Positions 1-64,000 of a stretch of 64,000 nt of DNA are shown one piece after another. The position numbers were made by a program, and so were the translations under genes. The number at the start of each line of letters is the position of its first letter. Positions within the stretch are counted from its first letter, which is position 1. Source of the DNA: Psammoneis japonica (taxonomy: Eukaryota); contig QPGO01000068.1 in the NCBI GenBank assembly GCA_008632985.1, positions 248,001 through 312,000 on the forward strand, read 5' to 3'. The notes under the pieces were generated by a model. That model was not told the DNA's origin, did not search any database, and was given only the letters and a program-made list of their open reading frames with translations.

Positions 1-17
1 TTTCATGTCGTCTACAG

Positions 18-1164
18 ATTCGGAAAATTGTGGAAATCGAACCTGATTCGATTTGTCTGAGCACTCGCTTTCATTCTGAGCAATCACTCGTCGGAGATAT
101 CCGCGACGTTTGCCAAAAGCTGACAGATAGGGTCGAAACGCTGTCAGCCAAGAAGAATAAGAAAATCGCAATTGCAAAAGCGAAAGAGGGAGGAGAGGAT
201 GATTCCGGTAGAACCTTGGATCTTTTCGACTACATGGCTCACAATTCGCAGGAGGCAACCATTGTAGAAAAAGATGGTTATCGTCGCTTAAGCCTCAAAT
301 CCGTTGACAGGGAGTCCCTAGGAAAAGTATTAGAGGATGCGGACTATCTGTGGGAGCGAGTGCAAAAGGGAGACTGGCAAAAGCTTTTCGGCGTCCGACG
401 TGCAATGCATTACGAAAATCTAGAATCGTATGCGGGCCATGAGTCTAGCTCGAATTTCTGTCACCCCGCAGCAGTCCTAAACGCCATCTCGAAAGCCAGA
501 AAAGATAAAAACGTTTGTTCTGTGGCAAGAAAAGCCGCCCTCACGGTGGATGTCGGAGATGTGACACTCGTAAGTTGTTACGTGGAGTATTATTCCCTCC
601 TGCTTTACAATTTGGTCTTGACTAATGCTGCCGCTCTCTGTGAATCACGTCTCTCTCTCTCTCAAGTGGTCCGGCCTTTGTCTCCACCTAGGACCTGGCT
701 CCCGAACACTGTACTCGGAACATCTCGGTACAATGGGATACGCTCTGTGTGCCGGAGTGGCTGCCGTTTTAGCAAACGAAAGTCCCGCTGGAGCAATCGT
801 TCTTGCAGGAGACGGTGGTTTCCAAATGACAATGCAAGAAGTGGCCACCTTTCAGCAGCACAAGAGGCCAGGAGATAAACTCTTGTGCATTGTGTTTGAC
901 AATGGCTTGTTGGGTAGAGTAGCATTTGGCTTTGACAATGCTCGTGGATGCGAAATGTCCGGATGGGATTACGTTGGCTTTGCCAAGTCCTGCGGAGGCG
1001 GCGGAGTACGCTTGGATCGATCAGAAGACGCGGATGCAGTGATTCGCAAAGCAATGGAAGCAGACGGCCTCTTCCTTGTGCATGTTATTGTTGACCCTGC
1101 TTGCAAGGCAGACATGGCAGCGTTTAAAAGCGATGGCTCTTTGAAAATAATGGACTCGGGCTAA
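18..1164 (+). CDS. 3' part of a thiamine-pyrophosphate-dependent enzyme (pyruvate oxidase / acetolactate synthase-like family); exons 18-569 and 667-1164, 5' exons upstream of the window
   Basis: Splicing the GTAAGT...CAAG intron (570-666) gives DVGDVTL|WSG...HLGTMGYAL...GDGGFQMTMQE...VFDNGLLG, the GDG-X(~25)-N TPP-binding motif; acceptor CTACAG at 12-17. Confidence 0.85.
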
Positions 1165-1407
1165 ACAAAGTACGGTAGTAGCTCATGTGTGACTGTAAAG
1201 AATTTTTACTAGAGAGGATATATCTTATACAGCCTTTCCTGGTCTCCTTCTACAAAAACGTGCAGACGTGACTTCTGCAGTTTTATGAATGACAATAGAA
1301 ATCTAATCGCGACCGATTTCTCTGTTGGAAAGGGTATCCAATACACGTTCCAAGAGAATGAGGCGATCGATTGGTGTTGCAACTACAAGAACAAGCGACG
1401 ACCCTTC

Positions 1408-2963
1408 TCAGTCCGTGGCGTCACAAATTCCCGAAGGTCCCACGGCAAACTGGGCATCCGCCTCGGGCAAGGTGGGACTGTCAAAGACGGTGCAGATGCG
1501 GTTTTCCCCGCGTCCCTTCCTCAAGCGCAAGCGCGTCGTGGACGCGTGAGCGATAATGTTGCCCCAATGGGTTTGGTCGAGTCCTTGGCGAAACTCATAC
1601 CGTCAGGGTTCGCCACGACTTGATTAGTGATGAATACGGCAACGCCAAATTCTTCGGCAATCCTGGTGAGCTGGCGGAGGAACTGCCCCATTTGCATCTG
1701 ACGCTCGGATAGTTCACCTCGCCCGACAAAATCTGAACGATAAAGGGCAGTCGCTGAATCGACCACCATCAATGCATAGCGGTCCTGCGACATGATTGCC
1801 GCCGCCATCTTGAGCAGCTCCATTTGATGCTCCGAGTTGTGGGCTCGAGCGTAGGCGACATTCTCGAGAGCCACGGCGGGGTCCAAGCCGAACCGTTCCG
1901 CAATAGCTTGAAGACGATTGGGGCGAAAGCTGCCTTCCGTGTCAATGTAGATGGCCTTGCCTTCAGCTCCACCCTCGGTCACAGCCATTTGGCACGTGAC
2001 ACATAGAGTGTGGCAGAGCTGAGTCTTGCCGGTACGGAACTCTCCAAAGACCTCGGTGATTGAACCGGTCTCGATTCCGCCTTCCAGGAGCTTGTCGAGC
2101 TCAACTGCACCAGTGGTGAGAGTAACGAGCGTCCTGCAAAAGAATCGTGGAAAAGAATGGAATAACGTTGTGTTATTTTAGTGCAAATGTTGACGCGGAG
2201 GAGATATTGATTGGTGCAACCGATGGGGGGGGGAGTTCAAACACCAAAACAAGAAAGGTGCGCGAAACACATCTGTTTGCTACTCACTTGCGATCCTCGA
2301 GAGCATCAGCTGCGGTCTTGAAATCCATGGGCACCATGTTCTTTACGATCCCCTTGAGCTTCAATACCTTTGCTTCCGAAATGCCTTTGACATCGGATAG
2401 CTTGCGCACGGTGGCATGGGCGACCGACTCGATCGTGTGATAGCCCGCGTCGTTGAGCTTCTGAATGTCGTTTGCCGCAATCCCGTGCTCTTGGAGGCAA
2501 TCCAGGGTCTGGTAGTTAACGGAAATCTGTAATAGTCAAGAAGGATCAAGGAAATAGGTTAGAATTGATTTTCGAAACGGCGTAGCGACAAAACCGCCAT
2601 TTGCGTTTTCCCGCGGTGGCTGTCGAGCTTCCATTTCACACAAGACACGTACAAACGATACCAGCGCCTACGGCAGCCGCCCATCAAAGCATGACGCGAC
2701 GCAGGACGGTATTTTTTGCAAAGCCGTCATTGTCGCTCGACTCCACACTCGCTACCATTAATACATAATGTCGAAAGGCACTAATGATGTATGGAAACGC
2801 GCTGCTGACGACGGCAGTCAGCTTTTGCCGCGGTGCGAACAAACATGCTGCCGACTCATTCGTCGGTATCGAGTCGTGACAGCCTTACCTCCATTTCATC
2901 CATGCCTTCTTCTCCCTGCTGCTGCTGGGCTGGATCCTCGTACTGCTGCTGAACTTCCATCAT
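1408..2963 (-). CDS. RAD51: DNA recombinase RAD51; exons 2963-2889, 2526-2288, 2133-1408, with one apparent 1-bp deletion in a G run near 1562-1565
   Basis: [26 protein letters not shown] (Walker A), [48 protein letters not shown] follows in the shifted frame; canonical GT-AG introns. Confidence 0.95.
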
Positions 2964-3362
2964 GGTGAACAGTGGTTGACGGTGTGGATGTGTTGTTGCT
3001 TGCTGTATGCAGCGGGATGGTGTGTCGTTTCGTCTCACAACGAAAAGAGTGATGATTGTTGGCCGGCTTCTCTTCGCGTTTTTTGGCCCGTCAACATGCT
3101 GCCACACCACGTAGGAGCGTACTAAATTCTACTTACGAACTGCTTCGTACAAACTTGCATAACGGTTAACTTAATATTAATATATTTTTATGCTCGAATA
3201 AATATCAAACTGGTTCAAAATCCAAAGCACACCCGCCAGTTTCGGATCACGAGAAAGCGCCACATGATGTGATCCTCGTCACTTGCCTCACTGGTGCGCC
3301 GGTATGGAATATCCTTAGCAATTCTATAGCTAAAGTAGATATGCTGCTTCTCAGTTCTGTTT

Positions 3363-5483
3363 CTACTTTGGCTGTGATCTACCAACTTTCAATGCGTGTT
3401 TCAGCAACCCACGAACATTTTGCAATCCACCACTCAAGCCTACTTCCGAGAGAAAGATTAGCATGGCACCTTTTGTCCCTAGCAAGGATGAATAGCCCGC
3501 CACCACTTCAAAGATTGCTGACGCTGGAACCTGCGATGCAGCGCCACGTCGGGCTTGAAGCGCCATGGTTTCCGCAACCTTGTCTAGACGAGCTCGAAGG
3601 CAGGATGCAATCTCGAGATTCCGTTGAAACGCAAACGATGCATAGCAAACCACATAAATATCCACGTCGTCTTTTGCACATGCAACCACGCTATTAAACA
3701 AGTCCTTGGGCGAACCACAGTAGCTATTTGATGAACCGATATTAGCAACACCACTTCTCGTCCCACTCAGCGAATCGCAAACAACAGACGACAGGTCCTC
3801 AAGCTGTTTTGAACTTTTCTCTGCATCTTCATTCGGAAGTGCTACTCTCATGATGCCTACATTAAACTCTTTTCGGCGGCGTCCGCTCAAATGGAAAGAA
3901 TTGTAAACCTGGACTCGTCTCGTTGGGACGTCATCGTTCAACAGGAGTACCGTATACGCCTCTCCTGCCTTGGCAACAGTCTTGCCCGAAACGGGGCCGC
4001 CCTGCGGAAGCAGCATGAACCCTTGAGCGTCGCGAAGACTCTGAAGCCTCGAAGACCGTTGGACTCCGGTAGAGGATGCCAAGATCTGTTCACCATTACG
4101 AGTCAACGTTACTCGGCGGTACTCGGGCCGCTCAGTGTCGAGTGTAATGTCATGAGTCAATGTTGCGGATACCTCCGGATGGACCCATGAGTTGCTGACT
4201 ATGCGATCCAACATTTCATCCATGCTTTCTCCATGGCTATCCGCACTTTCATCTGGTCCGTGGTATAAGAGATCCAAGGCGGGTCGTACCAGCAAATGCG
4301 TACAAACCGTGGCGCTTACCGGATTTCCCGGCATGGCAAACACAAGTTTGCTGGGCTCACCAATGGTGACAAAGGTCGTTGGCTTTCCCGGTTTCATGTG
4401 CATTCGACCAAAGTGGAGTGTGCCACCTAGTCGGCTCACCAATACTTCCTCCACAACATCGGTTTCGCCCATGGAAATGCCACCCGTTGTAATGATAACA
4501 TCGCATTGTTCCAACCCGTTCTGTATCGTACTCGTCAGGGAATCAATATCATCGTCTCGTTCCATGCCCAAATCAATAGCAACTGCATTACCAAACGATT
4601 CAAGGAGGGAAGTAGAATGGGACGATTTACGTCGGGTATCCTGCCTACGCCATCTCCATCCTCACCAGGACCAATCAATTCGTTTCCAGTCGAAAGAACA
4701 CCGACCTGTGATTGGAAAACGTGTCGGCAAGCACATAACAAGTTGAGATTCTTGAAAAAGATCTTTACCCCACGCAATTGCTGTATCAACACACACTCAC
4801 CCTTATTCGAGGCTTGACGTCCACATGCTTGACTCCCGACTGGAGCAACAAACCAATGCCACAGAATCCAACACTTGTCCTCGCTCCAACACGACAGATC
4901 CAGCAGCCATGTCACACCCCACCTTTCGAATCCACTTTCCTTCTTGAATGGTTGCTTCGTTTGAAATGGCAATGTATTTTTCGTGTTTACTTGAAGAAAC
5001 CCGGCATACCTCAATCGGCACTACGCAATCGCAACCGTCTGGAACAACCGCTCCAGTGGTAATGTAAAAGGCCTGCGGCATTCGTGTTGTTGTTGTTGTT
5101 GTTGTTGCGACTGTGGTGCATCATTAACACGAGGCTTTTTGGTTTCACCACTCTCCGCCTGAGCAGCACCCGCATGGATTCGATCCACCACGGCATGAGT
5201 CCATCGTTCTTCTCCGTCGTCGTCCGTAGTACTGCTCAAAGGTATCGCTCGTACAAATGGCATATCCATCCATGATGCTTGCGTTGTAATTGGGATATCC
5301 CGGTTCTTGCATAATCACGTCACTGTCCAGTGTTCGATTTAACAGTTTGCTCCAGTCCGACACGTCAATGCGAATTGGTGTTGGGCTTTGTTGCAATCGA
5401 GCCTTTGCTGTTGACTTGAGCACGGTTCTCAACGCGTCCGGCACCGGAACCATGGGATGCGTTGGCGGTGATGACTCGGTCAT
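3363..5483 (-). CDS. CNX1: Molybdopterin molybdotransferase, Cnx1/gephyrin-like: MoeA (E) domain followed by a degenerate MogA (G)-like C-terminal domain; one intron from ~4800 and about four apparent 1-bp frameshifts
   Basis: YNASIMDGYA, YITTGAVVPDGCDCVVPIE, VGVLSTGNEL, IPDVNRP, IITTGGISMGETD, MKPGKP, FAMPGNPVSA, RPEYRRV, TGVQRSSRL spread over successive frames. Confidence 0.9.
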
Positions 5484-5876
5484 GATTTTCGTTTTTGCTT
5501 GCGAACAGATATAGAGAGACGCATGAAAGTACTCTAGTTATCTTCTTTGGCTTTGTCAGAGCGTGGCATTCGCATCAATGGCATGGATGTCATGAGCGCC
5601 GACGACGGATCTTGTTGCCTGTTGCCTTCGCCTCTTTTTCGCCTGAAGAAGATCGAACGCGAACGTGCTGTTTGCTTGCTTGCCTGCCTGTCTGCCTCAT
5701 GCCTCGCGCCATTGTGCAACGAGAAAACGAGGCTGACAACAAGTGACGAAACTACAACGCAAACCGCTCTAAACTGCAGTAGTTGTTGAAGAACGTTGAT
5801 GTCATAATGTGTATTAGTAGTCAGTATGAATTGTAGATGCATAGCGCTCTTAACAGGCGCTCACGTATCCTACACA

Positions 5877-6935
5877 TCACTTGCTCGTTGAAGTTGTTGC
5901 AGTATCACTTCCCAGAATCACAGGAAGTCCATCACCCGAGTTTCCGACAATGACAATCTTTGTGATTGGGAGAATTCGCAAAGAGTTCTGTCGCTTCCAC
6001 ACCCTTCCACCGTAGCAATTGATCCGAAATACCGTCGCTCACAATTTTTTGAAAGTCCGCCACACCCTTGGCCTCGATGCTTTTCGTTCGGCTTCTTGTC
6101 GTTCCTTGGCCAGCACAAATTCCATTCTGGCTGCTTCCTGTTCGGCTTTCACCTTGAGTTCAATGGCTTTCGACAATTCTTCTGGTAATTCAATATCTTT
6201 TAATAGAACATCCTCAATCACAATTCCTCTGGGCTCAAACTTGACAACGAGTTCCGCTTTTAATTCATCTTGAATCGTGTTTCGTCCCGACGTGTAGAGT
6301 GCCTTGGCCTCTGATTCTGAAGTTAGCCCCCGAACGGCTGATGCAGTCTCGGGTACAAGCAGCACGTTGACATAATCCATACCCACCTCTCGGTACAGAC
6401 TTGCCGCCTTGGTTGGATCTAGGCGAAAGAGACTGCGAAAACAGAAAACAAAGAAGAAAAGCCAAACAAAGAGGTCAGCAACAGAACCGAGCTTTAGGGG
6501 AATTATAGAAAGAAACGGCACAACTTTCACTTACACGGCAGTTTCAAGTTTGACGGCGAGACCCTCCTTTGTGGGAATGACATTTTCTTGATCGAGCAAT
6601 TGCGTTTTGGCCGTCATCTTTTCGACAGAGGACGCATAGGGAATTCGAAAATGCATGCCGTTGTTAACAGCCGTGACATGACCAAGTGTCACAACAATCC
6701 CAATGGTACCCGGTGGAATGACAAAGGCGCACTGAACAATAGCAACGAGCAAGAATACTCCCAAAAGCGAAGCCAAGACTAGAACTGTCACGTTTCTAAT
6801 GCCGCGCGGTATAAAGTCCCGATCGTCGTCGTCGTCCATGCTTTCTTCTGTCGTTACTCTTCGTGTATTCTTGCCTGTAATGAGTGGTTGATCTTCACCG
6901 GGGTTGCCAGAAACGTAAAACCTAGGGTTTGTCAT
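5877..6935 (-). CDS. SPFH/band-7 (prohibitin-like) membrane protein; intron 6534-6433; apparent frameshifts near 6085 and 5965
   Basis: N-terminal TM segment, IPPGTIGIVVTLG, IPTKEGLAVKLETAV|LFRLDP, IVIEDVLLKDIELP, AIELKVKAEQEAARMEFVL, IEAKGVADFQKIV in the shifted frame. Confidence 0.85.
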
Positions 6936-7238
6936 GGCAGGAGACAACCGCCTTTTTGTTTTTTGTTGTGATGATAGTTGACGCCTTCGTTCAATCAAGT
7001 CCCGACTCCAGTCCCCAATCACCCGTACCGGATACCCCGGGATTTCAAAAAACATAGTCGGACGAGTCAAAGATCTTTTTTGACAGTGTGCGTCCGTACG
7101 TCGTTGCGTTGAGCCATCAACCGCACGTCTCGTGAAAAAGATTTCTGCCACACAAATTCTTCATCGTTGTTCTGTTGCTGTTGTGTTGTTGCAACAAATA
7201 TCAGTCGCAAGAAGCGTTTGCAGTGCTTTGAATAGATC

Positions 7239-9509
7239 ATGCGTATTTCAGTTTCTTTATTCGTGGCGCTGGCCCTTGCTGGCCAAGCCAGTGCGTTTGC
7301 TCCGGTGCAATTTACACGAGCGGCACGCAAAGATCTCGTTCGTGTCAACATGTCAGAAGAGGGAGACGACGGACCCGTGCTGAACAAGTACAGTCGGTAA
7401 GTATGTAATTTTGCGTCATGTTTCAAGTTATGACTTGTATTTATTTCTCACAAACTTTCTTTTGCAGTACTCTGACTCAACCAAAGTCTCAGGGAGCTTC
7501 TCAGGCAATGTTGTACGCCACAGGTCTCACGGAAGAAGACATGGACAAGCCTCAGGTTGGAGTGTGTTCCGTCTGGTACGAGGGTAACCCGTGCAATATG
7601 CATCTCCTGGAGTTGTCCGAACACGTGAAAAAGGGAGTTCAGGAAGCAGATTGTGTAGGATTGCGTTTCAATACCGTTGGTGTCAGTGACGGTATCTCCA
7701 TGGGAACGCCCGGAATGCGTTTTTCGCTTCAATCGCGTGATTTGATTGCCGACAGCATTGAAACCACAATGGGTGCACAGTGGTATGACGGACTTATTGC
7801 TTTGCCTGGATGTGATAAAAATATGCCCGGATGCGTCATGGCCATGGGACGATTGAACCGACCCGCAATCATGATTTATGGTGGAACGATTCGGGCAGGA
7901 ACGCAGCCGTCGACGGGCGCTTCGCTGGACATTGTCAGTGCCTTTCAGAGTTATGGAGAGTACGTCTATGACAAGATTACTGAAGAAGAGCGCAAAGAAA
8001 TCACCCAACATTCTTGTCCTGGACCAGGAGCTTGTGGAGGAATGTACACCGCCAACACCATGGCAACTGCGATTGAAGCACTTGGTGAGCCATAGCTACT
8101 GTGTCAATCTTGAAGAGCCGCTCTCATCTTTTATGCCGCTCACACTTGATCGCATTCATTTTTTAATTTCTACAGGAATGTCGCTTCCATACTCATCCAG
8201 TTCTCCTGCAGATTCACAGGAAAAGATTGATGAATGCATCGCCGCCGGTGCAGCCATGCGGAATTTGCTGGAAAAGGACATTAAGCCTCGCGACATTATG
8301 ACCAAGGCTGCCTTTGAAAACGCCATTTCCATGGTCATGATGACAGGTGGATCGACCAATGCTGTGTTGCACTTGATTGCCATGAGCCGATCGGTTCAAG
8401 ACCCCAGCGTTGCCATTACCTTGGATGATTTCCAACGAATCTCGGACAAGACTCCCTTTTTGGCTGACTTGAAACCGTCTGGAAAGTTTGTCATGGAGGA
8501 TGTTCAAAACATTGGTGGCACACCGGGAATGATTAAGTTTTTGATTGACAATGGCATGTTTGATGGAGACCAACTCACTGTCACGGGCAAGACGCACAAG
8601 GAGAACCTTGCCGATTTGAACCACCCCGGATTGACCCCTGGACAAGAAATTATCCGACCCCTTGATGACCCCATCAAGAAGACTGGACACTTGCAAATCA
8701 TGTACGGAAATCTTTGTCCTGGCGGTGGTGTTGCGAAAATTACTGGAAAGGAGGGCGAGACTTTTACGGTACGTATTGAGATCTTTGATTGTTTTTATGA
8801 AATTATGGCTGTCAGACTCAATTTGCTGCGTCTGTGACGTTTACTGAATGCATAGGGAACTGCGCGTGTGTACGACAATGAACAGCTCATGATGCGTGGA
8901 CTAGAAAACAAGGAGATTAAGTGCGGCGACGTTGTCATCATCCGTTACGAAGGACCAAAGGGCGGCCCTGGTCTCCCCGAGATGCTAACGCCCACTTCTG
9001 CCATTATGGGCGCTGGTCTCGGTGACTGCGTGGCTCTCTTGACTGACGGACGATTCAGTGGTGGCAGCCACGGATTCTGTATTGGACACATTACACCCGA
9101 AGCACAGGTAAGTTGTTGGCAAGGACGATTGTCTCTTTTTTTTGTTGGCTGGTAACTCATAATATGATATGTACGCAACCAGGTTGGAGGTCCGATTGCA
9201 TTGGTACAGAACGGAGACCCTATTCGAATTGACGCCAGACCCGACCAGCGTACGATTGATCTCCTGATATCCGACGAAGAATGGGAAAAGAGGCGGGCTG
9301 AATGGACTCCTCCTCCTCTTCGCTCCACTCAGGGAACCTTGTTCAAGTATATTCAGTGTGTGGCAACCGCCAGTGAAGGCTGCGTGACGGACGAGGTGGG
9401 CACTGCTACTGCTGCCGAAATTGCTCAGGCTGCACCAAAGACCCCAGCCGTGGCAGAGTTGGAAGCCAAGATTGCTGAGCTTGAGGCACAGATTGGAGTC
9501 AACGTATGA
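7239..9509 (+). CDS. ilvD: Plastid-targeted dihydroxy-acid dehydratase; exons 7239-7396, 7468-8084, 8176-8768, 8856-9107, 9183-9509
   Basis: Presequence [22 protein letters not shown] (diatom bipartite signal); [55 protein letters not shown]; four in-frame GT-AG introns. Confidence 0.97.
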
Positions 9510-10343
9510 TGAAGCAAAATGTTGTTTCTTTATCGTGACCGATTGGGTGTGATGCTCTTTAGTATGGTAGGCTCGTAATAGATTGAATACTTTGTGATGT
9601 TAAGAAGTAGCTAAATAAGAGCACCAGTCGTGGCAACCATTTTGTTCTCGTCAGTTGGGCGGACTAGCACAGCAAAAGGAAGACTCAGTCCTTCGAATCG
9701 CGCATCGCATTGAATCATGTCTCTCGTCTCGTTCTGACAGAAAATCATATTCATGTGGCAAGCGACTGTCCCCGAACTCAATCTCTCATTCTGATTCGCT
9801 CTTCCACGCAAGTTGAAGCCTTGGATCGGATCGTTCGGTCGATTATCTTGTTGCTCGAAACACACGGGAAGAAAAATGCGCAATCCTCATGGGTGGGAAG
9901 TCAAACTTCAAGTCATGACGTCCATTGGCCAATCAAAATAGAAACGGAACTCTTTTTCTTAGCATGATGTCGGCAAATTGATTCTTCGTTAAATGAAAGG
10001 TTCGTTCTGCTACGTCATAGAACAAGAACTTGTTAAGTAGGTTGGATTACGTCACTCCATCCATGATCGACTCAGTGCGCGTTGAATGTCGCTCTGTTGA
10101 CGTTGCTCACAAACTCGATCTTTGACACGAAGCAGCCGAAAAAGCGAAGAACCAAACATCACATACCATTTCATAGCGCCATCGTAGTCTTCTGAACCAC
10201 ACGATACTGGATATTAATTCTTCTGAGACCACAGAGCATCTGAAAAGGAATCGTTTGAACAAAGCTTGGAACGGTACTTCATTCATCGCAATCACAACTT
10301 ACGCTACATACGTACCGAACACGCACAACACGCTACTTTTACA

Positions 10344-10775
10344 ATGCCACGATTTTTCAGTCATAACAAGAGGCTCATGACGTACGGTCGACGATCAAGT
10401 CCACTTTCATCAGAGGCATCAAGTTCCTATGGGAGCCCGCCATCTTCCACCGATTCGTCTCGAGTTTCATCAGCCGTGTCATCGCCAATGCAATCAAGTT
10501 ATGGCCTCTCACGAACAATCGCAGACTCGACGGTTTCTGACCTTACCGCCTTGGCTGGACTAAGTTTGAATGATTCCTTTACAAGACGAAAAGAAGCGTC
10601 GAGAGCAGTCTCGGAAGAGTCGTCTGAGATTTGGGGTCAGTTTGTGGACGTTTCAAAGCCCTTGCCAATTCCATCCGAAATCAGAAGACAAAGAGCATAC
10701 ATGACACCACAAACGTCATCCGTTTCTGATGACACACCTGGACAAAACAAAGGCTGGGAAGCCTTCTTTCATTAG
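10344..10775 (+). CDS. Hypothetical Ser-rich protein, 143 aa
   Basis: Single-exon ORF with ACAATG start in normal-composition DNA; low complexity with a WGQFVD motif; no family recognised. Confidence 0.5.
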   Translation: MPRFFSHNKRLMTYGRRSSPLSSEASSSYGSPPSSTDSSRVSSAVSSPMQSSYGLSRTIADSTVSDLTALAGLSLNDSFTRRKEASRAVSEESSEIWGQFVDVSKPLPIPSEIRRQRAYMTPQTSSVSDDTPGQNKGWEAFFH

Positions 10776-11433
10776 AAGCATACCCAGCCGCCGCTATTCG
10801 ATAATTCATTCATGTGTGACAGGGGCTCCCTCAAACAATGACGGCAAGTTCTAATCGCTACATCACACTTTGGTTTCGACATCCGATATCGAAACCTAGA
10901 AAGCTAATTCATAATCTAGCTACTCTTTTGCTACCTATAGTACCAGGCAATATATTTCACTAGTAGAAGACTCATAATTTACGAACCGCCACTTCCTCTC
11001 GCTCTAGATTAGACCTTAGTTTACCATGGTTGATGGCCCTGCACGGCAAACTACCGTGCTCGAGCAATCCAGGAGCATGACAGAAAACCAGCCAATGTTG
11101 ACAACCCCGGTGATGACGCTCCTCGTTTTGAATTTCACCTCAAGTTGATGTCATCGTTGCGCGAAGCACCGACGGCCACGTCAGACATGACCGATTCACG
11201 AAAATGCACGATTGGTTGACGGCAAGACAGAATATGAAGACGGCCAGACGACTAAACGGAGTCTTCGCACGACTTGATCGCGCGAGGAATCGAATCAGTC
11301 ATTCATCGTCCGCAGGCATTTGCTTTTTCGACAGCCCAGCAAAGACCAACTTTGTTGCGACGTGGGTGACGGCTCACAACAGTTCCTCTTGTTTACTACT
11401 TCGAACGCATTGTCTCATTATACATACAAAATC

Positions 11434-12438
11434 ATGTCGAATCCAAATGATGCCACCTCGAGTGGAAGTGTTGCGTCCTTGATGGGAGCCGTGGGCTCGC
11501 TGTAAGTTTTGTCAGTCGTGATTTTTCGTCGGTCATTACCGTTGGGGGCAGCCTGTAGAATCAGTACAGGTGGCTACGTAGAGACAAAATGTTTGTTGAT
11601 GGAAAAAAGCTCGCGGGTCGACCGGACCGCAAAGTACTTGCTATGCTTTTCGACCATGGCGGTGTTGTTTTGTGCCTGTTAGTGGATCAAACGATGAAGC
11701 GCATATGTCGAGGACGAATTATTCTTTTGTTTTACGTCGTGACTGTCTTTTTAATTTTCGACGAAACACTTTTCTAACATTCGCACGCCCAAAAAATACC
11801 TTCAATTTCTTTTCGTGTATAGCAAAGAGAAATGGGACTCTAGCGGGGCGACGGAAGCAATGTCAAACGTTTCGGCACAGATTCCTCAGGGTGCAAAGGA
11901 TTTTCTGTCAGACAAGAAGCTCTTTAATCGGGAGCATCTGCGGTCTCTGACGGTGTACTTTGGCATTGGCGAAGAACGCCCTTTTTACGTGGAGCGTGCT
12001 CCTTCTCTCTTGGTGGAACGTCTCCGCCACAATGTGAGCTTTTTCTATCTCAATTACGCCGTCTTGACAGCTCTTTTGTTTGTCTTGACGCTGCTGATCA
12101 GTCCTAGTGCAATTATCGGAATTGGATTGTTGGGCCTTTCGTGGGTCTATGTGATTCGAGCAAGTCAGGAGGGATCCATGAATATCTACGGTTTGACTAT
12201 TTCACAGAAGCAAGCGTCAATGGTCATGACTGCATTGAGTGTTGTGGTGCTGCTGTATCTCTTGTCGAATATTTTCTGGTGGACGCTGTTTTCGAGTGGA
12301 TTCCTTTGCGGTGTACACGCGCTCTTGCGTGATGCGTCCATGCACAAGGACGAGGAAGATAAGGTTCAAATGTCGGGTGACTTGGATTTGAGTGAAGAAG
12401 CTACATTCTTGAATGAGAGTAGTACTCCTGCTGTTTGA
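11434..12438 (+). CDS. PRA1 (prenylated Rab acceptor) family protein; exons 11434-11501 and 11823-12438
   Basis: RLRHNVSFFYLNY motif, two long hydrophobic hairpins, HALLR; GTAAGT...TATAG intron joins in frame. Confidence 0.88.
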
Positions 12439-14029
12439 GAGAAATGGGAAAGCCTACAGTATATTTACAATAATGACAGTCCATGTTGTTCCTCTCTTTA
12501 TCGAGAGAGTTTTCGTGCTTGCGTTGCAACTTACTTCCACTTGCGTTCATATGACTTGGTCCTCTGTTCTACCACATACTGTTACTACATTGACTGGCAA
12601 TTCCAGTCAAGGGTGCCGTATTAGAACTACTGTGCACGGGTAGTGGCGAAGCTAGTAGTAGTAGTAGCTACAGTAGAGAGTAGAGGCGACAACAGTTCGG
12701 GAAGAAGTAGTTCAAGTTAGTCTCTACTAGCTAGCTACTGGGTCATTTGCAGCCATCGTCTGTCTTCCAACACCATAGAACCTCTAATTACTCTAAAAAT
12801 GCACTCTCGGGATTGATTGCGCGGATGTCGGAATCACATTTCAACGCCAACAACTCGACACTCCAAGTCAAAACAACACATGGTGCCACTGCGTTGTTGT
12901 GTCGACCAAACACACCAAGGACTTGTGGAGAATAGGAAGTTCTTGAATGCACAAAATGACAAGAGAGTTGATGCACCACTCTTGCTTGTTTTGAACCTTG
13001 GGCAACCTGCTTCCTCAAGTGGTGCACTCATTGGTTGATGTCACATTTGACTCTGTGGCTGGTTGAAAGGCTGGTGGGCAGCATTCTCATGATTCACAGC
13101 TTGAGGCATGTTGGTGCACAAACAAATGTGCAATGCCACCTTTGGAGCGTGCTGCTTGCCAGATCTGGAGTCGTCAGCTCTCTGTGCCCAACCTTTGCCA
13201 GCTGGACTCTCTGTCACAATGCACCTTCTCCTGTTGCTGTGGTTGCCTCCATCAAAGTCCCAAGTCCAGACTGCCCCAACCATCAACAAAGCAGCTCCCA
13301 CAGAACTTTTCTGCCTGCTTGTTCCCCGCCCCACAAAGCAGCTTTGGCAACAGCACCACCCAGAAGCTGCCGCCTGAGACACACCCAACTTGGGGTTGTG
13401 GTGCTGGGCTGTTCACATCACAAAACAAGGTGTTTCTGGTGCTGGGGCTGGCAATGTGGAGCCCTTCCTCTGCAAGCTTCCCAGGGGCATGCCAGTGCCT
13501 CTAGAGTGCCAGCCCAACCACAAGAGTCATGCAATCCTTGCCAGTGCCTTGCCAGCAGGGTGCTGTGCCAAAGCTGCCACAGCCTTGGACACCAGCAGAT
13601 TGACGCCAATGCAGCCATGGCAGCAGCACTTTGTGCCACCAGCATGGAGTGCAAGCTGCCTGGACTGCCCCACCCCACACATGACAGCCCCTCTTGCAGC
13701 TGACATGTGCCAACCTGAGGGACATTGCCATGAAAACTCCCCGAGCCAAAGCAAGAGCTTGCATGTGCTCCCCTGTTGGCACCCAAAGTGCTGCATCACT
13801 GCAAAATGGTGTGTGCTTCCTCAAGCTTGCTCGTTGGTGCCATGGGCCAACTTGTTGGCTCACCACTGTGCCCCACAGCACAAGCAGCAGAGCTCACACT
13901 TTGCCACGCCATGGCTCTGGCTGAGATGACAGATGTGCACTCCACACAAACAACAACGCATGCTCCTAAACAACAGCCCATTGAAATTTGCTTGCTCACA
14001 TCACAAATGTGTCAAACACAACATTCTCA

Positions 14030-15165
14030 GACATGGGTGTGAGTTGGCCGGGGCAGGGCCAGTTGGTCGCACACGTTTGGGTTCAATGTGACTGTGCAAC
14101 TGGCCATGCCCTGCAGGAAAAGCTGTTGGGTGGTTGGTGGGTTTCAGGTTGGTGGCGTGAGTAGAAGCAACAAAGCAAAAAACATGGCACAGGTCAAAAC
14201 GTTGTAAAATGACGTGACAACAAACAATCAGAAGAATCCCAACTTGACCCAGGAACAAAGTGCATCAATTTTGTTCAATCAGTTTAATCTTGTCTGGAAA
14301 TGCCTGCTTGCAGCTCCGTGAATGGCATTTGAGTTGTTTGCCATGGTGTTGTTGTGCATCATCGTGCGCTGTCATTTGGGCTTGAGGGTTTGGGGGGGGG
14401 GGGGGGGGGGCACTTTGCAATGAAAAGGGGAACACCCCAAAAAAAGCGGGGGAGAGAGAGAGCATGATCTTGTCCGAGAAAACTGTTGATTCTCATTGAA
14501 CAAGTTCCTCAGCAGAGAAAAGACCCTCTGCCCGGCTCAACCAGAAGACAGCTGAACCAAGGCAAGAGACATGCAGCCTCAAACCAGTGGTGTGACTGCA
14601 GCTTGCAGTTTGTGGTGCACTGTCATGGTCAGTGCTGTGCAGTGGGCCCCAGCTGGCAGCAGTTGGTGCATGGCACACACACACACTGGCACTGGCTTGT
14701 GGCCCATCTCGCAGACAAAACAAACTGGGAAGCCCCAGCTCCCCCCCCCCCCAACCCTTGAGCCTGCTGTCATTGTGCGCAAAAGATGGGGTTCCATGTC
14801 ACCCATGGTGAATCTGTTTTGACAATGGTGGATGTTTGGCTGCATTCAATCTGAGGACAATTTGAGAAGTGCTTTGGGGCGTGACCCTGTTTGGACCATT
14901 AAATGGGGGTGTTTTTTGTGAAGATTCCAGACTGTTTTGTGGGTGTTCTGTCACATTGTTGAGTTTGGGTGTGTGTGTTTGAAAGGCACAAGAAATTTCA
15001 ATGATGTTTAAAAGCCTCAGGAACACACATAAATCCATGTTCCCTTCTGATCGTGCAGATTGTGCACCGGTGAAAATCCACTGCAGTCGATCCACTCAGC
15101 AGCAATTCTGCACGCGCATGTTCTGCTCTGCTTGCACCTCACACATGCGCACACGCCTGCACAGT
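14030..15165 (+). repeat. Dispersed repeat (probable DNA-transposon terminal region); inverted copy at ~44850-45545
   Basis: Colinear reverse-complement matches, e.g. CCCTGCAGGAAAAGCTGTTGG, GCTGCATTCAATCTGA, TTTGAGAAGTGCTT, CACACGCCTGCACAG. Confidence 0.85.
14377..14765. mobile_element. Mutator-like MITE with G-rich TIRs and a 9-bp TSD
   Basis: GCTGTCATT at 14368-14376 and 14766-14774; TIRs GGCTTGAGGGTTTG(n) / C(n)AACCCTTGAGCC; the homologous copy has a single empty site at 45238-45246. Confidence 0.85.
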
Positions 15166-15260
15166 CTAATGACCACATGCTGTGTGCACAAGAAAAAACA
15201 ATTCACGTGATTTTGTCATGGAACTCGCATTCACCAAAAGCTTTGGGGGGGTGGGGGACC

Positions 15261-15637
15261 ACAAGCAGTGAGCACCTCCATTTTGTGGGAAAAAACCATC
15301 AAATGATTTGTGGGTGCATGTGTTTCAATGACCACATCTCTGCCACAAACCCTGTCATCCAAACAAACCCTCTGTGCCTTGCCCCCCCCTTTTTTGCATG
15401 GGAGGAATTTGTTTCACTCATTCTCTTTGTCAGAAAATGCAATCTGAGAGGACTGGGCACAAGTTTCTGGAGAAAACAAATGGCAGAACCAAATTTCTTG
15501 CACACAAAAAGGCAGGTGAGGCACTGAGGGTTTGTTCGGATGATGGGGTTTGTGGCAGAGATGTGATCATTGAAACATGTCCACCCACTCAATTGTTTGA
15601 CATTTTTTTTCACAAAATGGAGGTGATCACTGTTTGT
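15261..15637. mobile_element. Foldback/hairpin MITE-like element with ~175-bp inverted arms
   Basis: CAGTGAGCACCTCCATTTTGTG...CACAAAATGGAGGTGATCACTG; arms pair nearly to the centre, and many mismatches are TG versus CA. Confidence 0.8.
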
Positions 15638-16695
15638 TGCTGCAATTTAGAAAGTTCCATGTTGACTTTTGACACAGGGTTTTTGCATGCTGCATCATTT
15701 GTGCACAGAGAGAACTAAATCTCAACCTTCAACAATGAAATTTGTGATGAATCACTGTCACAACAGAGCTGACAATGCCACACCCTTGGAGCAAACCCGC
15801 AGCAAACAACTGCCTGTCATGTTTTTGCACAGATTGTGCATGATGTGACACTTTTGTGCTGTGTTGCATTGACGTGCGCATGCATGACATGTCACAATTC
15901 CTTTGCTGTGCGTGGTGGTTGAAGGCAGGGTTAAAAACGTTGATTTTTTTCTGGTGGCAAGCCCAATGTGTGTGCGCAATTCAATGTGCACCACAAGTGG
16001 CAATCAATGCTTGCACGTTGTTTGTTCATTAAATTGCAACACATGAAAAATGTGCACACTCTGCATGAAAAATCTTCTACAATGTGCAGATCCTGTGTGT
16101 CATTTTGTGTGCCTCCAAACACAAAGGCCACTGTTGCAGAGTTTTGCAGCAATGACACTCAGTTTTTAGTGCTGTGACAAGTGACAGCTCTTGGAATGTT
16201 TCTTGAAAAGCAAAGGAGGAACAGGCACTCCTCATCAAGGGCTTGACAAAGCATGACAAACTTGCAAATGCAATGCTGGCGTGCAAGCCTGGGGGACAAC
16301 ACAAGAGATGTGCCCAGCATCAGCTGGCATGTTGATCTTGATCCTGACTTTCAAACATGTGCTTGTGGACCAAAAAGTCCATTCAGATAATTCACAAATT
16401 TGTCAAGATGGGAAGACTGATTGTGCAAGCTGACGGCACAGGTGGCAACTGGCTGGCAAGGGGGCCAGATGGTTGATGATGATGTTTTGTTGCTCAGGGG
16501 GGTCATTGAGCAACAAGGCAAGTGACCAAGTGATGAGGCGAGTGACCCAAGTGGTGAGGCGAGTGGCCAAGCAACAAGCTGAGTGACAAATTTACACAAC
16601 AGAGTGACAAATTTACATGACGGAGCCCTCCACTGCATGCCATGAATGCAGACTGGCATGCTGCACATGCACAATCATTTGTTTCAGGCAATTTG

Positions 16696-16823
16696 AATTT
16701 GCACATTGTTGTGTCTGTGAAGCACACAATGTTGAAATGCCAGTGGTGAAAGCCACACAATTTGCACATTGTTGTGTCTGTGAAGCACACAATGTTGAAA
16801 TGCCAGCAGTGAAAGCCACACAA
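16696..16823. repeat. 63-bp tandem duplication
   Basis: AATTTGCACATTGTTGTGTCTGTGAAGCACAC... at 16696 and 16759, differing at CAGTGG versus CAGCAG. Confidence 0.9.
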
Positions 16824-19579
16824 GAGTCATCACACTGATGTTTCCAACATGCGCAGGGCCCCACCAGTTAGTTGCACCAGATTGATGAGCCACAACAATG
16901 CCCAAAGCACTGCAAAACAACAACAGCAAGCAAAACAATGCAACAAAAGCAAAACAACAATGGGGCATTGTTCCACCACTGTGGAGCAGTTGAAGCAAGC
17001 AAGAACAAGGGTGGCTGCAATGAACAAAAGCAATGCACATGCACAAAACTTGTGGAAACAGCATGAAAATGGCACAGTGCAAAGCAACAGCATAACACCA
17101 ACTCTCTCAACAAATCACATGCATCCAAATTAGTCACACACGCAGCTCTCACCTGTCCAATTGCTGCACATCAGTCAATTCACAAGCAACCGTGAGTCCA
17201 TGGCCATGCAGTCATTGTTAAAATGAGCATTGTGTGTGTCAAATTCTGTGCCAAAAGAGGGTCCCAGAAAGTTGATTCAAATTGCAACTGTTGCATGGAA
17301 TCCTGCATGGCAAGTGCAAGCATTGGCTGCTCTGGCTGGAATTCACAAATGCACACAGTCATTTGATCCTGCTTGGCCAGTTGCCCACGCAACTGATGAC
17401 ACTGAAGACTTCAGCCCACCATCACCATGCTTCAGACAATGCCTGAAGACATGGCCCCTGAAGCCGATCAAAAATGTCCTTGGCTGGTGACAGTGGGCTT
17501 CAGTCATCACTCTCGCCAATTGTTTGCAGTGTCTTGAACATTGAACAAGACCCAAGCAAGAAAGACAAACTCATGTGTTCCATTGTTGCTGGCTTTGTGA
17601 AACATGCCATCCTTGATGGAGATGGGACAAATGACAAAGGAGTGGGCAAATTGCTGCCACCCACAACTTTTTCAGAGATGAGTCACAACAAGAACATGGG
17701 AAAAGACCTCACAAACTTTTTCAACAAGTTGAAAGAGATGGGAAAAGTTTGCACAAAGATGAAGCTGCAACAATGCTGCTGTTTTGTTTGACAGATTGCT
17801 CAACTCAAATGCAGAGTCTCACCCTTTGTGCAAGACTCTTGTGAAAAGGCAGTGCTGCACATGTTTTAAGTCAATTTCTCCAAGCAATGATGATGCTGCC
17901 AAGTCAATGGGGACAATGATGTGCAACATGATTTGTGGGTGCTCCTTGGATGGCAAAAGTGGTGACATGGATGTTGACACAGAGAAGGAAGGTGCAGCAA
18001 AAAAGTTTGGTGCATGCTGTTGAAACAAGGTGGCACTGAAGTGGTGGTGTCATTGCCTCACTCACCTTTTGATGGCATCATGAGTCCGTTGTGCTCTCCA
18101 CATGCTGCAAAGTGCACCCAAGAAACTTTGCTCACAAAGATCCCATTTTGGCGTTGGGGTGCTGTTGACTCAACAGAGACAGCAAAGAGCATGAGGATGC
18201 AGTGCAGCAATCAATTCTGCAAGGCCATCATGAGAGCCAAGAAGCACATTGAAAATGCTCATGAGCACACTTGAGAGCCAGCCAAATGCATGCTTGGTCA
18301 ATGGGATGAAACTTTTTTGTTCAACAAAGCATTCGTTCATGCCCTGGAAACCACAGATGCTTGAATGGAGAGTTTGGATTGGCGCATTGCCAAGTGGAGG
18401 TGTGCTGAGTTGAGGAGCGCCAGTGGAGAAGAAAGTGCTGGCGGCATGCAAAAATGGTCAATTTTGGCTCTGATTGGGAGATCAACAAAAACTTGAGGAA
18501 CAAGCTGGGGGGTGTTTTTAGAGAAGCACGTGTTGAGAAAGCAATGTCATGGCATCTTCATGTTGAGGTGACTCTCAATGACAATGACAAACAATTCTTC
18601 AACTGTGCAATGCTCAACAATTTTGTGAAAAACAAGCCTCAATGAAACAAGGGTTGAAAGAAGGTCATGGTGAGCTGCTCTGGAAATTCATGGAAATGTC
18701 TTCGTCGTCATGTTCGGTGGATCCAAAGTGACTGTGTCAGGTGCAAAAGCAACGAGCAACTTGAGAGCAGTGCAGCTGCTGCATTTCTTGCCAGTGCTTG
18801 GCCTCTCTGGAAACACTTTGGGAACTTTGCATTGTTGCACTTGCACTCTTGTGTCACCCACCATCTGAACAGGAATGACAGTCATTGCCCTGCTGGCGGC
18901 ATCGCTGAAATGTCATTGTCAAGATTTTCTGGTGTGCATGTGAACGATGCTTCCTGCGCGGTGCTCCCTGTGGAAACCTTGGTGCGGTCTTTGGGTTCAA
19001 AACCAAGGTGTCAAGATTGAAGAAGATCAGATGTGCACGCGGTCATGATGCCAACATCTGAGTTGTCAAAAAATTCCACAACTTTTTTGTCAGCAACTTT
19101 GGATTTGTTTGCAAAAAAAGAGATTTTCAAACAACAAAAAAGTTGGCAACAAATGCAGTTTCTACTTCCTGCAGTGTTGTGGGTGATCTGATCAATCAAC
19201 ATCAACTTTTGACTCTTTTTTTTTGCACAAAGCTGTTCAAAAATTGCAGTTGGTGATTTTTTGGATGTTGAAGTGCAGTGCAGTCATCACCCAAGGTGCA
19301 AACTCTTGAGCTCTCACACACAGAAATCTGTGGGCCCATGTCACATGGAGCCCTGCCTGGTGCTGGAATGCACTTGCTTTGCTGTTGGATCTTTGGAGAA
19401 AAATGACAGCAACAACAACTCTGTTGTGAAGGAATGCAACAAATGCAACCCAATGACACCAGGGCCAGAATGCACAACTTCTCTTGACAAGCACATTTGT
19501 GGGAAGGCCACATGAGTGCAGAACAATGGCAAGCAGCAAAATGGCTGCAAGGCATGCATTTCATGCAACGCTGCCATGC

Positions 19580-20008
19580 AGTGTGTGTTGCACTGACGCA
19601 CAGCACAAATTGTGCATGCATCAGGATTGCACACACTGCAGCAGTGATGGCACATGCATGAAAGCCCAGGGGGGGCTCTGTGGCTCAGCAACTCAGCGAG
19701 ATCTGAGCAGCAGTGAGTGTCCATGCAAGCAGTCTGTGTGAACATTGACAGGCCATCAATGCAAGCATGACAAAGCACAGCATGAAGAAGGTAGCAGCAC
19801 ATGTGGGCATGCATGGTGATGCATGAATGGAATCAGAGAAACTGGTCACAGTTGATTGCGTGCAATCCAAAATGTAAACTGGTGGGAAATTTACATGATT
19901 GCCTGTTGAAATGATTCCACTTTCCAGACAACAGACTGGTCTCATGTTTTTCCATGAAACAACACTTGCAACCTGCTTTTTTTTTTTGCCTGACAGTGCA
20001 TGAGGCAC
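19580..20008 (+). repeat. Diverged direct repeat; second copy at ~34741-35085
   Basis: Shared CTCTGTGGCT, AGCAGCAG(T/C)GAGTGTC and GCCTGACAGTGCATGAGGCA in the same order. Confidence 0.7.
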
Positions 20009-23000
20009 AGCAATGTCACTCCCATGAGTGTCCATCCAAAGGTCACAATGTTGGTCAAACTGTCAACAAGCCAGCCAACCATGAAGAAGCAGATTGAGCT
20101 GCTTGCTCCATCAAAACATCTGGGAAAAAAGTGCTGTCAAAAGCAGAGCACCAGATGCACATGAGCCAAGGAATTCACCAGCTGATGCTGACAGTCCAAT
20201 GCATGAGCCAAGTGTTTTGCACTTTTCTGCAGGTGCGCGCAAAGAGCACCTGTTGTTCCTGCACAGTGCTGAATGTGTCATGGCAGCTCAACATGTTGCT
20301 GTGGGTCCAAAGCAGTTTTGCTTGTGCAGCAGTTGTTGGAAGGCAATGCCTTGACCATCTTCAATGGTGAATCTGAGATCCCATGACATGAAAATCATTG
20401 CATCATTGCAGTGCAGGAGCACTGCTGCAGAAGCATCATTTGCAACATTTCATGTGCAAGCTGGTCAACATGCAAACTCATGTGATTGTGTTGCAAGGGC
20501 CATTGAACTCAGTGGCCATGCTGCATTGTTTCTGCTGGTGATGTAAAATGGTGCAACACCTGCTGGTTGACTTGCTCAAATGTGGAGTGCCTGATGCATG
20601 GCAGAAGAGTGTGATGATTTTCCAGGACTGTGACACATTGGCACATGCAACTGCATTCAGTGAGCATGTTGAGCAAGTTGAACTTGCTGCAAAGGTGAGA
20701 AGGAAAGTCACACCCAGGTTCCCAAGAAGCAGTGCTGCAGAATGGACAATTCTTGGTCTTTGACTGCAGTTCAAGAGAAGTCCCTTGAGCACTGCATGCT
20801 GCATGGGGACAACAGAACCAGCATCATAGAAGAATGTTGCAGCTTGAGACATCAGGTTGAACATCTCAAGACATCCCAGTCAGACAACTGAGTCATTTTT
20901 TTCTGCCAAATCATGGCTTTTTTTTTGCTGCCGGCCCCACCACTGAGAATGGTGGGCACATGATGCATGAAGCGGCAGCCATGCTAACTCAACAAGCATG
21001 ACTTGGTTTCAGTGCAAATTTGATGCATGATGCAGTGGGGCCCTGCACATGGCATGCCGCAGCCAAAAACCATGGAAACCACATCACCATGGAGACTCTG
21101 TGGTCACCATCATCTCAACGGCATTGCCCTAAAGAGCCGCAGCAATCAACAGCACATTGCATCTTGTGAACTCATGCATGGTGGAATTGGCGTGTGCTGA
21201 GAGTGCAATGGACTTGTTGTTGACTCATGTGGTTGAAAAGCAACGGGCAAAAAATTGAACATTTCAGCTGTTTTCACTGTGATCAGTTAACTTCAAAGCA
21301 CAGTGTGCTGCAGACACAAGAAATTAGTTGACACATGAGCACTGTGGTGCATTTCTGTTTGTTGATGGAGCACATTGCATTGGCGATCACCACTGTTCTT
21401 GCTGCGTTTTGACAAGTCATGGAGAATTGGAAAAATCAAACAATGCTCTTCACATTGCACGAGTCACCGCCCACACACAGAGCATGCACATTTTTCATGG
21501 GTCAAAATTTAATCAATGGACAATGTGTGGGCATTGGTTGCCAAGTGTTGCACACATTTGACTCTGAATGTGTGCATCACACCATCTCTTGTCCTGTGGC
21601 TTGTGAAAAGGTGCTCCATTCCTTCTTCTCAGCAGTCTTCTTGCAGGCCTGTTCCAGCTCCAGGTGATGTGCACAGGGTTGATTCCCATCACTGGCCCAT
21701 TTTTGCATTCAGCACAACAAACTCCTTCAAAATCAGGTTTTTCCCAAATTGAAGGGTGAGCGCACACAAAACTCATGTCATTTTGTGTGCACTCACCTTT
21801 GTGGATTTCTCATCACCTGGGCTGGAATGGGCCTGCAATTGGCCTCCTTGCAAACCCCAATCTTGCAACCGCAGTTGCTGCCATGTGTCTTCCATCAAAC
21901 TGTCACCTTTCCCAATGTAAGAGAGAATCTCTTTTGCATTTTGAGTTGTTCAGTTTGAGTTGTCCTCGCATGTGGTCCATCAATCATGCCTTTGCATTCT
22001 GTGCTGCACCAACCTCCCTTGATCCCTTCCACCTGATCTTGTTGTTCTCTTCAGTGTCCATTTTTCTCATGTGCATGGCACCTTGTGCCTGACAAAGCAT
22101 TTTGACACATGACAACAAACTCCACTCCACTTGCCTTGCTGCAACTTGGCTGGCCTTGTTGCCATGGCCAAAGTGCAAGAAAGATTTTTGTTGCAGACAG
22201 CTGGGGAAAGGAAGATTTGAGGTTGGCTCATGTGAGCTGATGATGTGAACACACCACTTGCAGATGATGTGGCAACCAACTGTCCACTTTGTGCCATGAC
22301 AAAGATGCGCAGCATGACTGTTGTTTGCTGGTGGACCATGGCAATGGGCTGTGATGTGATTGAGGGTGGGAGCGGGACCCACGGCCACATTGGACCCAAG
22401 ATGTTTTTCAAAGCTTTTGATCTTTGTGCTGATGCCTGATGTGCATGATGTGGCAACACTGGATTTGTTCCATTGGGTGTTGACAATTCTCCAGCTCACA
22501 TGGCAAAAACACAAACATGCTCCCTTTTGAGCATGACAAGAAGGAGGTGCCCCACAATGTGCAAATCATCAGGGTCAGAACTGGGCCAGTGTGCTGCATG
22601 TGGCACGGAAATCTGGCATCAAACTCTGCAGCCAATGCTCAAAGCAAATAGAACTTCACTGCACCAAGTGATTTCTTTGGTGGCCCTGCACACCTTGGAG
22701 CCCACAACATGCTCTGCAAAAAGCGACATTTGCCATTGTGCTCCACTTCACACAATTCCAGCTCCATGAAACTTGTGGTCATCATGCTTCATGGGCACTT
22801 GTGCTTGAGTCTTTCCAATGACTTGTTGTGCATCAAAAATTCTGGTTGCTTGGAAAAGAACACCATCGCACATTTGCACTCCATCTAAAATGGTCTCACA
22901 ATTTTCACAACACCAAAATCTCTGCATTGCAAGTGCTCATTCCCTGTTTCTGCACAGGTTGCTGGACTCAAAACAACTCATTGCAACATCTGGAGCAACT

Positions 23001-23179
23001 GGCTCTCAAGTTGTGTTTCCTTCCACGTCATGTGGCAGCAACAAAGATGCAGGAGCTTGTCTTGTCTCTTCAAGGCAACTGGTCAATCAGCAAAGCAAAA
23101 ATTTTGCTGCCTTGAGTCAGCACCCTTTTGCTGTGATGTTTGAAATTTCAAGTTTGACTGTTGCATGCAAGAAGTGACA

Positions 23180-24530
23180 CAAGGCCCCAAGCTCACAAGA
23201 CAAGCCTGGGAGCACACCAAACCATTGCTCTCAAGGTGTCATGTGGCCCCTGCTGGGGATGTTCAGTGCCCTGAGCCTGCTCTTGTTGCCACCCTTCCAC
23301 TCTCATGTTTGAAATTTCTGGTCAAAAGTTGGCAAGGAGAAAGTGAGGTGAGGCCACAACTGCACAAGACAGGCCTCAGAGCACTCAACCACAGTTCTCA
23401 AGGTGTCACCTGGGCCCCACTGGGGATGTTCAGTGCCCTCAGTCTGCTCTTGTTATGCCTGTTTGCCCCACAATGGGGCCCTTCCATTCTTGTGTTTGAA
23501 ATTTCTGATCAAAACTTGGCAGGGAGAAAGAAAGGCAAAGCCCCAACTGCACAAGGCAGGCCTTGGATCACCCAACCATGGCTCTTAAGGTGTCGCGGGG
23601 ACCCCACTGGGGATGTTCAGTCGGTGCCCTCAGCCTGCTCTTGATGTGCCTGTTTGCCCCACAATGGGGTCCATCTGTTCTCAAGTTTGAAATTTCTGGT
23701 CAAAACTTGGCAGGAAAAAGAGAGTTGAGGCCCCAACTGCACAAGACAGGCATTTGAGCACCCAGCCATTGCTCTCAAGGTGTCACCTGGGACCCACTGG
23801 GGGTGCTCAGTGCCCTCAGTCTGCTCTTGTTGCATCTGTTGGCCTCACCTTTGAAACCTCAATTTTCTTGTCCATTGTGTGCAACAAGTGATGAAGAGGC
23901 ACAAACTGCACAACAAGACAAGTCTTGGAATGCCCAACCATGGCTCTCAAGGGGTCACTCGGGACCTGCCAGGGATGTTCGATGCTCTCAGTCTGCTTTT
24001 GTTGCATCTGTTCACCCCACAATGGGGTCTTTTCATTGCGATGGTTAAAATTTCAAGTTTCTTGGACATTGTGGTGGGCCATTCAAAAAGTGAAATGAGG
24101 CTTGAACTGCACAAGGAAGGCAATCATGGTTCTCAAATTGCCCCCTTTGCTTGAGATGCACTGGAGATGTTCAACACTCTCAGCTTGCAATGTTGTCATG
24201 TTTGTTGGCTCTGCCATTGGGTCCTTCCACTCTGGGGGACAAAGTTTCATGATGTCTGAGCAACCCTTTTGTGAAACAAGTCACATGACAACACAGGTGC
24301 ACAAGACAGGCCCATGACCACTCAACCATGTTTCTCAGAGTGTGCCCTGGGACCCACTGGAGATGTTCAATGCCCTCAACTTGCAGCTGTTGTGCTGGTT
24401 GGCTCTGCCATTGGGTCCTCCCACTTTGATTGTTGGTGTGTCAGTGATTTGCTTTTGTGTGTGAAAAGTGACATGACATGACATGACAAATGCACAAAAC
24501 ATGCCCATGACCACTCAACCACAGTTCTCA
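23180..24530. repeat. Tandem array of about 8 diverged 170-200-bp units
   Basis: Recurrent CCCCAACTGCACAAGACAGGC...CAACCATGGCTCTCAAGGTGTC...CCCACTGGGGATGTTCAGTGCCCTCAG near 23184, 23352, 23540, 23729, 23898, 24099, 24295, 24487. Confidence 0.85.
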
Positions 24531-25399
24531 AGCACACTTCATCTGATTCAAACAGTGCTCAACATCCAGCTGTCAAACACAACATGACAGCTTGCAAACA
24601 AAAAATTGTGCAACAATTCAAGCTGAAAGAAAAACTCATTCAAGGCAACCCAAATCATTGAAATCTGTGCAAACAGAAAATGAACGGAGCCAAAAAAATG
24701 ACTTCTTGCACAATGATGCAGAGATTCACAACCAGGCTGACTGGCTTGGCATTGCACCAGAAACACACCATTGCTGCCACACAAATCAACACAAAACACA
24801 AGATGCATCCAAGCATCCTGTGTGAAATGACAGCATTGCAAAAATGCACCAACAATGGACAGACTGTGCGCACCCTGACAAAGAGAAGAAATGAGAAAGG
24901 CAAGAGTGCTAAAGTGAGGTTTGAAAGCAAGCCGTTTTCAGAGCAATGCAAAAAACTGATGCAATTGCACACTCTTGAAACTCAGATGAATTGGCACAAT
25001 TTGCATGAGCAGGAAGCACCACATTGCAAGGTTGCACAAAGGCAAGTGGAGGCAGTGTGATTGTGAAACAGTTGCCAAAAACATGCAAAACTCATGAATT
25101 GTCTGCTTTCCTCTCATCAGAGGCATTGGTGTGGCCCGACTCACACAACGAAAAAAGCCACCTGCTGTTGTTGAAAGATGAAACCTGCTGGGAGTCAGAC
25201 ACCTGTCCAAGCATGGACACAGATTGGAGAACAACACCATGCCATCACAGCCAAGAACAATGAGATGATGCCATGTGGACCACAAAAATCTGTGCCAAAA
25301 GTGCGTGCAAGCACAAATGAAAACACAATGGAGCAAAGACAAGAAAGATTGCATCAAGAACATGCAGCATGAAAAGTTGATGCCATCAGAAGCTCAAAC

Positions 25400-27960
25400 T
25401 GCAAAATGTGCAAATTCAAAATGTCAGCAGCTCAGCTTGTGAAAAAAAAAGATCAGTGAGATTGATTTGCATGGCTGTTCTTAGAAATGAACAACATCAG
25501 CAATTTGTCACACACTTGCTGTTGTTAAGATCAAAAACTGACATTGACCACATTGCACCAAATGTCATTGCTTGCTTTGCAATGGCTTGACAATTGCTGC
25601 CTTGTTGACACATGCAAAATCAAACTTGTCAAGATGAAATGTGCTGTCAGACCAAATTTCATTGAGCATTGTTTCCCACTTTGCCAAATGGCTGGATTGT
25701 CAAAATCAATTCAACAGTGATTGATGAGAACTTGTCAAGAACACAAACCTTCTCATGAAGCACAGAGATTAACTCTGAACAAGAGCAAATGCATTTTCCA
25801 AACAATCCAGCTAAAAAGGACACCAAACTGCAACACTGATGTGTCCATGGGAAATTCGCAGGGGTGTGTGAAGCCATGCTGCATGAAGAATCAGTGCGCA
25901 TGTGTGTGACTGGTGCTCTTGAGTGTTTCAGCAGGCTGTTCTGTCATTTGTCACACCAAAGAAAGATTTGATGGCACAATTTGTTGATGATTTCAGGGAG
26001 CTGAATGAAAGGATTAAAGACTGCCTTGCCCAACTTCTGATGTCCAAGATGTGCCATTGAAGCTTGATGGCTTGTGTGGGTGACATCATTTGCTGGATTT
26101 GAGTGTGGGACGCTGCTGCATTTGACTTGACAGTGGCAGCTGAGAATGTGCATGCTTCCCATGAGGCAAGTGCAAGATGAACATCTCACCAGTGGGCTCA
26201 TGTGACTTGCCTGATGTTTTTCAAGCAAATGTGTCAGGGCTCAGAACTGTTTGAAAATTTGTCATTTGTGCATGTGCGCTTGGACAATCTTTTTGCAGTT
26301 GCCAAAAGCACTTGTGAAAACAACTCAGAGAAACCAGCAGCTGTGCTGGCACAGCATGCACATGATGCTGGACTCAAATTCAATGCATGAAAATCACTTT
26401 TTTTTGTCAGACCCAATTGAAGCATCTGGGTCATTTGGTCAACTGGGACAGAATGCATCCAATGTGCCTTCCAAAGTTGAGGCCATTGAATGCCCTGCAA
26501 AGCCTGTTGACAAGCAGCAGCTGTGCTCACATGTTGGTCTGCTCAGCTGCTGTTGCAATGCATTGCTGAGACACTCTGAAATTTTGGCACCACTTGCAAG
26601 ACTTGCAGGTGGGGCATCTAAATGGGAGTGGACATCCATTGAAGATGAGGCATTTGAAACTGTCAAACTGGCACTGTCAGATGATGTCTTGTCAGTGCAT
26701 CCAGATTTTTCAACAAACCATTTGAGATCCACACCAGTGCTTCTAAATGCCAACTTGGAGCAGTGAGATCACAAGAAAATAAAACTGTTGACTTTTGCAG
26801 CACAAAGCTTGACAATGTGCAAACAAACCGCACAAAACAACAGAGAGAATCACTTGCTGTCATGGAGACATTGAAAGAATTTCAAATGATGCTCCTTGGA
26901 CAATGTGTGATTGTTTGTGCTGATTGCAAAAATCTCGTGTGTGAAGCATTCAGTGCTGGACGCATCATGCCTTGGCAACTGACATGTGAAACATGCAAGC
27001 CAGAACTCCAACACATTGAGGGTTGCCATGACCTTGTCACAGATGCCCTCAGTTGTCTGGTGCTTCTTCCAAGTTTGGAATCTGAGTGCAACCCAACAGC
27101 ATCATAGATGTCAGACGCACATCCTCCACATGAAGCACTTGCTTTGGATGCAATGGCTTCACCTGCAAGCTTCAGAAAAATGCAAAAAGAACAGCAGCAA
27201 AACAAGTGCTTGGCACAGAATGTGCAGCACTCCAGTGCACTCTTTGTCTGCATGTGTCATGGAAAAGATGCATCACCACAGCTGACATGTTGTCAGGACA
27301 AAATCATTGCACTTGAGGCATTGAGACAGCCATCAACTGAGTGGCACTGTGAGCAATCGTGCTGCCCTGGCAAGACAAGCACAGAAACATCCTTTTGCAA
27401 AGCACTTCTGCTGGCCTGGCATGAGAGCTGCAGGGGCACACCGTGTCCATGCATTGAATGCAGTCAATGCCAGAAGACAAAAAACACCAGACACTGCATT
27501 GAGATCAAGTGATGTGGAAAGGACACTTTGCAGCTTTGGGCAGCAACCATGATCCACCCCACAAAAATGTGGTTTGAGATCAAGGAAGTGTCCGCCAAGT
27601 GAGCAGATGTCACAGCAAATGTCACAGAACAATCATGGCCACACATGTGCCTGTGGCCAAGCAAGGTGATTTGTGAAACCATGGCAATGAATTCATGGCT
27701 GCTGAGTTCAGTGACACATCATGATCAAGAATGACTGTGACATCACCCAGAAACCCACAAGCAAAAGAAATCTGCAGGTGAGTGCTGCAATGGAATGTGC
27801 ACAAAAGAACATGTGGTGCATCTGCTTTCAGTGCAAGATGTGAAACTGGACAAGGATGATCCATGGAGTGGCACCCTGTCTGCTGCAGCCTTTGCTGCAA
27901 CAGCTGCAGCACATGCAGCTGCATGGGTGAGCCCTGTGCAGTCAGTCTTCAGATGCACAA
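25400..27960 (+). mobile_element. Degenerate Ty3/Gypsy pol (RT, RNase H, integrase)
   Basis: FVTPKKD..QFVDDFRELNERIK; KHLGHLV; HPDF; DFCSTKL..RESLAVMETLKEFQMMLLGQ..VCADCKNL; HGNEFMAAEF; DPWSGTLSAAAFA, in Gypsy domain order. Confidence 0.85.
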
Positions 27961-28131
27961 CGCAGTGCAATTTTGTCCATTGCTCACTGTGCCAAGTGGA
28001 AGTGTGCCCAAAAACAACAAAATGTGGAACTGACTGTTGTGCAGGTCCAGCCAGAGCAGCTCGTGTTTGTGACACTGCTTTTTTGCATGCAGGATGGTGT
28101 GCTGACAGACACGCACGCACACACACACACA

Positions 28132-31100
28132 TGTTGAACAAATGAAATCATCCACAAGTTGAAAACTGGCAGATGTGCAGTCATGAAGATGTTGAGGACA
28201 TGAAGCCAATTCCTCATCAATTGATCCAATTGATTGCAATTCAAAGGGACTGCAAAACATTCAGAATCCCTCTGTTGAGAGCTGAAAGTCATCTGTTCAA
28301 TGCTCAACACCAATGGGAAACCACTCCACTGCATGCTCACAATTTGTGAATTCACTTCACTGCAACAACCAAACTCTCCATCAGCCCCAATGCTCTGGTG
28401 AACATTGTCAGCTCCAGCTCTGATGGCCAGTGGTCAGGCATTTTGACATCTGCACTGAGCCAGACAGAAGAGATGACCAGTCATCAACATGTTTTTTCTG
28501 ACACCTGCTCAGGCCATCACAGGCATTCTTGACTTTGTCAAAAAGGCACATCAAGCCATTTGCAACAAGGCAGTTGAAACAATCATGGAAAATGGCTTTG
28601 ACTGGACACAATGGAAACTGTTTCTGTTCCTCAAGACCCTCAAAGATCAAGCTGCTAAGAATGGTTGGAATGAAGATGATGGAATCCTGATGATTCCTGA
28701 CAATCCAACAGACATCATGTTGGACACCACCAATTTGTTGACACACTGTGCAGTCAGATTGAATTGGACCTCATCTGCAAATGCAAGTGCTTGTGCATTG
28801 ATCAACCAGTGAGGCCACCACAAGACACAAGGATGCTTGTCCACCTTCTTGTGCACACACTTTCAGAAGGAAGCACGACCAGGATTCCAGTCTGGGAAAA
28901 GCAGCAAGAGATTGTCAAGAACAACAAGACACATCTGTTGGGAAACCTTCTGTCAAAGGTGACAATCCAACACAACTGCAACAAGCACCAGGATGAATCT
29001 CAGCAATCTTGACAAAAGTGTTGGCACAGTCTCAGGCAAGATCATTGAACTCAGTCAACATGTGCTCTTCCTGTTGCAAGCTCTCAAGTCTCATGGTGAG
29101 ACTGTGGAAGATCTTTGACTGAACTCATTCAAGGGGCACCTCACAGCATGTGGCAAGACATTTGTTGATTGCGCACATTGCAAGCAAAACAAGTGTGATG
29201 AAGGAAACAATGTAAACCCTGACAAAATGATGTGAGTGTTGCACAGTTGACAAGCACAAGGAGATGGCAAGGATGGAAGAATGGAGCACCCCATCCCTCA
29301 AGGAGGAGAAAATTCTGGCTCTAGAAGCCAAGGTTGATGCCCTCAAGAAATCATTGCAAGGCAAGAAACCTGATTCTAAGAAGAGAGGAAATGCCAAGAA
29401 TCACAATAAAAGAGGAAAGAAGACTTCTGGTCTGAAGCCAACTTGGTTGGAAAATGATGAAAGACCCACAAACAATCAACTTCTTTACAAGCCCCAACAC
29501 TGGAATGACAAGCCGTGCTGTCATTGTCACAAGGACACAGGCGGAAAGTGGGGTGGAAAGTGGCAGATCCACAAACCATCAGCATGTGAAAGAAAAAGCT
29601 TTGTTGCCCAAAAACTTGGAGGTGCAAAAAAAAAAAGTCCTCCCAAGAAGGGACAAGAGGTGCTGTCGACCAAGAAAACCCAGAAGGACCTCAAGCTGCT
29701 GAAACTGTCTAAAGCTCTCACTGCCATTGCAAATGAAATTGAATCCTCCAATGAAGAATGACTGGTGGAGCAAGGCAGCAAACCTGACTGTGAATGGGGA
29801 ATCCATGGAGTTGCCATTGGCATGATGTCATTGGCAATGTGGCGCGCAACTGCACTTGTGGCTGGACCACTGTTGCTGCCACCAATGCTGTTTGTGTGGA
29901 TGGCTGCAACCTGCAATTGGATCTCCATCACAGTTTGTGAATTGACAAGGGAAGCAATTGCAAATTCTGTTCCAAACAAATTTGTCACCGGAGCTCATGT
30001 GTTGCTGACAATTGTCATTTTTTGTCTCATTGTTCTCCTTGGCAAGGATCTAGAAAACCCAAATCCGTGCTGCACTTCACCACAAAGCAATGGAAGAAAT
30101 TCAGAAGATTGTTGTGGCAAGCCAAGTCAAGCATGCAATGGATGGGAAACAGAGTTGGTCAAAGTGTTGAAAGAAGAATTGATCAACTGTCCACAACCAA
30201 GCAATCCTGAAGAGGGAGAATCAGGTGAGTCCAAGAGTTGTCAAAGCTGATCAACAACAAACATCACAGAAGACATTCAACAGGCTGGCAGGCATGACTG
30301 CAGCACTGGCTGTCCTGGCAGTCTGCATGACAGTCCAGAATGAAGCTCTCAAATGAGAAAACATGACTCAATTTGACATGGATTTGGGACCTGCAGGCAT
30401 GGACAACTGATGCACTGGATGCATGTCCAGCTCAGCAACAGACTTTGTGAGCAAGCTCATGCCAAGTGAGCGAGCTGTGAAAGGATTTGGAGGGTCAAGA
30501 ACAAAAGGAGTCATGACAGGCACATTGCTCTGGCAATGGCATGATGACAATGGGGCTGGCTGCTCACTTGTTTAAAATCCCAAACTCGCACCATGCACCC
30601 AATGGCAAGGTTGTTTGTCTGTCAAGTCCCCAACACTGGGCAAAGACAGAAAAGGACTGCAAGCCAATTGAGGGTGCAGGGAAAGCACAGACTCCAAGCA
30701 GCACACTTTGCACTGGAAAGCCAGAAGAAAAATAAACTTGATGTTCCCCTGAGTCCAGAAACAAACTTTGCAATGTTCAGTCTTGCTCCTGGCTGTCAAA
30801 AGTTCAAAGCCTTCTGCACTGAATGTGGAGTCAATGATGCCACTGAAGTTGATGATCCTGTCAAAGCAAGTGAGGTGAACATTGTGAGCAATGATGAAGA
30901 GGACAATGGTGAGGAACAAGAGCCCAATGACTCAGGGTTGACGACACACACCTGGACCATGGATCCAATCAAGGCTGTCTTGCACCATGCTGAGAGTGAC
31001 AAACATGCCTCAGGGTTGGAGGACAACACTTTGGTTGCCACTCCATTCAATCTGGATGGACCATCTGAGGATGCAGGTGGAACTGGTCCACCTCAAATCA

Positions 31101-34100
31101 TGACAGACAAGGAAGATTGGCAGAAAAAAATGCACTGGCAGAATCATTGAGACACCACAAAAAAGGGACACATCTCATTCTGGTGGAAACTGCAAACAAT
31201 GGCAGAGCAGGGAGTCATCCCAAAACCAAAACATTGGGTGGAATGTAACACACCTGCTTTGCCATTCATGCATGTTTGCCAAAGCAACTGAGCACAAGTG
31301 GCAAGACTGAAACAAGAAGGCTGGTGATCAATGAAAGCCAACTTGACCCAGACAAGTGGTGTCAGTGGACCAAATGGTCTCACCCACACTGGGGTTGATT
31401 GTGCAAATGGCAGGGTTCCTGACAACCAAGCCAAGGTGCAAGTGCGCAACAGTGTGTGTCAACCAACACTCCTGTTTCAGCTGCACACATTTGCAAAAGA
31501 CTGCAAGCACGGAAGAGATGTTGGAAGGCAAGAAAGCTTTTGAGTTGATGGCAAAAAATTGTGGAGTCAAAACTCTTGCTCACCATGGAGACAATGGGAT
31601 GTTCAAGGTGAAGCAATGGGTTCAAGCATGTTGAGACCAAGGCAAAGCCTGACATTTGCAGGTGCCAATGCACACCAGATGAACGGCGCAGCTGAGCACT
31701 GCATCCGCGCGCTGCAGGAACATGCCTGCAGCATGCTCACACATGCAAACTGGCAATGGCCCTCAAGTGTCACCACCAACCTGTGGCCATGCTCTGTCCA
31801 AATGGCAGTCAATGCAACCAATGAAATGCCCAGCTTCCAAAATCCCAAATGCTGCACTCCAACTCAATTGCACACACAAACGGACATCTCAAGCAACCCC
31901 AAGCACTGGACCCCATTTGGGTGCCGGTGCATGTCAAACAAACCACCCATTTCACAGGTGGAAGCAATGACCAAGGGTTGGAACACACTTAGAGACAAGC
32001 CCAATGCATGGCAGGAACATTGCCTTGTTAGTTCTCAATGGAGCAACAGTGCTCGTGAGTCCCCAGATTCATGTGAAATGTGATCCTGGCTTCCACACAA
32101 TGAAGCAGGACAAGTTTGATTCAATGTGGCAAACAAAAGCCAAATTTGTGAGTCAGAGAGAGGTTGACAAACCAACCCAAGGCAAGAAGAAGCAGCTGCT
32201 TGCAACTGAAGCCACCAACAAGTGGAGCATTCCTCAGCAACAGGAAGCAATGCCTCCCTCAGAGAGAGCATCAAAGAAGAAGAGGTTCAAGAAGAATCCA
32301 AACCATGCCAAAATTCTTGACAAAATGCTGGGACCACCCAAAGCCAACAAGCAAGGTGGCAATGCTGCAGCAGCTGGTTTGCTTCCGGCACAGCCAAATG
32401 AACAGGCAGAATCTTCCAAGAAGTGCCTCCACAGCAAGAGGGTGAGTCTGAACCACCCAGAGTGCCAAGGACACCAGAGGTGACAACAAGATCAGGGCAA
32501 AAGAGCCAACCAGTTGAGCGGTCAGTGCAAGCAATGACAGCCAAACTTGGCGCCAATGCCAAAGGGACAACAGAGGGAAAGACATTTTCACCAGTGGCTT
32601 TCTTTCCATGCAATGAATCACCCACATTGGATGACACCAACCCTCTCATGGCACACAAAGCTTCAACAGACCTCAACACCATGCACATGCACCAAGCAAT
32701 GAAACAACAAGATTGCAAGGAACCCATTGATGCAATGCACTGAGAGGTCAAGGTGCAATGAAAAATGGAAACTTTGCCATGGTTCCAAGATCAATGGTGG
32801 CTGACAAGAGAAAGACACTTTTCCAGTCTGCATGGCAGATGAAATGAAAGTGAAATGTCCTGACCCGCTCTGTCAAGAAATGGAGGGCAAGATTGAACAC
32901 AGATGGATCAAGAATGAGAAAAGGGGTTGACCACAGCAAAACACATGCCCCAGTTGCATCCCACAACTCAGTGCACATGCCACTTGCCATGGAAGTGGCA
33001 CACAATTGGCACACCAAGCAACTGGATCATGTGAAGGCCTTCCCACAGGCACTGGCAGAGCGTGAAATGTGTGTGCAAATTCCAAAGGGATTTGAAACCC
33101 ACAAAGGAGATTCAAAAGACTTCATGCTGTGCCTGCATTGGAACCTGTGCAGACAGAAACAAGCCAGATGAGCTGGAACAAATGCCTGGTTAACAAGCTG
33201 ATAAAGCAGCCAGGCTTTGTCCAGTCCAAGGTTGATGAGTGTGCACATCACCAAGGCAAAACAATGCACTTGCTGTGCACTTGGGACAGTCCATTGGTGG
33301 GACCTGACAAGGGAAAAATTGATCAAATTGTCAAGGAACTGAAGGCCTCCAAACTGGACATCACAGCAAAGGGAGATGTGCAAGACTTCCTTGGTGTCAA
33401 CATTGAAAGAAAAAGCAACATTGCTGTGCATCTTGTGCAACCACACCTCATCAACCAGATGCCAATGGACAAAGTTGCCATCCAGGCACTCCAACTGCAA
33501 ACCCTTTGATGGACACTTCAACCACAGATCTGTCATTGGCAAACTGAATTGTCTGGAAAAGGCTGCAAGAAGTGACATTGCATCAATCACTTGTCAATGT
33601 GCACAATTCATGACAGACCATAAAAAGGAACATGGTCAAGCACTCAAATGGCTGGGACACCACATGAAGGGAACAAGAGACAAAGGCACCATGCCTCGAC
33701 CACAAGAAGGCAAAGACTTGGAAGTGTGCGTCAATGCCAATTTCAGCGGTGATTGGGACCCTCAAGGGGCAGCTGCCGATGGTGATGCTGCCAGGTCCAG
33801 ACATGGATGTGTTGTCATGTGCGCCAGACATCCCACACTTTGGAAATCTCAGCTGCAAACAGAGATTGCATTGAGTTCAACCAAGAGTGAGTGCACTGGA
33901 TCATCACATGCATTGAGGAGTGCAACACCTCTTGTGGAGTTGCTCAAGGAAATGAAGCATGATGGCTTCCCAGTGCGCACCTGCAAGCCAATGGTTCATT
34001 GTCAAGTTTTTGAAGACAACAGCAGAGCTCCAGAAATTGCAAAGACCCACAAGCATTGTCCAAGAACCAAACATTTGAGAGCAAAGCTGTGCCACTTCAA

Positions 34101-34661
34101 GGATCCTGTGTCAAGGGGAGAAATGTCTGTCCATCTCACAGACACAAAGAGGGGCAACTCACAGATTGTCTTGCAAAGCCAGCAAATGCAGACATGCTTC
34201 TCTCATTGTGTCCACTGATGATGGGGTGAACCCACTGCATTTTGCTGGGTGTTGAGTGCAATGTCCCAAATTGCAGGGCACATCTCTGATCAGCTGGATC
34301 ACATCAAAGGGCGGTTGCCCAATGTCCTGAACAAGACGGAGTGTCAAATGAATGACATCATCCTCAAGTTGAAAACTGGCAGATGTGCATTCATGAAAAC
34401 ATTGCAGACATGAAGCACCAATTCCTCATCAGTTGATCCAATTGACCGCAATTTAAAAGTTGCTGCAAAGTGTTCAGAATCCCTCTGTTGAGTTCTGAAA
34501 ATGATTTGTTGAATGCTCAGCACCAATGGAGAGCCACTCCACTGCATGCTCACAATTTGCAAGCTCACTTTGCTGTGACAACTGAACTCTCTGTCAGCCC
34601 CAATGCTCTGGTGAACGTTGTCAGCTCCAGCTCTGATGGCCAGCAATCAGGTGTTTTGACA
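28132..34661 (+). mobile_element. Full-length degenerate Ty1/Copia LTR retrotransposon; LTRs 28132-28448 and 34342-34661
   Basis: TG...CA LTR pair of ~320 bp; purine-rich tract before the 3' LTR; gag, protease (FDMDLGPAGMDN), integrase (VSVDQMVSPT, HGDNGMF, HQMNGAAEH), RT (ARLNTDGS, QLDHVKAFPQA), RNase H (WKSQLQTEIALSSTKSE, FEDN). TSD ambiguous because the flank is (CA)n. Confidence 0.93.
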
Positions 34662-36845
34662 CACAGCAATCTGTGGCAGATTGCACCCTGTCACCAGCAG
34701 GGTGCATTGCTGCTTGTCATCCCAGTTCATGGGGAAACATGCAGTGTGCATTGCATTGGCACATGGCACAGACCATGTGCATCTGAGGATTGTGCACACA
34801 GCAGCAGGGTGATGACATGCACTTGGAAGCACAGGGGGACTCTGTGGCTTGGCAACTTGGCAAGATCCAAGCAGCAGCGAGTGTCTGCAAACTGATGCAC
34901 AAACAGGGTTGGAGAAGCTGTGCACAATTGATTGATTTTGTGGAGTCCAAAATGCACACTAACAGGAAATTCACGTGATTTTCATTGACACAATTTTGCT
35001 TTTTGGGGTGGTGAGCCCATCTCACAATTTTCACAAAGTGATTTTTGCAAGCATCTGTTTTCGTTGCCTGACAGTGCATGAGGCATCTGACCTCATTGTT
35101 GCCTTCCTCTTTCTGCACAACTGAACAGACCTCCCAGTTGGGAGTGCAGCAACTCCAGCTCTTTTTTCTCCTGCCATGGAGCTGAGTTTGGGCTGCAAGA
35201 CAACAGAAAGACAACGGGTTGACACTGTGGGGAGGTTGTTTTTAAACCAGCACTTGCAAGGAATTCTGATGCGGGTGCTGATGACATGAGTGCAAAGTGT
35301 TTGGAGTCCTCCTCTCAGCTCAAAGCACAAGTGGCACAGCTGGATTTTTGCCTGCAGGTGGTCAAAACCTCAGTCAGCAAAGCTGTCTGTCGATCAACTC
35401 AAAACATCTAAAGCTGCTGAAGCGCAACCCACCCAAGCAGATGAAGAGAGCTTTTTTAGCCACCCTGCCAACAGGTCTGGGCAAGCCTCCCTTTCCAAAC
35501 ATTGTGTCGGTGAAAATGCTTTCTGACCACCAATTTTTTGGAGGAAGCACCTCAAGCTTGCAAGTGTTGCAGGAAAAAATCTGAGCACTTCACATCTCAC
35601 CCAGTTCAAATGTTCTTGTTTGTCTTGCTCCACAACAACCTGCATGTTTGCTGCATTGCAAAAGCACATTTTGTGGCACCTCAAACCAACAAGCACACAA
35701 CTCACACAAAAACAATGTGTGTTGAGCAGAGCAACAAATGAGCACTCAACAGAGTGCAGGTTGCTCTGCACCAAATCAACACAACCACTTCCAACAGGTG
35801 GATTTCCTGAAGCTCATGTTTGCCTCTCATTTTGTCAAGCTCCTGATCTTGAAAACTTTTCCCCATGCTTGTCAAGACCGATGTTTGATGTGTCCCCAAC
35901 AAAAAACCTGAGTCACCAATTGAAGCACAATTCATGCCAGACTGGAGCCAAGAAAGTGCATCTCATCCCAGCTTGGCCCGCTGACGTGCTGATGTTGACA
36001 GGTTTGTGGCTTCTTGATGCACCAAAGCAGAGGACATTGAAATGGATGAGTGATGTGATTGCTTTCCTTGGCTTTGTGACAACAGCACAGCACAATCAAC
36101 AACTGCAAAGGAAAAGGCCTCTGATGGCAGGAGCAGTGCACTCTGGAAAGGACTTTGTTTTTTCTTTCTGCACACAGGTTGGCTGCTGGTTGATGGCACC
36201 ACATCTGTCATCCAGAGAGTCAGAGAACTAACCCTGATGAGCAGCTTGGTTGCTGACAAATCTGGAACAGATGGCACAATTTTGCACAAAAAAGTGCTCT
36301 GAGGCACCCTCAGATGCAAACACAATGGACTTCTTGTGTGGAATCACTGGACATTCCGAGAGCTGTCCACTTGTTTCCATCCATGTGCAGATCACCCAGG
36401 AGCAAATCCAACAGCAACAAAGCATTGGCAATCACTGTGAGTTGCCCCAAAGGTGGAAACAGAAGCCATTGTCTGTGAACATTGAGCTGCTTGCCCATTT
36501 TTCATCAAGGCAAAGGAACCACTTGTCCTCCAATGACCCATTCAGATGATGACTCAGTCATGAAGTGTTCTTCTCTCTACATACATACAAAGGGTGCCGT
36601 GGGGCCTGTGGCCAGCTGCACAGCAGCATCGAACCCTTGTGCACGACCATCTCTGGCCCCACCCCAGCCAACTTCATGCGGCAACTACACATCAAAAAAG
36701 GGAAGCCACTAAAATGCGGTAAGTGCACACATCCAACATTGAAAAATGGTGGAGTTGCTATGGTTATCAGTTGTCAAGAGAGAACACAACAAACTAACAA
36801 CAGAGGGTGACCTCAAATCAATGTTCTGGCGAGGGCACGCCGGTC

Positions 36846-39037
36846 CTAAGCACATTCGACGCGCAGCTCAGAGAGACCGGGGAATGGAACGGAAAAGGGG
36901 CCAGAGGTTCTCGTTCGGGTGTATGTTGTGCCGCCACGCGCGCATTCGCCAGCATGGTGGCACAAAGTCACCTTTGTGTTCACTCCCAGGAGAACATTAC
37001 TCGTCGAGTCGTTGCCAGTCCAGCACGAGATGGATGGAAAGATCCAGTTGCCTTCCCGAACAGAACATGTCTTGACAGGCCAGCCAGCTTCAAGCGTCTG
37101 CAACACAACCTCACACTCACCAGGACGTTCCTTGCCGTCGCATGCCGGAACGATCACTGTTGGGAATGGCTTCCGCCAGCTATTTTCCGGCGAGAAGGGA
37201 CAAGTCCCGCCTGAGCCCCAATTTCCGCAGCAATAGCCAGGACAGGTGGGACTGTTGCCACCAGGAGGAAGATACTGAGGGTTGGCAACCCTTGTGTTGA
37301 CGGGCGGGCATAAATCCTGGTACAGCTTGTCGTACGCATAGCAAGACCCAGTCAATGGCGTCTTGGTCACCTCATTGAACAATGCATATCCTTTGCAGAA
37401 CGGTGACAGGGGAATAGCTCGGAGAATGACGAGATCATTTCCATTGACTGTGTAGACATATCCGTTAGAGTACCACAAGCCGCCATCTTGGAGCCCGTTG
37501 CCGCCTTCATCTGGCACGGTGTGATGTGGGAACTCATGCCAACCAACCAATATCGGCGAGGTGGCATCTTGCACTTCGTAGGCGCTGATATCTGCTTTCC
37601 CCCAGTGGTCCTTGACGTAGAGAATACTGTTCTCGTCATCAAGTGCAATTCGAAACGCAAGCGGGTGGTTCGTAACACCGCCAAGGAGTTTCGGATTGGC
37701 GGCGTTTGCACCGTCAATGTCGAAGATATAGAATCCTTCGCCATAACCACTGGCATCCCTTGCTGTTGCATAAAGTCTCTTCCGATCACGGGAGACAATC
37801 ATTTCATACGGGGGAAATTTTCCTCCGGGTGGTCTGAAAGATCCAACCAGATAAGGCGCTGTCCTCTTGTTTGATATATCGTATATGTTGACGGGAGCAT
37901 TAACAGCATTGTCACTGACCACGTATGCATAGTTTCCGTTAGTAACCACCTCCCAGCCGTCCCCGGGAATGCGAGAGCTACGTGAAGTAAGGCGCAGTGA
38001 ATAATCACCCGTAATCTCATAGATTGAGAGGTAATATCCAGAGTAAAACAGGTAATTTCCCTCCGATATCAGACCCTTGTGGCAGTATGTTTCCTCAAAG
38101 CAGCTTGGTTTCATCACGGGTTTTCTAGGATATATATCCAAGATGTTAATCATTGAGAGTCCACCGAAACGGTGTGCTGTCCACAAGTGATCGCCAGAAA
38201 CCCATAAGTCATGAATGTTGCGCCCAAAGCACGTGTCAATAAACGCAACATATTCGGGCGCAGCCCTGTCTGAAATGTCGTAGATCAACACTTTATTGGA
38301 TCGATCCACGCCGAGATACGCGTGCGTTCCTTCCACTTGCATTCGCACTCTGAAGGGTGGGCTATGACGCAGCAGGGTTGGAATTAACTGCGTTTTGGAC
38401 ACAACAGGCATTGACGGCGCGGTACGTCGTGCTGCGATGGAAGAGTCCCGATCCTCCTTGGCGTCTGCGTCTTCATACGGAACAACATTCTGACAGTCAA
38501 GCGAAAACCGATAAGTGGATTAGACTTCAATGAGACTGCTGTACAAAGCTCGTTGATGAAAACTCACAGTAAAAAGCGGCTTTTTCTCGGGATCGCTGGT
38601 TTCATTTGTTCCAAACGCGCTTCCCTGTACCCGATCTGACACAGGTTGAAGACGCCGTGCATTGGAACCGCTTGCTCGTTGATGGAAGTGCCCCGTAGCA
38701 AGTGGCTTTTTCTGGGGTTCATTGGTATCATCTGGTCCAAATGCGGCGTCTCCTTGGACCCCATCTGATACAGGTGTAAGACTCCGTGAATTGGAATCAC
38801 TTGCTTCTTGTGGCGTAGCCTACGAGATTACAAAAGCCGGGATAAGATCAGGTTAAACGCCAAATCTGTTTGTTCTTTGTACATCAAACATGCGGTCGAT
38901 AAGAGACGTGTTTAGGAACTTACCTCGTCGTTCCATGTCTCCGTCTCAGCAAGAACGTCAACCATCTCACTTGCTCGAAGGAGGACTGATGTCGCAAGGA
39001 TCCAGCCGCACAACCGGTTTCGCTTAAAGAGTTTCAT
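36846..39037 (-). CDS. Putative secreted LVIVD-repeat (beta-propeller-like) protein with a Cys-rich C-terminus, ~669 aa; exons 39037-38924, 38819-38568, 38489-36846
   Basis: Signal-like N-terminus MKLFKRNRLCGWILATSVLLRA; phase-0 GT-AG introns keep frame; repeats such as VEGTHAYLG..VLIYDISD..PEYV, NGNYAYV..VNIYDISN..PYLVG, FYIFDID..PKLLG. Confidence 0.75.
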
Positions 39038-39162
39038 TGTTTCACTGGTTTCATTTGTTGGTTTCGCTTTTTATGGTACTAGAGGATGAATTTCGATCCT
39101 TCCCACAACTTTGCTTTTAGGGTTCGCAGTTCATTCTATTTAAGGAGACCAACAATAAATGT

Positions 39163-39833
39163 TGGCCAACATTTGTTGGTGACATTTGTTTCTGTTAACA
39201 ATTCCGCGATCGACTTCTTGGGAGACACTGTCTTTGAAAAAACCGCGAGAGTATTTGCCCTTTACCATAAACGTTGCCAAACATTTATTGCCAAAATTTT
39301 ATCATCGTTGATTCATTCTCTCGAAGACAATTGTTCGAAAGCGCTTGTCGCGTTTTCACTTATCGATTTCATGACGACATTGCCAACCTAGTGGCTTCTC
39401 TCGGTGTTATATCTCAATTAACAATGTGACTGGCACCAGTTGCCCTCCCCTGCCCACTCCTTAAATGACTAGTCTTCGACGGCAACTGCCACGATGTGGT
39501 CGGGTTCTCATCGCCAAGCACCGAAGGTGCCTCCTCACGAGGTGATTGGTCATTGGTTGCTTGGCTTTCTGCGTCGGAGTTCTTGGAAGTCTTCGTCTCT
39601 ATCAGCAATAAATGTGTGTTGAGAATATCCTTGCTTGTGGCCAACATTTATGGATGTCATTTGTTTCTGTTAACAATTCCGCGATCGACTTCTTGGGAGA
39701 CACTGTCTTTGAAAAAACCGCGAGAGTATTTGCCCTTTACCATAAACGTTGCCAAACATTTATTGACAAGATTCATCGTCGTTGATTCATTCTCTCGAAG
39801 ACATTTGTTCGAAAGCGCTTGTCGCGTTTTCAC
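39163..39833 (+). repeat. ~197-bp near-identical direct repeat (39163-39359 and 39638-39833) upstream of the LVIVD gene
   Basis: CATTTGTTTCTGTTAACAATTCCGCGATCGACTTCTTGGGAGAC...GCGCTTGTCGCGTTTTCAC occurs twice. Confidence 0.95.
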
Positions 39834-41049
39834 GTAGACATCGTTTAGTCTGGGCACCAGGACCCCGGGACTGAATCCCGGGTTTTTTGAATAAGGAAAC
39901 TATGCATTCGACCAAGAAATTACATTTTTCATAGGAACGCACAGCCGTTGACAAAAGACACAAACGTCCGTTGAATCAACAACATGTCCCACAATTGACT
40001 GCAGGTGCAACCATTTCGGTCCTCACATAATACGTGCTTTTACTTCGATGATAGAGGATCAATGTCTCTTTGATGTGTTCGTGTTCGAAAGTGAAAAACC
40101 CGGCATTCAGACCCGCGCGCTTGTGACAGCTGCACCCATTGTTGGCCAAACCCTTTGCCGTTGGTTTCCTGTTGAGACCTTTTCAGAACTCGGCACAGAT
40201 TGACAGTGTGGCATTGTGTTGCATCGAAAGTGTGGAAAGTGTGTTGGCACTGCAAACAGGGCACTGCAGCCACAAACAGAAATCCCGGGACTGAATCCCC
40301 AGATTTTTGGGGCGCCACGACCAAACGTTTCATGATGACTTTGAACCTGGCCTGGTTGCACGACGCTCGCGGAGCGGCCACTGCTGCACAGTCTGCTGTG
40401 GAAATGGGATTTTGTGCTGTGATGTCATCTTGCACGTAGATTCCACAGCAGCAAGCGCCAGTGCTAAAAAGCTGCTCAAATGCACGCGACTCTCGCGCTC
40501 GTGGATTTTTGGAGTCACCCATTCTTGAGAATCTCCCCACTCATTTTCGAGAACGCTTGCCTTTCATTTTCGAAAATGCTGAGCTTGCTCTCCCAAGTGA
40601 TGCAGTCCACACAAACTTTGTGGCAAATGCCATGAGCAAAGCATCGTCTGAACCACATTGTGCGTTGTTCAAATGCGATGCACTCCATCATGAAAGCGGA
40701 AGGGGGAAGCTCACCCCCGAGCCACATCCAAGATGCTGACACAAGAGCAATTCCATCTCATCAAACACCTCCTTTCACATTGTGAGTCTGGAGATGCAGC
40801 AGCCAGAGATGCGTTCCAGCTCCAGGTGGGACCTTGCACTGCTGCACTGTGACATCAAGAGTTTTTTGGATCTCATCGCATGTCGCGCACGCACATTTCT
40901 GCATGTGACATTCTACGAAATTGTTTCATGCTCCCCATTTTGTGAAGCCAAAGGCTTTCTTTTTTCAACATTTGCAAGAATGAAAATGTGCTGGGTGTGC
41001 TCTTTGTGTCTGCAGAACACACCCGGGCAAACTGTTGATGATGTGCTTC

Positions 41050-42420
41050 AAGTGTGAAGGAGGAGATGCGTTCGTAAAATTGCTTCTTTTCTGCTGGCAA
41101 TCATCCACATTTTCATTGCTCAACAAATTTGCTGCGGAGCTCACATGTGGAATTCTGTGGGCTCAATGTCACATGGAGTCCCACCCAGGACTGGAACCCG
41201 TCTGGACTTGATGTCAAACAATGGAGACGCAAGCACCCTGAATGGAACCAGACGTCAAAGAAACACTTCATTCGTGACAGATTGATGCATCGCCAAGACA
41301 CAAAGGTTCACCCGCCGAAGGACAAATGTGTCATCCACGAACTCACATGCTTTAACATCACATTGCAAGCTCATGAGATGGAAGGCCATCTCCGTTCCGG
41401 CAAAGCAACATTCAGCTGTTTGTCTGATGATCACTGCAACACAACTGCCAACACAGTTTGTGTTTTTTGCAATCATTGTCCTCATTGCATTTCTCTGAAG
41501 TCCAAGAAAAAAGTTTGCATCTGTTGTTAAAGATGGGGGGGAGAATTGCAATGCTTTGCAGCACCAGTTTGCAACACCCTTTTTTTGTTGAGCTGTCGTC
41601 TTGAAGATTCCCATTTCTGGAATCATCCAATGACTTCCATGACGACATCAATTTGTGCGCTCTTTTCATGGAACCCACTCTCATTGGCATCACCGCCACC
41701 ACTGCTTTGTGTTGTTTTGTTGTTGACAACCATGCTTCATTTCTGTGCAACCCCCACTCAGCCCTCTGACAAAATGGGTCGGTTTTGCATCGGCATCACA
41801 GCAATCCCTTGGAGAGCAAAATTCTTTGTCATCTCCCGACAAACTTTCAGCCATGACAGAAGAGAAGCATCACAAATGCTGTTTTCCAGCCAAGGCTTCA
41901 GGCATGGATGAGGTGGGCAGTCCTTCCCATGCCAAAATGTCCAAGGTTTTGATGGAAAAGGAGCACGATCACATCCTGTGCTTGCTTGATCACATGGAGA
42001 TGGGTGACATTGACAAGGGTCTCAATGCAAAGCAGTGGTGCTGCAAACATCCCAAGTGGCACCGCATGAACAACAAGCACCATGTGAGTCATTCTCAGGA
42101 GGGTCCTTCATTGCGTTTTTGCAATGGAGAGGAAATGCCCAAACAAGTTGTTCACCAGATGATGTGCTTTGACATGCTCAAACAAATCCACTCATTGTCC
42201 GGTCACAAGAAGGTGGCATCCACTCATGCTGTTGCAAAGGACAAGCACTTTGATGTCACCCAAAGCATTGTGAAGGCTTTCATTGACACTTTCCCTCAAT
42301 GTTCTTTGAAGCAGCCACGTGTTCCAAAGCACAAAGGTGCCATTGGTCCCACAATGTCTGATCATTTTCATGACAGGGCACAAGCAGACTGCATCGACTG
42401 CACAGAGGATCCCCAAACTC
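41050..42420 (+). pseudogene. Two tandem remnants of a Ginger-like integrase N-terminus (HHCC zinc finger); the second runs into the start of the catalytic core
   Basis: AHEMEGH...FCNHCPHC (~41370-41490) and IHSLSGHKK...IVKAFIDTFPQC..K...GPTMSDHFHDRAQADCID (~42190-42400); both are preceded by KQWxxKHPxW. Confidence 0.65.
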
Positions 42421-42449
42421 ACAGCCATTCTGATGCTGTGCATCTGCTT

Positions 42450-44030
42450 CTGTTGCTCATGTTGCTCCTGTTGTTGCTGCTGGTTTTGCCTCAGAAGAAT
42501 GTTGGTGAAATTTTGAACTTCTGCTGACAGGCAATCCATTTTCCCAACCAGAACCTGTGCATCGGTGCGAACCGAGGAGAAAGCTGACTGTGCAGCAATG
42601 TTCAGATTTTGAATCTCATCTTCTTCTGCAGTGTCCATGTCAGCCAACTCTTGAAGCCTGTCCCTTGCCCACTCAATGTGCCTGCTGCCAAAAACACGAG
42701 CCAACAGATGGGATGCTTCATGCTGCGGACACTCTGTGACCCAGTGGATGCTGTCTTGGCACAGGACGCGAGCGAAAAAAGGTGAGGTTCCACATAAAAA
42801 GTTTGCACCACATGGCCACTTACGACCAACATTGTGTTGCTGTTTCCATGCAGGCAGTCTTGGCCACATCATCTCTGCCAACTCAGTGTCAGTGACGTTT
42901 GGTTTTCTGGGAACTGGTTTGCCAAAGGATGTGTTGGCACCAGGGACGCAGTGAACTTTCTCTCCATGCAGCTCAGAAAACCCGGTGGCAATCAACTGCA
43001 CTGTGCTGGAGGGATCTCAGGCAAGTGTGACACATCAAGTGAATCTTTTCCATGTTTGGTCTGCTGCTCAATGTTTTCCTTGCTTGCCCCGCCCATGTTG
43101 CCAGAATTGATGTCTTCGCGGCCCTGCAAACCCATTGATGTGCCTTTTGGTGCGTGTCTGATGTTTTCCAATCAACCAGTTCATGCTTGCACCAGTCCGG
43201 GAATCCATCATGTTGATGGATGAAGCAGATTTTGGCATTGCTGTGAAACCGGCAAGTGGCGATGGTGGCGTTCATGCCAGCTGAGCATCGCTTCCAGTCG
43301 CGGTGCCGCCACATGCCTGCAACTCTTTTTTTGTGGGAGCCTTGTTTGCCTGTGAACCATTGCTCAATCAGAGCTGTCATTGGACGTGCAACTGATTTGT
43401 TTGGGTTGCCGGGGCCGTGAGTTTCATCACAGTGAATGTCTGCATGTCGTGTGAGTCAGAGCTGATCACCTCGCATCATGGTCTGGCTGCAGCTGGTCCA
43501 TGATGCCGCCAAGTTCTTCCAAGCAGTGGATTGAATGACACAATTCAATGTCTTGTCCTCAGCAACACAAGACAGAGCATCCATGGGCAGCTTGTCATGA
43601 GCTGACACAAATGCAGTGAACAAACTTTGGGTGCATCGCTCCTTGTGTGCCACCAGAGCAACGTCAACTGCCTCTGATCTCACAACAAATTTTGGATTGG
43701 GAGGTTTGTGCTCCTCCCAAGATGAATGATGCTGCAGTGACCAAATGACACACTTGTCTGACTTTGGCATGACATCTTGTTTCGACACTGCCTCCAAGAA
43801 GTGCTGGTCAACCTGGTCTTGAGAGTCAAGCAAGGCGGCCCCGACAGAGCTGGCGATTTGTCCACCCACCTTTTGCATGCATTCCACTCAGTGACACAAG
43901 TGCCATCCACCTTGGGTGGTGTGACAGTTTGGGCCAACAAGTCTCCCATGGAGACCTGAGATGCCATCTTGGGTCTCTTCTTCTCACTGTGATGGCCTCG
44001 AGGGATCATCTGTTGGGGTGCACCCACCTT
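42450..44030 (-). mobile_element. Degenerate Crypton-like tyrosine recombinase / Ndc10 domain-II ORF
   Basis: MMRGDQL, HGPG, GMWRHRDWKRC, FPDW, MQLIATGFS..HCVP, ELAEMMWP, NFL..FFARVLCQDS match my recollection of the Crypton/Ndc10 motif order. Confidence 0.65.
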
Positions 44031-44239
44031 GCTGTCAAAAGAAAAGAGGTTTTTGAAATCAAATGCTCACTTGTGGCAGTCAACAAAAAATGGAGTCATT
44101 TTGAATCATGTTGACACACGAGTGGGAAGAAAGAACACAGGTTCTTGTCTTCACCAACCACAGGCCTGTCCGGGGTCCGGGAATCATTTTAATCACCAAC
44201 CCTGCTCATTTCAATTGCCGACAATTGGCGATTGAAATG

Positions 44240-44680
44240 AGAAGCATTTGAGCACATTTGAGCACTTTTGAGCAAATGAGCAGCAACCAACAAGTGATCA
44301 ACCGAACGTGCCATGTCCTGCTGTTACATGCCAATCAACTCTGAAGTCTCCAAACCACAAAATCAACAGGCCTTTTTCTTTTGCTCCCATTTCTGGAATT
44401 CGGGATGCATTTGTCAGACTTGCCGTGGCCCTGAAGCAGGCGACACTGCACATTTGAGCATGCCTTCCAATGAGATGTGCTTGGCCTTGCTGTGTTTCCA
44501 TTTCTCTTCTTCTTTGTTCAGCATCATCATGTCTGTTGGTCAAGGAGAATTCAAATGAGCAGCATTTGAGCACGATGATTCAAATGAGCAGCATTTGAGC
44601 ACATTTGAGCAAATGAGCAGCATTTGAGCACATTTGAGCACATTGTTTGAGCTCATTGTTTGAGCACTTTTGAGCACAAC
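44240..44680. repeat. CATTTGAGCA 10-bp minisatellite clusters (~44240-44285 and ~44553-44680)
   Basis: Repeated CATTTGAGCA / AAATGAGCAG units. Confidence 0.85.
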
Positions 44681-45899
44681 TGGCAATGACATCAGCAAAT
44701 TGGCGATGACATCAGCAGAGTTGGTGATGAGAAACAAACAAATGTTTTCATTTGAACAAATGTTCACAAAAGGATGATTGTGTGTCCTTGTTGGGAGGAC
44801 ACAAATCCAACAGCATCTGTCATGGCACATTTCACATGTGATTGCGGCATTTTCCTGTGCAGGCGTGTGTGCGTGTGTGAGGTGCAAGTAGAGTGCACGC
44901 AGAATTGCCACTGAGTGAGTTGACATGCGGTGGATTTTCTGCCAGTGCACAATCTGTGTGGTCCACATGACACAGACAAATTAATGTGGGTCTCCAGAGC
45001 TTTTGCATGTTGTCAAATTTTGTCATGCTTTTTATGCACGCACATGGCAATTCAAAAATCTCACAGAACATCCCGAAACAAGTCTTGAATCTGAATAAAA
45101 AAAAATTCTTCTTAACGGTCCGAACAGGGTTGTCATGAAGCACTTCTCAAAATGTCATCAGATTGAATGCAGCAGAACATCCGCTGTTGCCAAAACAGAT
45201 TTGCTGTCAGCAAAATGGAGCTGTGTCCTTTGCGCGCAATGACAGCGCATGACAACGCACAACAACACCATGACGAGCAATGCCGCGAATGCCGTTCATG
45301 ATTTTCCAGATGAGATCAATGTGGTTGAGCAATGTTTGTGCACTGCAGTCGTGGGTCAAGTTGGGTTTCTTCTCACTGCTTGTTGTTGCATCATTTTACA
45401 ATGTTTTGACCCACACCGTGTTCTTTGCTTTGTTGCTGCTCTGCTCGATCCCCACCAACAGCTTTTCCTGCAGGGCACGGCCAGCTGCACGGCTGCACAA
45501 ACCCAAACATGTGCGACCAACCAGCCCCACCCCGGCTGACTCACACAGCCATTGGCACGTCATTGCGAATTGACAACCATCGATTTTTTGCTCATGATGA
45601 CACGTCCTGTCGTGAGTTCGGGCCCACCCGGAACAGCTGCCAAGCCATTTGGGCACAGCTGCGTCAATGAGATGCTTGCGGATCACACATGTCTCATTGG
45701 CTTGAAATTCTTTGTGGTTCGCAAATGAACGATGGCAAAGATTTCACGTGTTGTTTCGTTGTGCGCTTGGTGTCAATCCCAGTGGAAAACCTGCGCAGGC
45801 CTGCTCTGTGCTCTGAGCCACAAGCGCGCATGCGTGCATGCATGCTGATGACCTTGTGCAGTCTTGCCGTGGTCAGTGCTCCCCCCCGTTGATGTACAG

Positions 45900-46228
45900 T
45901 ACTACGAATTGCTGAACAATTGCGCGATACACGTGCCCGAAGGGTGATTGTTGCTTCGGGCACGAAATTCGAGCTTCGCGCACGTAGAGACCGTAGAAAA
46001 TATACCAGCATTCGAGAATGTCCGATTTGTGTAGATCACGTAGCACAGTACCACAGAGGTCATTGATGAAAGATGAAATTACTTCAACGACTCATGCGAC
46101 TACAATTAGATTTTCAATACCATATGCTATGTAGAAAGGACATCTGCGCGAAGGAAGAATGTTGCTTCGGGCAACGATATTCGAGCTTCGGGCACGTGTA
46201 TCGCGCAATTGTTTTGCAATTTGTAGTA
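45900..46228. mobile_element. Unmutated MITE-like element with 43-bp TIRs, directly upstream of Y14
   Basis: TACTACGAATTGCTGAACAATTGCGCGATACACGTGCCCGAAG (45900-45942) is inverted at 46186-46228 with 3 mismatches; TA at both ends. Confidence 0.75.
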
Positions 46229-46297
46229 TATTTTCAGTATTGGCTATTGGCGCCCTTGGCCCTTGGCCCGGTGTGGCAATGCCAATCACCATTAGCC

Positions 46298-46772
46298 ATG
46301 AGCAGCAGCGGCGGCAAGAAGCGTCACAGCGACGAGAGAGACGATGGTTGTGCTGATTCGGAATCATACAGAAGTTCCTTTAGCGGATCCGGCCCTCAAG
46401 AATCCGCTGATGGTTGGATTGTGTTTGTGACAGGGGTACACGAGGAAGCGCAAGAAGATGGTATGTGCAATCCTTCGCCATCTCGAACATTACTTCTTCT
46501 ATTCCTCTGACTTTCTATTGTTTGCATCGAGTTTAGACCTTTCTGACGCTTTTGCAGAGTATGGGTCAGTCAAGAATGTTCATATTGGTCTCGACAAAAA
46601 GACGGGCCTTGCAAAGGGTTATGCTCTCGTAATGTTCAACGCTTACACAGAAGCACAGGATGCAATCAATGCCTTGCACGGCACAGAGCTCTTGGGAAAG
46701 ACAGTGGGGGTGGATTGGGCGTTTGTCAAAGGAACAGGCCACAGCGGAGGAGGTGGAAAACGACATCGATGA
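46298..46772 (+). CDS. RBM8A: Exon-junction-complex RRM protein Y14; exons 46298-46460 and 46537-46772
   Basis: GPQESADGWIVFVTGVHEEAQED|DL...FAEYG..KNVHIGLDKKTGLAKGYALV...VDWAFVK. Confidence 0.93.
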
Positions 46773-46957
46773 CGGGGTTCTGTTTTTATTAGCGTTCTTA
46801 CTTGTTGATGGCTGCTAGATCTGGTTTGGGTTGGAACTTCGCATTTTTTCAGGGGCGCCTTTAAAAAGAGAAGTACGGAGAATCAAGGAGCCTATGCCAC
46901 ATGACTTTCAACTAACTTGTCGCTATAAGGGAGTTATCTTTGGGACAAAGAACAGTT

Positions 46958-49900
46958 TTAAGTGCGCCAACGGGAATTTCCGCTTCCAGAAGGGCCGCGA
47001 TTGTCCCTCCTATCGTCATAGTCTCTACGATCGCGTCGGTCGCCACCAGATCCCCAGCGGTCACCGCCATCACGACTACCATAGCCACCTCCACTTCGAC
47101 CCTCGTATCGGCCACCGCCATAGCCACCCCCGCGATCGCCACCATAACGACGATCGCGGTCATCCATTCCGGCACCACGACGGCGTGAGGGCGGTACATA
47201 CTTGCCCTTTGATGCCGCGTCGAGATCTCTGCTAGGTGGAGGCGCTCTCGCGCTCTGTTGCCGTTCCTTTTCTTTTCGGTCTCGCTCTTCATTCATTCTT
47301 GCTAATTCTGCTTGACGACGTTTCTCTTCTTCGGCGGCCTTCTTGCGACGCTCTTCCTCTCGTTTTGCCCGTTCTTCTTCCTCTATACGAGCTCGTTCCT
47401 CAGCAGCCTTGCGTTCTTCCTCTTCTTGCTTTCGCTTCTTCTCCTCTTCCTTTCTCTGTCTCGCGCGTTTCAGTTTACCCTTTTCGGCTTCGACTTCGGC
47501 AGCAGCATCGGCTTGCTTACAGACTTCCTTATGCTTGCTCTCCCTGGCAGTCATGGCGAGCTTCTCAAACTCACCAAGGTAAGCAAAGACGGAATTCTCC
47601 TCCAACTGAGACTTTTCTTTGACATCAACCTCCCATTGAAGCTTGGCGCGATTGGCCTTCTCTTTCACCTCGGCCTCATAACGTTCACGATCCTTCTTGA
47701 TCTTTGCTTCGTACTTCTTCTTTACAAGTGGCAACTCCTCGATACGAACCGCGCGTACAATGTAATCAATACGTTTCGCATCCTCCCGGATTTTACGCTC
47801 CGCGTCTTCACGCTTTTTGTTTGCCTTATCAGCATGCTCCTTGGCCAGCGCGGCAGTGTCAATGTTCGCAAGCTCCTCCTGTGTCAAGGTGTCCGTGTTC
47901 CGGTTCATGGCTTGCAGGTACTTCTTGGCCTCCATTGCCTTCATTTCCTTCTGGATCTTCTTGGCCTTCTCCTTTTCACGGAGTCTCTTCTCGCGTTCCA
48001 AGCGCTTGTCCTCTTCAACCTTCCTAGCGGCGTCTTCCTCTGCCTTTTGGCGTTCTTTCTCACGAATCTTTTCTTGCGCCAAGCGCTCAGCCTCTTCCTT
48101 GCGCTTTTCAATCGTGTTTTTGCGATCCAGAATAGCTTCATGCTCGGCCTCCATGTTGGAGCGAACCTCATTGTACAGGTTCGTGCGCACCGCCATGCGA
48201 TGGACCTCGTCGGGAGGATTAATGGTGAGACAAAAGCTCTGCAATTGCTTTGCCAGCACGGTAAGTTGCGAACGCATGGCATCGGACTCGAGCTGATCGT
48301 CCCCAAAACGCAAACAACCGGCGCGGTGGTCGATACGGACGCTGAGGGTCTTGTTCTGAGTAAAAACGACAATGGCCTTTTCCACTTGCTCAAACGTAAT
48401 GCCGAGGCCATCCGTGAGCTTTTTCAAGTTATCCATAGACAACGTGTGGTAAGCAGTTGACAAGTTCAACAAGAGCTTGAGTAGCAAGACGGATGTCAAG
48501 GGTTTGACATATCGTCCGAGGGTATTATCCTTGACATCGTCATTATCGACTTCAGAGTCAGTCAAGGTGGTAGCACCCGTTTCAAGCTTGAGTTTCTCCA
48601 ACAAAGGTTTGGCTTTATCCACCATGGCGAGAGGATCCGAGTTCTCTTCCAACAGGTCGTACAACTCACGGAGATATTCAGGAACGTCTTCCATCATGTT
48701 TTTGGAACGGATTTCGTTCAAGAGCACTTCACGGGTAGGATGGCGTGTGTGAAAGCCCAGGAGCGTAGCCATGCGAGCCGTCTTCTCCTTTGCAATGTCG
48801 TCTTCAATAGTACTTGTAATTCCATGTTGTTCCTGATTTGGTGAGCCAGACTTTTCTGAAGGAATCGACGGAATGCACAAGGTTGCCAAGAGGACGGCCG
48901 AGGCTTGCATTTGCTTCATCTCGTCACTCATGCCACGGTTGTACTCCTTGCAGAGCATGTAGTATTTGTACCATGCAAAGGCATGAAACAAGTAGTTCTC
49001 ACTCACCCAAAATAATGTGGTGAGTTTCTCGTAGTACGCAGCCATGAGCTTGGCCTTGGGAGGCGGGGCGTCGGGGACAGTCTTGCGGCGTGCACGGGAG
49101 ATTTGAAGAATGTTGTAAATGTCTTCCACAGTACGAAAGCCTTCGGTGTACAGATGCAACACACTGGCAGTTTCTAACTGAGCAAAGCGGGTTTGCAAAT
49201 GCAACTCAATGGCTTCAGATGTCCAGCCTTCCCAACCGCGAACCTGGTACAATCAAAAAATGCGGGTGTCAAAACGTGAGTTCGACTAGATTCAAAAGAC
49301 AATACTGGCTTTCTAGGGCCTACTAATTCTTGGTTGAAGCTCACCTTGTTGTTGGGTTTGCCGTCTTCGGGCAGTGGTGCGACACTTCCATACTTTTGAA
49401 GATTTCCCAAATGCATGCGAAGCATATCGCAAAGGCGACGAAACTCGGTGCGGCGCTTGTACACGCGACAAAAGCGAAGTGCTCCCACCGCAGCAGCGTG
49501 GTAAACGTGCTCCAACTTGGAGTTTGATTTCAAAATATCCAGCACAGCCCTGTACGTCTCCCAAAGAAATTTAATAGATGGAAGCAACAGAGTCGAATCT
49601 CTCTGAGCCTGACCGGGATCAGTGGACATGGTAGAAAGCAACAAAGCCTGAGGGGAGACATCACCCAACATATCCTCGTCCCCTTCGATGCCTTGGCTCT
49701 CGGGAATCGCATCAGCTAATACTTTGGCTTTCGTACACTTCTTCTCCGCCTCATCCATAAGGTATCGAATGACTTTCTCTAAGCTACCCGGAGCCTGCGA
49801 TTGACTCAAGTTTCGATACTGGTGCAAACCGTCCTTGGCCTCTCTCGGTTTGTGCAACTTGAGACACAAATTCAAATAGGTCAGCATGATTTGTTCGTAG

Positions 49901-50034
49901 GTCGGCGACCATGTTCGATGACGGCGAGAGCCAAGAATCTCATGCAACAGTTCGAGGGCAGCTTCAGACTGCCCTATGCTCTCCAATTCGAGGGCTCGTC
50001 GCAAAGCCAACTCGGGCTTGTGAAACAGAGACAT
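46958..50034 (-). CDS. EIF3A: Translation initiation factor 3 subunit A; exons 50034-49345 and 49243-46958
   Basis: KPELALRRALEL, AKDGLHQYRN, KFLWETYR, EFRRLCDMLRMHL, HLQTRFAQL, PCI region, E/K/R coiled coil, KYVPPSRR and an RD/G-rich tail. Confidence 0.96.
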
Positions 50035-50675
50035 GAGGAGAATCTATCAGTCCGTCGTCGTCAGCACCTTTTCTTTCTTTTTCTCAGGGTTTGATTTCCA
50101 CTTTTGAGCTTGTTGTGTCTCGTTTCTACCTTCTAATTTTTCTAGAGCGGTAAGGCAGAGTATATGTTGCTAAATAGCAAGACAGATACAACGCAAATAG
50201 CGGTGCAACAAGAACAACAACCCCAACGCGGACTTTTTGGATGTTGGAGACTGGAGACGTGCTTCCAACATGTTGCTGCGAGGCCCATAACCTGATGAAG
50301 AGAACGTGCGGCCATCGCGAGCCTCTGACTTGCGGGCGCATGACAGGCACTCTTCGGAGGCCGAATATATAATAACCTCTACTCTAGCTACTACCTCTAG
50401 CTAGAGAGTGGTCTACTGTACTATAACATATCGAACCTAACCTTGAACCTAAAGTAACCTTAGTCTCTACTAGCTAGCCCAGCTTCTATCCTTCTCTCGA
50501 GTTTACGTAATTCAAAGTAGCTAGCTCTATTAGTGCTAGCCAGGTCCTAGCTAGTAGATGATATTTGAGTCCCTCTCATCTTTAAGCACGCCGTTCTTCT
50601 CATCTGAGTCCCACCTCATCTCGCGACTCCGCCAACGGCAACGAAAGCTGTCTGCTCCTTTTAGGTTAAGTTGCA

Positions 50676-51140
50676 GTGATGTCATTTTCATGCGACGCAG
50701 CCTCTAGAGGTCCTAAATCGACTCCCCAGTCGATTATGCCGACACGACTTCCAACACCCAGTGCTGCACTTCCATCTCCAACTCCAAGCCCTCCTTTTTC
50801 TTCCAGTGTCATTTCAGACGCAAAAGTCCAAGCCCCTGGACACTCTTTCCTCCTACACCAAATAATCCCACCCCATCTACGCCACCAAAATTATATCCAA
50901 CTCCAGTCCCAACTTCCCGCCAACGCTACGTCCGACAAGGCCTCCGACGCCGAATCCAACACTTCTCAGACCCTTCCATATCGAGTCGTCCAGAAATTGC
51001 CGGAAAATGACTTTGATAAGGACGTAATCAAAATCGACAACAGCACTAAGTTTTCCGCTGTTCTCTCGGGTGTCTCCAGATCTTCTAACACGCGACACAA
51101 CACCACATTCAGGGATGGGACGAGACTGCGCGGCTTGTGA
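50676..51140 (+). CDS. Possible hypothetical Ser/Pro-rich protein or fragment
   Basis: 154-codon ORF in normal-composition DNA; no recognisable domain. Confidence 0.25.
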   Translation: MMSFSCDAASRGPKSTPQSIMPTRLPTPSAALPSPTPSPPFSSSVISDAKVQAPGHSFLLHQIIPPHLRHQNYIQLQSQLPANATSDKASDAESNTSQTLPYRVVQKLPENDFDKDVIKIDNSTKFSAVLSGVSRSSNTRHNTTFRDGTRLRGL

Positions 51141-51412
51141 TGTGCGAATCGCTTCTAATGTGCCGACTCTTTGGTGTTCGCAGCGACACCGAGAAGTGTA
51201 ACTTCGGTCTTGTCGCCTTTGATGAAAATAGATAAAATGTTGAAAACACCTCCAATACTGTTGACATTCCAGATCAGCTGAGTTCCAATTTGAAGTTCTT
51301 GCTGGGACGACGAGTTGACAGCACATCAAAATTTTCATTAAAGTAAGCTCAGCAAATTCCAATGTATCAGAACCAGTGCATTCTCTAGCTTCTCACTGGA
51401 TAAAGCGGGACC

Positions 51413-52516
51413 TTACGATCGAGAGAGACTCCGGTACCGACCAGCACGGTCAGGATCCAACCTTGCGACGCGCTCCAAACAAATCTCGGCCTTGGCTTGA
51501 TGGTCATGCCCACTATCATCTACATCTGCCATTTGGTCATGAATAAAGTGTAACGCCAGTAGGCCCCATTTGCATTTACCGTCTTCTGTTTCAATCAAGT
51601 CCTGAATAACGTCGACCTCTTCCTTCAGAATCTTGACGTAGTCTTGGGTTTGACAAGAGCCACGGTACTCGAGAAGGAGGAAGCGTAAATACCACCATGG
51701 CGTTTGATCATCTGGCTCAGTAAAGATAGCATTGTGCACCACTTCCAGCTCTTCTTGAATAATATCTGGAGAATCTTTCATGAGAAGTGGAAGCAGTTTT
51801 GATTTGTAATGAAAGGCGGACCCGTTGGAGAAGTTATCCTGTATCTTGGCATTTGAAAAGTCCCATTCCTGCTTTAGCAGACTATCCATGTCAGATTGCT
51901 TCAGAAGAATGGATGAGGTGGGCGTTGCACTGATAAGCTGTGGTCCCATTAGAGTTCCAGTCTTTTGATGCGACTCATCGATGCAAGTCCAGTTCCATGA
52001 TCCATCCAGTGGCATGACATCATTCTCACCACGAACTCTCTTACAGTATGCCATTGCAGAGATGATGAAGCGGCGGTAGTTCCAGCAATGAAAGTTACGT
52101 TCATCATAGTTGAGGAAGACTGCCACGAGGTCAAGTTCCTTTTCAAGTACCTGAAGAGACTCTTCAACCATGACGTGCTGCTGAATACTCCATTTCCTAT
52201 GAAACCAAGCTCCATAAGATTTGGGATTTCGCTCCAAGCATGCCTGCGTCAGGGACAACTCTGTCGCAATGTCTATCGTTCCGTTCAATAAATCACGACG
52301 GATATTCCATAAGTATGTGGGATCGGGGTTGACTTGAAGTAACTTGGCAACAAGAAGAAGCGTCTGCTTCGTGTCGTCGTCGTTCAGCTTCTGGCTCTTC
52401 ACCTTAAGAACTTTCTGGCTTAGAGTATTCCACTGCAGCGCTTTCTGCTCAAGCCCAGCAGATACCTTTGGATCCAACAAGCGTGCCTTGTATTCGCTGC
52501 GTTTACGACCGTGCAT
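51413..52516 (-). CDS. RABGGTA: Rab geranylgeranyltransferase (type II) alpha subunit
   Basis: MHGRKR start; prenyltransferase repeats NPD..WNIRR, NPKSYGAWFHRKW, DERNFHCWNYRR, NFSNGSAFHY, FTEPDDQTPWWY; LDPDRAGRY. Confidence 0.95.
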   Translation of the reverse strand: MHGRKRSEYKARLLDPKVSAGLEQKALQWNTLSQKVLKVKSQKLNDDDTKQTLLLVAKLLQVNPDPTYLWNIRRDLLNGTIDIATELSLTQACLERNPKSYGAWFHRKWSIQQHVMVEESLQVLEKELDLVAVFLNYDERNFHCWNYRRFIISAMAYCKRVRGENDVMPLDGSWNWTCIDESHQKTGTLMGPQLISATPTSSILLKQSDMDSLLKQEWDFSNAKIQDNFSNGSAFHYKSKLLPLLMKDSPDIIQEELEVVHNAIFTEPDDQTPWWYLRFLLLEYRGSCQTQDYVKILKEEVDVIQDLIETEDGKCKWGLLALHFIHDQMADVDDSGHDHQAKAEICLERVARLDPDRAGRYRSLSRS

Positions 52517-53310
52517 CTTTGCTTCTCTAGTAGAATAATCCCTTGAATGTGGTTGTGGGTTCGGGGCTTTGGGGCTTAGGGGCTTTGGGGCCTTTGCTGC
52601 GCTGGCTAGCTGGGGAGTGGGACAGGAGCGAGAAATTCGGACAGGCGCACAAGTGGATGAGTGTGCTCTTCTTGTCTATCTTGCTCTGGACATTGTTGAC
52701 GATGCTGTGACGATCTACGTCATCAGGTGTTGCCACCACAGCAATGCCACAATGCTGCAGAGGATGTTTGTGTCTGTTGCCATCATTTTGAACAAATGTC
52801 ACATTGTCTCCAGGCTGGACACTCCAACAAAGCAAAAAAGTTTTGACAAGTTGGTGCTCTGCTGCACACAGCAAATTGCAGTCTTTGCCCTGTCCGTTGA
52901 TGGAGACATTGCACCCACCAAACTCACTCTCCAAGCCAGCCTCCTGGTTCCACAAGCAAGCAAGATTTGGAGCAGCTTGAAGAGCTGGGCCCAACATGTT
53001 CTCAAGAACCACAAGCTGGGGCATCTGCTCGTCTTTGAACAAAAGATGTCGCTGCAGCAGTGCAAGAAGCTGGAGAGTTTTTGTGAGGCTCCAATGATTT
53101 CCTGAACAGCTTTGGTGCATTTTTGGTTGCTTGCCCTCCAGTCTCACCAGGGAACAACAAGAACAAAGCAGCAGCAGAGAGCGGCCACTGCGCAGCAACC
53201 CACCTGGAAACATTGGAGAGGGCAAGAGGGTTTGTCAGAGGATGGAGATGTCAAGAAGACAACAAACAGAGACTTGAGCAGCCCACTGCAGCAGCCAACA
53301 TGCCACTTCC

Positions 53311-56300
53311 TGACAGACATCCAAGATGGAGAGTGCACTCCCTTGTGTTGGACAGACTGGCACAGACAGCATGGAGAGATCCGATGATCTCTCCTTTGCG
53401 CTCACTTTCTTTCTCATCTAGCACACAATTGTCATCTGTCCCAGACATCCATTGGATTGTCCCTCACACTGGCAGTCTGTAAGGTTGTGAGCAACAGTGC
53501 GCTGTTTATCTTCCTCTGTGCTGCTCTGTTGCAAAGCCTGTTGTGTGATTTGGTGATTTTTCTTCGTTGAAATCGTCATCATTGTCACAGCCATTTTTTC
53601 ACCTCTTGATTTGTGATCAAACGACCACCGTAGAACACATGCCAGAGCTCTGTGTAGAAATTTGATTTTTTTCCCATGCAACCATGGTGAACAAAAATCA
53701 AATGCCATCCATTTGACCATGATAAAGTCAACACTGGTTGAATTCAATCCACATGATCGCTTGCCCGATGCACACCTTTTCCTGAATGCCCTTTGTTTGG
53801 ACAAGATCCCTGCTCCTGAAGATCTTCTGGATGGATTTGCTCCTCAGGGCCTCAAGCGTGACGCTCTTGCAACTCTCTGTCATGAGATTGTTCAAGACCT
53901 TGTCATTCCCCAAGCTGCGCTGACTGAAGATCTTGCGCGCATTGGATTGCTCACAGACAAGGCTCCCCTCTTTGTGGCTGCTCCTCAAGGCTCTCAGGTT
54001 TGCCTGAATCTTGCCAATCTTCAGAAGACTGTGATCAAGGCAATCTTGGAAGGTCATGATGCCACACAATGACACATGTTGGGACTCTTTGTCGCCATTT
54101 TCGTCCTGGTTTCCAGTGTCAGGATTGTTGGGATGACATCTCTGATGCTCCGCATCCAAGAAACTTGACGCCTGCTTCAAGTTCTGCATCTCCACCAGCT
54201 GCTGCTGCGGGGCCTGCACCTGAAGACTTTTGCCAAGGCCTTGGCCACCCATTCACCTGGTCCAAAACAGTTTGAACAGGCCATGACTGACATGTTGAAG
54301 ATGTCTGCTCCTCCTGCACCATCTCCTGCACCTTCTGCCATGACCACTGCTGCGGCCTCTTCCTCAACTGCCGCCAGTGCCATGCACACCTTGATCCAAA
54401 AGGACTTCCAAAGGATGCACCAGCTTGCTGCCAACACAAAGAAACTGGAAAAGCAGTGTCAGGGAAGTCACTGGCACCCTGCAAGTCTGGAAACCTTTGC
54501 CATGAAGATGGCGCCGAACATCTCATCCTCACTGATGGCTCCCTCTTTGTCCATTGCATTGATTGGGATGCCAAGTCCTTTCTTCATGACCCTCTCACTT
54601 GCGACGATGTCTCTCCTCAAGGAATCTGTGCATGGTGTGCTGCTGCAATCCAACAAGCCTTGGCTTGTGGCACACACATGCACCCCCTGTGGTGATTCAT
54701 CAAGGATGGTGGAAATTGGGGCTTCACAAGTGGCAATGATCCAACAGATGATCTCCAACTTTGGATGCGAGCACCACTTGGCTGGTCGAATGAAGTTGAC
54801 TGTCTTTCAGCACATCCAGAAGGTTGGAATTTTTCTGGCTGACTCCAAGTGCCCTGACATTGTTCATCAGTGCCATGGAGATGGATGTGCTGCCATCAAG
54901 ATGATCCTTTTCAACATCCTGCTGATTTGGACAAAGCGTCCATGTGAATTGATCAAGAGCTGCCCGCACCAAAACAATCTTACAATTCTTAGCTGCTGTG
55001 CTCTCTTCAGAGACTTCGTCCAGCTGCGGGCAATCATCTCCAATGTTGATGCCTCTCTTGATGACTCTGGTGAGCTGGACATTTTTCTTGGCAATGCCCA
55101 CTGTGGAGAGCACCTGCACCGAAAAACAGTGGACACCCATGAAGACGAGACCAAGCAACACAAGTTCTCTCAGAAGAAAATTGTTGAGACTGTTGGCACC
55201 ATCCTTGACGAACCAGACAGCCCTGCTCTTCGTGTCAAGGATCCTCCCAAGTGCCCTCCATGTCGTCTCCACAATCAGAACCCAGCCAATCCTCCTCTTG
55301 CAGCTCCTGTGTGAGCCCTTGACTTGCTGCCCAAAGATCAGGCATCTAATCCACCTCCAGTTGTTGAGGAGACTCCAATGGAAACTGAACCTCCCGGTGC
55401 AGAACAAGCCATGGATGCTGTGGAGTGCTTTGTAAATGAACTTGCTGCCATGGACATTCCTCCAGATGATGAAGCCCAGGCACTGCATGGTGTCTACAAG
55501 GCCTGCATCTACAGGATTGAGTCTTCACCTGCTGCTGCACAGACTCGCCCCTGTGTTGTTTGTGGTGAGGGCCACTTGTTCCATGAGTGTCCTGCATTGA
55601 ACAATGCTGAGCACCTGTGCACCCATCTCATCCAGTTCTCTCAGTTCCTTCAACGTGATCAATGTGCCTGAGATGCACTCATGTCTGAGAAGCCAAAGAA
55701 GGATTTTTCCTGGGGCTGTTGTTGCGTTTGGACGAACAATGCCACCCATCTCTCTCCAATCCAAAAACTCCTCCAAGCAGGGTAACTACAAAAGAGGGTC
55801 TAACCAACTCGTCACCTTCTGCTGAAACACCTCTTTCTCGTGTGTCAATTGCCAACCTTCTTTCGGATTCGACAAAGGCTGGCACTCGGATGTCAACACC
55901 ATTCCGGATGATGACCCTGACAGCACCAATCAGGGGAGGGAACCACCTTTGCACAAACCCTTTGTGCAAGAGACTGATGTCCCTCTGTCCACTGATCCAG
56001 ACCAAGATTTTGAATGCCTTGACATGACCACCAGCCAACATTTGTCGCCATTGAGTGCAGTGCATGTCTCCCCAATTTTTTCTCCGCTGGAATCACCTGC
56101 AACTTTTGAATTCTTGACTGCTCCTGTTGTTCCCATCAATCATGTGCTCCATGATTCAACAATCTGCCATGCACCAATTGATGCTGGTGCTTGGGCATCC
56201 TGCACAGGGGATGAGAACCTCCTTCATGATTGCACCCCATTTGGACTGGACAATCCCTGTCCTTTGAAGATGCTCCTTGCTGCTGAAGGATCTGATGCGG

Positions 56301-59300
56301 TCCCTCATGGCTTTGGCCATTTACAAGCACCCACAGAGAATGCTGAAGGCTTCCTTCTTGTGCACGCCTTTACCATCCAAGCCTGCATTCTACCCTGATT
56401 GATGAGTGCAATTTTGTGCGGGCTTCTGGTTTTAAACCAAAGGCCACTCACTCTGATCTTCTCAAGAAGATGCACGCTGATGGAACTTGCATGTGCACTG
56501 CTTCGACTGACACCCAAAAGGCAGTTGTCCATGGTGTCCTCCGACATGGCAAGGTTTTTACACAACCTCTGGTTCCCCTGTCTGTGACTGATGTCTCTTT
56601 GGCATCCACGACACTTGACCCAACCTCAGTTGATGACATTGATGGTGCATGCCAACGTGCAGTCTTTCATGTCAATGTTCAACAAACTCCATCTGACCCC
56701 CTGCTGATGGATGCTGAGTTGTTCTCAATGTAGTGTGGTTCGGTTGCACATGTCTTGCCACCATTGTCTGCTCCCACTCCGGTCTGCTTTCTCAAGGTTG
56801 AGACTGAATGTCTCCTGTGGCACCAGCAACTTGGACATCCCAGCGATCACTGTTTGCACAATGCTCACAAGTGTGTCAAAGGAGTCCTGAAGTTCCAACA
56901 TGCCAATCCAGTCCTTGACATTTGTCCTGCGTGTGTTCAGGCCAAGCAAGTCAAGACTCCCGCTGGACCAAATGCGACTCAAAAGGCAACTCAGCCACAC
57001 CAAGGCCTTGCTGTGGATTTTGCCTTTGCTGGTCAAGCTTCCAAGAACGAAGATTGCAAGTCTGACCATCTTGGATGCAGCGGTGAAATGTGTTGGATCA
57101 CTGTTTATGATCATCAAACACGTGTGCTCCATGGTGTTGCAAGGGTCTCTAAAGCCAGTCCTCTCAAGTGGCTTTGCCAATTCTTGGATCAACATTTGCT
57201 GAATTGTCGTGACAAACATGCATTTGTGGACCAAGGTGGGGAACTGTGCAAGAATCCCAAAGTTTGTGACCTCTTTGAACAAGAATTCTAGTGTGACACA
57301 TGTCCTTCTGGCGCTGGTGCATCCAACCGATGTGGCCCTGTTGAACGCTCACGTTCAACTGTCAAGAACGCGATTTGTGCAATTTTAATTGGTGCCAACC
57401 TCCCGATCAGATTCTGGCCCCATGCTTTTTGCCATTGCCTCTGCATCAAGAATGCTGCTCCTGCAAAAGATCAAGATGCATCCCCCATCACACTTGCCAC
57501 TGGAAAGGTCAAAGATTTTAGTGCCTTGAAGACTTTTGATGCCAAGTGTGGTCAAAATGCTCTGCTGCTTGTTCTGCTGCATTCCGGACAAATTCAAAGA
57601 AGTGTGTCTTCCTTGGCTGTCTGCTGAACACCCTGAAGAATGTTCTGTGGTGGGATCCAGAGACTGACAAAGTCAAGACAGCCAAGCATGTGGGCCATGA
57701 TGAAGCTGTGAATGATCTGTTTTTGGATCAACTTCCTCCGAATGCTGCCCATTTGCAATGCGTGGAAAATGGTCAGCCTTTTCCGGCTGAAACACAGGAC
57801 ACAACCGTGCCAATGTTTGCTTCTTTGTCAAACCCTTTGGCTGCGACTGTTGCTTGTGCCATGAAACGACCTCCCAAGGACCCCACCCATGGCTTTGGAT
57901 TCTCCCAGTGTGTGCCAATGGATTGTGTCTGCATGTCAGAAATCAAGCAGCGCAGTCCTGCCACCTCCTTGTTCTCCTCCCTCCTTGCTGCTCGAAACAA
58001 GATCATGGATGCATGTGTCATCTCTGTCAATGAGCATGAAGTCTTTACACCACAGGATGCTGAAGAAGCATTGTCTCAGGTCTTCCATGATGAAGTTCTG
58101 ACTTTCAAGATTGCCTTTGCAATGGAAAGACGTTTGGACTCCTGAACTCTTGACAAAGCATTTGAGGAAGTGGAGTCATTTGAGCCTGATTCCATGGAGA
58201 ATGACTCCCACGCACCTGAACTCACCTTGGAGGATGTGCGATGTGTTGCAGCTGTTCTCCATCCCAATGATGATTTCTCTGATGAGGCTGTCCCAACGGA
58301 TTTTTTTTATGCCCACCCAATGCGATTGGTTCCCGCTCTCTCACTCCGGAAGAGGCTGCTCTTGACCGTCTCACACCCGTGCCAAGCTCCATAAACTTGA
58401 CACATGGCCTGAATGGGAAGAAGGAGAGAAGTGTCAATTGGACCAATTTTGTGCACTTGGCATGCATGGACCTCCTCAACTGCATCCCCCTGGAGCGAAT
58501 GTCATGCGTCTGCATTGGGACTGCATGGCAAAGCCAGATGGACAACGCCGTTCCAGGCAATGTGGAGATGGATCCAAGTCGGCCATGCCAGCATTGCATG
58601 AGCTGACTTCCACCTGTTCATCGTGTGTGGAACATTCCATTAAAAAGATGTTCTTTGCTCTCAGTGCAGCTGTGTCCTGTCATGTCTTTGGTGGTGACAC
58701 CCGGGATGCCTGTGCTCATTCCCCTGGTCCTTCACAACCAGTTTTCATTGCCATTGATGACGCACATGCTGCGTGGTGTGAAAAACGTTTTGGCAAGAAA
58801 GTGCCCTGCCATTGTGTCCTCCTGCTCAAGCATGCTCTCCAAGGCCATCTTGAAGCTGGCGTCTCATGGGAAAAGCATGTCAACTTGATGCTGACGGGTG
58901 TGAAACTTCTTTTCTGCAATGCTGCTCATGACAAGTGCATCTGCTCTGGTGAATGTGATGGTGTCAAAGTCCTCTTGCTCCACCAAGTCAATGATTTTGC
59001 ACTTGCTTGTCCCTCCAAGAAGATTGCAAAAGAGATCTGTAACCATGTTGGAAAGGCTCTTCAGATGGAGAATGAGGACACCCCCCATTCAAGCATCTGG
59101 GTTTGGTCACTGAGTTCAATGGCATTGATGTCATCCAAAATGATGATTCCATCATGATTGATGTTGCCGGTCATCTGGACCACATCTTCAAGACCCACAG
59201 ATGGAATGCTCTCGCTGCGAATGAATTGGAAAATGATTTCAAGGCTGCACCTGCACCGGTCAATTGCACTCCTGATCTGTGTGCCACTGAAGGCCCAGCA

Positions 59301-60407
59301 GAGGGCACTCCCAAGTGTGATGCTCTCTCTGAGTCCCAAGGTTTCTCCTGTCATTCTGTCCTGGGTGAGTTGGTCTTTGCTTGTTCGTGTTGTTGCTTGG
59401 ATGTTGGTTGTCCTGTTGTCACTTTGTTTAAGTTCTCCAAGGCTCCAGCTTAAGTTCATTGTGATTCCCTCAAGTGCATGGCCAAGCATTTGTGGCGCAC
59501 CAAGCATTGGGGTTTGACGCGCAAGAAGGCCAAGTGTGATGCCGGTCTCCCTCCCAATGACTTTGAATGGCTTGAGGATGATCCATCTCTCCCCAACTTC
59601 CCTTGTGCTGATGATCTTTTTCAACTCCTTGGTTTCATTGATGTGGCTCATGCCGGTGAACTTTGGCATCAGCGGTCTGCCACTGGACATGCACATGTCC
59701 TTGCCGGTGCTGCAATTGATTGCTGTTGTCGCACCCAGACCATTGCAGCTGCCAATTCAACAGAGGCCAAATTTCTTGCAACCATCACTGGTGCCAAGCA
59801 GACTCTGCATCTTCGAATGGTTCTCAAAGAGCTGGGCTTTCCCCAACATGATCCTGCTCCCTTGCACATTGAAAATTCTTCTGCCATCCAGATGATCGAC
59901 AACAAGGTGCCTGCAGAGTGATCTCGCCACATTGACATTCAACATTTTGCAATCCAAGACTGGTGTGATGTGGGCAAAATTGTCGCTCAACACATTCCGG
60001 GTGTCATCAACCCTGCTGATGTCTTGACCAAGGCAGCGGGCTCGACACTTCATTCTTGCCATGCTTGCCATTTGATGGGACACTGCGGTTGATTGTTGTC
60101 ATGTTTGTGGGTCAAGTCTTGGGTGTGTTTCTTTTTTCTGGTCCTCTCATTTGTTTTGCCATTCTGGTCCTCTTTTTTTCTTTGGATCGTCTCTTTCTTT
60201 CTTGATGAGCTTTTGCATTGCTCATCAGGGGAGGGTGACAGACATCCAAGATGGGGAGTGCACTCCCTTGTGTTGGACAGACTGGCACAGACAGCATGGA
60301 GAGATCCGATGATCTCTCCTTTGCTCACTTTCTTTCTCATCTAGAGGGCATGATTGTCATCTGTCCCAGACATCCGTTAGATTGTCCCTCATGCCAGCAG
60401 TCTGTAA
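53311..60407 (+). mobile_element. Full-length degenerate Ty1/Copia LTR retrotransposon; 172-bp LTRs 53311-53482 and 60236-60407; 5-bp TSD CTTCC
   Basis: CTTCC at 53306-53310 and 60408-60412; PBS-like GGTTGTGAGC at 53483; PPT AGGGGAGGG at 60227-60235; zinc knuckle CVVCGEGHLFHEC, LWHQQLGH, DQGGEL, HALQGH, QVNDF, NSTEAKF, RHIDI, NPADVLTK. Confidence 0.95.
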
Positions 60408-62189
60408 CTTCCTTCCAAATTCAATGTGCTTTGCCAGCCTTCCAGCAACCACCATGGTTGAAGAAGACCAGACATCCGCTGAGGCAGGCACGAGTGCACA
60501 GAGCACCCCCTCTCACTCTTTGTTTGGGCTCCAAAAGGACATGCACAGGAGCATGCATGGTTTTGCAATGTCTGTGGCATCTCTGAAAAGAGAAGGTCAT
60601 TAACTCTAACTTTTGTGGGACTTGGAACAGAGGCGTGCTTTGTGTTCTTGCTGAGTCTTCAACTCACCACATTGGACGGGCGAGACATTGTCACACTGGG
60701 TGACAAATCAAGAGTCGACTGTCCTGCACATGGTGTTGACAACCAAGGGGCATGTGGCCAACTTGGAATGCTCTGTTCAAAGAATGGTGAGTTCAGCAAG
60801 GTCCATTTTGGAGCAGTTCAAGAAAAAAGGGAAACCTGTTCAACCTGCACAAGCCAGCATGATTTTTCATCAGCGACATCATCAAAGTGAGATCCCATGC
60901 AAAGTGGACCTGTCAGAATGCGGGGCTCCTTGCAGCAGATCTCAAAGTGGTCAATGATTGGGTCACAGACCATTTGGTCAGTCCATGTGAAAGGAGCTCA
61001 GTGGAATGGAGTCACCATGCCTGCGTTGCCAAGTTCATGGAGTGCGTGCAAGATGTCACCATCACAAAACTTGCAGCATGAAAAATTTTGGCCCTGACTC
61101 CAACCCCGGCTTTGGGGCAAGCCTCAACTTTTCCACTTTTGGCTGTTTAACTTGACACAAAACTCAACTTTTTAACTTTGGGTTTGACTTTTGTGCCTGT
61201 GGCTTTCAAATCCCACCAAGCAGCCCTTGTTTTTCAAGGCACAATGCAGCTCATCCACATCATTAAATTCACACCGATGTTTTTCATCAATCATTTGCTG
61301 TGCAGCAGCCTTGATGTTTTCCTTGTCCTTGACATCCTTCAGCAAACTTAAAATGGCTCAAAAATTCAAATTGCCACCGACAAAGCAACAATGATTGGTC
61401 AATGTGGCATTGTGCAAGAATCCACCACTTGCGTTGAAGGTGGATGCACCATGCAAAATTTCTGCCAAATTTGAACATCGTCCTTGACAATGTGTCACAT
61501 GCCCTTGTGGGCTTTCAAGTGTGCTGCACCATTCAAAAAATTTATCGTGGTGTTGAGCAGCAGCCAGTTGGCAATGGCGTTGGAGCCATCCTTCACATTT
61601 TCAGTTTCTCTGTTTGGTGAAGCAACTTTGGTCACTCAACCATGCAGTGCTGCCATCTTCATCACCAACAACACCATTCCCATTCCTCTCATTGTGTCAA
61701 AAAGATGTTTGTGATGCAGTGCTGCCATCTTCATCACTGATGGTTCCATTCTCATTCCTCTCATTGTCAAAAAGATTTCTGTGAAAGCACATGTGCCACC
61801 ATTGTGCAGAAAGCTGCTCCCAAAACTGTGCACTGCCCCCCCCCCATCTTGGGACTGCCACTGGGCCACCTGCATGTCTCCAAACCACTGGCAGAGCTGT
61901 TTTCCATGACACCATAAAATCTGCACCTGGTTTTTGCTCTTTTGAAGAAGGTGCCAACTCCACTGCAATGAACACTCTGAAAATGACCTTCAACCATGTT
62001 GCCACTCTCAATGTCCAAGTGACCCTGGCCATGGGATTTGTGCTTGTGGCTGACCTTGCCACAGCACTTGCCACAGAGGCCATTGTCCAACCACTCTCCA
62101 CATCAGTGACAGTGAAGAAAATGGGCTTTGCTGTCTTGGCATCAGGTGGAAGGTTGTTCTTTGTGAACTCAGGAAGCAAAAAGGCCTGG

Positions 62190-62700
62190 GACAGGCAGAC
62201 ACATTCAAGCAGATGAGCTGACACAGATGAAGAACATCTTGAGGCAATGGCAGGCATGAGATTTTTCAACAGCACAGATCCAGGCTCTTGTGGGTTGTAG
62301 ACAATTGTTCAATCTTGGGTGGGAGCATTTCCAGCAATGGACAGAAGCTGGCATCAAGCTTGCAGAGACTGTGCATCTTGCCAATCTCAGGCAGATGTCT
62401 TGCGAGTTTCGTGCAGCTGACAAGACAGAGATCTGCAAGACCAGCCAAGCTGCCAATGCCAGGTGACAACATCTCAAGCAAACCACAACAGCTCACATTG
62501 AGAGTGCAAAGCTGCTTGAGCATTCCAGTCTCATTGGGGACCATTGTGAGCAACTTAGAAACAAAGGGCACAGCTTCTTGAGAGCTTTGCATGCACAGAT
62601 CTCAGAAGGCATGGACTTGAGCTGTTTTCAATCAAAAAGACCAAGGCAACAAAGCACCATGAGATGCTTCATGTCCAGCATCAAGGCTGTGATGTCCGCA
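62190..62700 (-). pseudogene. Hypermutated leucine-rich-repeat gene remnant
   Basis: VPNETGMLKQLCTLNVSCC, LSPGIGSLAGLADLCL, LPEIGKMHSLCKLDASFC, LPPKIEQL..KSLDL: 24-aa LRRs, with an in-frame stop. Confidence 0.7.
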
Positions 62701-63609
62701 TGTGAGAAATCAAGCAAAACAATCCTGCCTTGCTCATTGATGCTGCACAGGCTTGGCCCACAAGGCAAGAGCAAGTGCGGTGCTTGGCACATCAAACAAG
62801 GCTTGTGTGGAGCACTGGTGCACCCATGTGTGACAGGATGAAAGGGACAACAAAGTTGTGTTGATGACAACAGCACACAGCTCAATGAACAAACATTTGT
62901 GGGAGCAACGCTGCACTCATTTTGCACTGACAACTCAATGCTCAAGTTGCAGTGTGACGCAATGACAAGTGCACGCATTGTGGACAACAACAAAGTGCAT
63001 TCATTTTGCATGTTAAAGACACAACTCCGCCACTGCACACTGTGCCAAAGTGGAAACAGTGCATGCTGGCATGCACTTTGAGCAGCAGTGTGATCTGAGT
63101 TGCCCCACCAATTTTCATGCCCCCAAATGCCATTGGCGGTTTGTGGAACCCGTGCATCCAAGAGGAGGCAATGAGCCTGCCAACACAAGCCTTGACCTCC
63201 CCATTTTAGGGCCCCACCCACTGCCAAGCCTGGAGCTGCAGCTGCGCCAGCACAAAGCATCTCAAACAATGAAGATGACAGGGTTGAAGGGCAGGAGGAA
63301 AGGGTCAAAAAGGACCAGATGCCTGCATGCATGAATGGGATGCACAAAAAAGGCTCATGAGGCATGCAAGTTTCATCATGTGCTCACAGCGTTGTCTTCT
63401 TTGGACTGCGCGCATGGCAAGGCTGGCTGTCTGACAAATGCCAACATCACAAGTGCAAACCAAGGCTTTGTGACATCATTTTGTTCTTGCAATGCATGCT
63501 TTTAAGAAAATGAGATGGATGAAAAATTGCACACTGTCACCACGAAGCAACCAAGACCACAAGAAGGACATCTGGCACAGAAAAAATTCATCTCAGCATT
63601 CACAACAAT

Positions 63610-64000
63610 GACTTGCCAACTTGCTGACATGCCAACATGCTGACTTGCTGACATGCCAACACACCAACTTGCCAACAGCAATGTCGACATGCCGACACGC
63701 TGACTCACCAACACGCCAATGTGCTGACTTGCCAACTCACCAACACGCTGACATGCTGACATGCCGACTTGCTGACTCACCAACTTGCTGACTGACTGAC
63801 ACACTGACTGGCCAACTCGCCAACATGAAGACCCACTGACTTGCCGACAGGCCGACTTGCCGACATGCCGACTCACGGACTCACCCACATGCCAACATGC
63901 CGACATGCCAACACCCTGACATGCCGACTTGCTGACTCACCAACTTGCCAACTGACTGACACACTGACTGGCCAACATGCCGACATGCCAACCCACTGAC
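63610..64000. repeat. 8-bp-unit minisatellite (CCAACATG / CCGACTTG / CTGACTCA variants)
   Basis: Continuous array whose variants differ mostly by CG/TG/CA exchange. Confidence 0.9.

Follow-up and report, generated by a model that had tools for sequence, protein, structure and literature searches.

The 64,000-nt stretch of DNA analysed here (the window) contains three transposon blocks, at 12795–36580, 40050–45895 and 52650–64000, that are stripped of both TpA and CpG, and the TpA loss is very probably the product of hypermutation specific to TpA. The depletion of TpA is itself real and extreme. The strand-symmetrised observed/expected ratio (o/e) of TA was 0.05, 0.04 and 0.07 in blocks 1, 2 and 3 as compared to 0.56 in host DNA, while that of CG was 0.14, 0.47 and 0.27 as compared to 1.01. 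For CA and TG, which are equal after symmetrisation, the ratio was 1.91, 1.77 and 1.75 in the blocks and 1.15 in host DNA. The o/e of the remaining dinucleotides was near host values in the blocks, and G+C was 0.47–0.49 in the blocks and 0.485 in the host. The summed frequency of TA, CG, TG and CA was 0.2485, 0.2516 and 0.2395 in the three blocks and 0.2408 in host DNA, and because this sum is unchanged the blocks have undergone a pure redistribution among these dinucleotides. Block 1 held 75 TA, where base composition predicts 1650.7 and the host-region rate predicts 890 (Poisson P ~1.6e-275). Its CG count was 182, as compared to a prediction of 1317. Smaller windows within 13001–36000 spanned a TA o/e of 0.01–0.10, a TG o/e of 1.66–2.34 and a CA o/e of 1.46–2.07. 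Hand counts made in an earlier, sequence-only reading of this DNA (1 TA and 0 CG in 26401–26700, 3 TA and 3 CG in 37561–37620) were reproduced exactly. The same reading had placed the pattern in all three blocks, across element types and ending at host genes, which the ratios and the sharpness of the borders bear out.

The borders were sharp at 12795, 36580, 40050, 45895 and 52650, with a TA o/e of 0.55–0.60 and a CG o/e of ~1.0 in the flanking host DNA. At the left border of block 1 TA is dense up to 12794 and then occurs only at 12933 and 13502, while TA density recovers at 36578, at ~45895 and below ~52650. Block 1 is a transposon island (TA o/e 0.045, CG o/e 0.138) that includes a Crypton-like fragment on the minus strand (14037–15164), homologous to the element in block 2 with 72–78% identity over the realigned parts, a 187-bp satellite (23121–24530, TA o/e 0.034) and a plus-strand remnant of a Ty3-type RNase H (26685–27104; RT_RNaseH, E 1.2e-15). 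It also holds Copia element 1 on the plus strand, with an internal region at 28449–34350 (RVT_2 at 32854–33506) between a 5' LTR (28141–28448) and a 3' LTR (34351–34661) of 85% identity. Block 2 is a Crypton-like (tyrosine-recombinase) element on the minus strand (TA o/e 0.044, CG o/e 0.469), within which a recombinase ORF remnant (42195–43016, minus strand) has 99 homologues, the best at E 8e-34, and NDC10_II was identified in 6 of 10 that were tested. Block 3 is a transposon island that continues past the end of the window (TA o/e 0.05–0.08, CG o/e 0.19–0.30) and carries Copia element 2 on the plus strand, with its 5' LTR at 53311–53482, gag-pre-integrase and SH3 domains at 56734–58142 and a 3' LTR at 60236–60407 that is 93.5% identical to the 5' LTR. 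The TA o/e was 0.034–0.08 in each sub-part, namely the two Copia elements, the Ty3 RNase H fragment, the satellite, the Crypton-like element and unclassified stretches. Three host genes, all on the minus strand, were unaffected: one for an LVIVD-repeat protein (36846–38411) is separated by 266 nt from block 1 on its right side, that for eIF3a (46958–50034) lies between blocks 2 and 3, and that for a prenyltransferase alpha (51413–52516) starts ~130 nt from block 3.

The sequence-only reading had allowed that raw reads might fail to support the bases; contigs from a public run of accurate reads, X1, match the block sequence. There were 0 differences in 2622 nt (24812–27433) and 3 in 3991 nt (32998–36988), and the latter contig spans the edge of block 1. 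The k-mer depth of block 1 in X1 was ~66, equal to that of the flanking gene, although diverged copies would look single-copy too. X1 may share its sample with the assembly and therefore excludes base-calling artefacts better than it replicates the sequence independently. Over the long X1 contigs 6 sites differed from the window, 5 of them at YpR steps; at 29404 the window reads CA and X1 reads TA.

The direction of change was evaluated with a codon test on Copia element 1, in which 69 full-length diatom Copia proteins were compared with the window, yielding 824 conserved columns of which 517 were kept. None of the 39 conserved tyrosine columns was retained; 15 now read TGY and 13 CAY. Retention of other conserved residues was 17/20 for Trp, 28/35 for Phe, 20/26 for Asn and 25/31 for Gln. 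Outside TA, A>G at codon position 2 occurred at 3/222 sites and T>C at codon position 1 at 1/72, so that 4/294 comparable non-TA sites were changed as compared to 15/39 (A>G) and 13/39 (T>C) at the TA of tyrosine codons; the refuting condition named by the sequence-only reading, a TA to TG/CA change no more frequent than other A:T transitions, did not hold. T>C at codon position 2 yielded ACA, GCA and CCA five times each, all of them at a T with A directly 3' of it. At codon position 1 a retained A had T before it in 1/124 cases, and A>G followed T in 19/29. Conserved arginine columns now read CAN or TGN in 24/59 cases, and C preceded 27/36 of the G>A changes at codon position 1. When set against the average of 43 intact relatives, each 4 kb or longer, Copia element 1 had lost 0.0865 in TA+CG frequency and gained 0.044 in TG and 0.0415 in CA, TG taking 0.51 of the gain. 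Examined as DNA, the relatives were TA-normal at all 80 of 80 loci (TA o/e 0.44–1.03), and the first refuting condition of the sequence-only reading, intact relatives that are equally TA-poor, did not hold either. No hypermutated copies were found among these 80 environmental relatives, for which the search patterns favour intact copies. Since conserved tyrosines are lost in the window and the relatives are TA-normal, the TA depletion is, by this comparison, the result of mutation and not native composition.

TpA loss is likewise, judged from the sequences, distinct from CpG decay and nearer completion. The Crypton-like element is stripped of TA with half its CG left, which separates the two losses and upholds the proposal of the sequence-only reading that a second process besides CpG decay converts TpA to TpG/CpA in the blocks. 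At the end of block 2 (45000–45895, its last 896 nt) 4 TA remained versus 57.5 expected, at a CG o/e of 0.74. In the columns of the Crypton-like ORF, 0/4 Tyr, 8/8 Trp and 3/7 CGN arginine codons were retained. Loss of CpG without loss of TA was in turn observed in the environmental relatives L021, L025 and L034 (CG o/e 0.23–0.47, TA o/e 0.60–0.77). CpG decay is also seen in the blocks themselves as a CG o/e of 0.14–0.47 balanced by gain of TG/CA. The surviving TAs, analysed against a baseline of host DNA or other elements, indicated that the process prefers TAY over TAG over TAA. No GTAC, ATAT or ATAC survived in the blocks (74, 70 and 110 in host DNA), while TTAA survived 35 times (43 in host DNA), and an additive fit gave values for the 3' neighbour of 0.26 for A, 0.96 for G, 2.65 for C and 2.93 for T.

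The two LTRs of Copia element 1 were separated by 9 TG/CA double swaps and, over 308 columns, by a further 16 other transitions and 9 transversions, which make the element old; the end states in block 1 may fit slow accumulation as well as bursts. Between the LTRs of Copia element 2 there were 8 difference events, among them 3 TG/CA swaps, 1 TA versus TG and 1 CG versus CA. Within flanks that are identical in two LTRs, the outcomes differ. Similarly, the two Crypton-like copies differed by 24 TG/CA double swaps and at 25 sites with CG in one and TG/CA in the other, and TG and CA were mixed at 6 columns of the aligned satellite units. That LTR pairs, satellite units and Crypton-like copies differ by such swaps implies that the changes arose after integration and that the strands were struck independently. 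Along 25 tyrosine sites the TG and CA outcomes formed 13 runs, where 13.5 are expected, and runs tests along the blocks gave z values of +2.3, +0.4 and +1.1, in keeping with sites that were hit independently. On these comparisons the mutator strikes both strands, after integration.

The full explanation that we consider probable is a post-insertion TpA mutator of deaminase type acting in silenced or foreign chromatin. Mobile elements would insert and then meet a region-restricted mutator acting at the DNA level, which would convert A:T to G:C at TpA only and on either strand. With change confined to TpA, each TA would turn into TG or CA once and be immune thereafter. This process, preferring TAY over TAG over TAA, would now be near completion, while CG to TG/CA decay would run independently and more slowly on elements that are presumably methylated. 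All tyrosine codons, most ATA, CTA, TTA and GTA codons and TA-containing signals would be erased as an outcome, and the elements would be disabled by the loss of the tyrosine codons and these signals. As for chemistry, the candidate that we place first, tentatively, is an enzyme that deaminates the adenine of 5'-TA-3' DNA to hypoxanthine. It could be a deaminase of the TadA/ADAT2 type that is guided to silenced or foreign chromatin, in line with the proposal made for the same signature in Bigelowiella natans; this candidate enzyme, its targeting cue and a role in defence are what we infer from the pattern. TadA/ADAT enzymes target A after U or T in the tRNA anticodon loop, and we know of no characterised natural enzyme that deaminates adenine at TpA in chromosomal DNA. 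The window presents an apparent second and saturated case of TpA-only hypermutation, this time affecting the transposons of another lineage.

The same end products as from adenine deamination, with the strands equally affected, would arise if thymine were the target, that is, if TpA within marked chromatin had its T oxidised or otherwise modified (TET/JBP-type 5-hydroxymethyl- or 5-formyluracil) which then mispaired with G or was misrepaired to give T>C; the opposite-strand motif would then be RTA. 5-Formyluracil is able to pair with G, and dinoflagellates have 5-hydroxymethyluracil enriched at TpA; we know of no modified thymine base of this kind in diatoms. Oxidised-thymine lesions should also give transversions, whereas the conserved tyrosine columns read TGY or CAY in 28/39 cases, and this chemistry is unlikely. 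It is rather improbable that one deaminase with dual specificity for A and C is behind both losses, even though both are deaminations ending in TG/CA within common borders and ADAT2 acting on A and C has been reported in trypanosome and amphioxus (cited in 10.64898/2026.01.13.699255). The losses are uncoupled in degree in block 2 (TA 0.044 versus CG 0.469, reaching 0.74 at the right end), L021, L025 and L034 lose CpG and keep TA, and methylation-driven CpG decay is already an ordinary and sufficient account; the genome of Phaeodactylum tricornutum is methylated in part (PMC6604790).

Error-prone patch repair of the Pol eta type in heterochromatin, causing A>G at WA, was a candidate of the sequence-only reading that is now strongly disfavoured. 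This polymerase is known to mutate A:T pairs within WA motifs, but AA was untouched (o/e 1.15–1.22 in the blocks as compared to 1.16 in the host), the second position of Lys/Asn codons, an AA context, showed A>G in 3/72 cases versus 15/39 for Tyr, and the changes are transitions located on TA itself in place of the WA hallmark of changes at A after A too and of transversions. Modified bases can mislead long-read base-callers, and families could be natively TA-free through selection such as avoidance of a TA-cutting nuclease; both an artefact of assembly or base-calling and native composition are, however, hardly credible, being already contradicted by the X1 match at single-copy depth, the different outcomes within identical LTR flanks, the replacement of conserved tyrosine codons and the TA-normal relatives. 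In vertebrates, LTR retrotransposons are known to be edited by deaminases (PMC4866542), but editing before integration, whether ADAR-like on retrotransposon RNA or APOBEC-like on cDNA, merits next to no credence as it is already contradicted by strand-symmetric outcomes (15 TGY versus 13 CAY, 0.51 of the gain to TG), by the swaps between LTRs within one element (9 and 3) and by the satellite and the Crypton-like element, a DNA transposon, being affected to the same degree.

Among known systems, fungal RIP resembles the proposed TpA mutator in being a transition hypermutation of mobile or repeated DNA with sharp borders, a dinucleotide scar and inactivation of elements. RIP, however, is C:G>T:A mostly at CpA, makes TpA, lowers G+C and creates stops, whereas the A:T>G:C change here destroys TpA at a level G+C. 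Its hallmark of CpA loss, TpA excess and a fall in G+C was absent from the blocks (TA o/e 0.04–0.07, CA o/e 1.75–1.91, G+C unchanged). The TpA process alone makes no stops, and the TGA stops that were seen derive from CGA. Methylation-driven decay of CpG in transposons, among which we count the CpG-targeted pattern of basidiomycetes (PMC3318451), matches only the CG to TG/CA half; it leaves TpA alone, whereas TA loss here exceeds CG loss and is present where CG is nearly intact. APOBEC3, ADAR and engineered TadA-derived adenine base editors offer likenesses in deaminase chemistry and in action against mobile elements, but the natural APOBEC3/ADAR cases take place before integration, on RNA or single-stranded cDNA, and show strand asymmetry, unlike the pattern here.

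The closest likeness is to B. natans. The sequence-only reading knew of no description of such a process, a statement outdated by a 2026 preprint (Mettrop et al., bioRxiv 10.64898/2026.01.13.699255), which describes integrated viral DNA of this species as hypermutated by A>G/T>C changes at TpA only and puts forward an ADAT2-like deaminase as the agent. Of the 231 new mutations that arose in two integrated viral regions during mutation accumulation, 230 were A>G or T>C, and every such AT>GC change was at a TpA; the rate was ~1000x background and only some lines were active (10.64898/2026.01.13.699255). So far, the signature has been reported this once before, in an unrelated alga; B. natans belongs to Rhizaria and the present DNA to a probable diatom on a different supergroup branch, as judged from its transposon relatives and intron-poor genes. 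The targets are giant-virus and virophage inserts in B. natans and LTR retrotransposons, a Crypton-like element and a satellite here. Saturation differs as well, the TA frequency being ~0.003 here while a giant-virus (NCLDV) insert in B. natans is still 3.3% TpA. CpG decay runs alongside here and "CpG" has 0 occurrences in the available preprint text; the TAY>TAG>TAA preference is likewise not reported in its abstract, Results or Discussion. The rate was measured directly in B. natans, whereas here only end states are read. In both, TpA alone is converted to TpG or CpA on both strands, the changes keep within bounded stretches of foreign or mobile DNA whose flanks are normal, and the long-term trace consists of clustered windows poor in TpA and rich in CpA+TpG; in B. 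natans, low-TpA genes are enriched in reverse-transcriptase and DDE domains.

In 1-kb windows across 13001-36000 the observed/expected (o/e) ratio was 0.01-0.10 for TA, 0.07-0.31 for CG, 1.66-2.34 for TG and 1.46-2.07 for CA, and the same state was found at 40050-45895 and 52650-64000. These TA-poor stretches are referred to as block 1 (12795-36580), block 2 (40050-45895) and block 3 (52650-64000). In 1-kb windows of host genes, i.e. in the unaffected regions flanking the blocks, the ratio was 0.38-0.88 for TA and 0.75-1.26 for CG. Block 1 contains 75 TA against 1650.7 predicted from base composition and 890 at the host rate (Poisson P ~1.6e-275). Strand-symmetrised tables revealed a shift in just four dinucleotides, TA and CG being lowered and TG/CA raised, and the sum of TA, CG, TG and CA stayed constant at 0.2485, 0.2516 and 0.2395 in blocks 1, 2 and 3 compared to 0.2408 in host DNA, with the G+C of the blocks level with that of host DNA. 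A sequence-only reading of the window had proposed TpA to TpG/CpA hypermutation alongside CpG decay in transposable elements from hand counts of 1 TA and 0 CG at 26401-26700 and 3 TA and 3 CG at 37561-37620, which proved exact. It had also placed the end of the loss near host genes, and the block borders are indeed abrupt, one lying 266 nt from a LVIVD-repeat gene and another ~130 nt from the start of a prenyltransferase gene. A 10-mer, AGGGTGCCGT, flanks block 1 on both sides, possibly by chance; it occurs at 12609-12620, ~180 nt before the block starts, and at 36589-36601, just beyond its right edge.

Support for the bases, which the sequence-only reading had left to confirmation by reads, was obtained from the public run X1 (2019; accurate reads available as contigs, k-mer depth ~66), which contains 96% of the words sampled from 29500-39000. 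Two X1 contigs differ from block 1 at 0 of 2622 nt and at 3 of 3991 nt, and the second spans the block edge at a depth equal to that of the adjacent gene. This contig depth, and an accuracy unlike that of raw error-prone long reads, make base-calling errors at modified bases very unlikely. X1 may be the assembled sample itself, so its agreement is no independent replication. Between the long X1 contigs and the window there are six differences, five of them at YpR steps; four of these are CG against TG/CA and the fifth, at 29404, is CA in the window and TA in X1. No RNA dataset was listed for this stretch, and run X2, from the same sample, has coverage confined to 36.8-39.7 kb; neither says anything on expression.

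A Pfam scan of 238 stop-to-stop ORFs from the blocks identified transposon domains in six (RT_RNaseH, RVT_2 in two ORFs, gag_pre-integrase and SH3_retrovirus, plus a sub-threshold LRR match) and gave no class for the bulk of block 1 at 12.8-26 kb. The domains correspond to a Ty3 RNase H remnant at 26685-27104, a Copia RVT_2 at 32854-33506 and Copia gag-pre-integrase and SH3 domains at 56734-58142. Self-comparison gave two LTR pairs, 28141-28448 with 34351-34661 and 53311-53482 with 60236-60407, which bound the elements Copia 1 (28141-34661, block 1) and Copia 2 (53311-60407, block 3), together with a 187-bp satellite of ~7 units at 23121-24530 inside block 1 (2.9 copies at 81% within 23292-23831 by TRF) and a segment common to blocks 1 and 2 in opposite orientation. 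The Copia ORF at 33343-34215 has 709 homologues, with 48-63% identity among the matches listed; the eukaryote-named ones among these are all diatoms (Fragilaria crotonensis, Chaetoceros tenuissimus and a Thalassiosira transcriptome), and on this basis the host is probably a diatom. Bigelowiella natans is an unlikely host, its name being absent from the 240 Copia matches listed and the host ORFs of 367-764 aa being uninterrupted. A protein search with the LVIVD-repeat gene gave only two matches. No tRNA genes were found in a scan of the window.

Block 2 carries a minus-strand ORF remnant at 42195-43016 with 99 homologues (best E 8e-34), and NDC10_II was detected in six of ten homologues tested, five of them above the Pfam cut-off. 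The available text of Kojima and Jurka (PMC3212892) describes the central part of Cbf2/Ndc10 as akin to Crypton tyrosine recombinases and reports Cryptons from oomycetes and a diatom. From these homologues and this kinship we infer that block 2 is a Crypton-like tyrosine-recombinase element, a likeness rather than a classification. Weak candidate terminal inverted repeats are present at 40103-40125 and 45819-45841 (78% complementary), and 14037-15164 holds an inverted and diverged fragment of this family in which CpG decay has gone further. TA o/e is 0.034-0.08 in each repeat kind, that is in Copia, Ty3, the Crypton-like DNA element and the satellite. Four or more kinds of repeat that are unrelated to one another thus carry the signature, in agreement with the earlier claim of a pattern across unrelated families. 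In the TA-free tail of block 3, a minus-strand leucine-rich-repeat-like ORF at 62269-62601 (LRR_14, E 6.8e-06, below the Pfam cut-off) may be a gene of host type trapped in the island, or else a piece of an unknown element. An imperfect, CA-rich 24-40-nt tandem array (GCCAAC/ACATGCC units) occupies 63609-64000 in block 3, at the window end.

The direction of change was evaluated with 69 full-length Copia proteins placed on the window by tblastn, using columns in which at least 25 proteins aligned and at least 70% agreed. The residue was kept in 517 of 824 such columns. Conserved Tyr was kept in 0/39, the codons now being TGY (Cys) in 15, CAY (His) in 13 and others in 11, while the control residues Trp (17/20), Phe (28/35), Asn (20/26), Gln (25/31) and Met (10/13) were kept. 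At the second codon position of Lys, Asn, His, Gln, Asp and Glu columns, A>G outside TA was seen in 3/222, and at the first position of Phe, Cys and Trp columns T>C outside TA was seen in 1/72. Ile, Val and Leu columns now contain ATG, ACA, GCA and CCA five times each, the products expected of ATA, GTA and CTA. Where A was kept at codon position 1, T preceded it in 1/124; T preceded 19 of 29 A>G changes at this position, and C preceded 27 of 36 G>A changes. Arg was kept in 20/59, chiefly as AGR, with 24 columns now CAN or TGN, five TGA stops among them. A smaller comparison based on 120 shorter homologues agreed with this (Tyr kept in 0/10), and in the Crypton-like ORF Tyr was kept in 0/4 columns (three CAC, one CAT), Trp in 8/8, Val in 6/6 and His in 4/4, CGN being still present in 3/7 Arg columns.

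Intact relatives are not TA-poor, which removes an objection that the sequence-only reading had anticipated. The best 80 of 322 confirmed metagenome Copia loci have TA o/e of 0.44-1.03 (median 0.64) and CG o/e of 0.23-1.48 (median 0.91). None of these 80 is a hypermutated copy or lies near TA o/e 0.05, which tells little on spread to other species since the peptide search patterns favour intact copies. Compared to the mean of 43 relatives of at least 4 kb, TA+CG in the Copia 1 interior is changed by -0.0865, TG by +0.044 and CA by +0.0415; the balance closes and the TG/CA split is even. Three relatives (L021, L025 and L034) have CG o/e of 0.23, 0.45 and 0.47 with TA normal at 0.60-0.77, and going by these loci CpG decay appears to run without the TpA process in other diatoms.

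The TA-free zone at the left edge of block 1 seems slightly wider than the CG-poor zone. The ~115 nt at 12795-12910 contain no TA and still have 8 CG. In block 2, TA o/e is 0.044 yet CG o/e is 0.469, and the last 896 nt of this block have 4 TA against 57.5 expected at a CG o/e of 0.74. TA loss is more complete than CpG decay. It is also a process separate from it, as the sequence-only reading had proposed. The Copia 2 LTRs differ at non-YpR sites in 3/170 columns, and TA in this element is at 0.08 of expectation, ~12% of the median of the best 80 of 322 relatives. This roughly amounts to ~1 hit for each target base, compared with a background of ~0.009 changes per site and lineage, a ~100-fold rate that rests on three differences and gives an order of magnitude only. 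It is in line with the ~1000-fold measured in B. natans according to the available text of Mettrop et al. (bioRxiv 10.64898/2026.01.13.699255). The age of block 1 is such that changes may have accumulated gradually in this block; a fast process is favoured by block 2 and Copia 2.

The two LTRs of one element are identical at integration. In the Copia 1 pair, 262/308 positions are identical and the differences include 9 TG/CA double swaps and 3 single CG or TA sites, the remainder being 16 other transitions and 9 transversions. In the Copia 2 pair (159/170 identical) there are 3 TG/CA swaps, 1 TA site, 1 CG site, 2 other transitions and 1 transversion. Double-transition pairs of other kinds are rare, at 0-3 of any kind per alignment; a TG/CA swap is expected when one ancestral TA or CG has been resolved twice, independently. 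Two Crypton-like copies differ by 24 TG/CA swaps and by 25 sites that are CG in one and TG or CA in the other, and an alignment of five cut satellite units has TG and CA mixed at 6 columns. The swaps between LTRs, Crypton-like copies and satellite units mean that the changes are post-integration, at the DNA level and independent between copies. Strand coordination of TG and CA outcomes is absent: the Copia 1 Tyr sites form 13 runs in 25 sites against 13.5 expected, and runs tests on all TG/CA in the blocks gave z of +2.3, +0.4 and +1.1.

The surviving TAs (n=143) are not random. NTAA/TTAN accounts for 114, and GTAC, ATAT and ATAC have no survivors against 74, 70 and 110 occurrences in host DNA. 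With the best 80 of 322 relatives as baseline, survival was 0.36 for TTAA, 0.21 for CTAA, 0.11 for GTAA, 0.08 for CTAG, 0.07 for both CTAC and ATAA, 0.03 for ATAG and 0 for GTAC, ATAT and ATAC, which are TAY on both strands. An additive fit on the 3' neighbour of the A returned loss constants of 0.26 (A), 0.96 (G), 2.65 (C) and 2.93 (T), a TAY>TAG>TAA preference that reads as an RTA motif on the opposite strand. As TG and CA both lack TA, each site is hit once, and this limit keeps the products stable and G+C almost unmoved.

The process at TpA is A:T>G:C, region-restricted, post-integration, strand-symmetric and site-independent with a 3' preference, and CG>TG/CA decay accompanies it. As its chemistry we infer deamination of adenine in DNA by a TadA/ADAT2-type enzyme. 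In the natural substrate of such enzymes the edited A follows a U, and ADAR likewise prefers a 5' U; both fit the 5' T. All Tyr codons would be lost in this way, the catalytic Tyr of recombinases included, Ile/Leu/Val missense changes would follow and TA-containing signals such as TATA and AATAAA would disappear. The same deamination is proposed for B. natans in the available text of Mettrop et al. (bioRxiv 10.64898/2026.01.13.699255). A thymine-directed route through oxidised T may operate instead, its end products being indistinguishable from those of the adenine route. Pol-eta mutagenesis at WA, a candidate of the sequence-only reading, is a misfit because AA is untouched in the blocks. RNA or cDNA editing before integration is excluded by strand symmetry and LTR differences together with the affected DNA transposon and satellite. 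The process at TpA could be targeted by methylation, histone marks, small RNA or repetition. A 200-nt direct repeat (39163-39362 and 39638-39836, 95% identical) lies in host-type DNA with normal TA and is not hypermutated, so a short local duplication alone is no trigger. The palindromic motif CCCGGGACTGAATCCCGGG has two copies near this repeat, at 39864 and 40284, and one in inverted orientation at 40094.

If the process is the same as in B. natans, it would be a genome defence common to distant marine protist lineages and not the curiosity of one alga. It would be aimed at transposons and integrated viruses, with ~95% of TpA removed and other sites barely changed. It would mirror fungal RIP and suggest the existence of a natural enzyme editing adenine in chromosomal DNA. 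To our knowledge, such editing has so far come from engineering only. The TAY>TAG>TAA preference is a concrete biochemical prediction for candidate enzymes. Homology-based transposon annotation breaks on such islands as all Tyr codons are gone, and transposon age estimates are biased as TG/CA swaps inflate LTR divergence.

No report of the signature in diatoms was found in the literature searched, and the available text of a Phaeodactylum mutation accumulation study (PMC6604790) gives a GC>AT bias with CG, CC and TG as mutable contexts and does not contain the word "transposable". The sole description found, in diatoms or elsewhere, is that of Mettrop et al. in B. natans (bioRxiv 10.64898/2026.01.13.699255), which overtakes the earlier remark that none was known. 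According to the available text of this preprint, mutation-accumulation lines showed 302 new substitutions, 231 of them within two integrated viral regions. Of these 231, 230 were A>G or T>C, every such AT>GC change being on TpA, at a rate of ~6e-7 per site and generation and in some lines only. The same text reports 324 low-TpA genes enriched in reverse-transcriptase and DDE domains and 124 clusters of TpA-poor, CpA+TpG-rich windows, and mentions neither diatoms nor CpG.

It is conceivable, if rather doubtful, that diatoms, and perhaps the stramenopile-alveolate-rhizarian (SAR) supergroup as a whole, have a natural adenine base editor acting on chromosomal DNA. The editor would be a deaminase derived from TadA/ADAT2 and directed to silenced or foreign chromatin. 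It would convert TAY to TGY/CAY on both strands and erase TpA from new transposons evolutionarily fast, as a RIP-like defence of opposite polarity, and the window would be the saturated end state of the B. natans process.

The process in the window is similar to fungal RIP in its working, but has the opposite polarity and lacks the defining features of RIP; in contrast to RIP, the TpA process by itself makes no stop codons. Relative to B. natans, as far as the preprint text available describes it, the window belongs to another lineage, has transposons as targets, is saturated and is joined by CpG decay. It nevertheless shares all sequence-level criteria of the B. natans phenomenon, itself very recently described, and judged on these criteria appears to be a further case of it.

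What the first reader, a model, noticed from the sequence alone, without database searches (positions are those of the whole stretch)
31330..34130. Conserved tyrosines of Copia pol systematically read Cys or His
Seen versus recalled consensus: RCKCATVCV (RYKYATVYV), VDHSKTHAPV (VDY.ETYAPV), QLDHV (QLDYV), LEVCVNANF (LEVYVDADF), RHGCVVMCA (RHGYIIMYA), SECTGSSHAL (SEYTGLSYAL). The Gypsy remnant shows the same (HPDF, FCSTKL, KHLGHL), as does the second Copia (GFSCHS, ATGHA). TAY->TGY or CAY gives the direction: TpA was ancestral and was mutated on either strand. Such changes should inactivate RT and RNase H without needing stop codons.
Basis: partly seen in the sequence, partly recalled or inferred. 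Interest (0 to 1): 0.8.

Follow-up and report, generated by a model that had tools for sequence, protein, structure and literature searches.

The report
TpA-erasing hypermutation of diatom retrotransposons
In this diatom-like genome the dead transposon DNA has had nearly every TA step rewritten to TG or CA after insertion, a repeat-directed mutation process that appears to have been described so far only in one unrelated alga.

Summary
All eleven quoted peptide strings are present. Against intact homologues, none of the 62 conserved tyrosine columns in the two Copia elements keeps Tyr: 30 read Cys and 19 read His, while Phe is kept in 52 of 66.

The cause is a window-wide signature. Three blocks, about 40 of the 64 kb, have TpA o/e about 0.05, CpG about 0.2 and TpG/CpA about 1.8-2.0. 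Their borders are sharp and the host genes between them look normal.

A>G occurs after T in 32 of 62 cases, against 7 of 296 after C, A or G. The paired LTRs differ by TG<->CA double mismatches, so the change happened in DNA after integration, on either strand. CpG decay is a second, separable component.

Residual TAs show a wider motif, R-T-A-Y: 0 of 139 residual TAs lie in RTAY. Two environmental transposon contigs show RTAY-only loss with CpG intact.

The only printed parallel my searches found is a 2026 preprint on Bigelowiella natans. This is therefore a second lineage and a new member of a very recently described kind. The enzyme is unknown; a DNA adenine deaminase is inferred.

The parts
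12800..36570 (.). Hypermutated block 1 (about 23.8 kb). TpA is almost absent and CpG is depleted. It holds unidentified DNA (12.8-25.9 kb), a 187-nt tandem array, the Gypsy remnant, Copia 1 and a 1.9-kb tail.
   Evidence: TA positions and 250-bp counts. 2-kb o/e for TA is 0.03-0.08 and for CG 0.09-0.27. No Pfam hit in read-through frames of 12.7-22.9 kb.
25983..27104 (+). Gypsy-type pol remnant (RT/RNase H).
   Evidence: PF17917/PF17919 on 26685-27104. tblastn of P0289 matches 25983-27077; 0 of 15 Tyr positions are kept (single homologue, weak).
28132..28464 (+). 5' LTR of Copia 1.
   Evidence: Aligns to 34342-34680 at 82% identity over 339 columns, with 11 TG<->CA double mismatches.
30306..34149 (+). 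Copia 1 gag-pol remnant (integrase, RT, RNase H) in several frames. It contains the flagged stretch 31330-34130.
   Evidence: tblastn of P0001/P0007/P0011. RVT_2 on 32854-33506. 0 of 23 conserved Tyr kept.
34342..34680 (+). 3' LTR of Copia 1.
40060..45890 (.). Hypermutated block 2 (about 5.8 kb). TpA o/e is 0.02-0.10 and CpG only partly depleted (0.34-0.62). No recognisable protein domain. It shares a 70%-identical repeat with 14037-15164.
52720..64000 (.). Hypermutated block 3 (at least 11.3 kb; runs to the end of the window). It holds Copia 2.
53311..53482 (+). 5' LTR of Copia 2.
   Evidence: Aligns to 60236-60407 at 91% identity over 174 columns, with 3 TG<->CA doubles, 1 TA-vs-TG/CA and 1 CG-vs-TG/CA.
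55892..60089 (+). Copia 2 gag-pol remnant.
   Evidence: tblastn of P0273. gag_pre-integrase on 56734-57288 and SH3_retrovirus on 57540-58142. 0 of 39 conserved Tyr kept.
60236..60407 (+). 3' LTR of Copia 2.
36849..38519 (-). Unmutated host gene (LVIVD-repeat protein) next to block 1. It serves as an internal control with normal TpA and CpG.
   Evidence: Pfam PF08309. TA and CG counts.

Best explanation
Repeat and transposon DNA of this diatom-like genome has undergone a targeted mutation process that acts on DNA after integration. It converts 5'-TpA-3' into TpG or CpA (A:T>G:C on either strand) almost to saturation. Host genes and unique intergenic DNA a few hundred bases away are untouched.

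The preferred site is the palindrome R-T-A-Y. On each strand, an A preceded by T and followed by a pyrimidine becomes G, and a purine two bases upstream helps. A slower, separable CpG>TpG/CpA decay, as expected for methylated transposons, is superimposed on it.

Together the two processes destroy all Tyr codons, many Arg, Ile and Thr codons and all TAA/TAG stops. They inactivate RT, RNase H and integrase.

Shown: the signature, its context, its limits, its timing after integration and its occurrence on both strands. Inferred: that it is an enzymatic genome defence, a mirror image of fungal RIP and of the same kind as the TpA hypermutation measured in Bigelowiella natans. Also inferred: that the chemistry is adenine deamination in DNA by a TadA/ADAT-like deaminase, which I put at about 0.5 given the process.
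For: (1) Composition. In 40,003 bp of trimmed blocks there are 139 TA, 494 CG, 4577 TG and 4638 CA. In 22,600 bp outside there are 838, 1332, 1629 and 1643. By my arithmetic on those counts, TA+CG loss is about 80/kb and TG+CA gain about 86/kb. The borders fall within gaps of about 140-700 bp between TAs: 12794|12933, 36229|36578, 40052|40437, 45397|45895, 52716|53419.

(2) Ancestral state. 0 of 62 conserved Tyr are kept; 49 of 62 are Cys or His.

(3) Context. A>G occurs in 32/62 after T against 7/296 otherwise (P = 7e-22). T>C occurs in 19/62 before A against 1/118 (P = 3e-9). An A at codon position 1 is G in 39/59 when the previous base is T, against 9/171 otherwise. Of 175 changed conserved columns of Copia 1, the TA rule explains 37 and the CG rule 32. 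Control rules explain fewer: AT>GT/AC 17 (partly overlapping T|AT sites), GC>AC/GT 8, and the RIP direction 0.

(4) After integration, on both strands. The LTR pairs carry 11 and 3 TG<->CA double mismatches. Over four repeat pairs, 31 of 44 double-transition mismatches are CA<->TG.

(5) Wider motif. 0 of 139 residual TAs are RTAY, whereas RTAY makes up 30% of 15,227 TAs in 72 Copia-relative loci. RTAR/YTAY sites survive at 6.9% of that baseline density and YTAR at 23.5%. An A followed by T or C gives T|G in 38/146, and an A followed by A in 1/84 (P = 9e-8). In that last class C|A is raised to 36/84.

(6) Independent DNA. Two of the 72 metagenome loci (L053, L057; a Copia RT plus a DDE_Tnp_4 cluster) have RTAY at 0.2-0.3/kb against 13.4/kb in the other 70. 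RTGY+RCAY is raised by about 10-12/kb, YTAR is unchanged and CpG o/e is 0.81. Tyr is kept in 3 of 17 columns, and all three kept codons are preceded by a pyrimidine. The two copies are 99.75% identical, and 5 of their 9 mismatched positions (4 of 8 events) are TA-type.

(7) Not an assembly error. Contigs of run X1, at word depth about 66 as in the flanking genes, reproduce the block. A 3991-nt contig covering 32998-36988 has 3 differences. Of 7 single differences in the block, 5 are CpG-type and 1 is TA (X1) against CA (window).

(8) Precedent. In a mutation-accumulation experiment on B. natans, 230 of 231 mutations in two integrated viral regions were A>G or T>C, all at TpA, and TpA-poor CDS were enriched for RT and DDE domains (abstract, Results and Discussion read).
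Against: - No enzyme or modified base was identified. No genome is held for this window, so deaminase or TET/JBP genes could not be sought.
- No rate was measured. The age and tempo are inferred only from LTR divergence.
- Sequence alone cannot tell A deamination on one strand from T modification on the other.
- 13 of the 62 Tyr columns carry other residues (F6 and others). The homologues are only 41-55% identical, so some columns may never have been Tyr in these families.
- In the window, CpG decay feeds the same TG/CA pool. This blurs product-based context estimates.
- Some residual TAs may be new mutations rather than survivors.
- Block 2 and 12.7-22.9 kb have no recognisable transposon domain. 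'Repeat DNA' there rests on one shared repeat and on contig depth.
- X1 may be the sample the window was assembled from, so it excludes a consensus error but is not an independent isolate.
- Only 2 of 72 metagenome loci show the signature. That scan kept the best 80 of 570 matches, which favours intact copies.
- One of the four TA-type differences between L053 and L057 (CTAA>CTGA) is in the disfavoured orientation.
Confidence: 0.8

Rival explanations
1. The targeted process is the same, but the chemistry is on thymine. The T of R-T-A in silenced DNA is enzymatically oxidised or otherwise modified (a TET/JBP-type 5hmU/5fU route) and mispairs with G, giving T>C on either strand.
For: The site is a palindrome, so every observation can be read equally as T>C with a purine before the T and an A after it. 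From memory, not from any call: dinoflagellate DNA carries 5-hydroxymethyluracil preferentially at TpA and TpC, and 5-formyluracil mispairs with G.
Against: No such modification is known to me in diatoms. 5hmU itself pairs with A. The only experimental precedent, in B. natans, was interpreted by its authors as A deamination, also without proof. Nothing here separates the two readings.
Confidence: 0.12
2. The retrotransposon RNA was hyperedited by an ADAR-like enzyme (A>I) before reverse transcription, so mutated copies were integrated ready-made.
For: ADARs favour a 5' U (stated in the preprint's Discussion). The elements are retroelements.
Against: - Both TG and CA outcomes are interspersed within one element: 32 TG and 19 CA at Tyr sites, with no strand runs.
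- The two LTRs of one element differ at these sites, yet they are copied from one RNA.
- DNA with no retroelement domain, and a DDE-transposon cluster (L057), are hit too.
- The 3' preference is for a pyrimidine, not G.
Confidence: 0.02
3. This is a sequencing, base-calling or assembly artefact at modified bases in repeats.
For: Repeats are where assemblies err. Modified bases can be miscalled on some platforms (recalled).
Against: - Contigs of run X1 at about 66x word depth agree with the window to 3 differences in 3991 nt.
- Outcomes differ between the paired LTRs, which a deterministic miscall would not produce.
- The same signature is seen in public protein representatives (P0135, P0106, P0039) and in two metagenome contigs from other assemblies.
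Confidence: 0.02
4. This is ordinary neighbour-dependent neutral decay or selection against TpA and CpG, acting genome-wide and visible only where selection is absent.
For: TpA is under-represented in most genomes. The host genes here have TA o/e of about 0.5.
Against: - Unique non-coding DNA next to the blocks keeps dense TA. There are 40 TAs in 39025-40052.
- A 200-bp duplicate there keeps GTAT, TTAC and CG in both copies.
- The borders are abrupt.
- In Copia 2 the LTRs differ at only 3 of 174 columns outside TA/CG contexts, while 0 of 39 Tyr codons survive. By my rough arithmetic that is an excess of a hundred-fold or more over background.
Confidence: 0.03

Closest known systems
TpA hypermutation of integrated viral DNA in Bigelowiella natans (Mettrop et al., bioRxiv 10.64898/2026.01.13.699255; abstract, Results and Discussion read)
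   Same: Only A:T>G:C, only at TpA, giving TpG or CpA according to strand. Confined to foreign DNA. TpA-poor, CpA+TpG-rich 1-kb clusters and TpA-poor CDS enriched for RT and DDE domains. Proposed as a RIP-like defence by DNA adenine deamination.
   Different: - Host: a chlorarachniophyte (Rhizaria) there, a diatom-like stramenopile here. In one search, 7 of 7 rows that name an organism are diatoms, with best identity 48% and no 100% hit.
- Targets: there the measured targets were a giant-virus and a virophage insert still holding 3.3% and 9.2% TpA. Here LTR retrotransposons and unidentified repeats are at saturation (0.35% TpA).
- The preprint's main text gives no context beyond TpA and does not mention CpG or diatoms.
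- Here no rate was measured.
Repeat-induced point mutation (RIP) of Neurospora and other fungi
   Same: Saturating, context-specific transitions confined to repeated DNA with sharp limits. Independent mutation of each copy. Inactivation of transposons without deletion.
   Different: The direction and target are opposite. RIP makes TpA from CpA/TpG (C>T), whereas here TpA is destroyed (A>G). The RIP-direction rule explains 0 of 175 changed columns. A 200-bp duplicate in gene-side DNA is untouched. A duplication trigger, a sexual-phase restriction and RID/DIM-2 dependence were not testable.
CpG decay by deamination of 5-methylcytosine in methylated transposons
   Same: It is present here as a second component. 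CpG o/e is 0.1-0.6 in the blocks. Arg goes to C/H/Q/W/stop, and a G after C becomes A in 38 of 60 cases.
   Different: It cannot touch Tyr codons. It is slower and separable: block 2 has CpG o/e 0.34-0.62 with TpA 0.02-0.10. P0039 and P0106 lose Tyr but keep Arg in 25/31 and 17/22 columns. L053 and L057 have CpG o/e 0.81.
APOBEC3 and ADAR editing of retroelements in animals
   Same: Deaminase-driven hypermutation of retroelements, fossilised in genomes.
   Different: Those enzymes act on cDNA or RNA before integration, on one strand, in other contexts (C>T at TC/CC; A>G with 3' G). Here the change follows integration, hits both strands, and is A>G at R-T-A-Y.
TadA/ADAT2 tRNA adenosine deaminases and laboratory adenine base editors
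   Same: The natural target A34 always follows U33. From memory, not from a call: E. coli TadA reads U-A-C-G, and early base editors preferred YAC. That resembles the T-A-Y preference found here.
   Different: These are RNA enzymes in nature. The purine preferred at -2 here has no counterpart in the anticodon loop.

Membership tests
TpA>TpG/CpA hypermutation of foreign DNA (B. natans type) | Mutations are almost only A:T>G:C and fall on TpA, giving TpG or CpA. | tested here: met
   A>G in 32/62 after T against 7/296 elsewhere. T>C in 19/62 before A against 1/118. 0 of 62 Tyr kept.
TpA>TpG/CpA hypermutation of foreign DNA (B. natans type) | Confined to foreign or repeat DNA, with the standard genome spared. 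| tested here: met
   Three blocks with abrupt borders. Host genes and unique intergenic DNA are normal. This covers only one 64-kb window.
TpA>TpG/CpA hypermutation of foreign DNA (B. natans type) | De novo rate raised about 1000-fold, episodic among lines. | not testable with these tools
   There are no mutation-accumulation data. One TA/CA difference between the X1 contigs and the window, and 4 of 8 differences between L053 and L057 being TA-type, only hint at ongoing activity.
TpA>TpG/CpA hypermutation of foreign DNA (B. natans type) | Host encodes an ADAT2-like candidate deaminase. | not tested
   No genome is held for the window.
Fungal RIP | C>T at CpA (TpA gain, CpA/TpG loss) in duplicated DNA. 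| tested here: not met
   TpA o/e is 0.05 and TpG/CpA about 1.8-2.0. The CA/TG>TA rule explains 0 of 175 columns.
5mC-driven CpG decay | CpG loss matched by TpG/CpA gain in methylated repeats. | tested here: met
   CpG o/e is 0.1-0.6 in the blocks and about 1.0 outside. C|G becomes C|A in 38/60. It is a component only and does not explain the Tyr loss. Methylation itself was not tested.
ADAR-type RNA hyperediting fixed by retrotransposition | A>G on the transcribed strand only, acquired before integration, so the LTRs are identical at edited sites. | tested here: not met
   32 TG and 19 CA outcomes are interspersed. There are 14 TG<->CA double mismatches between paired LTRs.
Ty1/Copia LTR retrotransposons (the elements themselves) | LTR pair; RVT_2-type RT; integrase upstream of RT. 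| tested here: met
   LTR pairs. RVT_2. gag_pre-integrase and SH3_retrovirus lie upstream of the RT match. The order on P0001 is integrase 345-650, RT 837-1073, RNase H 1091-1310.

The most novel reading that the evidence does not exclude
Diatoms, and so at least two branches of the SAR supergroup, may possess a natural, chromatin- or repeat-guided DNA adenine deaminase. It would rewrite R-T-A-Y to R-T-G-Y in transposons and integrated viruses, as an A>G mirror image of RIP. It would act independently of cytosine methylation and still be active in nature. Such an enzyme would be the first natural genome-defence adenine editor of DNA with a defined four-base site.
Probability: 0.4. Interest if true: 0.9.

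Novelty: new member of a known kind. Interest (0 to 1): 0.78.

Why it matters
- **Spread.** A repeat-directed A:T>G:C mutator has so far been reported, in the papers I could search, only in one preprint on one chlorarachniophyte (six searches). Finding the same signature at saturation in LTR retrotransposons of a diatom-like genome suggests the system is widespread in marine protists. The two unrelated environmental transposon contigs, at an earlier stage, support this.
- **A sharper target.** R-T-A-Y, with the 3' pyrimidine as the main determinant, is a concrete specificity to test candidate deaminases or thymine-modifying enzymes against.
- **Separability.** TpA loss occurs without CpG loss, so the process is not a side effect of cytosine methylation.
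- **Practical consequences.** Because TAA and TAG vanish, hypermutated DNA yields long spurious ORFs. One example is a 2061-residue database 'protein' with no tyrosine (P0135). Tyr-free, Cys/His-rich gene models and RTAY-free DNA are therefore cheap markers for screening genomes and metagenomes. GC content and transposon ages inferred from such DNA will be biased.

Tried and rejected
- **Own genome:** none is held. No search for deaminase or TET/JBP genes and no genome-wide profile was possible.
- **The listing of cluster members:** switched off. The sources of the Tyr-free proteins P0135, P0106, P0039, P0065, P0072 and P0114 remain unknown.
- **RNA:** no RNA holder was listed. Run X2 looks like RNA, because one of its contigs skips a 78-nt GT..AG stretch at 38490-38567. 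It covers only 36.8-39.7 kb and has no cover on the transposon block. I draw no conclusion on expression from this.
- **Pfam on read-through frames (TGA=X):** nothing at E<=1e-4 for block 2 or for 12.7-22.9 kb.
- **Rfam over the window:** no match.
- **Strand coordination of TG versus CA outcomes at Tyr sites:** none. Copia 1 has 11 runs against 9.0±1.8 expected, and Copia 2 has 16 against 16.7±2.7.
- **TG-versus-CA bias at Tyr sites:** 32:19, P = 0.09. This is explicable by the T-A-Y motif, so I do not claim a transcription-strand effect.
- **Product-based context from tetranucleotide gains:** confounded by CpG-derived TG/CA and by using host genes as baseline. I used it only as a qualitative pointer.
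- **Second Copia against the first set of homologues:** only 23% identity, so a separate search was made.
- **Gypsy:** only one homologue was found.
- **Protein Atlas on the LVIVD gene:** gave only bacterial LVIVD clusters at 0.8, of no use for taxonomy.
- **Earlier findings of this scan:** nothing on this genome or this sequence. The word search returned phage dinucleotide cases that do not bear on this.
- **Mistyped literature search:** one search failed on term syntax and was not repeated.
- **blastn of L057 against the window:** no hit, so those contigs are not this locus.
Full report
**What is there.** The flagged stretch (31330-34130) is the integrase-RT-RNase H part of a dead Ty1/Copia element. 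Its LTRs lie at 28132-28464 and 34342-34680, and its gag-pol remnant at 30306-34149, spread over several frames.

**Test of the observation.**
- An exhaustive HMMER search with the 291-residue RNase H frame gave 5631 hits, of which 150 were listed. I aligned 15 of the 30 hits of at least 1100 residues. I left out P0005, which had ten matched stretches, and took the 15 best ranked.
- I mapped the window onto the closest hit, P0001, by tblastn. Of 1007 mapped positions, 457 are conserved in at least 9 of 15 homologues.
- Of the 23 conserved tyrosine columns, none is Tyr in the window: C11, H6, F2, W1, K1, S1, L1.
- For the second Copia I used 9 of 18 homologues. Of 39 conserved Tyr columns, none is kept: C19, H13, F4, P1, W1, R1.
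- Phe is kept in 52 of 66 columns and Trp in 28 of 31. The contrast between Tyr and Phe has P = 4e-23.
- The homologues have normal Tyr content, median 3.5%.
- The Gypsy remnant could be compared with only one homologue. None of its 15 Tyr positions is kept, but the alignments are poor.

**The cause is a block-wide dinucleotide signature.** Along the window, TpA o/e falls from about 0.5 to 0.02-0.10 in three blocks: about 12.8-36.57 kb, 40.06-45.89 kb, and 52.72 kb to the end. In the same blocks CpG falls from about 1.0 to 0.1-0.6, and TpG and CpA rise to 1.5-2.3.
- The trimmed blocks (40,003 bp) hold 139 TA, 494 CG, 4577 TG and 4638 CA. The 22,600 bp outside hold 838, 1332, 1629 and 1643.
- By my arithmetic on those counts the loss of TA+CG (about 80 per kb) matches the gain of TG+CA (about 86 per kb).
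- The borders are abrupt. They fall in the TA-free gaps 12794|12933, 36229|36578, 40052|40437, 45397|45895 and 52716|53419. They lie within a few hundred bases of intact host genes: PRA1, an LVIVD-repeat protein, an RRM protein and a prenyltransferase alpha subunit.
- Unique non-coding DNA beside the blocks is normal, with 40 TAs in 39025-40052. A 200-bp duplicate there keeps GTAT, TTAC, TTAA and CG in both copies.
- Not all hypermutated DNA is recognisable transposon. Read-through frames of block 2 and of 12.7-22.9 kb give no Pfam hit. Block 2 does share a 70%-identical repeat with block 1, and part of it has very high contig depth in run X1.

**Context specificity against control sites.** At conserved columns whose first two codon bases are fixed by the amino acid, the counts are as follows (P values).

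| Change | Target context | Control contexts |
|---|---|---|
| A>G at codon position 2 | after T: 32/62 | after C 2/87; after A 4/84; after G 1/125 (P = 7e-22) |
| T>C at codon position 1 | before A: 19/62 | before T 1/66; before G 0/52 (P = 3e-9) |
| A at codon position 1 read as G | previous base T: 39/59 | other previous base: 9/171 |

- This explains the many Ile>Val and Thr>Ala changes.
- Independently, a G at position 1 preceded by C has become A in 38 of 60 cases. Arg is kept in only 25 of 88 columns, being replaced mostly by C, H, Q, W or stop. This is ordinary CpG decay. It also accounts for the D>N changes in LEVCVNANF, where the DNA reads GTC AAT GCC AAT.
- Of the 175 changed conserved columns of Copia 1, one TA>TG/CA step explains 37 and one CG>TG/CA step explains 32. 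Control rules explain fewer: AT>GT/AC 17 (these overlap T|AT sites), GC>AC/GT 8, and the RIP direction 0.

**Timing and strand.** The two LTRs of an element are identical at integration. Here they differ by TG<->CA double mismatches: 11 in 339 columns for Copia 1 and 3 in 174 for Copia 2.
- Over four repeat pairs, 31 of the 44 adjacent double transitions are CA<->TG. The other six observed classes total 13.
- The same ancestral dinucleotide was therefore resolved independently in each copy, on one strand or the other, in DNA, after integration.
- TG and CA outcomes at Tyr sites are interspersed with no strand runs.
- These facts exclude editing of the RNA before reverse transcription.
- In Copia 2 the LTRs differ at only 3 of 174 columns outside TA/CG contexts, while 0 of 39 Tyr codons survive. 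The TpA process is therefore faster than background by roughly two orders of magnitude or more. This is my rough inference, not a measurement.

**A wider motif.** The 139 residual TAs are not a random sample. None lies in RTAY (ATAT, ATAC, GTAT, GTAC). RTAY accounts for 30% of TAs outside the blocks and for 30% of 15,227 TAs in 72 metagenomic loci that encode Copia relatives.

| TA context | Share of baseline density that survives in the blocks |
|---|---|
| RTAY | 0% |
| RTAR / YTAY | 6.9% |
| YTAR | 23.5% (TTAA highest, 37%) |

- The products show which neighbour matters. An ancestral A at codon position 1 followed by T or C now reads T|G in 38 of 146 columns. An A followed by A does so in 1 of 84 (P = 9e-8), and there the C|A state is raised to 36 of 84.
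- So, on each strand, an A that is preceded by T and followed by a pyrimidine is the one that changes.
- The preprint's main text mentions no context beyond TpA.

**Independent confirmation from other DNA.** Seventy of the 72 metagenomic loci have ordinary composition (TA o/e 0.34-0.86, RTAY share 0.24-0.37). This gives the ancestral expectation. The other two, L053 and L057, hold a Copia RT plus a DDE_Tnp_4 transposase, come from two assemblies, and have no DNA similarity to the window.
- They have RTAY at 0.2-0.3 per kb against 13.4. RTGY+RCAY is raised by about 10-12 per kb. YTAR, YTGR and YCAR are unchanged, and CpG o/e is 0.81.
- Their RT frame is still open. Of 17 conserved Tyr columns, 3 are kept, and all three kept codons are preceded by a pyrimidine. 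Every Tyr codon preceded by G has become TGY or CAY.
- The two copies are 99.75% identical over 3618 bp. Of their 9 mismatched positions, 5 (4 of 8 events) are TA-type, including one GTGT/GCAT double.
- This looks like the same process at an earlier stage and without CpG decay. It shows that a purine at -2 also contributes.
- Among the protein representatives, P0135 (2061 residues, no Tyr, 0 of 25 Tyr columns kept, C12 H5), P0106 (0 of 17, C8 H5) and P0039 (3 of 23) carry the same mark. P0106 and P0039 keep Arg in 17/22 and 25/31 columns. Their sources could not be looked up.

**Not an artefact.** Contigs of a public DNA run (X1) cover the block at the same word depth (about 66) as the flanking genes. 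They agree with the window to 3 differences in a 3991-nt contig.
- X1 may be the window's own sample, so this excludes a consensus error rather than giving an independent isolate.
- Of 7 single differences in the block, 5 are CpG-type and one is TA in X1 against CA in the window (A-T-A-A>A-C-A-A). The table left 21 further differences unshown.

**Organism.** No genome is held. The prenyltransferase gene finds 402 relatives. All 7 of the listed rows that name an organism are diatoms: Leptocylindrus (name truncated in the output), Seminavis, Cylindrotheca (two rows), Cyclotella (two rows) and Bacillariaceae. The best identity is 48% and there is no identical entry. The genes have few, short introns. 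The window is therefore from a diatom or a close relative without a near relative in that database, and not from Bigelowiella.

**Comparison with what is known.** Six literature searches found a TpA-specific hypermutation in one work only, the 2026 preprint on Bigelowiella natans.
- There, 230 of 231 new mutations in an integrated giant virus and a virophage were A>G or T>C, all at TpA, at about 6e-7 per site per generation.
- TpA-poor CDS were enriched for RT and DDE domains, and an ADAT2-like protein was proposed as the enzyme.
- The present case shares the defining signature and the restriction to foreign DNA.
- It differs in host lineage, in target (LTR retrotransposons and unidentified repeats), in degree (saturation), in the defined R-T-A-Y preference and in the demonstrable independence from CpG decay.
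- It resembles fungal RIP in logic but is opposite in direction, and it fails RIP's defining feature.
- From memory, not from a call: the universal U33-A34 context of the tRNA deaminases TadA/ADAT2, and the U-A-C-G site of E. coli TadA, fit a T-A-Y preference. That favours the deaminase reading.
- A thymine-modification route (R-T-A read on the other strand) cannot be excluded from sequence.

**Verdict.** This is a real, DNA-level, repeat-confined TpA>TpG/CpA hypermutation with an R-T-A-Y core, superimposed on CpG decay. It is a new member of a kind described only this year in another supergroup branch. The enzyme, the trigger and the present activity remain to be shown.

Noticed in passing
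public protein representatives P0135, P0106, P0039, P0065, P0072, P0114: These database 'proteins' related to the Copia pol have 0-0.8% tyrosine. Three of them (P0135, P0106, P0039) have Cys or His at most conserved Tyr columns; P0114 has His at all four of its Tyr columns. P0135 is a 2061-residue ORF with no Tyr. Hypermutated DNA loses TAA and TAG and so yields long spurious gene models. P0106 and P0039 keep their Arg, so TpA loss occurs without CpG loss. Their sources are unknown because the look-up tool was off.
   Followed up: partly
L053:1428-5045 and L057:687-4304: Two metagenome contigs hold the same transposon cluster (a Copia RT ORF plus a DDE_Tnp_4 ORF) at 99.75% identity. Both are almost free of RTAY but have normal YTAR and CpG. 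Of the 8 differences between them, 4 are TA-type. The host organism is unknown.
   Followed up: yes
window 39163-39362 and 39638-39836: A 200-bp direct duplicate (94.5% identity) lies in unmutated intergenic DNA between the LVIVD gene and block 2. It keeps TA (including GTAT) and CG in both copies. Short local duplication alone does not draw the process.
   Followed up: yes
window 40543-41000: Summed contig word depth in run X1 is about 23,900 here against about 66 elsewhere. One contig joins 35146 to 40808. This points to a very high-copy repeat inside block 2. It has no Pfam or Rfam match.
   Followed up: partly
window 23292-23831 (and 23121-24530): A tandem array with a 187-nt unit (2.9 copies at 81%, with more diverged copies around it) lies inside hypermutated block 1. 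Its copies differ partly by CA<->TG doubles.
   Followed up: partly
window 63615-64000: A degenerate tandem array (periods 24-40 nt, built on an 8-nt sub-period) rich in GCCAAC/GCCGAC-like words runs to the end of the window.
   Followed up: no
window 38490-38567 (- strand): A contig of run X2 skips 78 nt with GT..AG ends on the minus strand. This is an intron near the 5' end of the LVIVD-repeat gene, and X2 behaves like an RNA run.
   Followed up: no
window 28539-28540: In run X1 one contig (depth 79 of 139) reads TG where the window reads CA, just 3' of the 5' LTR of Copia 1. This could be an allelic or paralogous copy that resolved the same ancestral dinucleotide the other way.
   Followed up: no
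window 62269-62601 (- strand): There is a weak leucine-rich-repeat match (PF23598, E = 7e-6, below the curated cut-off) inside hypermutated block 3. It may be a host-gene fragment caught in the block.
   Followed up: no

Follow-up and report, generated by a model that had tools for sequence, protein, structure and literature searches.

Loss of TpA ahead of CpG decay in repeat blocks of the diatom Psammoneis japonica

The window, a 64,000-nucleotide stretch of Psammoneis japonica DNA (contig QPGO01000068.1, positions 248,001 to 312,000 of the forward strand), contains three blocks depleted in TA. The DNA between the three blocks is gene-rich and includes genes for MoeA, dihydroxy-acid dehydratase, eIF3a and a prenyltransferase. 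The genes of the window are TA-normal. The blocks and the repeats in and around them are as follows.

12795..36576, no strand: large TA-depleted block, low in both TA and CG (CG-low segment 12904-36826)
14031..15180, minus strand: family C homologue, with 5 of 51 TA and 9 of 40 CG kept
40053..45893, no strand: TA-depleted block, largely a repeat mosaic (two-state segmentation; parts of 41400-44850 were left out of the repeat search)
40055..40800, plus strand: fragments of older repeats (38 other matches at 69-88% identity)
40808..41202, plus strand: copy of a 397-bp TIR element, family B (against L122, 2 of 23 TA and 11 of 23 CG kept)
41399..44835, no strand: CG-depleted core inside the block 40053-45893, narrower than the TA-depleted zone (segmentation)
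44855..45543, plus strand: old copy of a 722-bp repeat, family C (against the young copy L064, 4 of 48 TA and 17 of 39 CG kept)
45543..45885, plus strand: old copy of a repeat related to family A (0 of 20 TA and 12 of 20 CG kept; background divergence 14/188)
45900..46228, no strand: young untouched TIR element, family E (agrees with two other copies at 21 of 21 TA and 26 of 26 CG; TA at each end)
52717..64000, no strand: third TA-depleted block (the TA edge at 52717 and the CG edge at 52719 coincide)

The CG-rich left margin of the middle block (40055-40800) consists of repeats and is not host sequence into which the process has spread. Family B is very abundant, with 1,274 first-look candidates for a 1.4-kb query, and the family E element, which lies directly outside the right edge of the middle block, has more than 100. 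A search of Rfam gave no match within 39500-47000. Tandem or direct repeats are located at 23121-24530, 38548-38805, 39163-39836 and 63609-64000; the segments 39163-39362 and 39638-39836 are 94.5% identical and lie in TA-normal DNA adjoining the block. The short exon at 46298-46459, which we take to be Y14-like, has no match in Pfam.

A sequence-only reading of the stretch 45541-45890, at the right margin of the middle block, had reported no TA and about 20 CG. The recount gives 0 TA, where 18.7 are expected by composition (P ~7e-9), and exactly 20 CG, an observed/expected ratio (o/e) of 0.81. The lack of TA is ordinary at the rate of the depleted blocks (P=0.22). The number of CG exceeds the deep-block rate, with P=1.3e-4 for a stretch that was picked post hoc. 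The region 40080-41400, described as similar, does show the same tendency with 5 TA (o/e 0.06) and 53 CG (o/e 0.66), but is less extreme. The stretch was found as contigs in one sample and one study only. Short-read contigs of run X1 differ from unique TA-depleted parts of the window (e.g. 40284-40751 and 41839-42180) at 0-1 positions; this agreement counts against base-calling error only, and X1 may be the assembly's own sample. At 42494-42782, a high-depth contig of run X2 differs from the window at 21 sites; the same contig omits 49241-49343, as a spliced RNA might. Among the 17 differences listed at 42252-42784 from X1 and X2, 8 restore TA and 7 restore CG, and therefore an unhit relative of that repeat exists.

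Family A, to which the repeat at 45543-45885 is related, is a 398-bp TA-bounded MITE-like element that is also nested inside the 1.1-kb TIR element of family D. Its young copies (96-99.5% identity) carry 35 TA and 27 CG in 398 bp, which excludes a family consensus lacking TA. Comparison with the natural copy L024 showed that all 20 aligned TA were lost from the window copy, giving 11 TG, 7 CA and 2 CG, so that TA erasure is complete, as the earlier reading held. Its view that CpG decay had hardly begun proved wrong: 8 of the 20 ancestral CpGs are already TG (seven) or CA (one), and this loss was masked because family A began CpG-rich (o/e 1.44 in L024). A looser and longer alignment shows 0 of 29 TA and 12 of 23 CG kept. 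The creation of new CGs from TA was considered as a source of CG retention and is minor; 4 of the 16 traceable CGs in the copy are not CG in L024, 2 of them arising from TA, and other copies have 0-2 each. The window copy is a middle-aged one at the block margin, in which the TA process is finished and CpG decay is ~40% done, lagging behind that of its two closest relatives, L002 and L003 (8/20 vs. 36/43 CpGs lost, P=0.0009). The 350-bp stretch is only a modest example, and the strong evidence sits in its relatives. The sequence at 14030-15165, proposed earlier as its homologue, matches the neighbouring element at 44855-45546 instead. Between these two family C copies, CpG decay does not differ significantly (23/32 at 14031-15180 vs. 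19/36 in the copy starting at 44855, P=0.14).

The rates of TA and CpG loss were estimated from copies of families A, C and D that were compared with young natural copies. These young copies, not a tree, gave the direction of change, and columns varying among unhit copies were masked. Alignment blocks of fewer than 12 columns, gap-adjacent columns and family A copies nested in family D were left out, as was family B because its reference is itself partly hit. The copies are the top-scoring matches of the queries and not a random sample. The eight partly hit copies lost 205 of 353 TA vs. 32 of 364 CG, a hazard ratio of 9.4 (5.9-15.6 by bootstrap over copies), and show transversions at 5/5133. 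Across 63 copies, CG loss was 1.6%, 6.6%, 10.8%, 32% and 50% at TA losses of <15%, 15-50%, 50-80%, 80-95% and >95%, respectively. CG loss exceeded TA loss in none of the 27 affected copies, which bears out the earlier claim that TA loss is the faster of the two, here by ~9-fold. The copy L091 lost 24 of 24 TA, 3 of 21 CG and 2 of 244 other sites. The TA process nearly saturates while the background divergence is still ~1-2%.

Genome-wide statements are based on a sample of 454 kb, 0.5% of the 91.4-Mb, 597-contig assembly, which comprises 164 kb of the window's contig, 100 kb of contig C1 and 19 pieces of 10 kb. After two of 908 counting windows with N were dropped, the TA and CG o/e values of the remaining 906 are correlated (Spearman 0.70). 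The relation is L-shaped and one-way: 50 of 321 TA-poor counting windows keep a CG o/e of at least 0.6, vs. none of 198 CG-poor ones that is TA-normal. Segmentation of the sample assigned 14.1% of bases to TA-low/CG-high DNA vs. 0.6% to the reverse. TA is saturated (o/e near 0.05) in ~40% of the sampled DNA. DNA that is TA-poor and CG-rich also forms whole multi-kb blocks, not just margins. L185, L186 and C68 upstream of the window are stretches of several kb that are poor in TA but rich in CG over their full length (more than 6 kb in L185) and are probably younger large elements. Block length showed no relation to CG level among 20 complete blocks. In already TA-depleted DNA, a 1.8-kb pair (L042 and L053, 95% identical) has 48 of its 86 mismatches at CpG and represents a late phase in which only the CpG clock has targets left.

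Loss of TA alone was observed in a low-copy duplicate on contigs C349 and C222. The C349 side of the pair is given below.

L206:2050-3101 and L110:1-600: C349 side of the pair, compared with L207 and L114 on C222; paralogues L208-L211

Between the two near-identical loci (98.7%), TA accounted for 20 of the 24 differences seen at first. In the extended zone of 1,384 columns, 45 of 60 TA and 0 of 68 CG were lost with 46 substitutions in total. The duplicated segment is present in three copies on each contig, and the matching spacing of the copies suggests that C349 and C222 are probable haplotypes of each other. The first pair of copies has 46 TA differences, no CG and no other differences in 1,649 columns; the second has 11 TA, one CG and no other differences in 1,642 columns; the third has 7 TA, no CG and 5 other differences in 704 columns. 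Over the 3,995 columns of the three pairs, there are thus 64 TA differences, one CG and 5 others, with every TA loss on C222 and none on C349. Comparison of these sequences suggests that TA editing can reach 75% in one lineage alone, without CpG decay or background change, and that the TA process can strike a single copy or haplotype lineage in a burst.

Analysis of the sequence context showed that the site of TA loss depends on the bases 3' of the A. At the informative sites, which have a TAY on one strand and a TAR on the other, the TAY strand was the majority one at 70, the TAR strand at 18 and neither at 3 (70/88, P=2e-8). A hazard model of 76 copies and 184 sites, with effects relative to A, gave factors of 3.5 (2.5-7.3) for C, 4.0 (2.9-6.9) for T and 1.3 for G at +1. 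At +2 the factors were 2.3 (1.5-4.1) for G and 2.0 for T, the effect of G being modest. Among 512 TAs surviving in depleted DNA, TTAA is enriched 5.95-fold and CTAA/TTAG 2.9-fold, and ATAT and ATAC/GTAT are nearly absent (0.01-0.02-fold). In the clean patch of the duplicate, TAC was favoured (25/40) and TAT was not (8/37), so the preference for TAC is firmer than that for TAT.

TA is palindromic, and therefore the sequence cannot tell whether the A or the T was altered. The altered base may be the T: the thymine in purine-T-A would be oxidised (5hmU/5fU) or otherwise converted and read as C, by a process that is still dedicated and uncoupled from 5mC decay. A>G in TAY equals T>C in RTA on the opposite strand, and all of the counts fit a thymine reading equally. 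The genome also encodes, at L195:519-1991 on the minus strand (G000:C79), an open frame that fuses a guanine/guanosine-deaminase-like domain to a DIOX_N/2OG-Fe(II) oxygenase. Its best PDB matches are tropC and thymine dioxygenase (E 1e-20), with tropC scoring as high, and an Atlas search with the fusion returned only matches below 0.8. However, the DIOX_N family and guanine/guanosine-deaminase-like domains act on small molecules in solved relatives and nothing ties L195 to DNA. We consider an altered thymine unlikely.

The edges of the blocks bear on the claim that the TA mutator spreads further than methylation. The left edge of the middle block (40053) is 2-5 bp from the starts of the repeat matches (40055-40058), and its right edge (45893) lies no more than 10 bp from the end of homology to the closest relatives (45883-45885). 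Outside the blocks, the TA frequency is flat right up to the edge. Inside the blocks, the frequency of G after C is 0.105-0.119 at 100-500 bp from the edge vs. 0.075-0.094 beyond 750 bp. This edge effect on CpG is real but smaller; position at an edge adds to the rate gap and does not explain it. If the two processes ran at equal speed and the TA mutator only left the repeats further than methylation, the margins would lose TA alone. The somewhat higher CpG retention near the edges, the CG-low core that is narrower than the TA-low block and the smaller CpG loss of the window copy than of its relatives would all agree with such a wider reach. However, the TA edges match the repeat ends, the rate gap is present also in copies with both flanks depleted, and the editing of TA declines on the side that faces the genes: where only one flank of a copy is depleted, 152 of 498 TA near that flank were edited vs. 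90 of 417 far from it (P=0.003). A wider reach at equal speed is therefore improbable, and the claim of further spreading is weakly supported at best: both TA edges of the middle block lie no more than 10 bp from repeat ends, and whole multi-kb blocks are likewise TA-poor and CG-rich.

The position of a copy is also associated with its being hit. Leaving out three copies with short flanks and one near-duplicate, hits were absent from all 20 copies with both flanks normal and present in 21 of the 39 that have a depleted flank (P=2e-5). This comparison does not separate age from position, and the spared copies with normal flanks may simply be young. The 18 of the 39 depleted-flank copies that are still below the hit threshold are as expected for recent insertions. 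L109 and L082 are almost unhit with both flanks TA-depleted (L109, with 0 of 76 TA lost, served as the reference copy) and are probably recent insertions not yet edited.

The mutational spectrum and the placement of the hits were used to weigh a coupling of the two losses. In the partly hit copies, A>G was found at 196 of 660 TA vs. 10 of 2272 other A (AA 4/974, CA 6/590 and GA 0/708). C>T was found at 30 of 693 CG vs. 4 of 1508 elsewhere, an excess of ~16-fold, and at 2 of 603 CA. Both products, TG (54%) and CA, occur interspersed within each copy, and neighbouring hits fall on the same strand in 107 of 210 cases vs. 106.8 expected, and in 22 of 44 in the clean patch. Strand processivity was rejected: it was absent in partial copies and gave P=0.07 over 78 copies, with no overdispersion of the TG share. 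Hints of a strand bias are left in the lightly hit C222_1, which has only CA changes, and in L104, with 24 CA vs. 9 TG. TA loss was 0.66, 0.62, 0.55 and 0.73 at 2-4, 5-10, 11-20 and >20 bp from the nearest CpG, respectively. Around decayed CpGs, it showed no excess at distances up to 10 or 25 bp (P=0.83 and 0.15) but an excess at distances up to 50, 100 and 200 bp (P=0.04, 0.001 and 0.003). The distances and the co-localisation are therefore read as shared targeting with separate chemistry. The TA and CpG processes are uncoupled in rate, not in place, as they occupy the same 100-200 bp sub-regions.

A by-product of CpG decay would arise if T:G mismatches left by 5mC deamination were repaired by a Pol eta-like polymerase that mutates nearby TA and restores the CpG. 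Pol eta, as described in the accessible text of PMC7884765, acts at WA hotspots downstream of mismatch repair, and A>G at TA would likewise be triggered by cytosine deamination nearby. The sharing of copies and 100-200 bp sub-regions by the two changes and the strand hints in C222_1 and L104 are consistent with such repair, and successful repair leaves CG intact, so that retained CG alone does not exclude it. However, WA includes AA, which is mutated here at 0.4% vs. 30% for TA, unlike the hotspots described in that source. Hits are not clustered on one strand, TA loss is independent of the distance to CpG, and no excess occurs within 10-25 bp of a decayed CpG. With all 46 differences of the first duplicate pair at TA and a spectrum unlike that of repair, the earlier contention that TA loss is not merely a by-product of 5mC deamination stands, and repair-coupled mutation is very unlikely. 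A two-step analogue of 5mC decay, which would begin with methylation (6mA) or another modification of the adenine of TpA in repeats and end with its deamination, would explain the strand symmetry, the independent events and the shared domains; however, 46 changes without background change need an enzyme and not spontaneous decay, and we give this route only a slight chance. Explanations without a mutator (a family that never had TA, editing of an RNA intermediate or a sequencing artefact) are practically eliminated by the 35 TA in young copies, which refute the first, by TG and CA being mixed along copies with hits that depend on genomic position, and by short-read contigs that agree with the assembly.

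The observations point to two mutational clocks in the same silenced repeat domains, a reading to which we assign a probability of about 0.7. That TA loss is separate from, faster than and not a by-product of CpG decay is, taken alone, very probable. The fast clock acts on individual sites of either strand, where it turns TpA into TpG or CpA; it is confined to repeats and prefers a pyrimidine 3' of the A, above all C. The slow clock is a decay of CpG to TpG/CpA, ~9-fold slower; its cause would be deamination of 5-methylcytosine, the methylation being predicted from the sequence pattern.

The same kind of change has recently been described in an unrelated alga, Bigelowiella natans (Mettrop et al., bioRxiv 10.64898/2026.01.13.699255). 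The accessible part of that preprint reports that, in 11 of 15 lines, viral inserts were hypermutated by A:T>G:C changes at TpA only, and proposes an ADAT2-type deaminase, as a proposal and not a demonstration. The likenesses to the part described there are close: A:T>G:C at TpA only, with TpG and CpA on both strands, foreign or repeat DNA as the target and, probably, a very high rate and activity in some lineages. In the diatom, likewise, all 46 differences of one pair are TpA changes, the edges lie at repeat ends and the genes are TA-normal. The ~1000-fold per-generation excess in B. natans can be set beside 46 TA vs. 0 other differences in 1,649 columns, a very large relative excess from which no per-generation rate can be derived, and its restriction to a subset of lineages beside 64 losses on C222 vs. 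none on C349, whose status as haplotypes is presumed from spacing. As far as the available text of the preprint goes, the B. natans process was measured in mutation-accumulation lines on two viral inserts in which TpA persists (Rho 0.45), whereas that of the diatom saturates ~40% of the sampled DNA, has DNA transposons and segmental duplicates among its targets, and precedes CpG decay. The main text of the preprint does not contain the words 'CpG', 'trinucleotide' or 'diatom', so that it describes neither an order relative to CpG decay nor a 3' preference; its supplementary mutation table may hold context. A literature search that covered few subscription papers found no paper on such a process in diatoms, and only the B. 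natans preprint fits by its title and the start of its abstract.

Repeat-induced point mutation (RIP) acts mainly in a CpA context, depends on RID/DNMT4 and takes place before meiosis. RIP of Neurospora, as covered in the accessible text of PMC7296669, resembles the diatom process in being a hypermutation by transitions that targets repeats and a particular dinucleotide, has sharp limits and acts in episodes. However, RIP as described there makes C>T changes that cluster on one strand and create TA, whereas the diatom process destroys TA without strand runs; C>T at CA is as rare here as the 2 of 603 given above, and same-strand neighbours are at their expected number. Young multi-copy elements among genes, which RIP would recognise by homology anywhere, are spared here (0 of 20 copies with normal flanks, which may be young), and a low-copy duplicate was hit on one contig. 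For the slow clock, the accessible part of PMC9998398 describes DNMT5-dependent CG methylation of transposable elements in Phaeodactylum. Deamination of 5mC in CG-methylated transposons would account for the slow CG>TG/CA part, in line with the CpG-specific excess of C>T, but it cannot change TA and is ~9-fold slower here.

The likeliest candidate for the fast clock is the deamination of adenine to inosine in DNA by a TadA/ADAT-type deaminase; this identification stands at even odds, with the enzyme as its weak step. The silencing mark that guides CG methylation would also recruit the deaminase, and inosine would be fixed as A:T to G:C at replication. Such a clock could serve genome defence by destroying TA-rich transposon ends and codons. 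According to the accessible text of PMC8052359, TadA-derived editors prefer UACG(A) on RNA. Engineered adenine base editors of this origin likewise change A to G after T and prefer C at +1, and a G at +2 is compatible; the pooled diatom copies differ from their UACG RNA motif in also favouring T at +1 without a strict G at +2. The accessible text of PMC10661471 yielded no DNA sequence context for TadA.

The genome holds a TadA-like gene, L194 (E 7e-39, below the curated cut-off), and a deaminase gene, L196, which we presume to be ADAT2-like. Homologues of TadA and ADAT2 are universal tRNA enzymes, and therefore their presence in the genome proves nothing. The genome also has 27 DNA_methylase matches. 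One of these methyltransferase genes, L200 (G000:C34), encodes a chromo domain upstream of a C5 methyltransferase domain and is presumably DNMT4-like; at least six further methyltransferase loci are L199 and L201-L205. Silicon-transporter matches number 24, as would be expected of a diatom, and G000:C38:226311-230342 holds three silicon-transporter domains in one frame of 1,511 residues.

The feature is real and of a kind recently described in B. natans, here with its ordering relative to CpG decay and its 3' preference. To our knowledge, hardly any natural enzyme is known to edit adenine in genomic DNA, and adenine base editors had to be engineered. The diatom genome supplies the ordering (TA first, CG ~9-fold slower, in the same domains), the 3' preference and a near-pure natural experiment (46/46). 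Together, the ordering, the context and the clean pair form a fingerprint against which candidate enzymes can be tested in diatoms amenable to genetics. In practice, genomes of this kind will also mislead efforts to date repeats, build consensus sequences or apply RIP indices. More tentatively, and at somewhat less than an even chance, diatoms may carry a natural chromatin-guided DNA adenine deaminase with a TAY/TAC preference that acts in bursts, one haplotype at a time. Such an enzyme would erase TpA from silenced repeats and young duplicates in a very short evolutionary time with no need for CpG deamination. It would amount to an A-to-G version of RIP that SAR lineages share, and to an adenine base editor of natural origin that works on genomic DNA.

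Follow-up and report, generated by a model that had tools for sequence, protein, structure and literature searches.

The closest described process is that of Bigelowiella natans, in which A>G/T>C mutations restricted to TpA were reported in integrated NCLDV and virophage DNA (Mettrop et al., bioRxiv 10.64898/2026.01.13.699255). The TpA mutation rate is given there as about 6e-7 per site per generation, and ADAT2 is proposed, the enzyme itself not being known. Fungal RIP is described as converting CpA to TpA (PMC2621366). In the diatom Phaeodactylum, DNMT5-dependent CG methylation of transposons has been described (PMC9998398). Among Ty1/copia elements, half-tRNA priming is documented in Ty5 and copia (PMC1181622).

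We analysed a window of 64,000 nucleotides of the Psammoneis japonica genome. The segment 53311-60407 of this window is a decayed Ty1/copia LTR retrotransposon of the diatom genome (Table 1). That the host is a diatom agrees with 24 silicon-transporter matches in its genome, the best of them scoring 697 bits. It has terminal repeats with a short target-site duplication (TSD), a primer-binding site (PBS) and a polypurine tract, and the integrase region, with PF13976 at 56.8 kb, precedes the reverse transcriptase (RT) piece at 58.4 kb, which is of RVT_2 type by its homologues. The LTRs of Ty1/copia elements commonly have the termini TG...CA. This form was not found here: the termini are TG...AA in the window element, and the LTRs end in TAA, CAA or TGA across the family. 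For a 33-nt motif of the LTR there are 65 exact matches across the host genome of 91 Mb, and 20 candidate elements of the LTR family were retrieved. The observed-to-expected ratio (o/e) is 0.08 for TA and 1.68 for TG/CA in the window element; 31 TA and 124 CG remain in the 6753 bp between its LTRs.

Table 1. Features of the retrotransposon and its flanks (window positions)
Feature	Positions	Strand	Remarks
Left flank, single-copy, TA-free	52720..53305	no strand	586 bp with 0 TA, 5 CG
5' target-site duplication CTTCC	53306..53310	+	
5' LTR, 172 nt, termini TG...AA	53311..53482	+	remaining: 2 TA, 2 CG
PBS, complementary to anticodon arm of host tRNA-Met	53483..53492	+	TG at the tRNA-predicted TA
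Decayed gag-pol region	53493..60227	+	stops and frameshifts break the frames
GAG-pre-integrase domain	56779..56949	+	PF13976, E 1.5e-7
Retroviral polymerase SH3-like domain	57546..57707	+	PF25597, E 1.6e-4, under the curated cut-off
Reverse-transcriptase piece, 263 aa	58366..59154	+	homologues: 4/11 with PF07727
Polypurine tract GGGGAGGG	60228..60235	+	
3' LTR, 172 nt	60236..60407	+	remaining: 3 TA, 2 CG
3' target-site duplication CTTCC	60408..60412	+	
Right flank, TA-stripped too	60413..64000	no strand	2-6 TA per kb

The first-pass annotation of this locus had quoted pairs of LTR strings as a record of mutation after insertion. All of them are present: CATCCATTGGATT at 53446, CATCCGTTAGATT at 60371, CTCACACTGGCAG at 53463 and CTCATGCCAGCAG at 60388. 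The two LTRs were said to differ little otherwise. Indeed, eight of the eleven mismatches fall in TA, CG, TG or CA steps (53426-27, 53451, 53454, 53467-68, 53470-71); however, three mismatches lie outside such steps (53330, 53422, 53423), and these and two 2-nt indels had gone unmentioned. The change of CG to CA beside that of TA to TG exists as quoted, but it is atypical, as TA and CG are coupled at that LTR site alone. There TA was lost in 6 of 10 copies with the upstream CG->CA change against 1 of 38 others (p = 1e-4), in a set chosen in part by resemblance to the 5' LTR of the window; in the internal region no coupling was found (p = 0.28). A difference between the contexts ATTAG and GTTAG was considered as the cause and does not explain the coupled site (0.15 vs 0.19). 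The reciprocal CA/TG differences had been read as resolution of ancestral palindromes. TG and CA do both arise, but a TG/CA pair alone cannot separate TA from CG origin.

Of 18 aligned LTR pairs of one family, 16 are independent and were kept, and the other two, which repeat an insertion already included, were set aside. L061, L066 and L071, where the second LTR is truncated or extra, were left out. The annotation had expected mismatches to concentrate at TG, CA, TA and CG steps, and had named a lack of such enrichment as evidence against its account. In this family the enrichment is clear and no such lack was seen: these steps hold 190 of the 207 mismatched bases, compared with an expected fraction of 0.47 (p = 8e-43). 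Over 2704 positions we observed 56 TG/CA doubles, 44 TA-type singles and 34 CG-type singles, the rest being seven other transitions, nine transversions and one ambiguous mismatch. Dates based on LTR divergence are inflated many-fold in such genomes, as these 207 mismatches compare with differences at only 9 of 1396 sites outside the affected steps. A duplicate within a gene block of the window (39163/39638) shows no step enrichment (3/10). An older repeat pair (28132/34342) has 11 TG/CA doubles and many background changes.

The PBS string GGTTGTGAGC is found at 53483, as the annotation had stated. Its guess for the tRNA-derived sequence, GGTTATG(A/G)GC, proved right in the A variant, as the host tRNA-Met gene (L041, at G000:C15:145072, where G000 is the host genome), which we take to be of the initiator type, predicts GGTTATGAGC. 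The PBS differs from the anticodon arm of this tRNA by one change. At the TA position, 19 independent elements have TG in 12 cases, CA in six and TA in one; a wider regular-expression census limited to these forms gave TG 16, CA 8, TA 1 (n = 25). A PBS with TG could still pair by wobble, and one with CA could not. Perfect 5-bp TSDs are present in 11 of 16 pairs, and those of the other five differ by one base. LTR pairs, TSDs and the PBS together form an internal clock for a process of genome scale.

The central claim of the annotation, that the changes arose in place once the element had inserted, at a rate well above background, and did not come from reverse transcription, is supported by five tests. 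The two LTRs of an element differ; the PBS varies among elements as described; in 3 of 16 pairs the TSDs are mismatched at a TA or CG step; two copies with 1.5% background divergence (L077 and L068) have 70 TA outcomes the same and 73 different; and both strands are mutated without coordination. We have little doubt that double hypermutation took place after insertion. Another conceivable cause is an ADAR- or APOBEC-like enzyme editing RNA or cDNA of the element during retrotransposition, for which there is some basis in the two ADAT1/ADAR-type genes of the host and in the preference of ADAR for a 5' U (as given in Mettrop et al., bioRxiv 10.64898/2026.01.13.699255). However, TG and CA are about equally frequent, LTRs within one element differ, TA of the PBS became CA in 6 of 19 elements, and TSDs and single-copy flanks are mutated as well; such editing is refuted as the main cause, and we consider it extremely improbable.

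TA is the ancestral and not the derived state, because the tRNA template, the replacement of tyrosine by cysteine or histidine in the RT, and the copy L065 all point the same way. The RT piece has no tyrosine in 263 residues, and cysteine or histidine occupies nine positions at which homologues have tyrosine (positions counted by eye); such replacements are seen in four database homologues too. In the 3' half of L065 some 70 TA survive; at 50-63 of these positions five siblings read TG or CA, the reverse cases numbering 0-2. The polarity of RIP is therefore excluded. The RT piece produced no Pfam match, and tyrosine-free repeats may escape protein-family searches.

Rates were taken from seven close full-length copies, because the 18-copy alignment mixes in short, badly aligning derivatives. 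In these copies TA is kept in 161 of 1351 cells (11.9%) and CG in 1403 of 2072 (67.7%). The background is 0.0056-0.0069 per site per copy for A>G and 0.006-0.007 for C>T, so that the excess is about 170-fold for TA and 30-fold for CG; in LTR columns it is about 220-fold and 60-fold, respectively. The TA rates are lower bounds, as the best contexts are saturated. Assignment of all columns having only TG and CA to TA was rejected: columns split 6:1 are overrepresented and can come from a background change followed by resolution. With the stricter column set TA retention rises from 8.7% to the above 11.9%. The account of the annotation can be refined: the process that removes TA is separable from the one that removes CG, TA loss being about 4-6 times faster.

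Both kinds of site resolve in both directions, with TG 638 and CA 552 outcomes for TA-derived sites and TG 368 and CA 301 for CG-derived sites (seven copies). No strand-coordinated or processive mutation was seen: neighbouring outcomes agree in 0.50-0.52 of cases, the same as in permutations, in an analysis that included short, poorly aligning derivatives. Nor was general coupling between CG and TA seen by cross-correlation in the multi-copy alignment. Since TG and CA are close to 1:1 without strand coordination, the changes were made in chromosomal DNA after insertion, and the data point to double-stranded chromosomal DNA in which single TA sites were hit independently, on one strand or the other.

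Within TpA, A>G is at least 170 times more frequent than in AA, CA or GA, on both strands. The rate depends on the next nucleotide of the A strand (T 2.8, C 2.2, G 1.4, A 0.8), the pyrimidine to purine ratio at +1 being 2.3 (bootstrap 1.9-2.7). Outside TA, background A>G follows the +1 nucleotide in the same order (p = 0.002) and may be an off-target leak of the TA process. The context and the lack of coordination also bear on error-prone patch repair by a polymerase-eta-like enzyme, which, set off by T:G mismatches from 5mC deamination, would mutate nearby TA. Polymerase eta gives A-to-G changes at WA (PMC2213188), the same domains lose TA and CG, and the coupled LTR site is in line with such repair. 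However, the predicted excess at AA is absent (AA 0.0069, CA 0.0062, GA 0.0056), strand coordination, TA-CG cross-correlation and internal coupling are lacking, TA-stripped DNA with normal CG is common, and L065 decays at CG with no TA loss. We regard this explanation as improbable.

The whole window is a two-state mosaic. Blocks with genes (Rad51, eIF3a, a prenyltransferase subunit) have TA o/e mostly of 0.4-0.7 and CG o/e of about 1.0, whereas in repeat blocks these values are 0.0-0.16 and mostly 0.07-0.4, with TG/CA at 1.6-2.1. In a sample of 39 hand-spaced 10-kb stretches, which favours larger contigs and is not random, 160 of 384 N-free kilobases contain at most 10 TA, and 189 contain at least 25. 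Of these kilobases 31 are TA-poor with normal CG, and one is the reverse. In the same sample CG o/e is 0.39 vs 0.96; the change of CG to TG or CA, seen on both strands in the seven copies, is limited to repeats. Tetranucleotides range, relative to the genic level, from 0.002 for ATAT to 0.44 for TTAA; ATAT, ATAC and GTAC are almost gone, and TTAA is the best survivor.

The stripped domains are sharply bounded and cover single-copy DNA too. The left flank of the element has itself as the sole match in the genome and single-copy depth in run X1, so that TA loss appears to need no second copy; the stripping of this flank may also be leakage from the adjacent element. Between 48000 and 62000, contigs of a DNA run differ from the assembly by eight listed base differences and seven small indels, the run possibly coming from the assembly's own sample. 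In another run, X2, one intron is skipped and the element is barely covered, which has no bearing on expression.

A related copia family was found in metagenomes, where 80 loci had a related RT; 67 of them fell in one cluster, 65 were aligned and 53 were distinct. The search patterns under-sample heavily mutated copies. TA loss in the distinct copies varies from 0 to 64%, exceeding 30% in 10 of 53, and CG loss averages 23%; the two are uncorrelated (rho = 0.19, p = 0.17). In mutated copies, duplicates included, GTAA gave CA 24 and TG 6, and CTAC gave TG 13 and CA 2. The family shows the same TA context and polarity, with patchiness between copies. The recurrence of this context in unrelated metagenome contigs, the agreement of the run contigs with the assembly, and neighbouring genes with TA o/e of about 0.5 and CG o/e of about 1.0 all speak against an assembly or polishing artefact or a neutral composition bias. 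Even with the doubt about the origin of the run sample, we take the chance of either to be negligible.

The order of the two losses can be deduced from the copies. Between duplicates of one insertion, TA outcomes coincide in 137 of 142 and 163 of 167 cases, yet these duplicates differ at 53-55 CG sites, and close copies resolve TA independently; therefore TA was lost first. A burst right after insertion was rejected as the sole reading of the shared outcomes, which context heterogeneity fits as well. A rate that was high throughout would agree with the duplicates as well as a burst does. As a rough inference, if the baseline of 3.5e-10 given for B. natans is taken as the rate, the age of the LTR pairs may be of the order of 1e7 generations, which would put the averaged rate for TA at no less than 1e-7 per base.

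The following full explanation has, in our estimate, about an even chance. A Ty1/copia element inserted, and two host processes then mutated the domain around it. In one of them methylated CpG would be deaminated, producing the observed CG to TG/CA pattern; CG loss fits deamination of 5mC, as expected where diatom transposons are CG-methylated, methylation being presumed by analogy. The host genome has 27 matches to the PF00145 C5-methyltransferase family, five of them near full length in one open frame. The other process is a domain-targeted, non-processive A:T -> G:C change on both chromosomal strands, turning TA into TG or CA; it needs T 5' of A and prefers a pyrimidine 3', and it has stripped 90% or so of TA, against a third of CG. 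A TadA/ADAT-fold enzyme recruited to silenced chromatin could deaminate DNA adenine to hypoxanthine, to be fixed as G at replication. Loss of tyrosine codons and the PBS mismatch would inactivate the elements, a kind of inverse RIP with a putative role in defence.

To our knowledge, natural enzymes deaminating adenine in chromosomal DNA are barely documented. Adenine deamination is nevertheless our first choice for the chemistry of the TA process, as the T-A-pyrimidine motif agrees with the preference of some engineered TadA variants, and we rate it at slightly under an even chance. The variants are described as preferring YAY over YAR, or YAC, and ABE8e as having no motif preference (PMC12528748). 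These are engineered enzymes acting on single-stranded DNA. The host genome encodes an ordinary ADAT2, a TadA-like gene whose product probably carries a targeting peptide, two ADAT1/ADAR-type genes and EndoV. The ADAT2, TadA-like and ADAT1/ADAR-type genes are candidates for DNA adenine deamination. The host protein (L086) has the ADAT2 asparagine to which the B. natans preprint draws attention, but mouse, yeast and human ADAT2 have it too, and so it is not diagnostic. Nine and five matches in the host genome included no polynucleotide deaminase of an expanded or unusual kind. In favour of this chemistry, an MPG/AAG glycosylase was not found in the genome, a miss due to intron splitting being possible; the presence of EndoV counts against it. 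L085, considered as a deaminase fusion, was rejected: it matches guanine deaminase and thymine dioxygenase and is likely a base-salvage enzyme.

A>G cannot be distinguished from T>C on the opposite strand, and a modified T fits the sequence equally. One alternative is thus a symmetric epigenetic modification of TpA in repeats (oxidised or otherwise modified T, or 6mA), with TA loss as its mutagenic by-product, similarly to 5mCpG decay. TA is palindromic like CG, the strands are mutated at random, the domains are sharp-edged and include single-copy DNA, and on the T strand the context reads purine-T-A. However, near-complete TA loss at less than 1% background divergence outpaces passive CpG decay in the same DNA, and TAC is nearly as affected as TAT, so that plain 6mA at ApT misfits. 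No TET/JBP match was found in the host genome, a weak point as the control search was blank as well. We consider such a mark less likely than adenine deamination, but not remote. Returning to adenine deamination, we tentatively suggest, as a possibility with the balance against it, that a natural adenine base editor of the TadA/ADAT fold is common to diatoms and chlorarachniophytes. Guided to silenced chromatin, it would act on A in T-A-pyrimidine on both strands, as an inverse-RIP defence independent of CpG decay and operating in more than one lineage. If so, it erases transposon tyrosine codons and priming sites across about 40% of the genome.

As an element, the retrotransposon resembles half-tRNA-primed Ty1/copia elements (Ty5, copia, Osser; PMC1181622) and the diatom CoDi elements (PMC2806351) as described, sharing with them LTRs, a 5-bp TSD and the integrase region before the RT and, with the former, a PBS matching the Met tRNA anticodon arm. 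The LTR ends differ, being AA here (TAA and its derivatives CAA and TGA) and CA in that group. Decay of 5mCpG under diatom DNMT5 (PMC9998398) has in common with our case CG -> TG/CA in transposon domains; it accounts for the slower CG component alone and cannot yield TA -> TG/CA.

The process is not fungal RIP. Ascomycete RIP is also an in-place transition hypermutation of repeats with a dinucleotide target and sharp domains. However, in published descriptions RIP makes TpA, whereas the diatom process destroys TpA and makes CA/TG, strips single-copy DNA as fully as repeats, and has no strand coordination. Indeed, C>T before A, the change expected of RIP, is the rarest singleton class. Repeat hypermutation, as far as we know, runs toward A+T; the diatom process runs the opposite way and has reshaped a large part of the genome.

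In the literature covered, with subscription journals mostly outside it, a search for a TpA process in diatoms or transposons found only fungal RIP and unrelated papers. Thus, a targeted A-to-G process has, in these sources, so far been reported in one unrelated alga only, with no known enzyme. A term search of the main text of the B. natans preprint found no mention of diatom, CpG, LTR, trinucleotide or context. The diatom process works like the TpA hypermutation reported there, having its spectrum and its locality: in both, A:T -> G:C occurs at TpA only, giving TG or CA, is local, affects single-copy DNA and exceeds background hundreds-fold. It is patchy between lines in B. natans and may be so between copies in the diatom. 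The host here is a stramenopile, and B. natans is a rhizarian; the targets are endogenous LTR elements with their flanks, making about 40% of sampled DNA, as opposed to the integrated viral DNA reported for B. natans; and TA o/e is 0.06, near saturation, compared with 0.45 given for the B. natans NCLDV region. In the diatom, moreover, CG decay runs alongside, and the preference for a pyrimidine at +1 has been measured. This motif, together with the independence from CG loss, provides a direct test of a mechanism possibly shared with B. natans and a substrate for the enzyme hunt.

Seven short derivatives carry the LTR, primer-binding site and purine tract of the window's Ty1/copia family around an interior unlike that of the family. 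One of these short derivatives, L065, is stripped of TA steps (turned to TG/CA) in its 5' half and in both flanks; TA steps are kept in its 3' half and 3' LTR. CG decay in the part keeping TA resembles that of its siblings. Two further insertions of the family were each found on two contigs, with divergence at background sites, outside the affected steps, of 0.77% (L070/L079) and 0.45% (L077/L080). These pairs are either haplotigs or segmental duplicates.

Features in the window and in the diatom genome (G000; C, contig)
Feature	Locus	Position
Derivatives, 2.2-2.7 kb	L062, L063, L065, L069, L074, L075, L078	
Short non-autonomous derivative	L065	G000:C18:398700-402500
Degenerate repeat, about 190 nt, within TA-stripped block		window 23215-24530
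Older direct-repeat pair, 6.2 kb apart		window 28132-28448 and 34342-34661
Degenerate 8-nt tandem array		window 63595-64000
C5-methyltransferase gene copies, several	L095-L097, L101	G000:C301, C297
One open frame, two domains	L085	G000:C79:87006-90176
ADAT1/ADAR-type deaminase genes, two, separate	L104, L105	G000:C40, C79
Silicon-transporter frame		G000:C38:226311-230342

The two direct repeats in the window are about 83% identical to each other; almost no TA or CG steps are left in them. Unit variation in the tandem array is mostly at TG/CA/CG positions. Compared with the assembly, DNA sequencing run X1 carries small insertions at window positions 52578, 53217, 55886, 56371 and 57533, so errors in the assembly may account for some of the window's frameshifts.

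The C5-methyltransferase copies lie in DNA that is TA-stripped, almost without tyrosine, and with CG largely retained. Some contain stops, and the copies are possibly duplicated or transposon-borne. In the L085 frame, a domain resembling guanine deaminase is fused to a 2OG-Fe(II) oxygenase of thymine-dioxygenase-like type. The silicon-transporter frame, of 1511 aa, is open and holds three transporter units.
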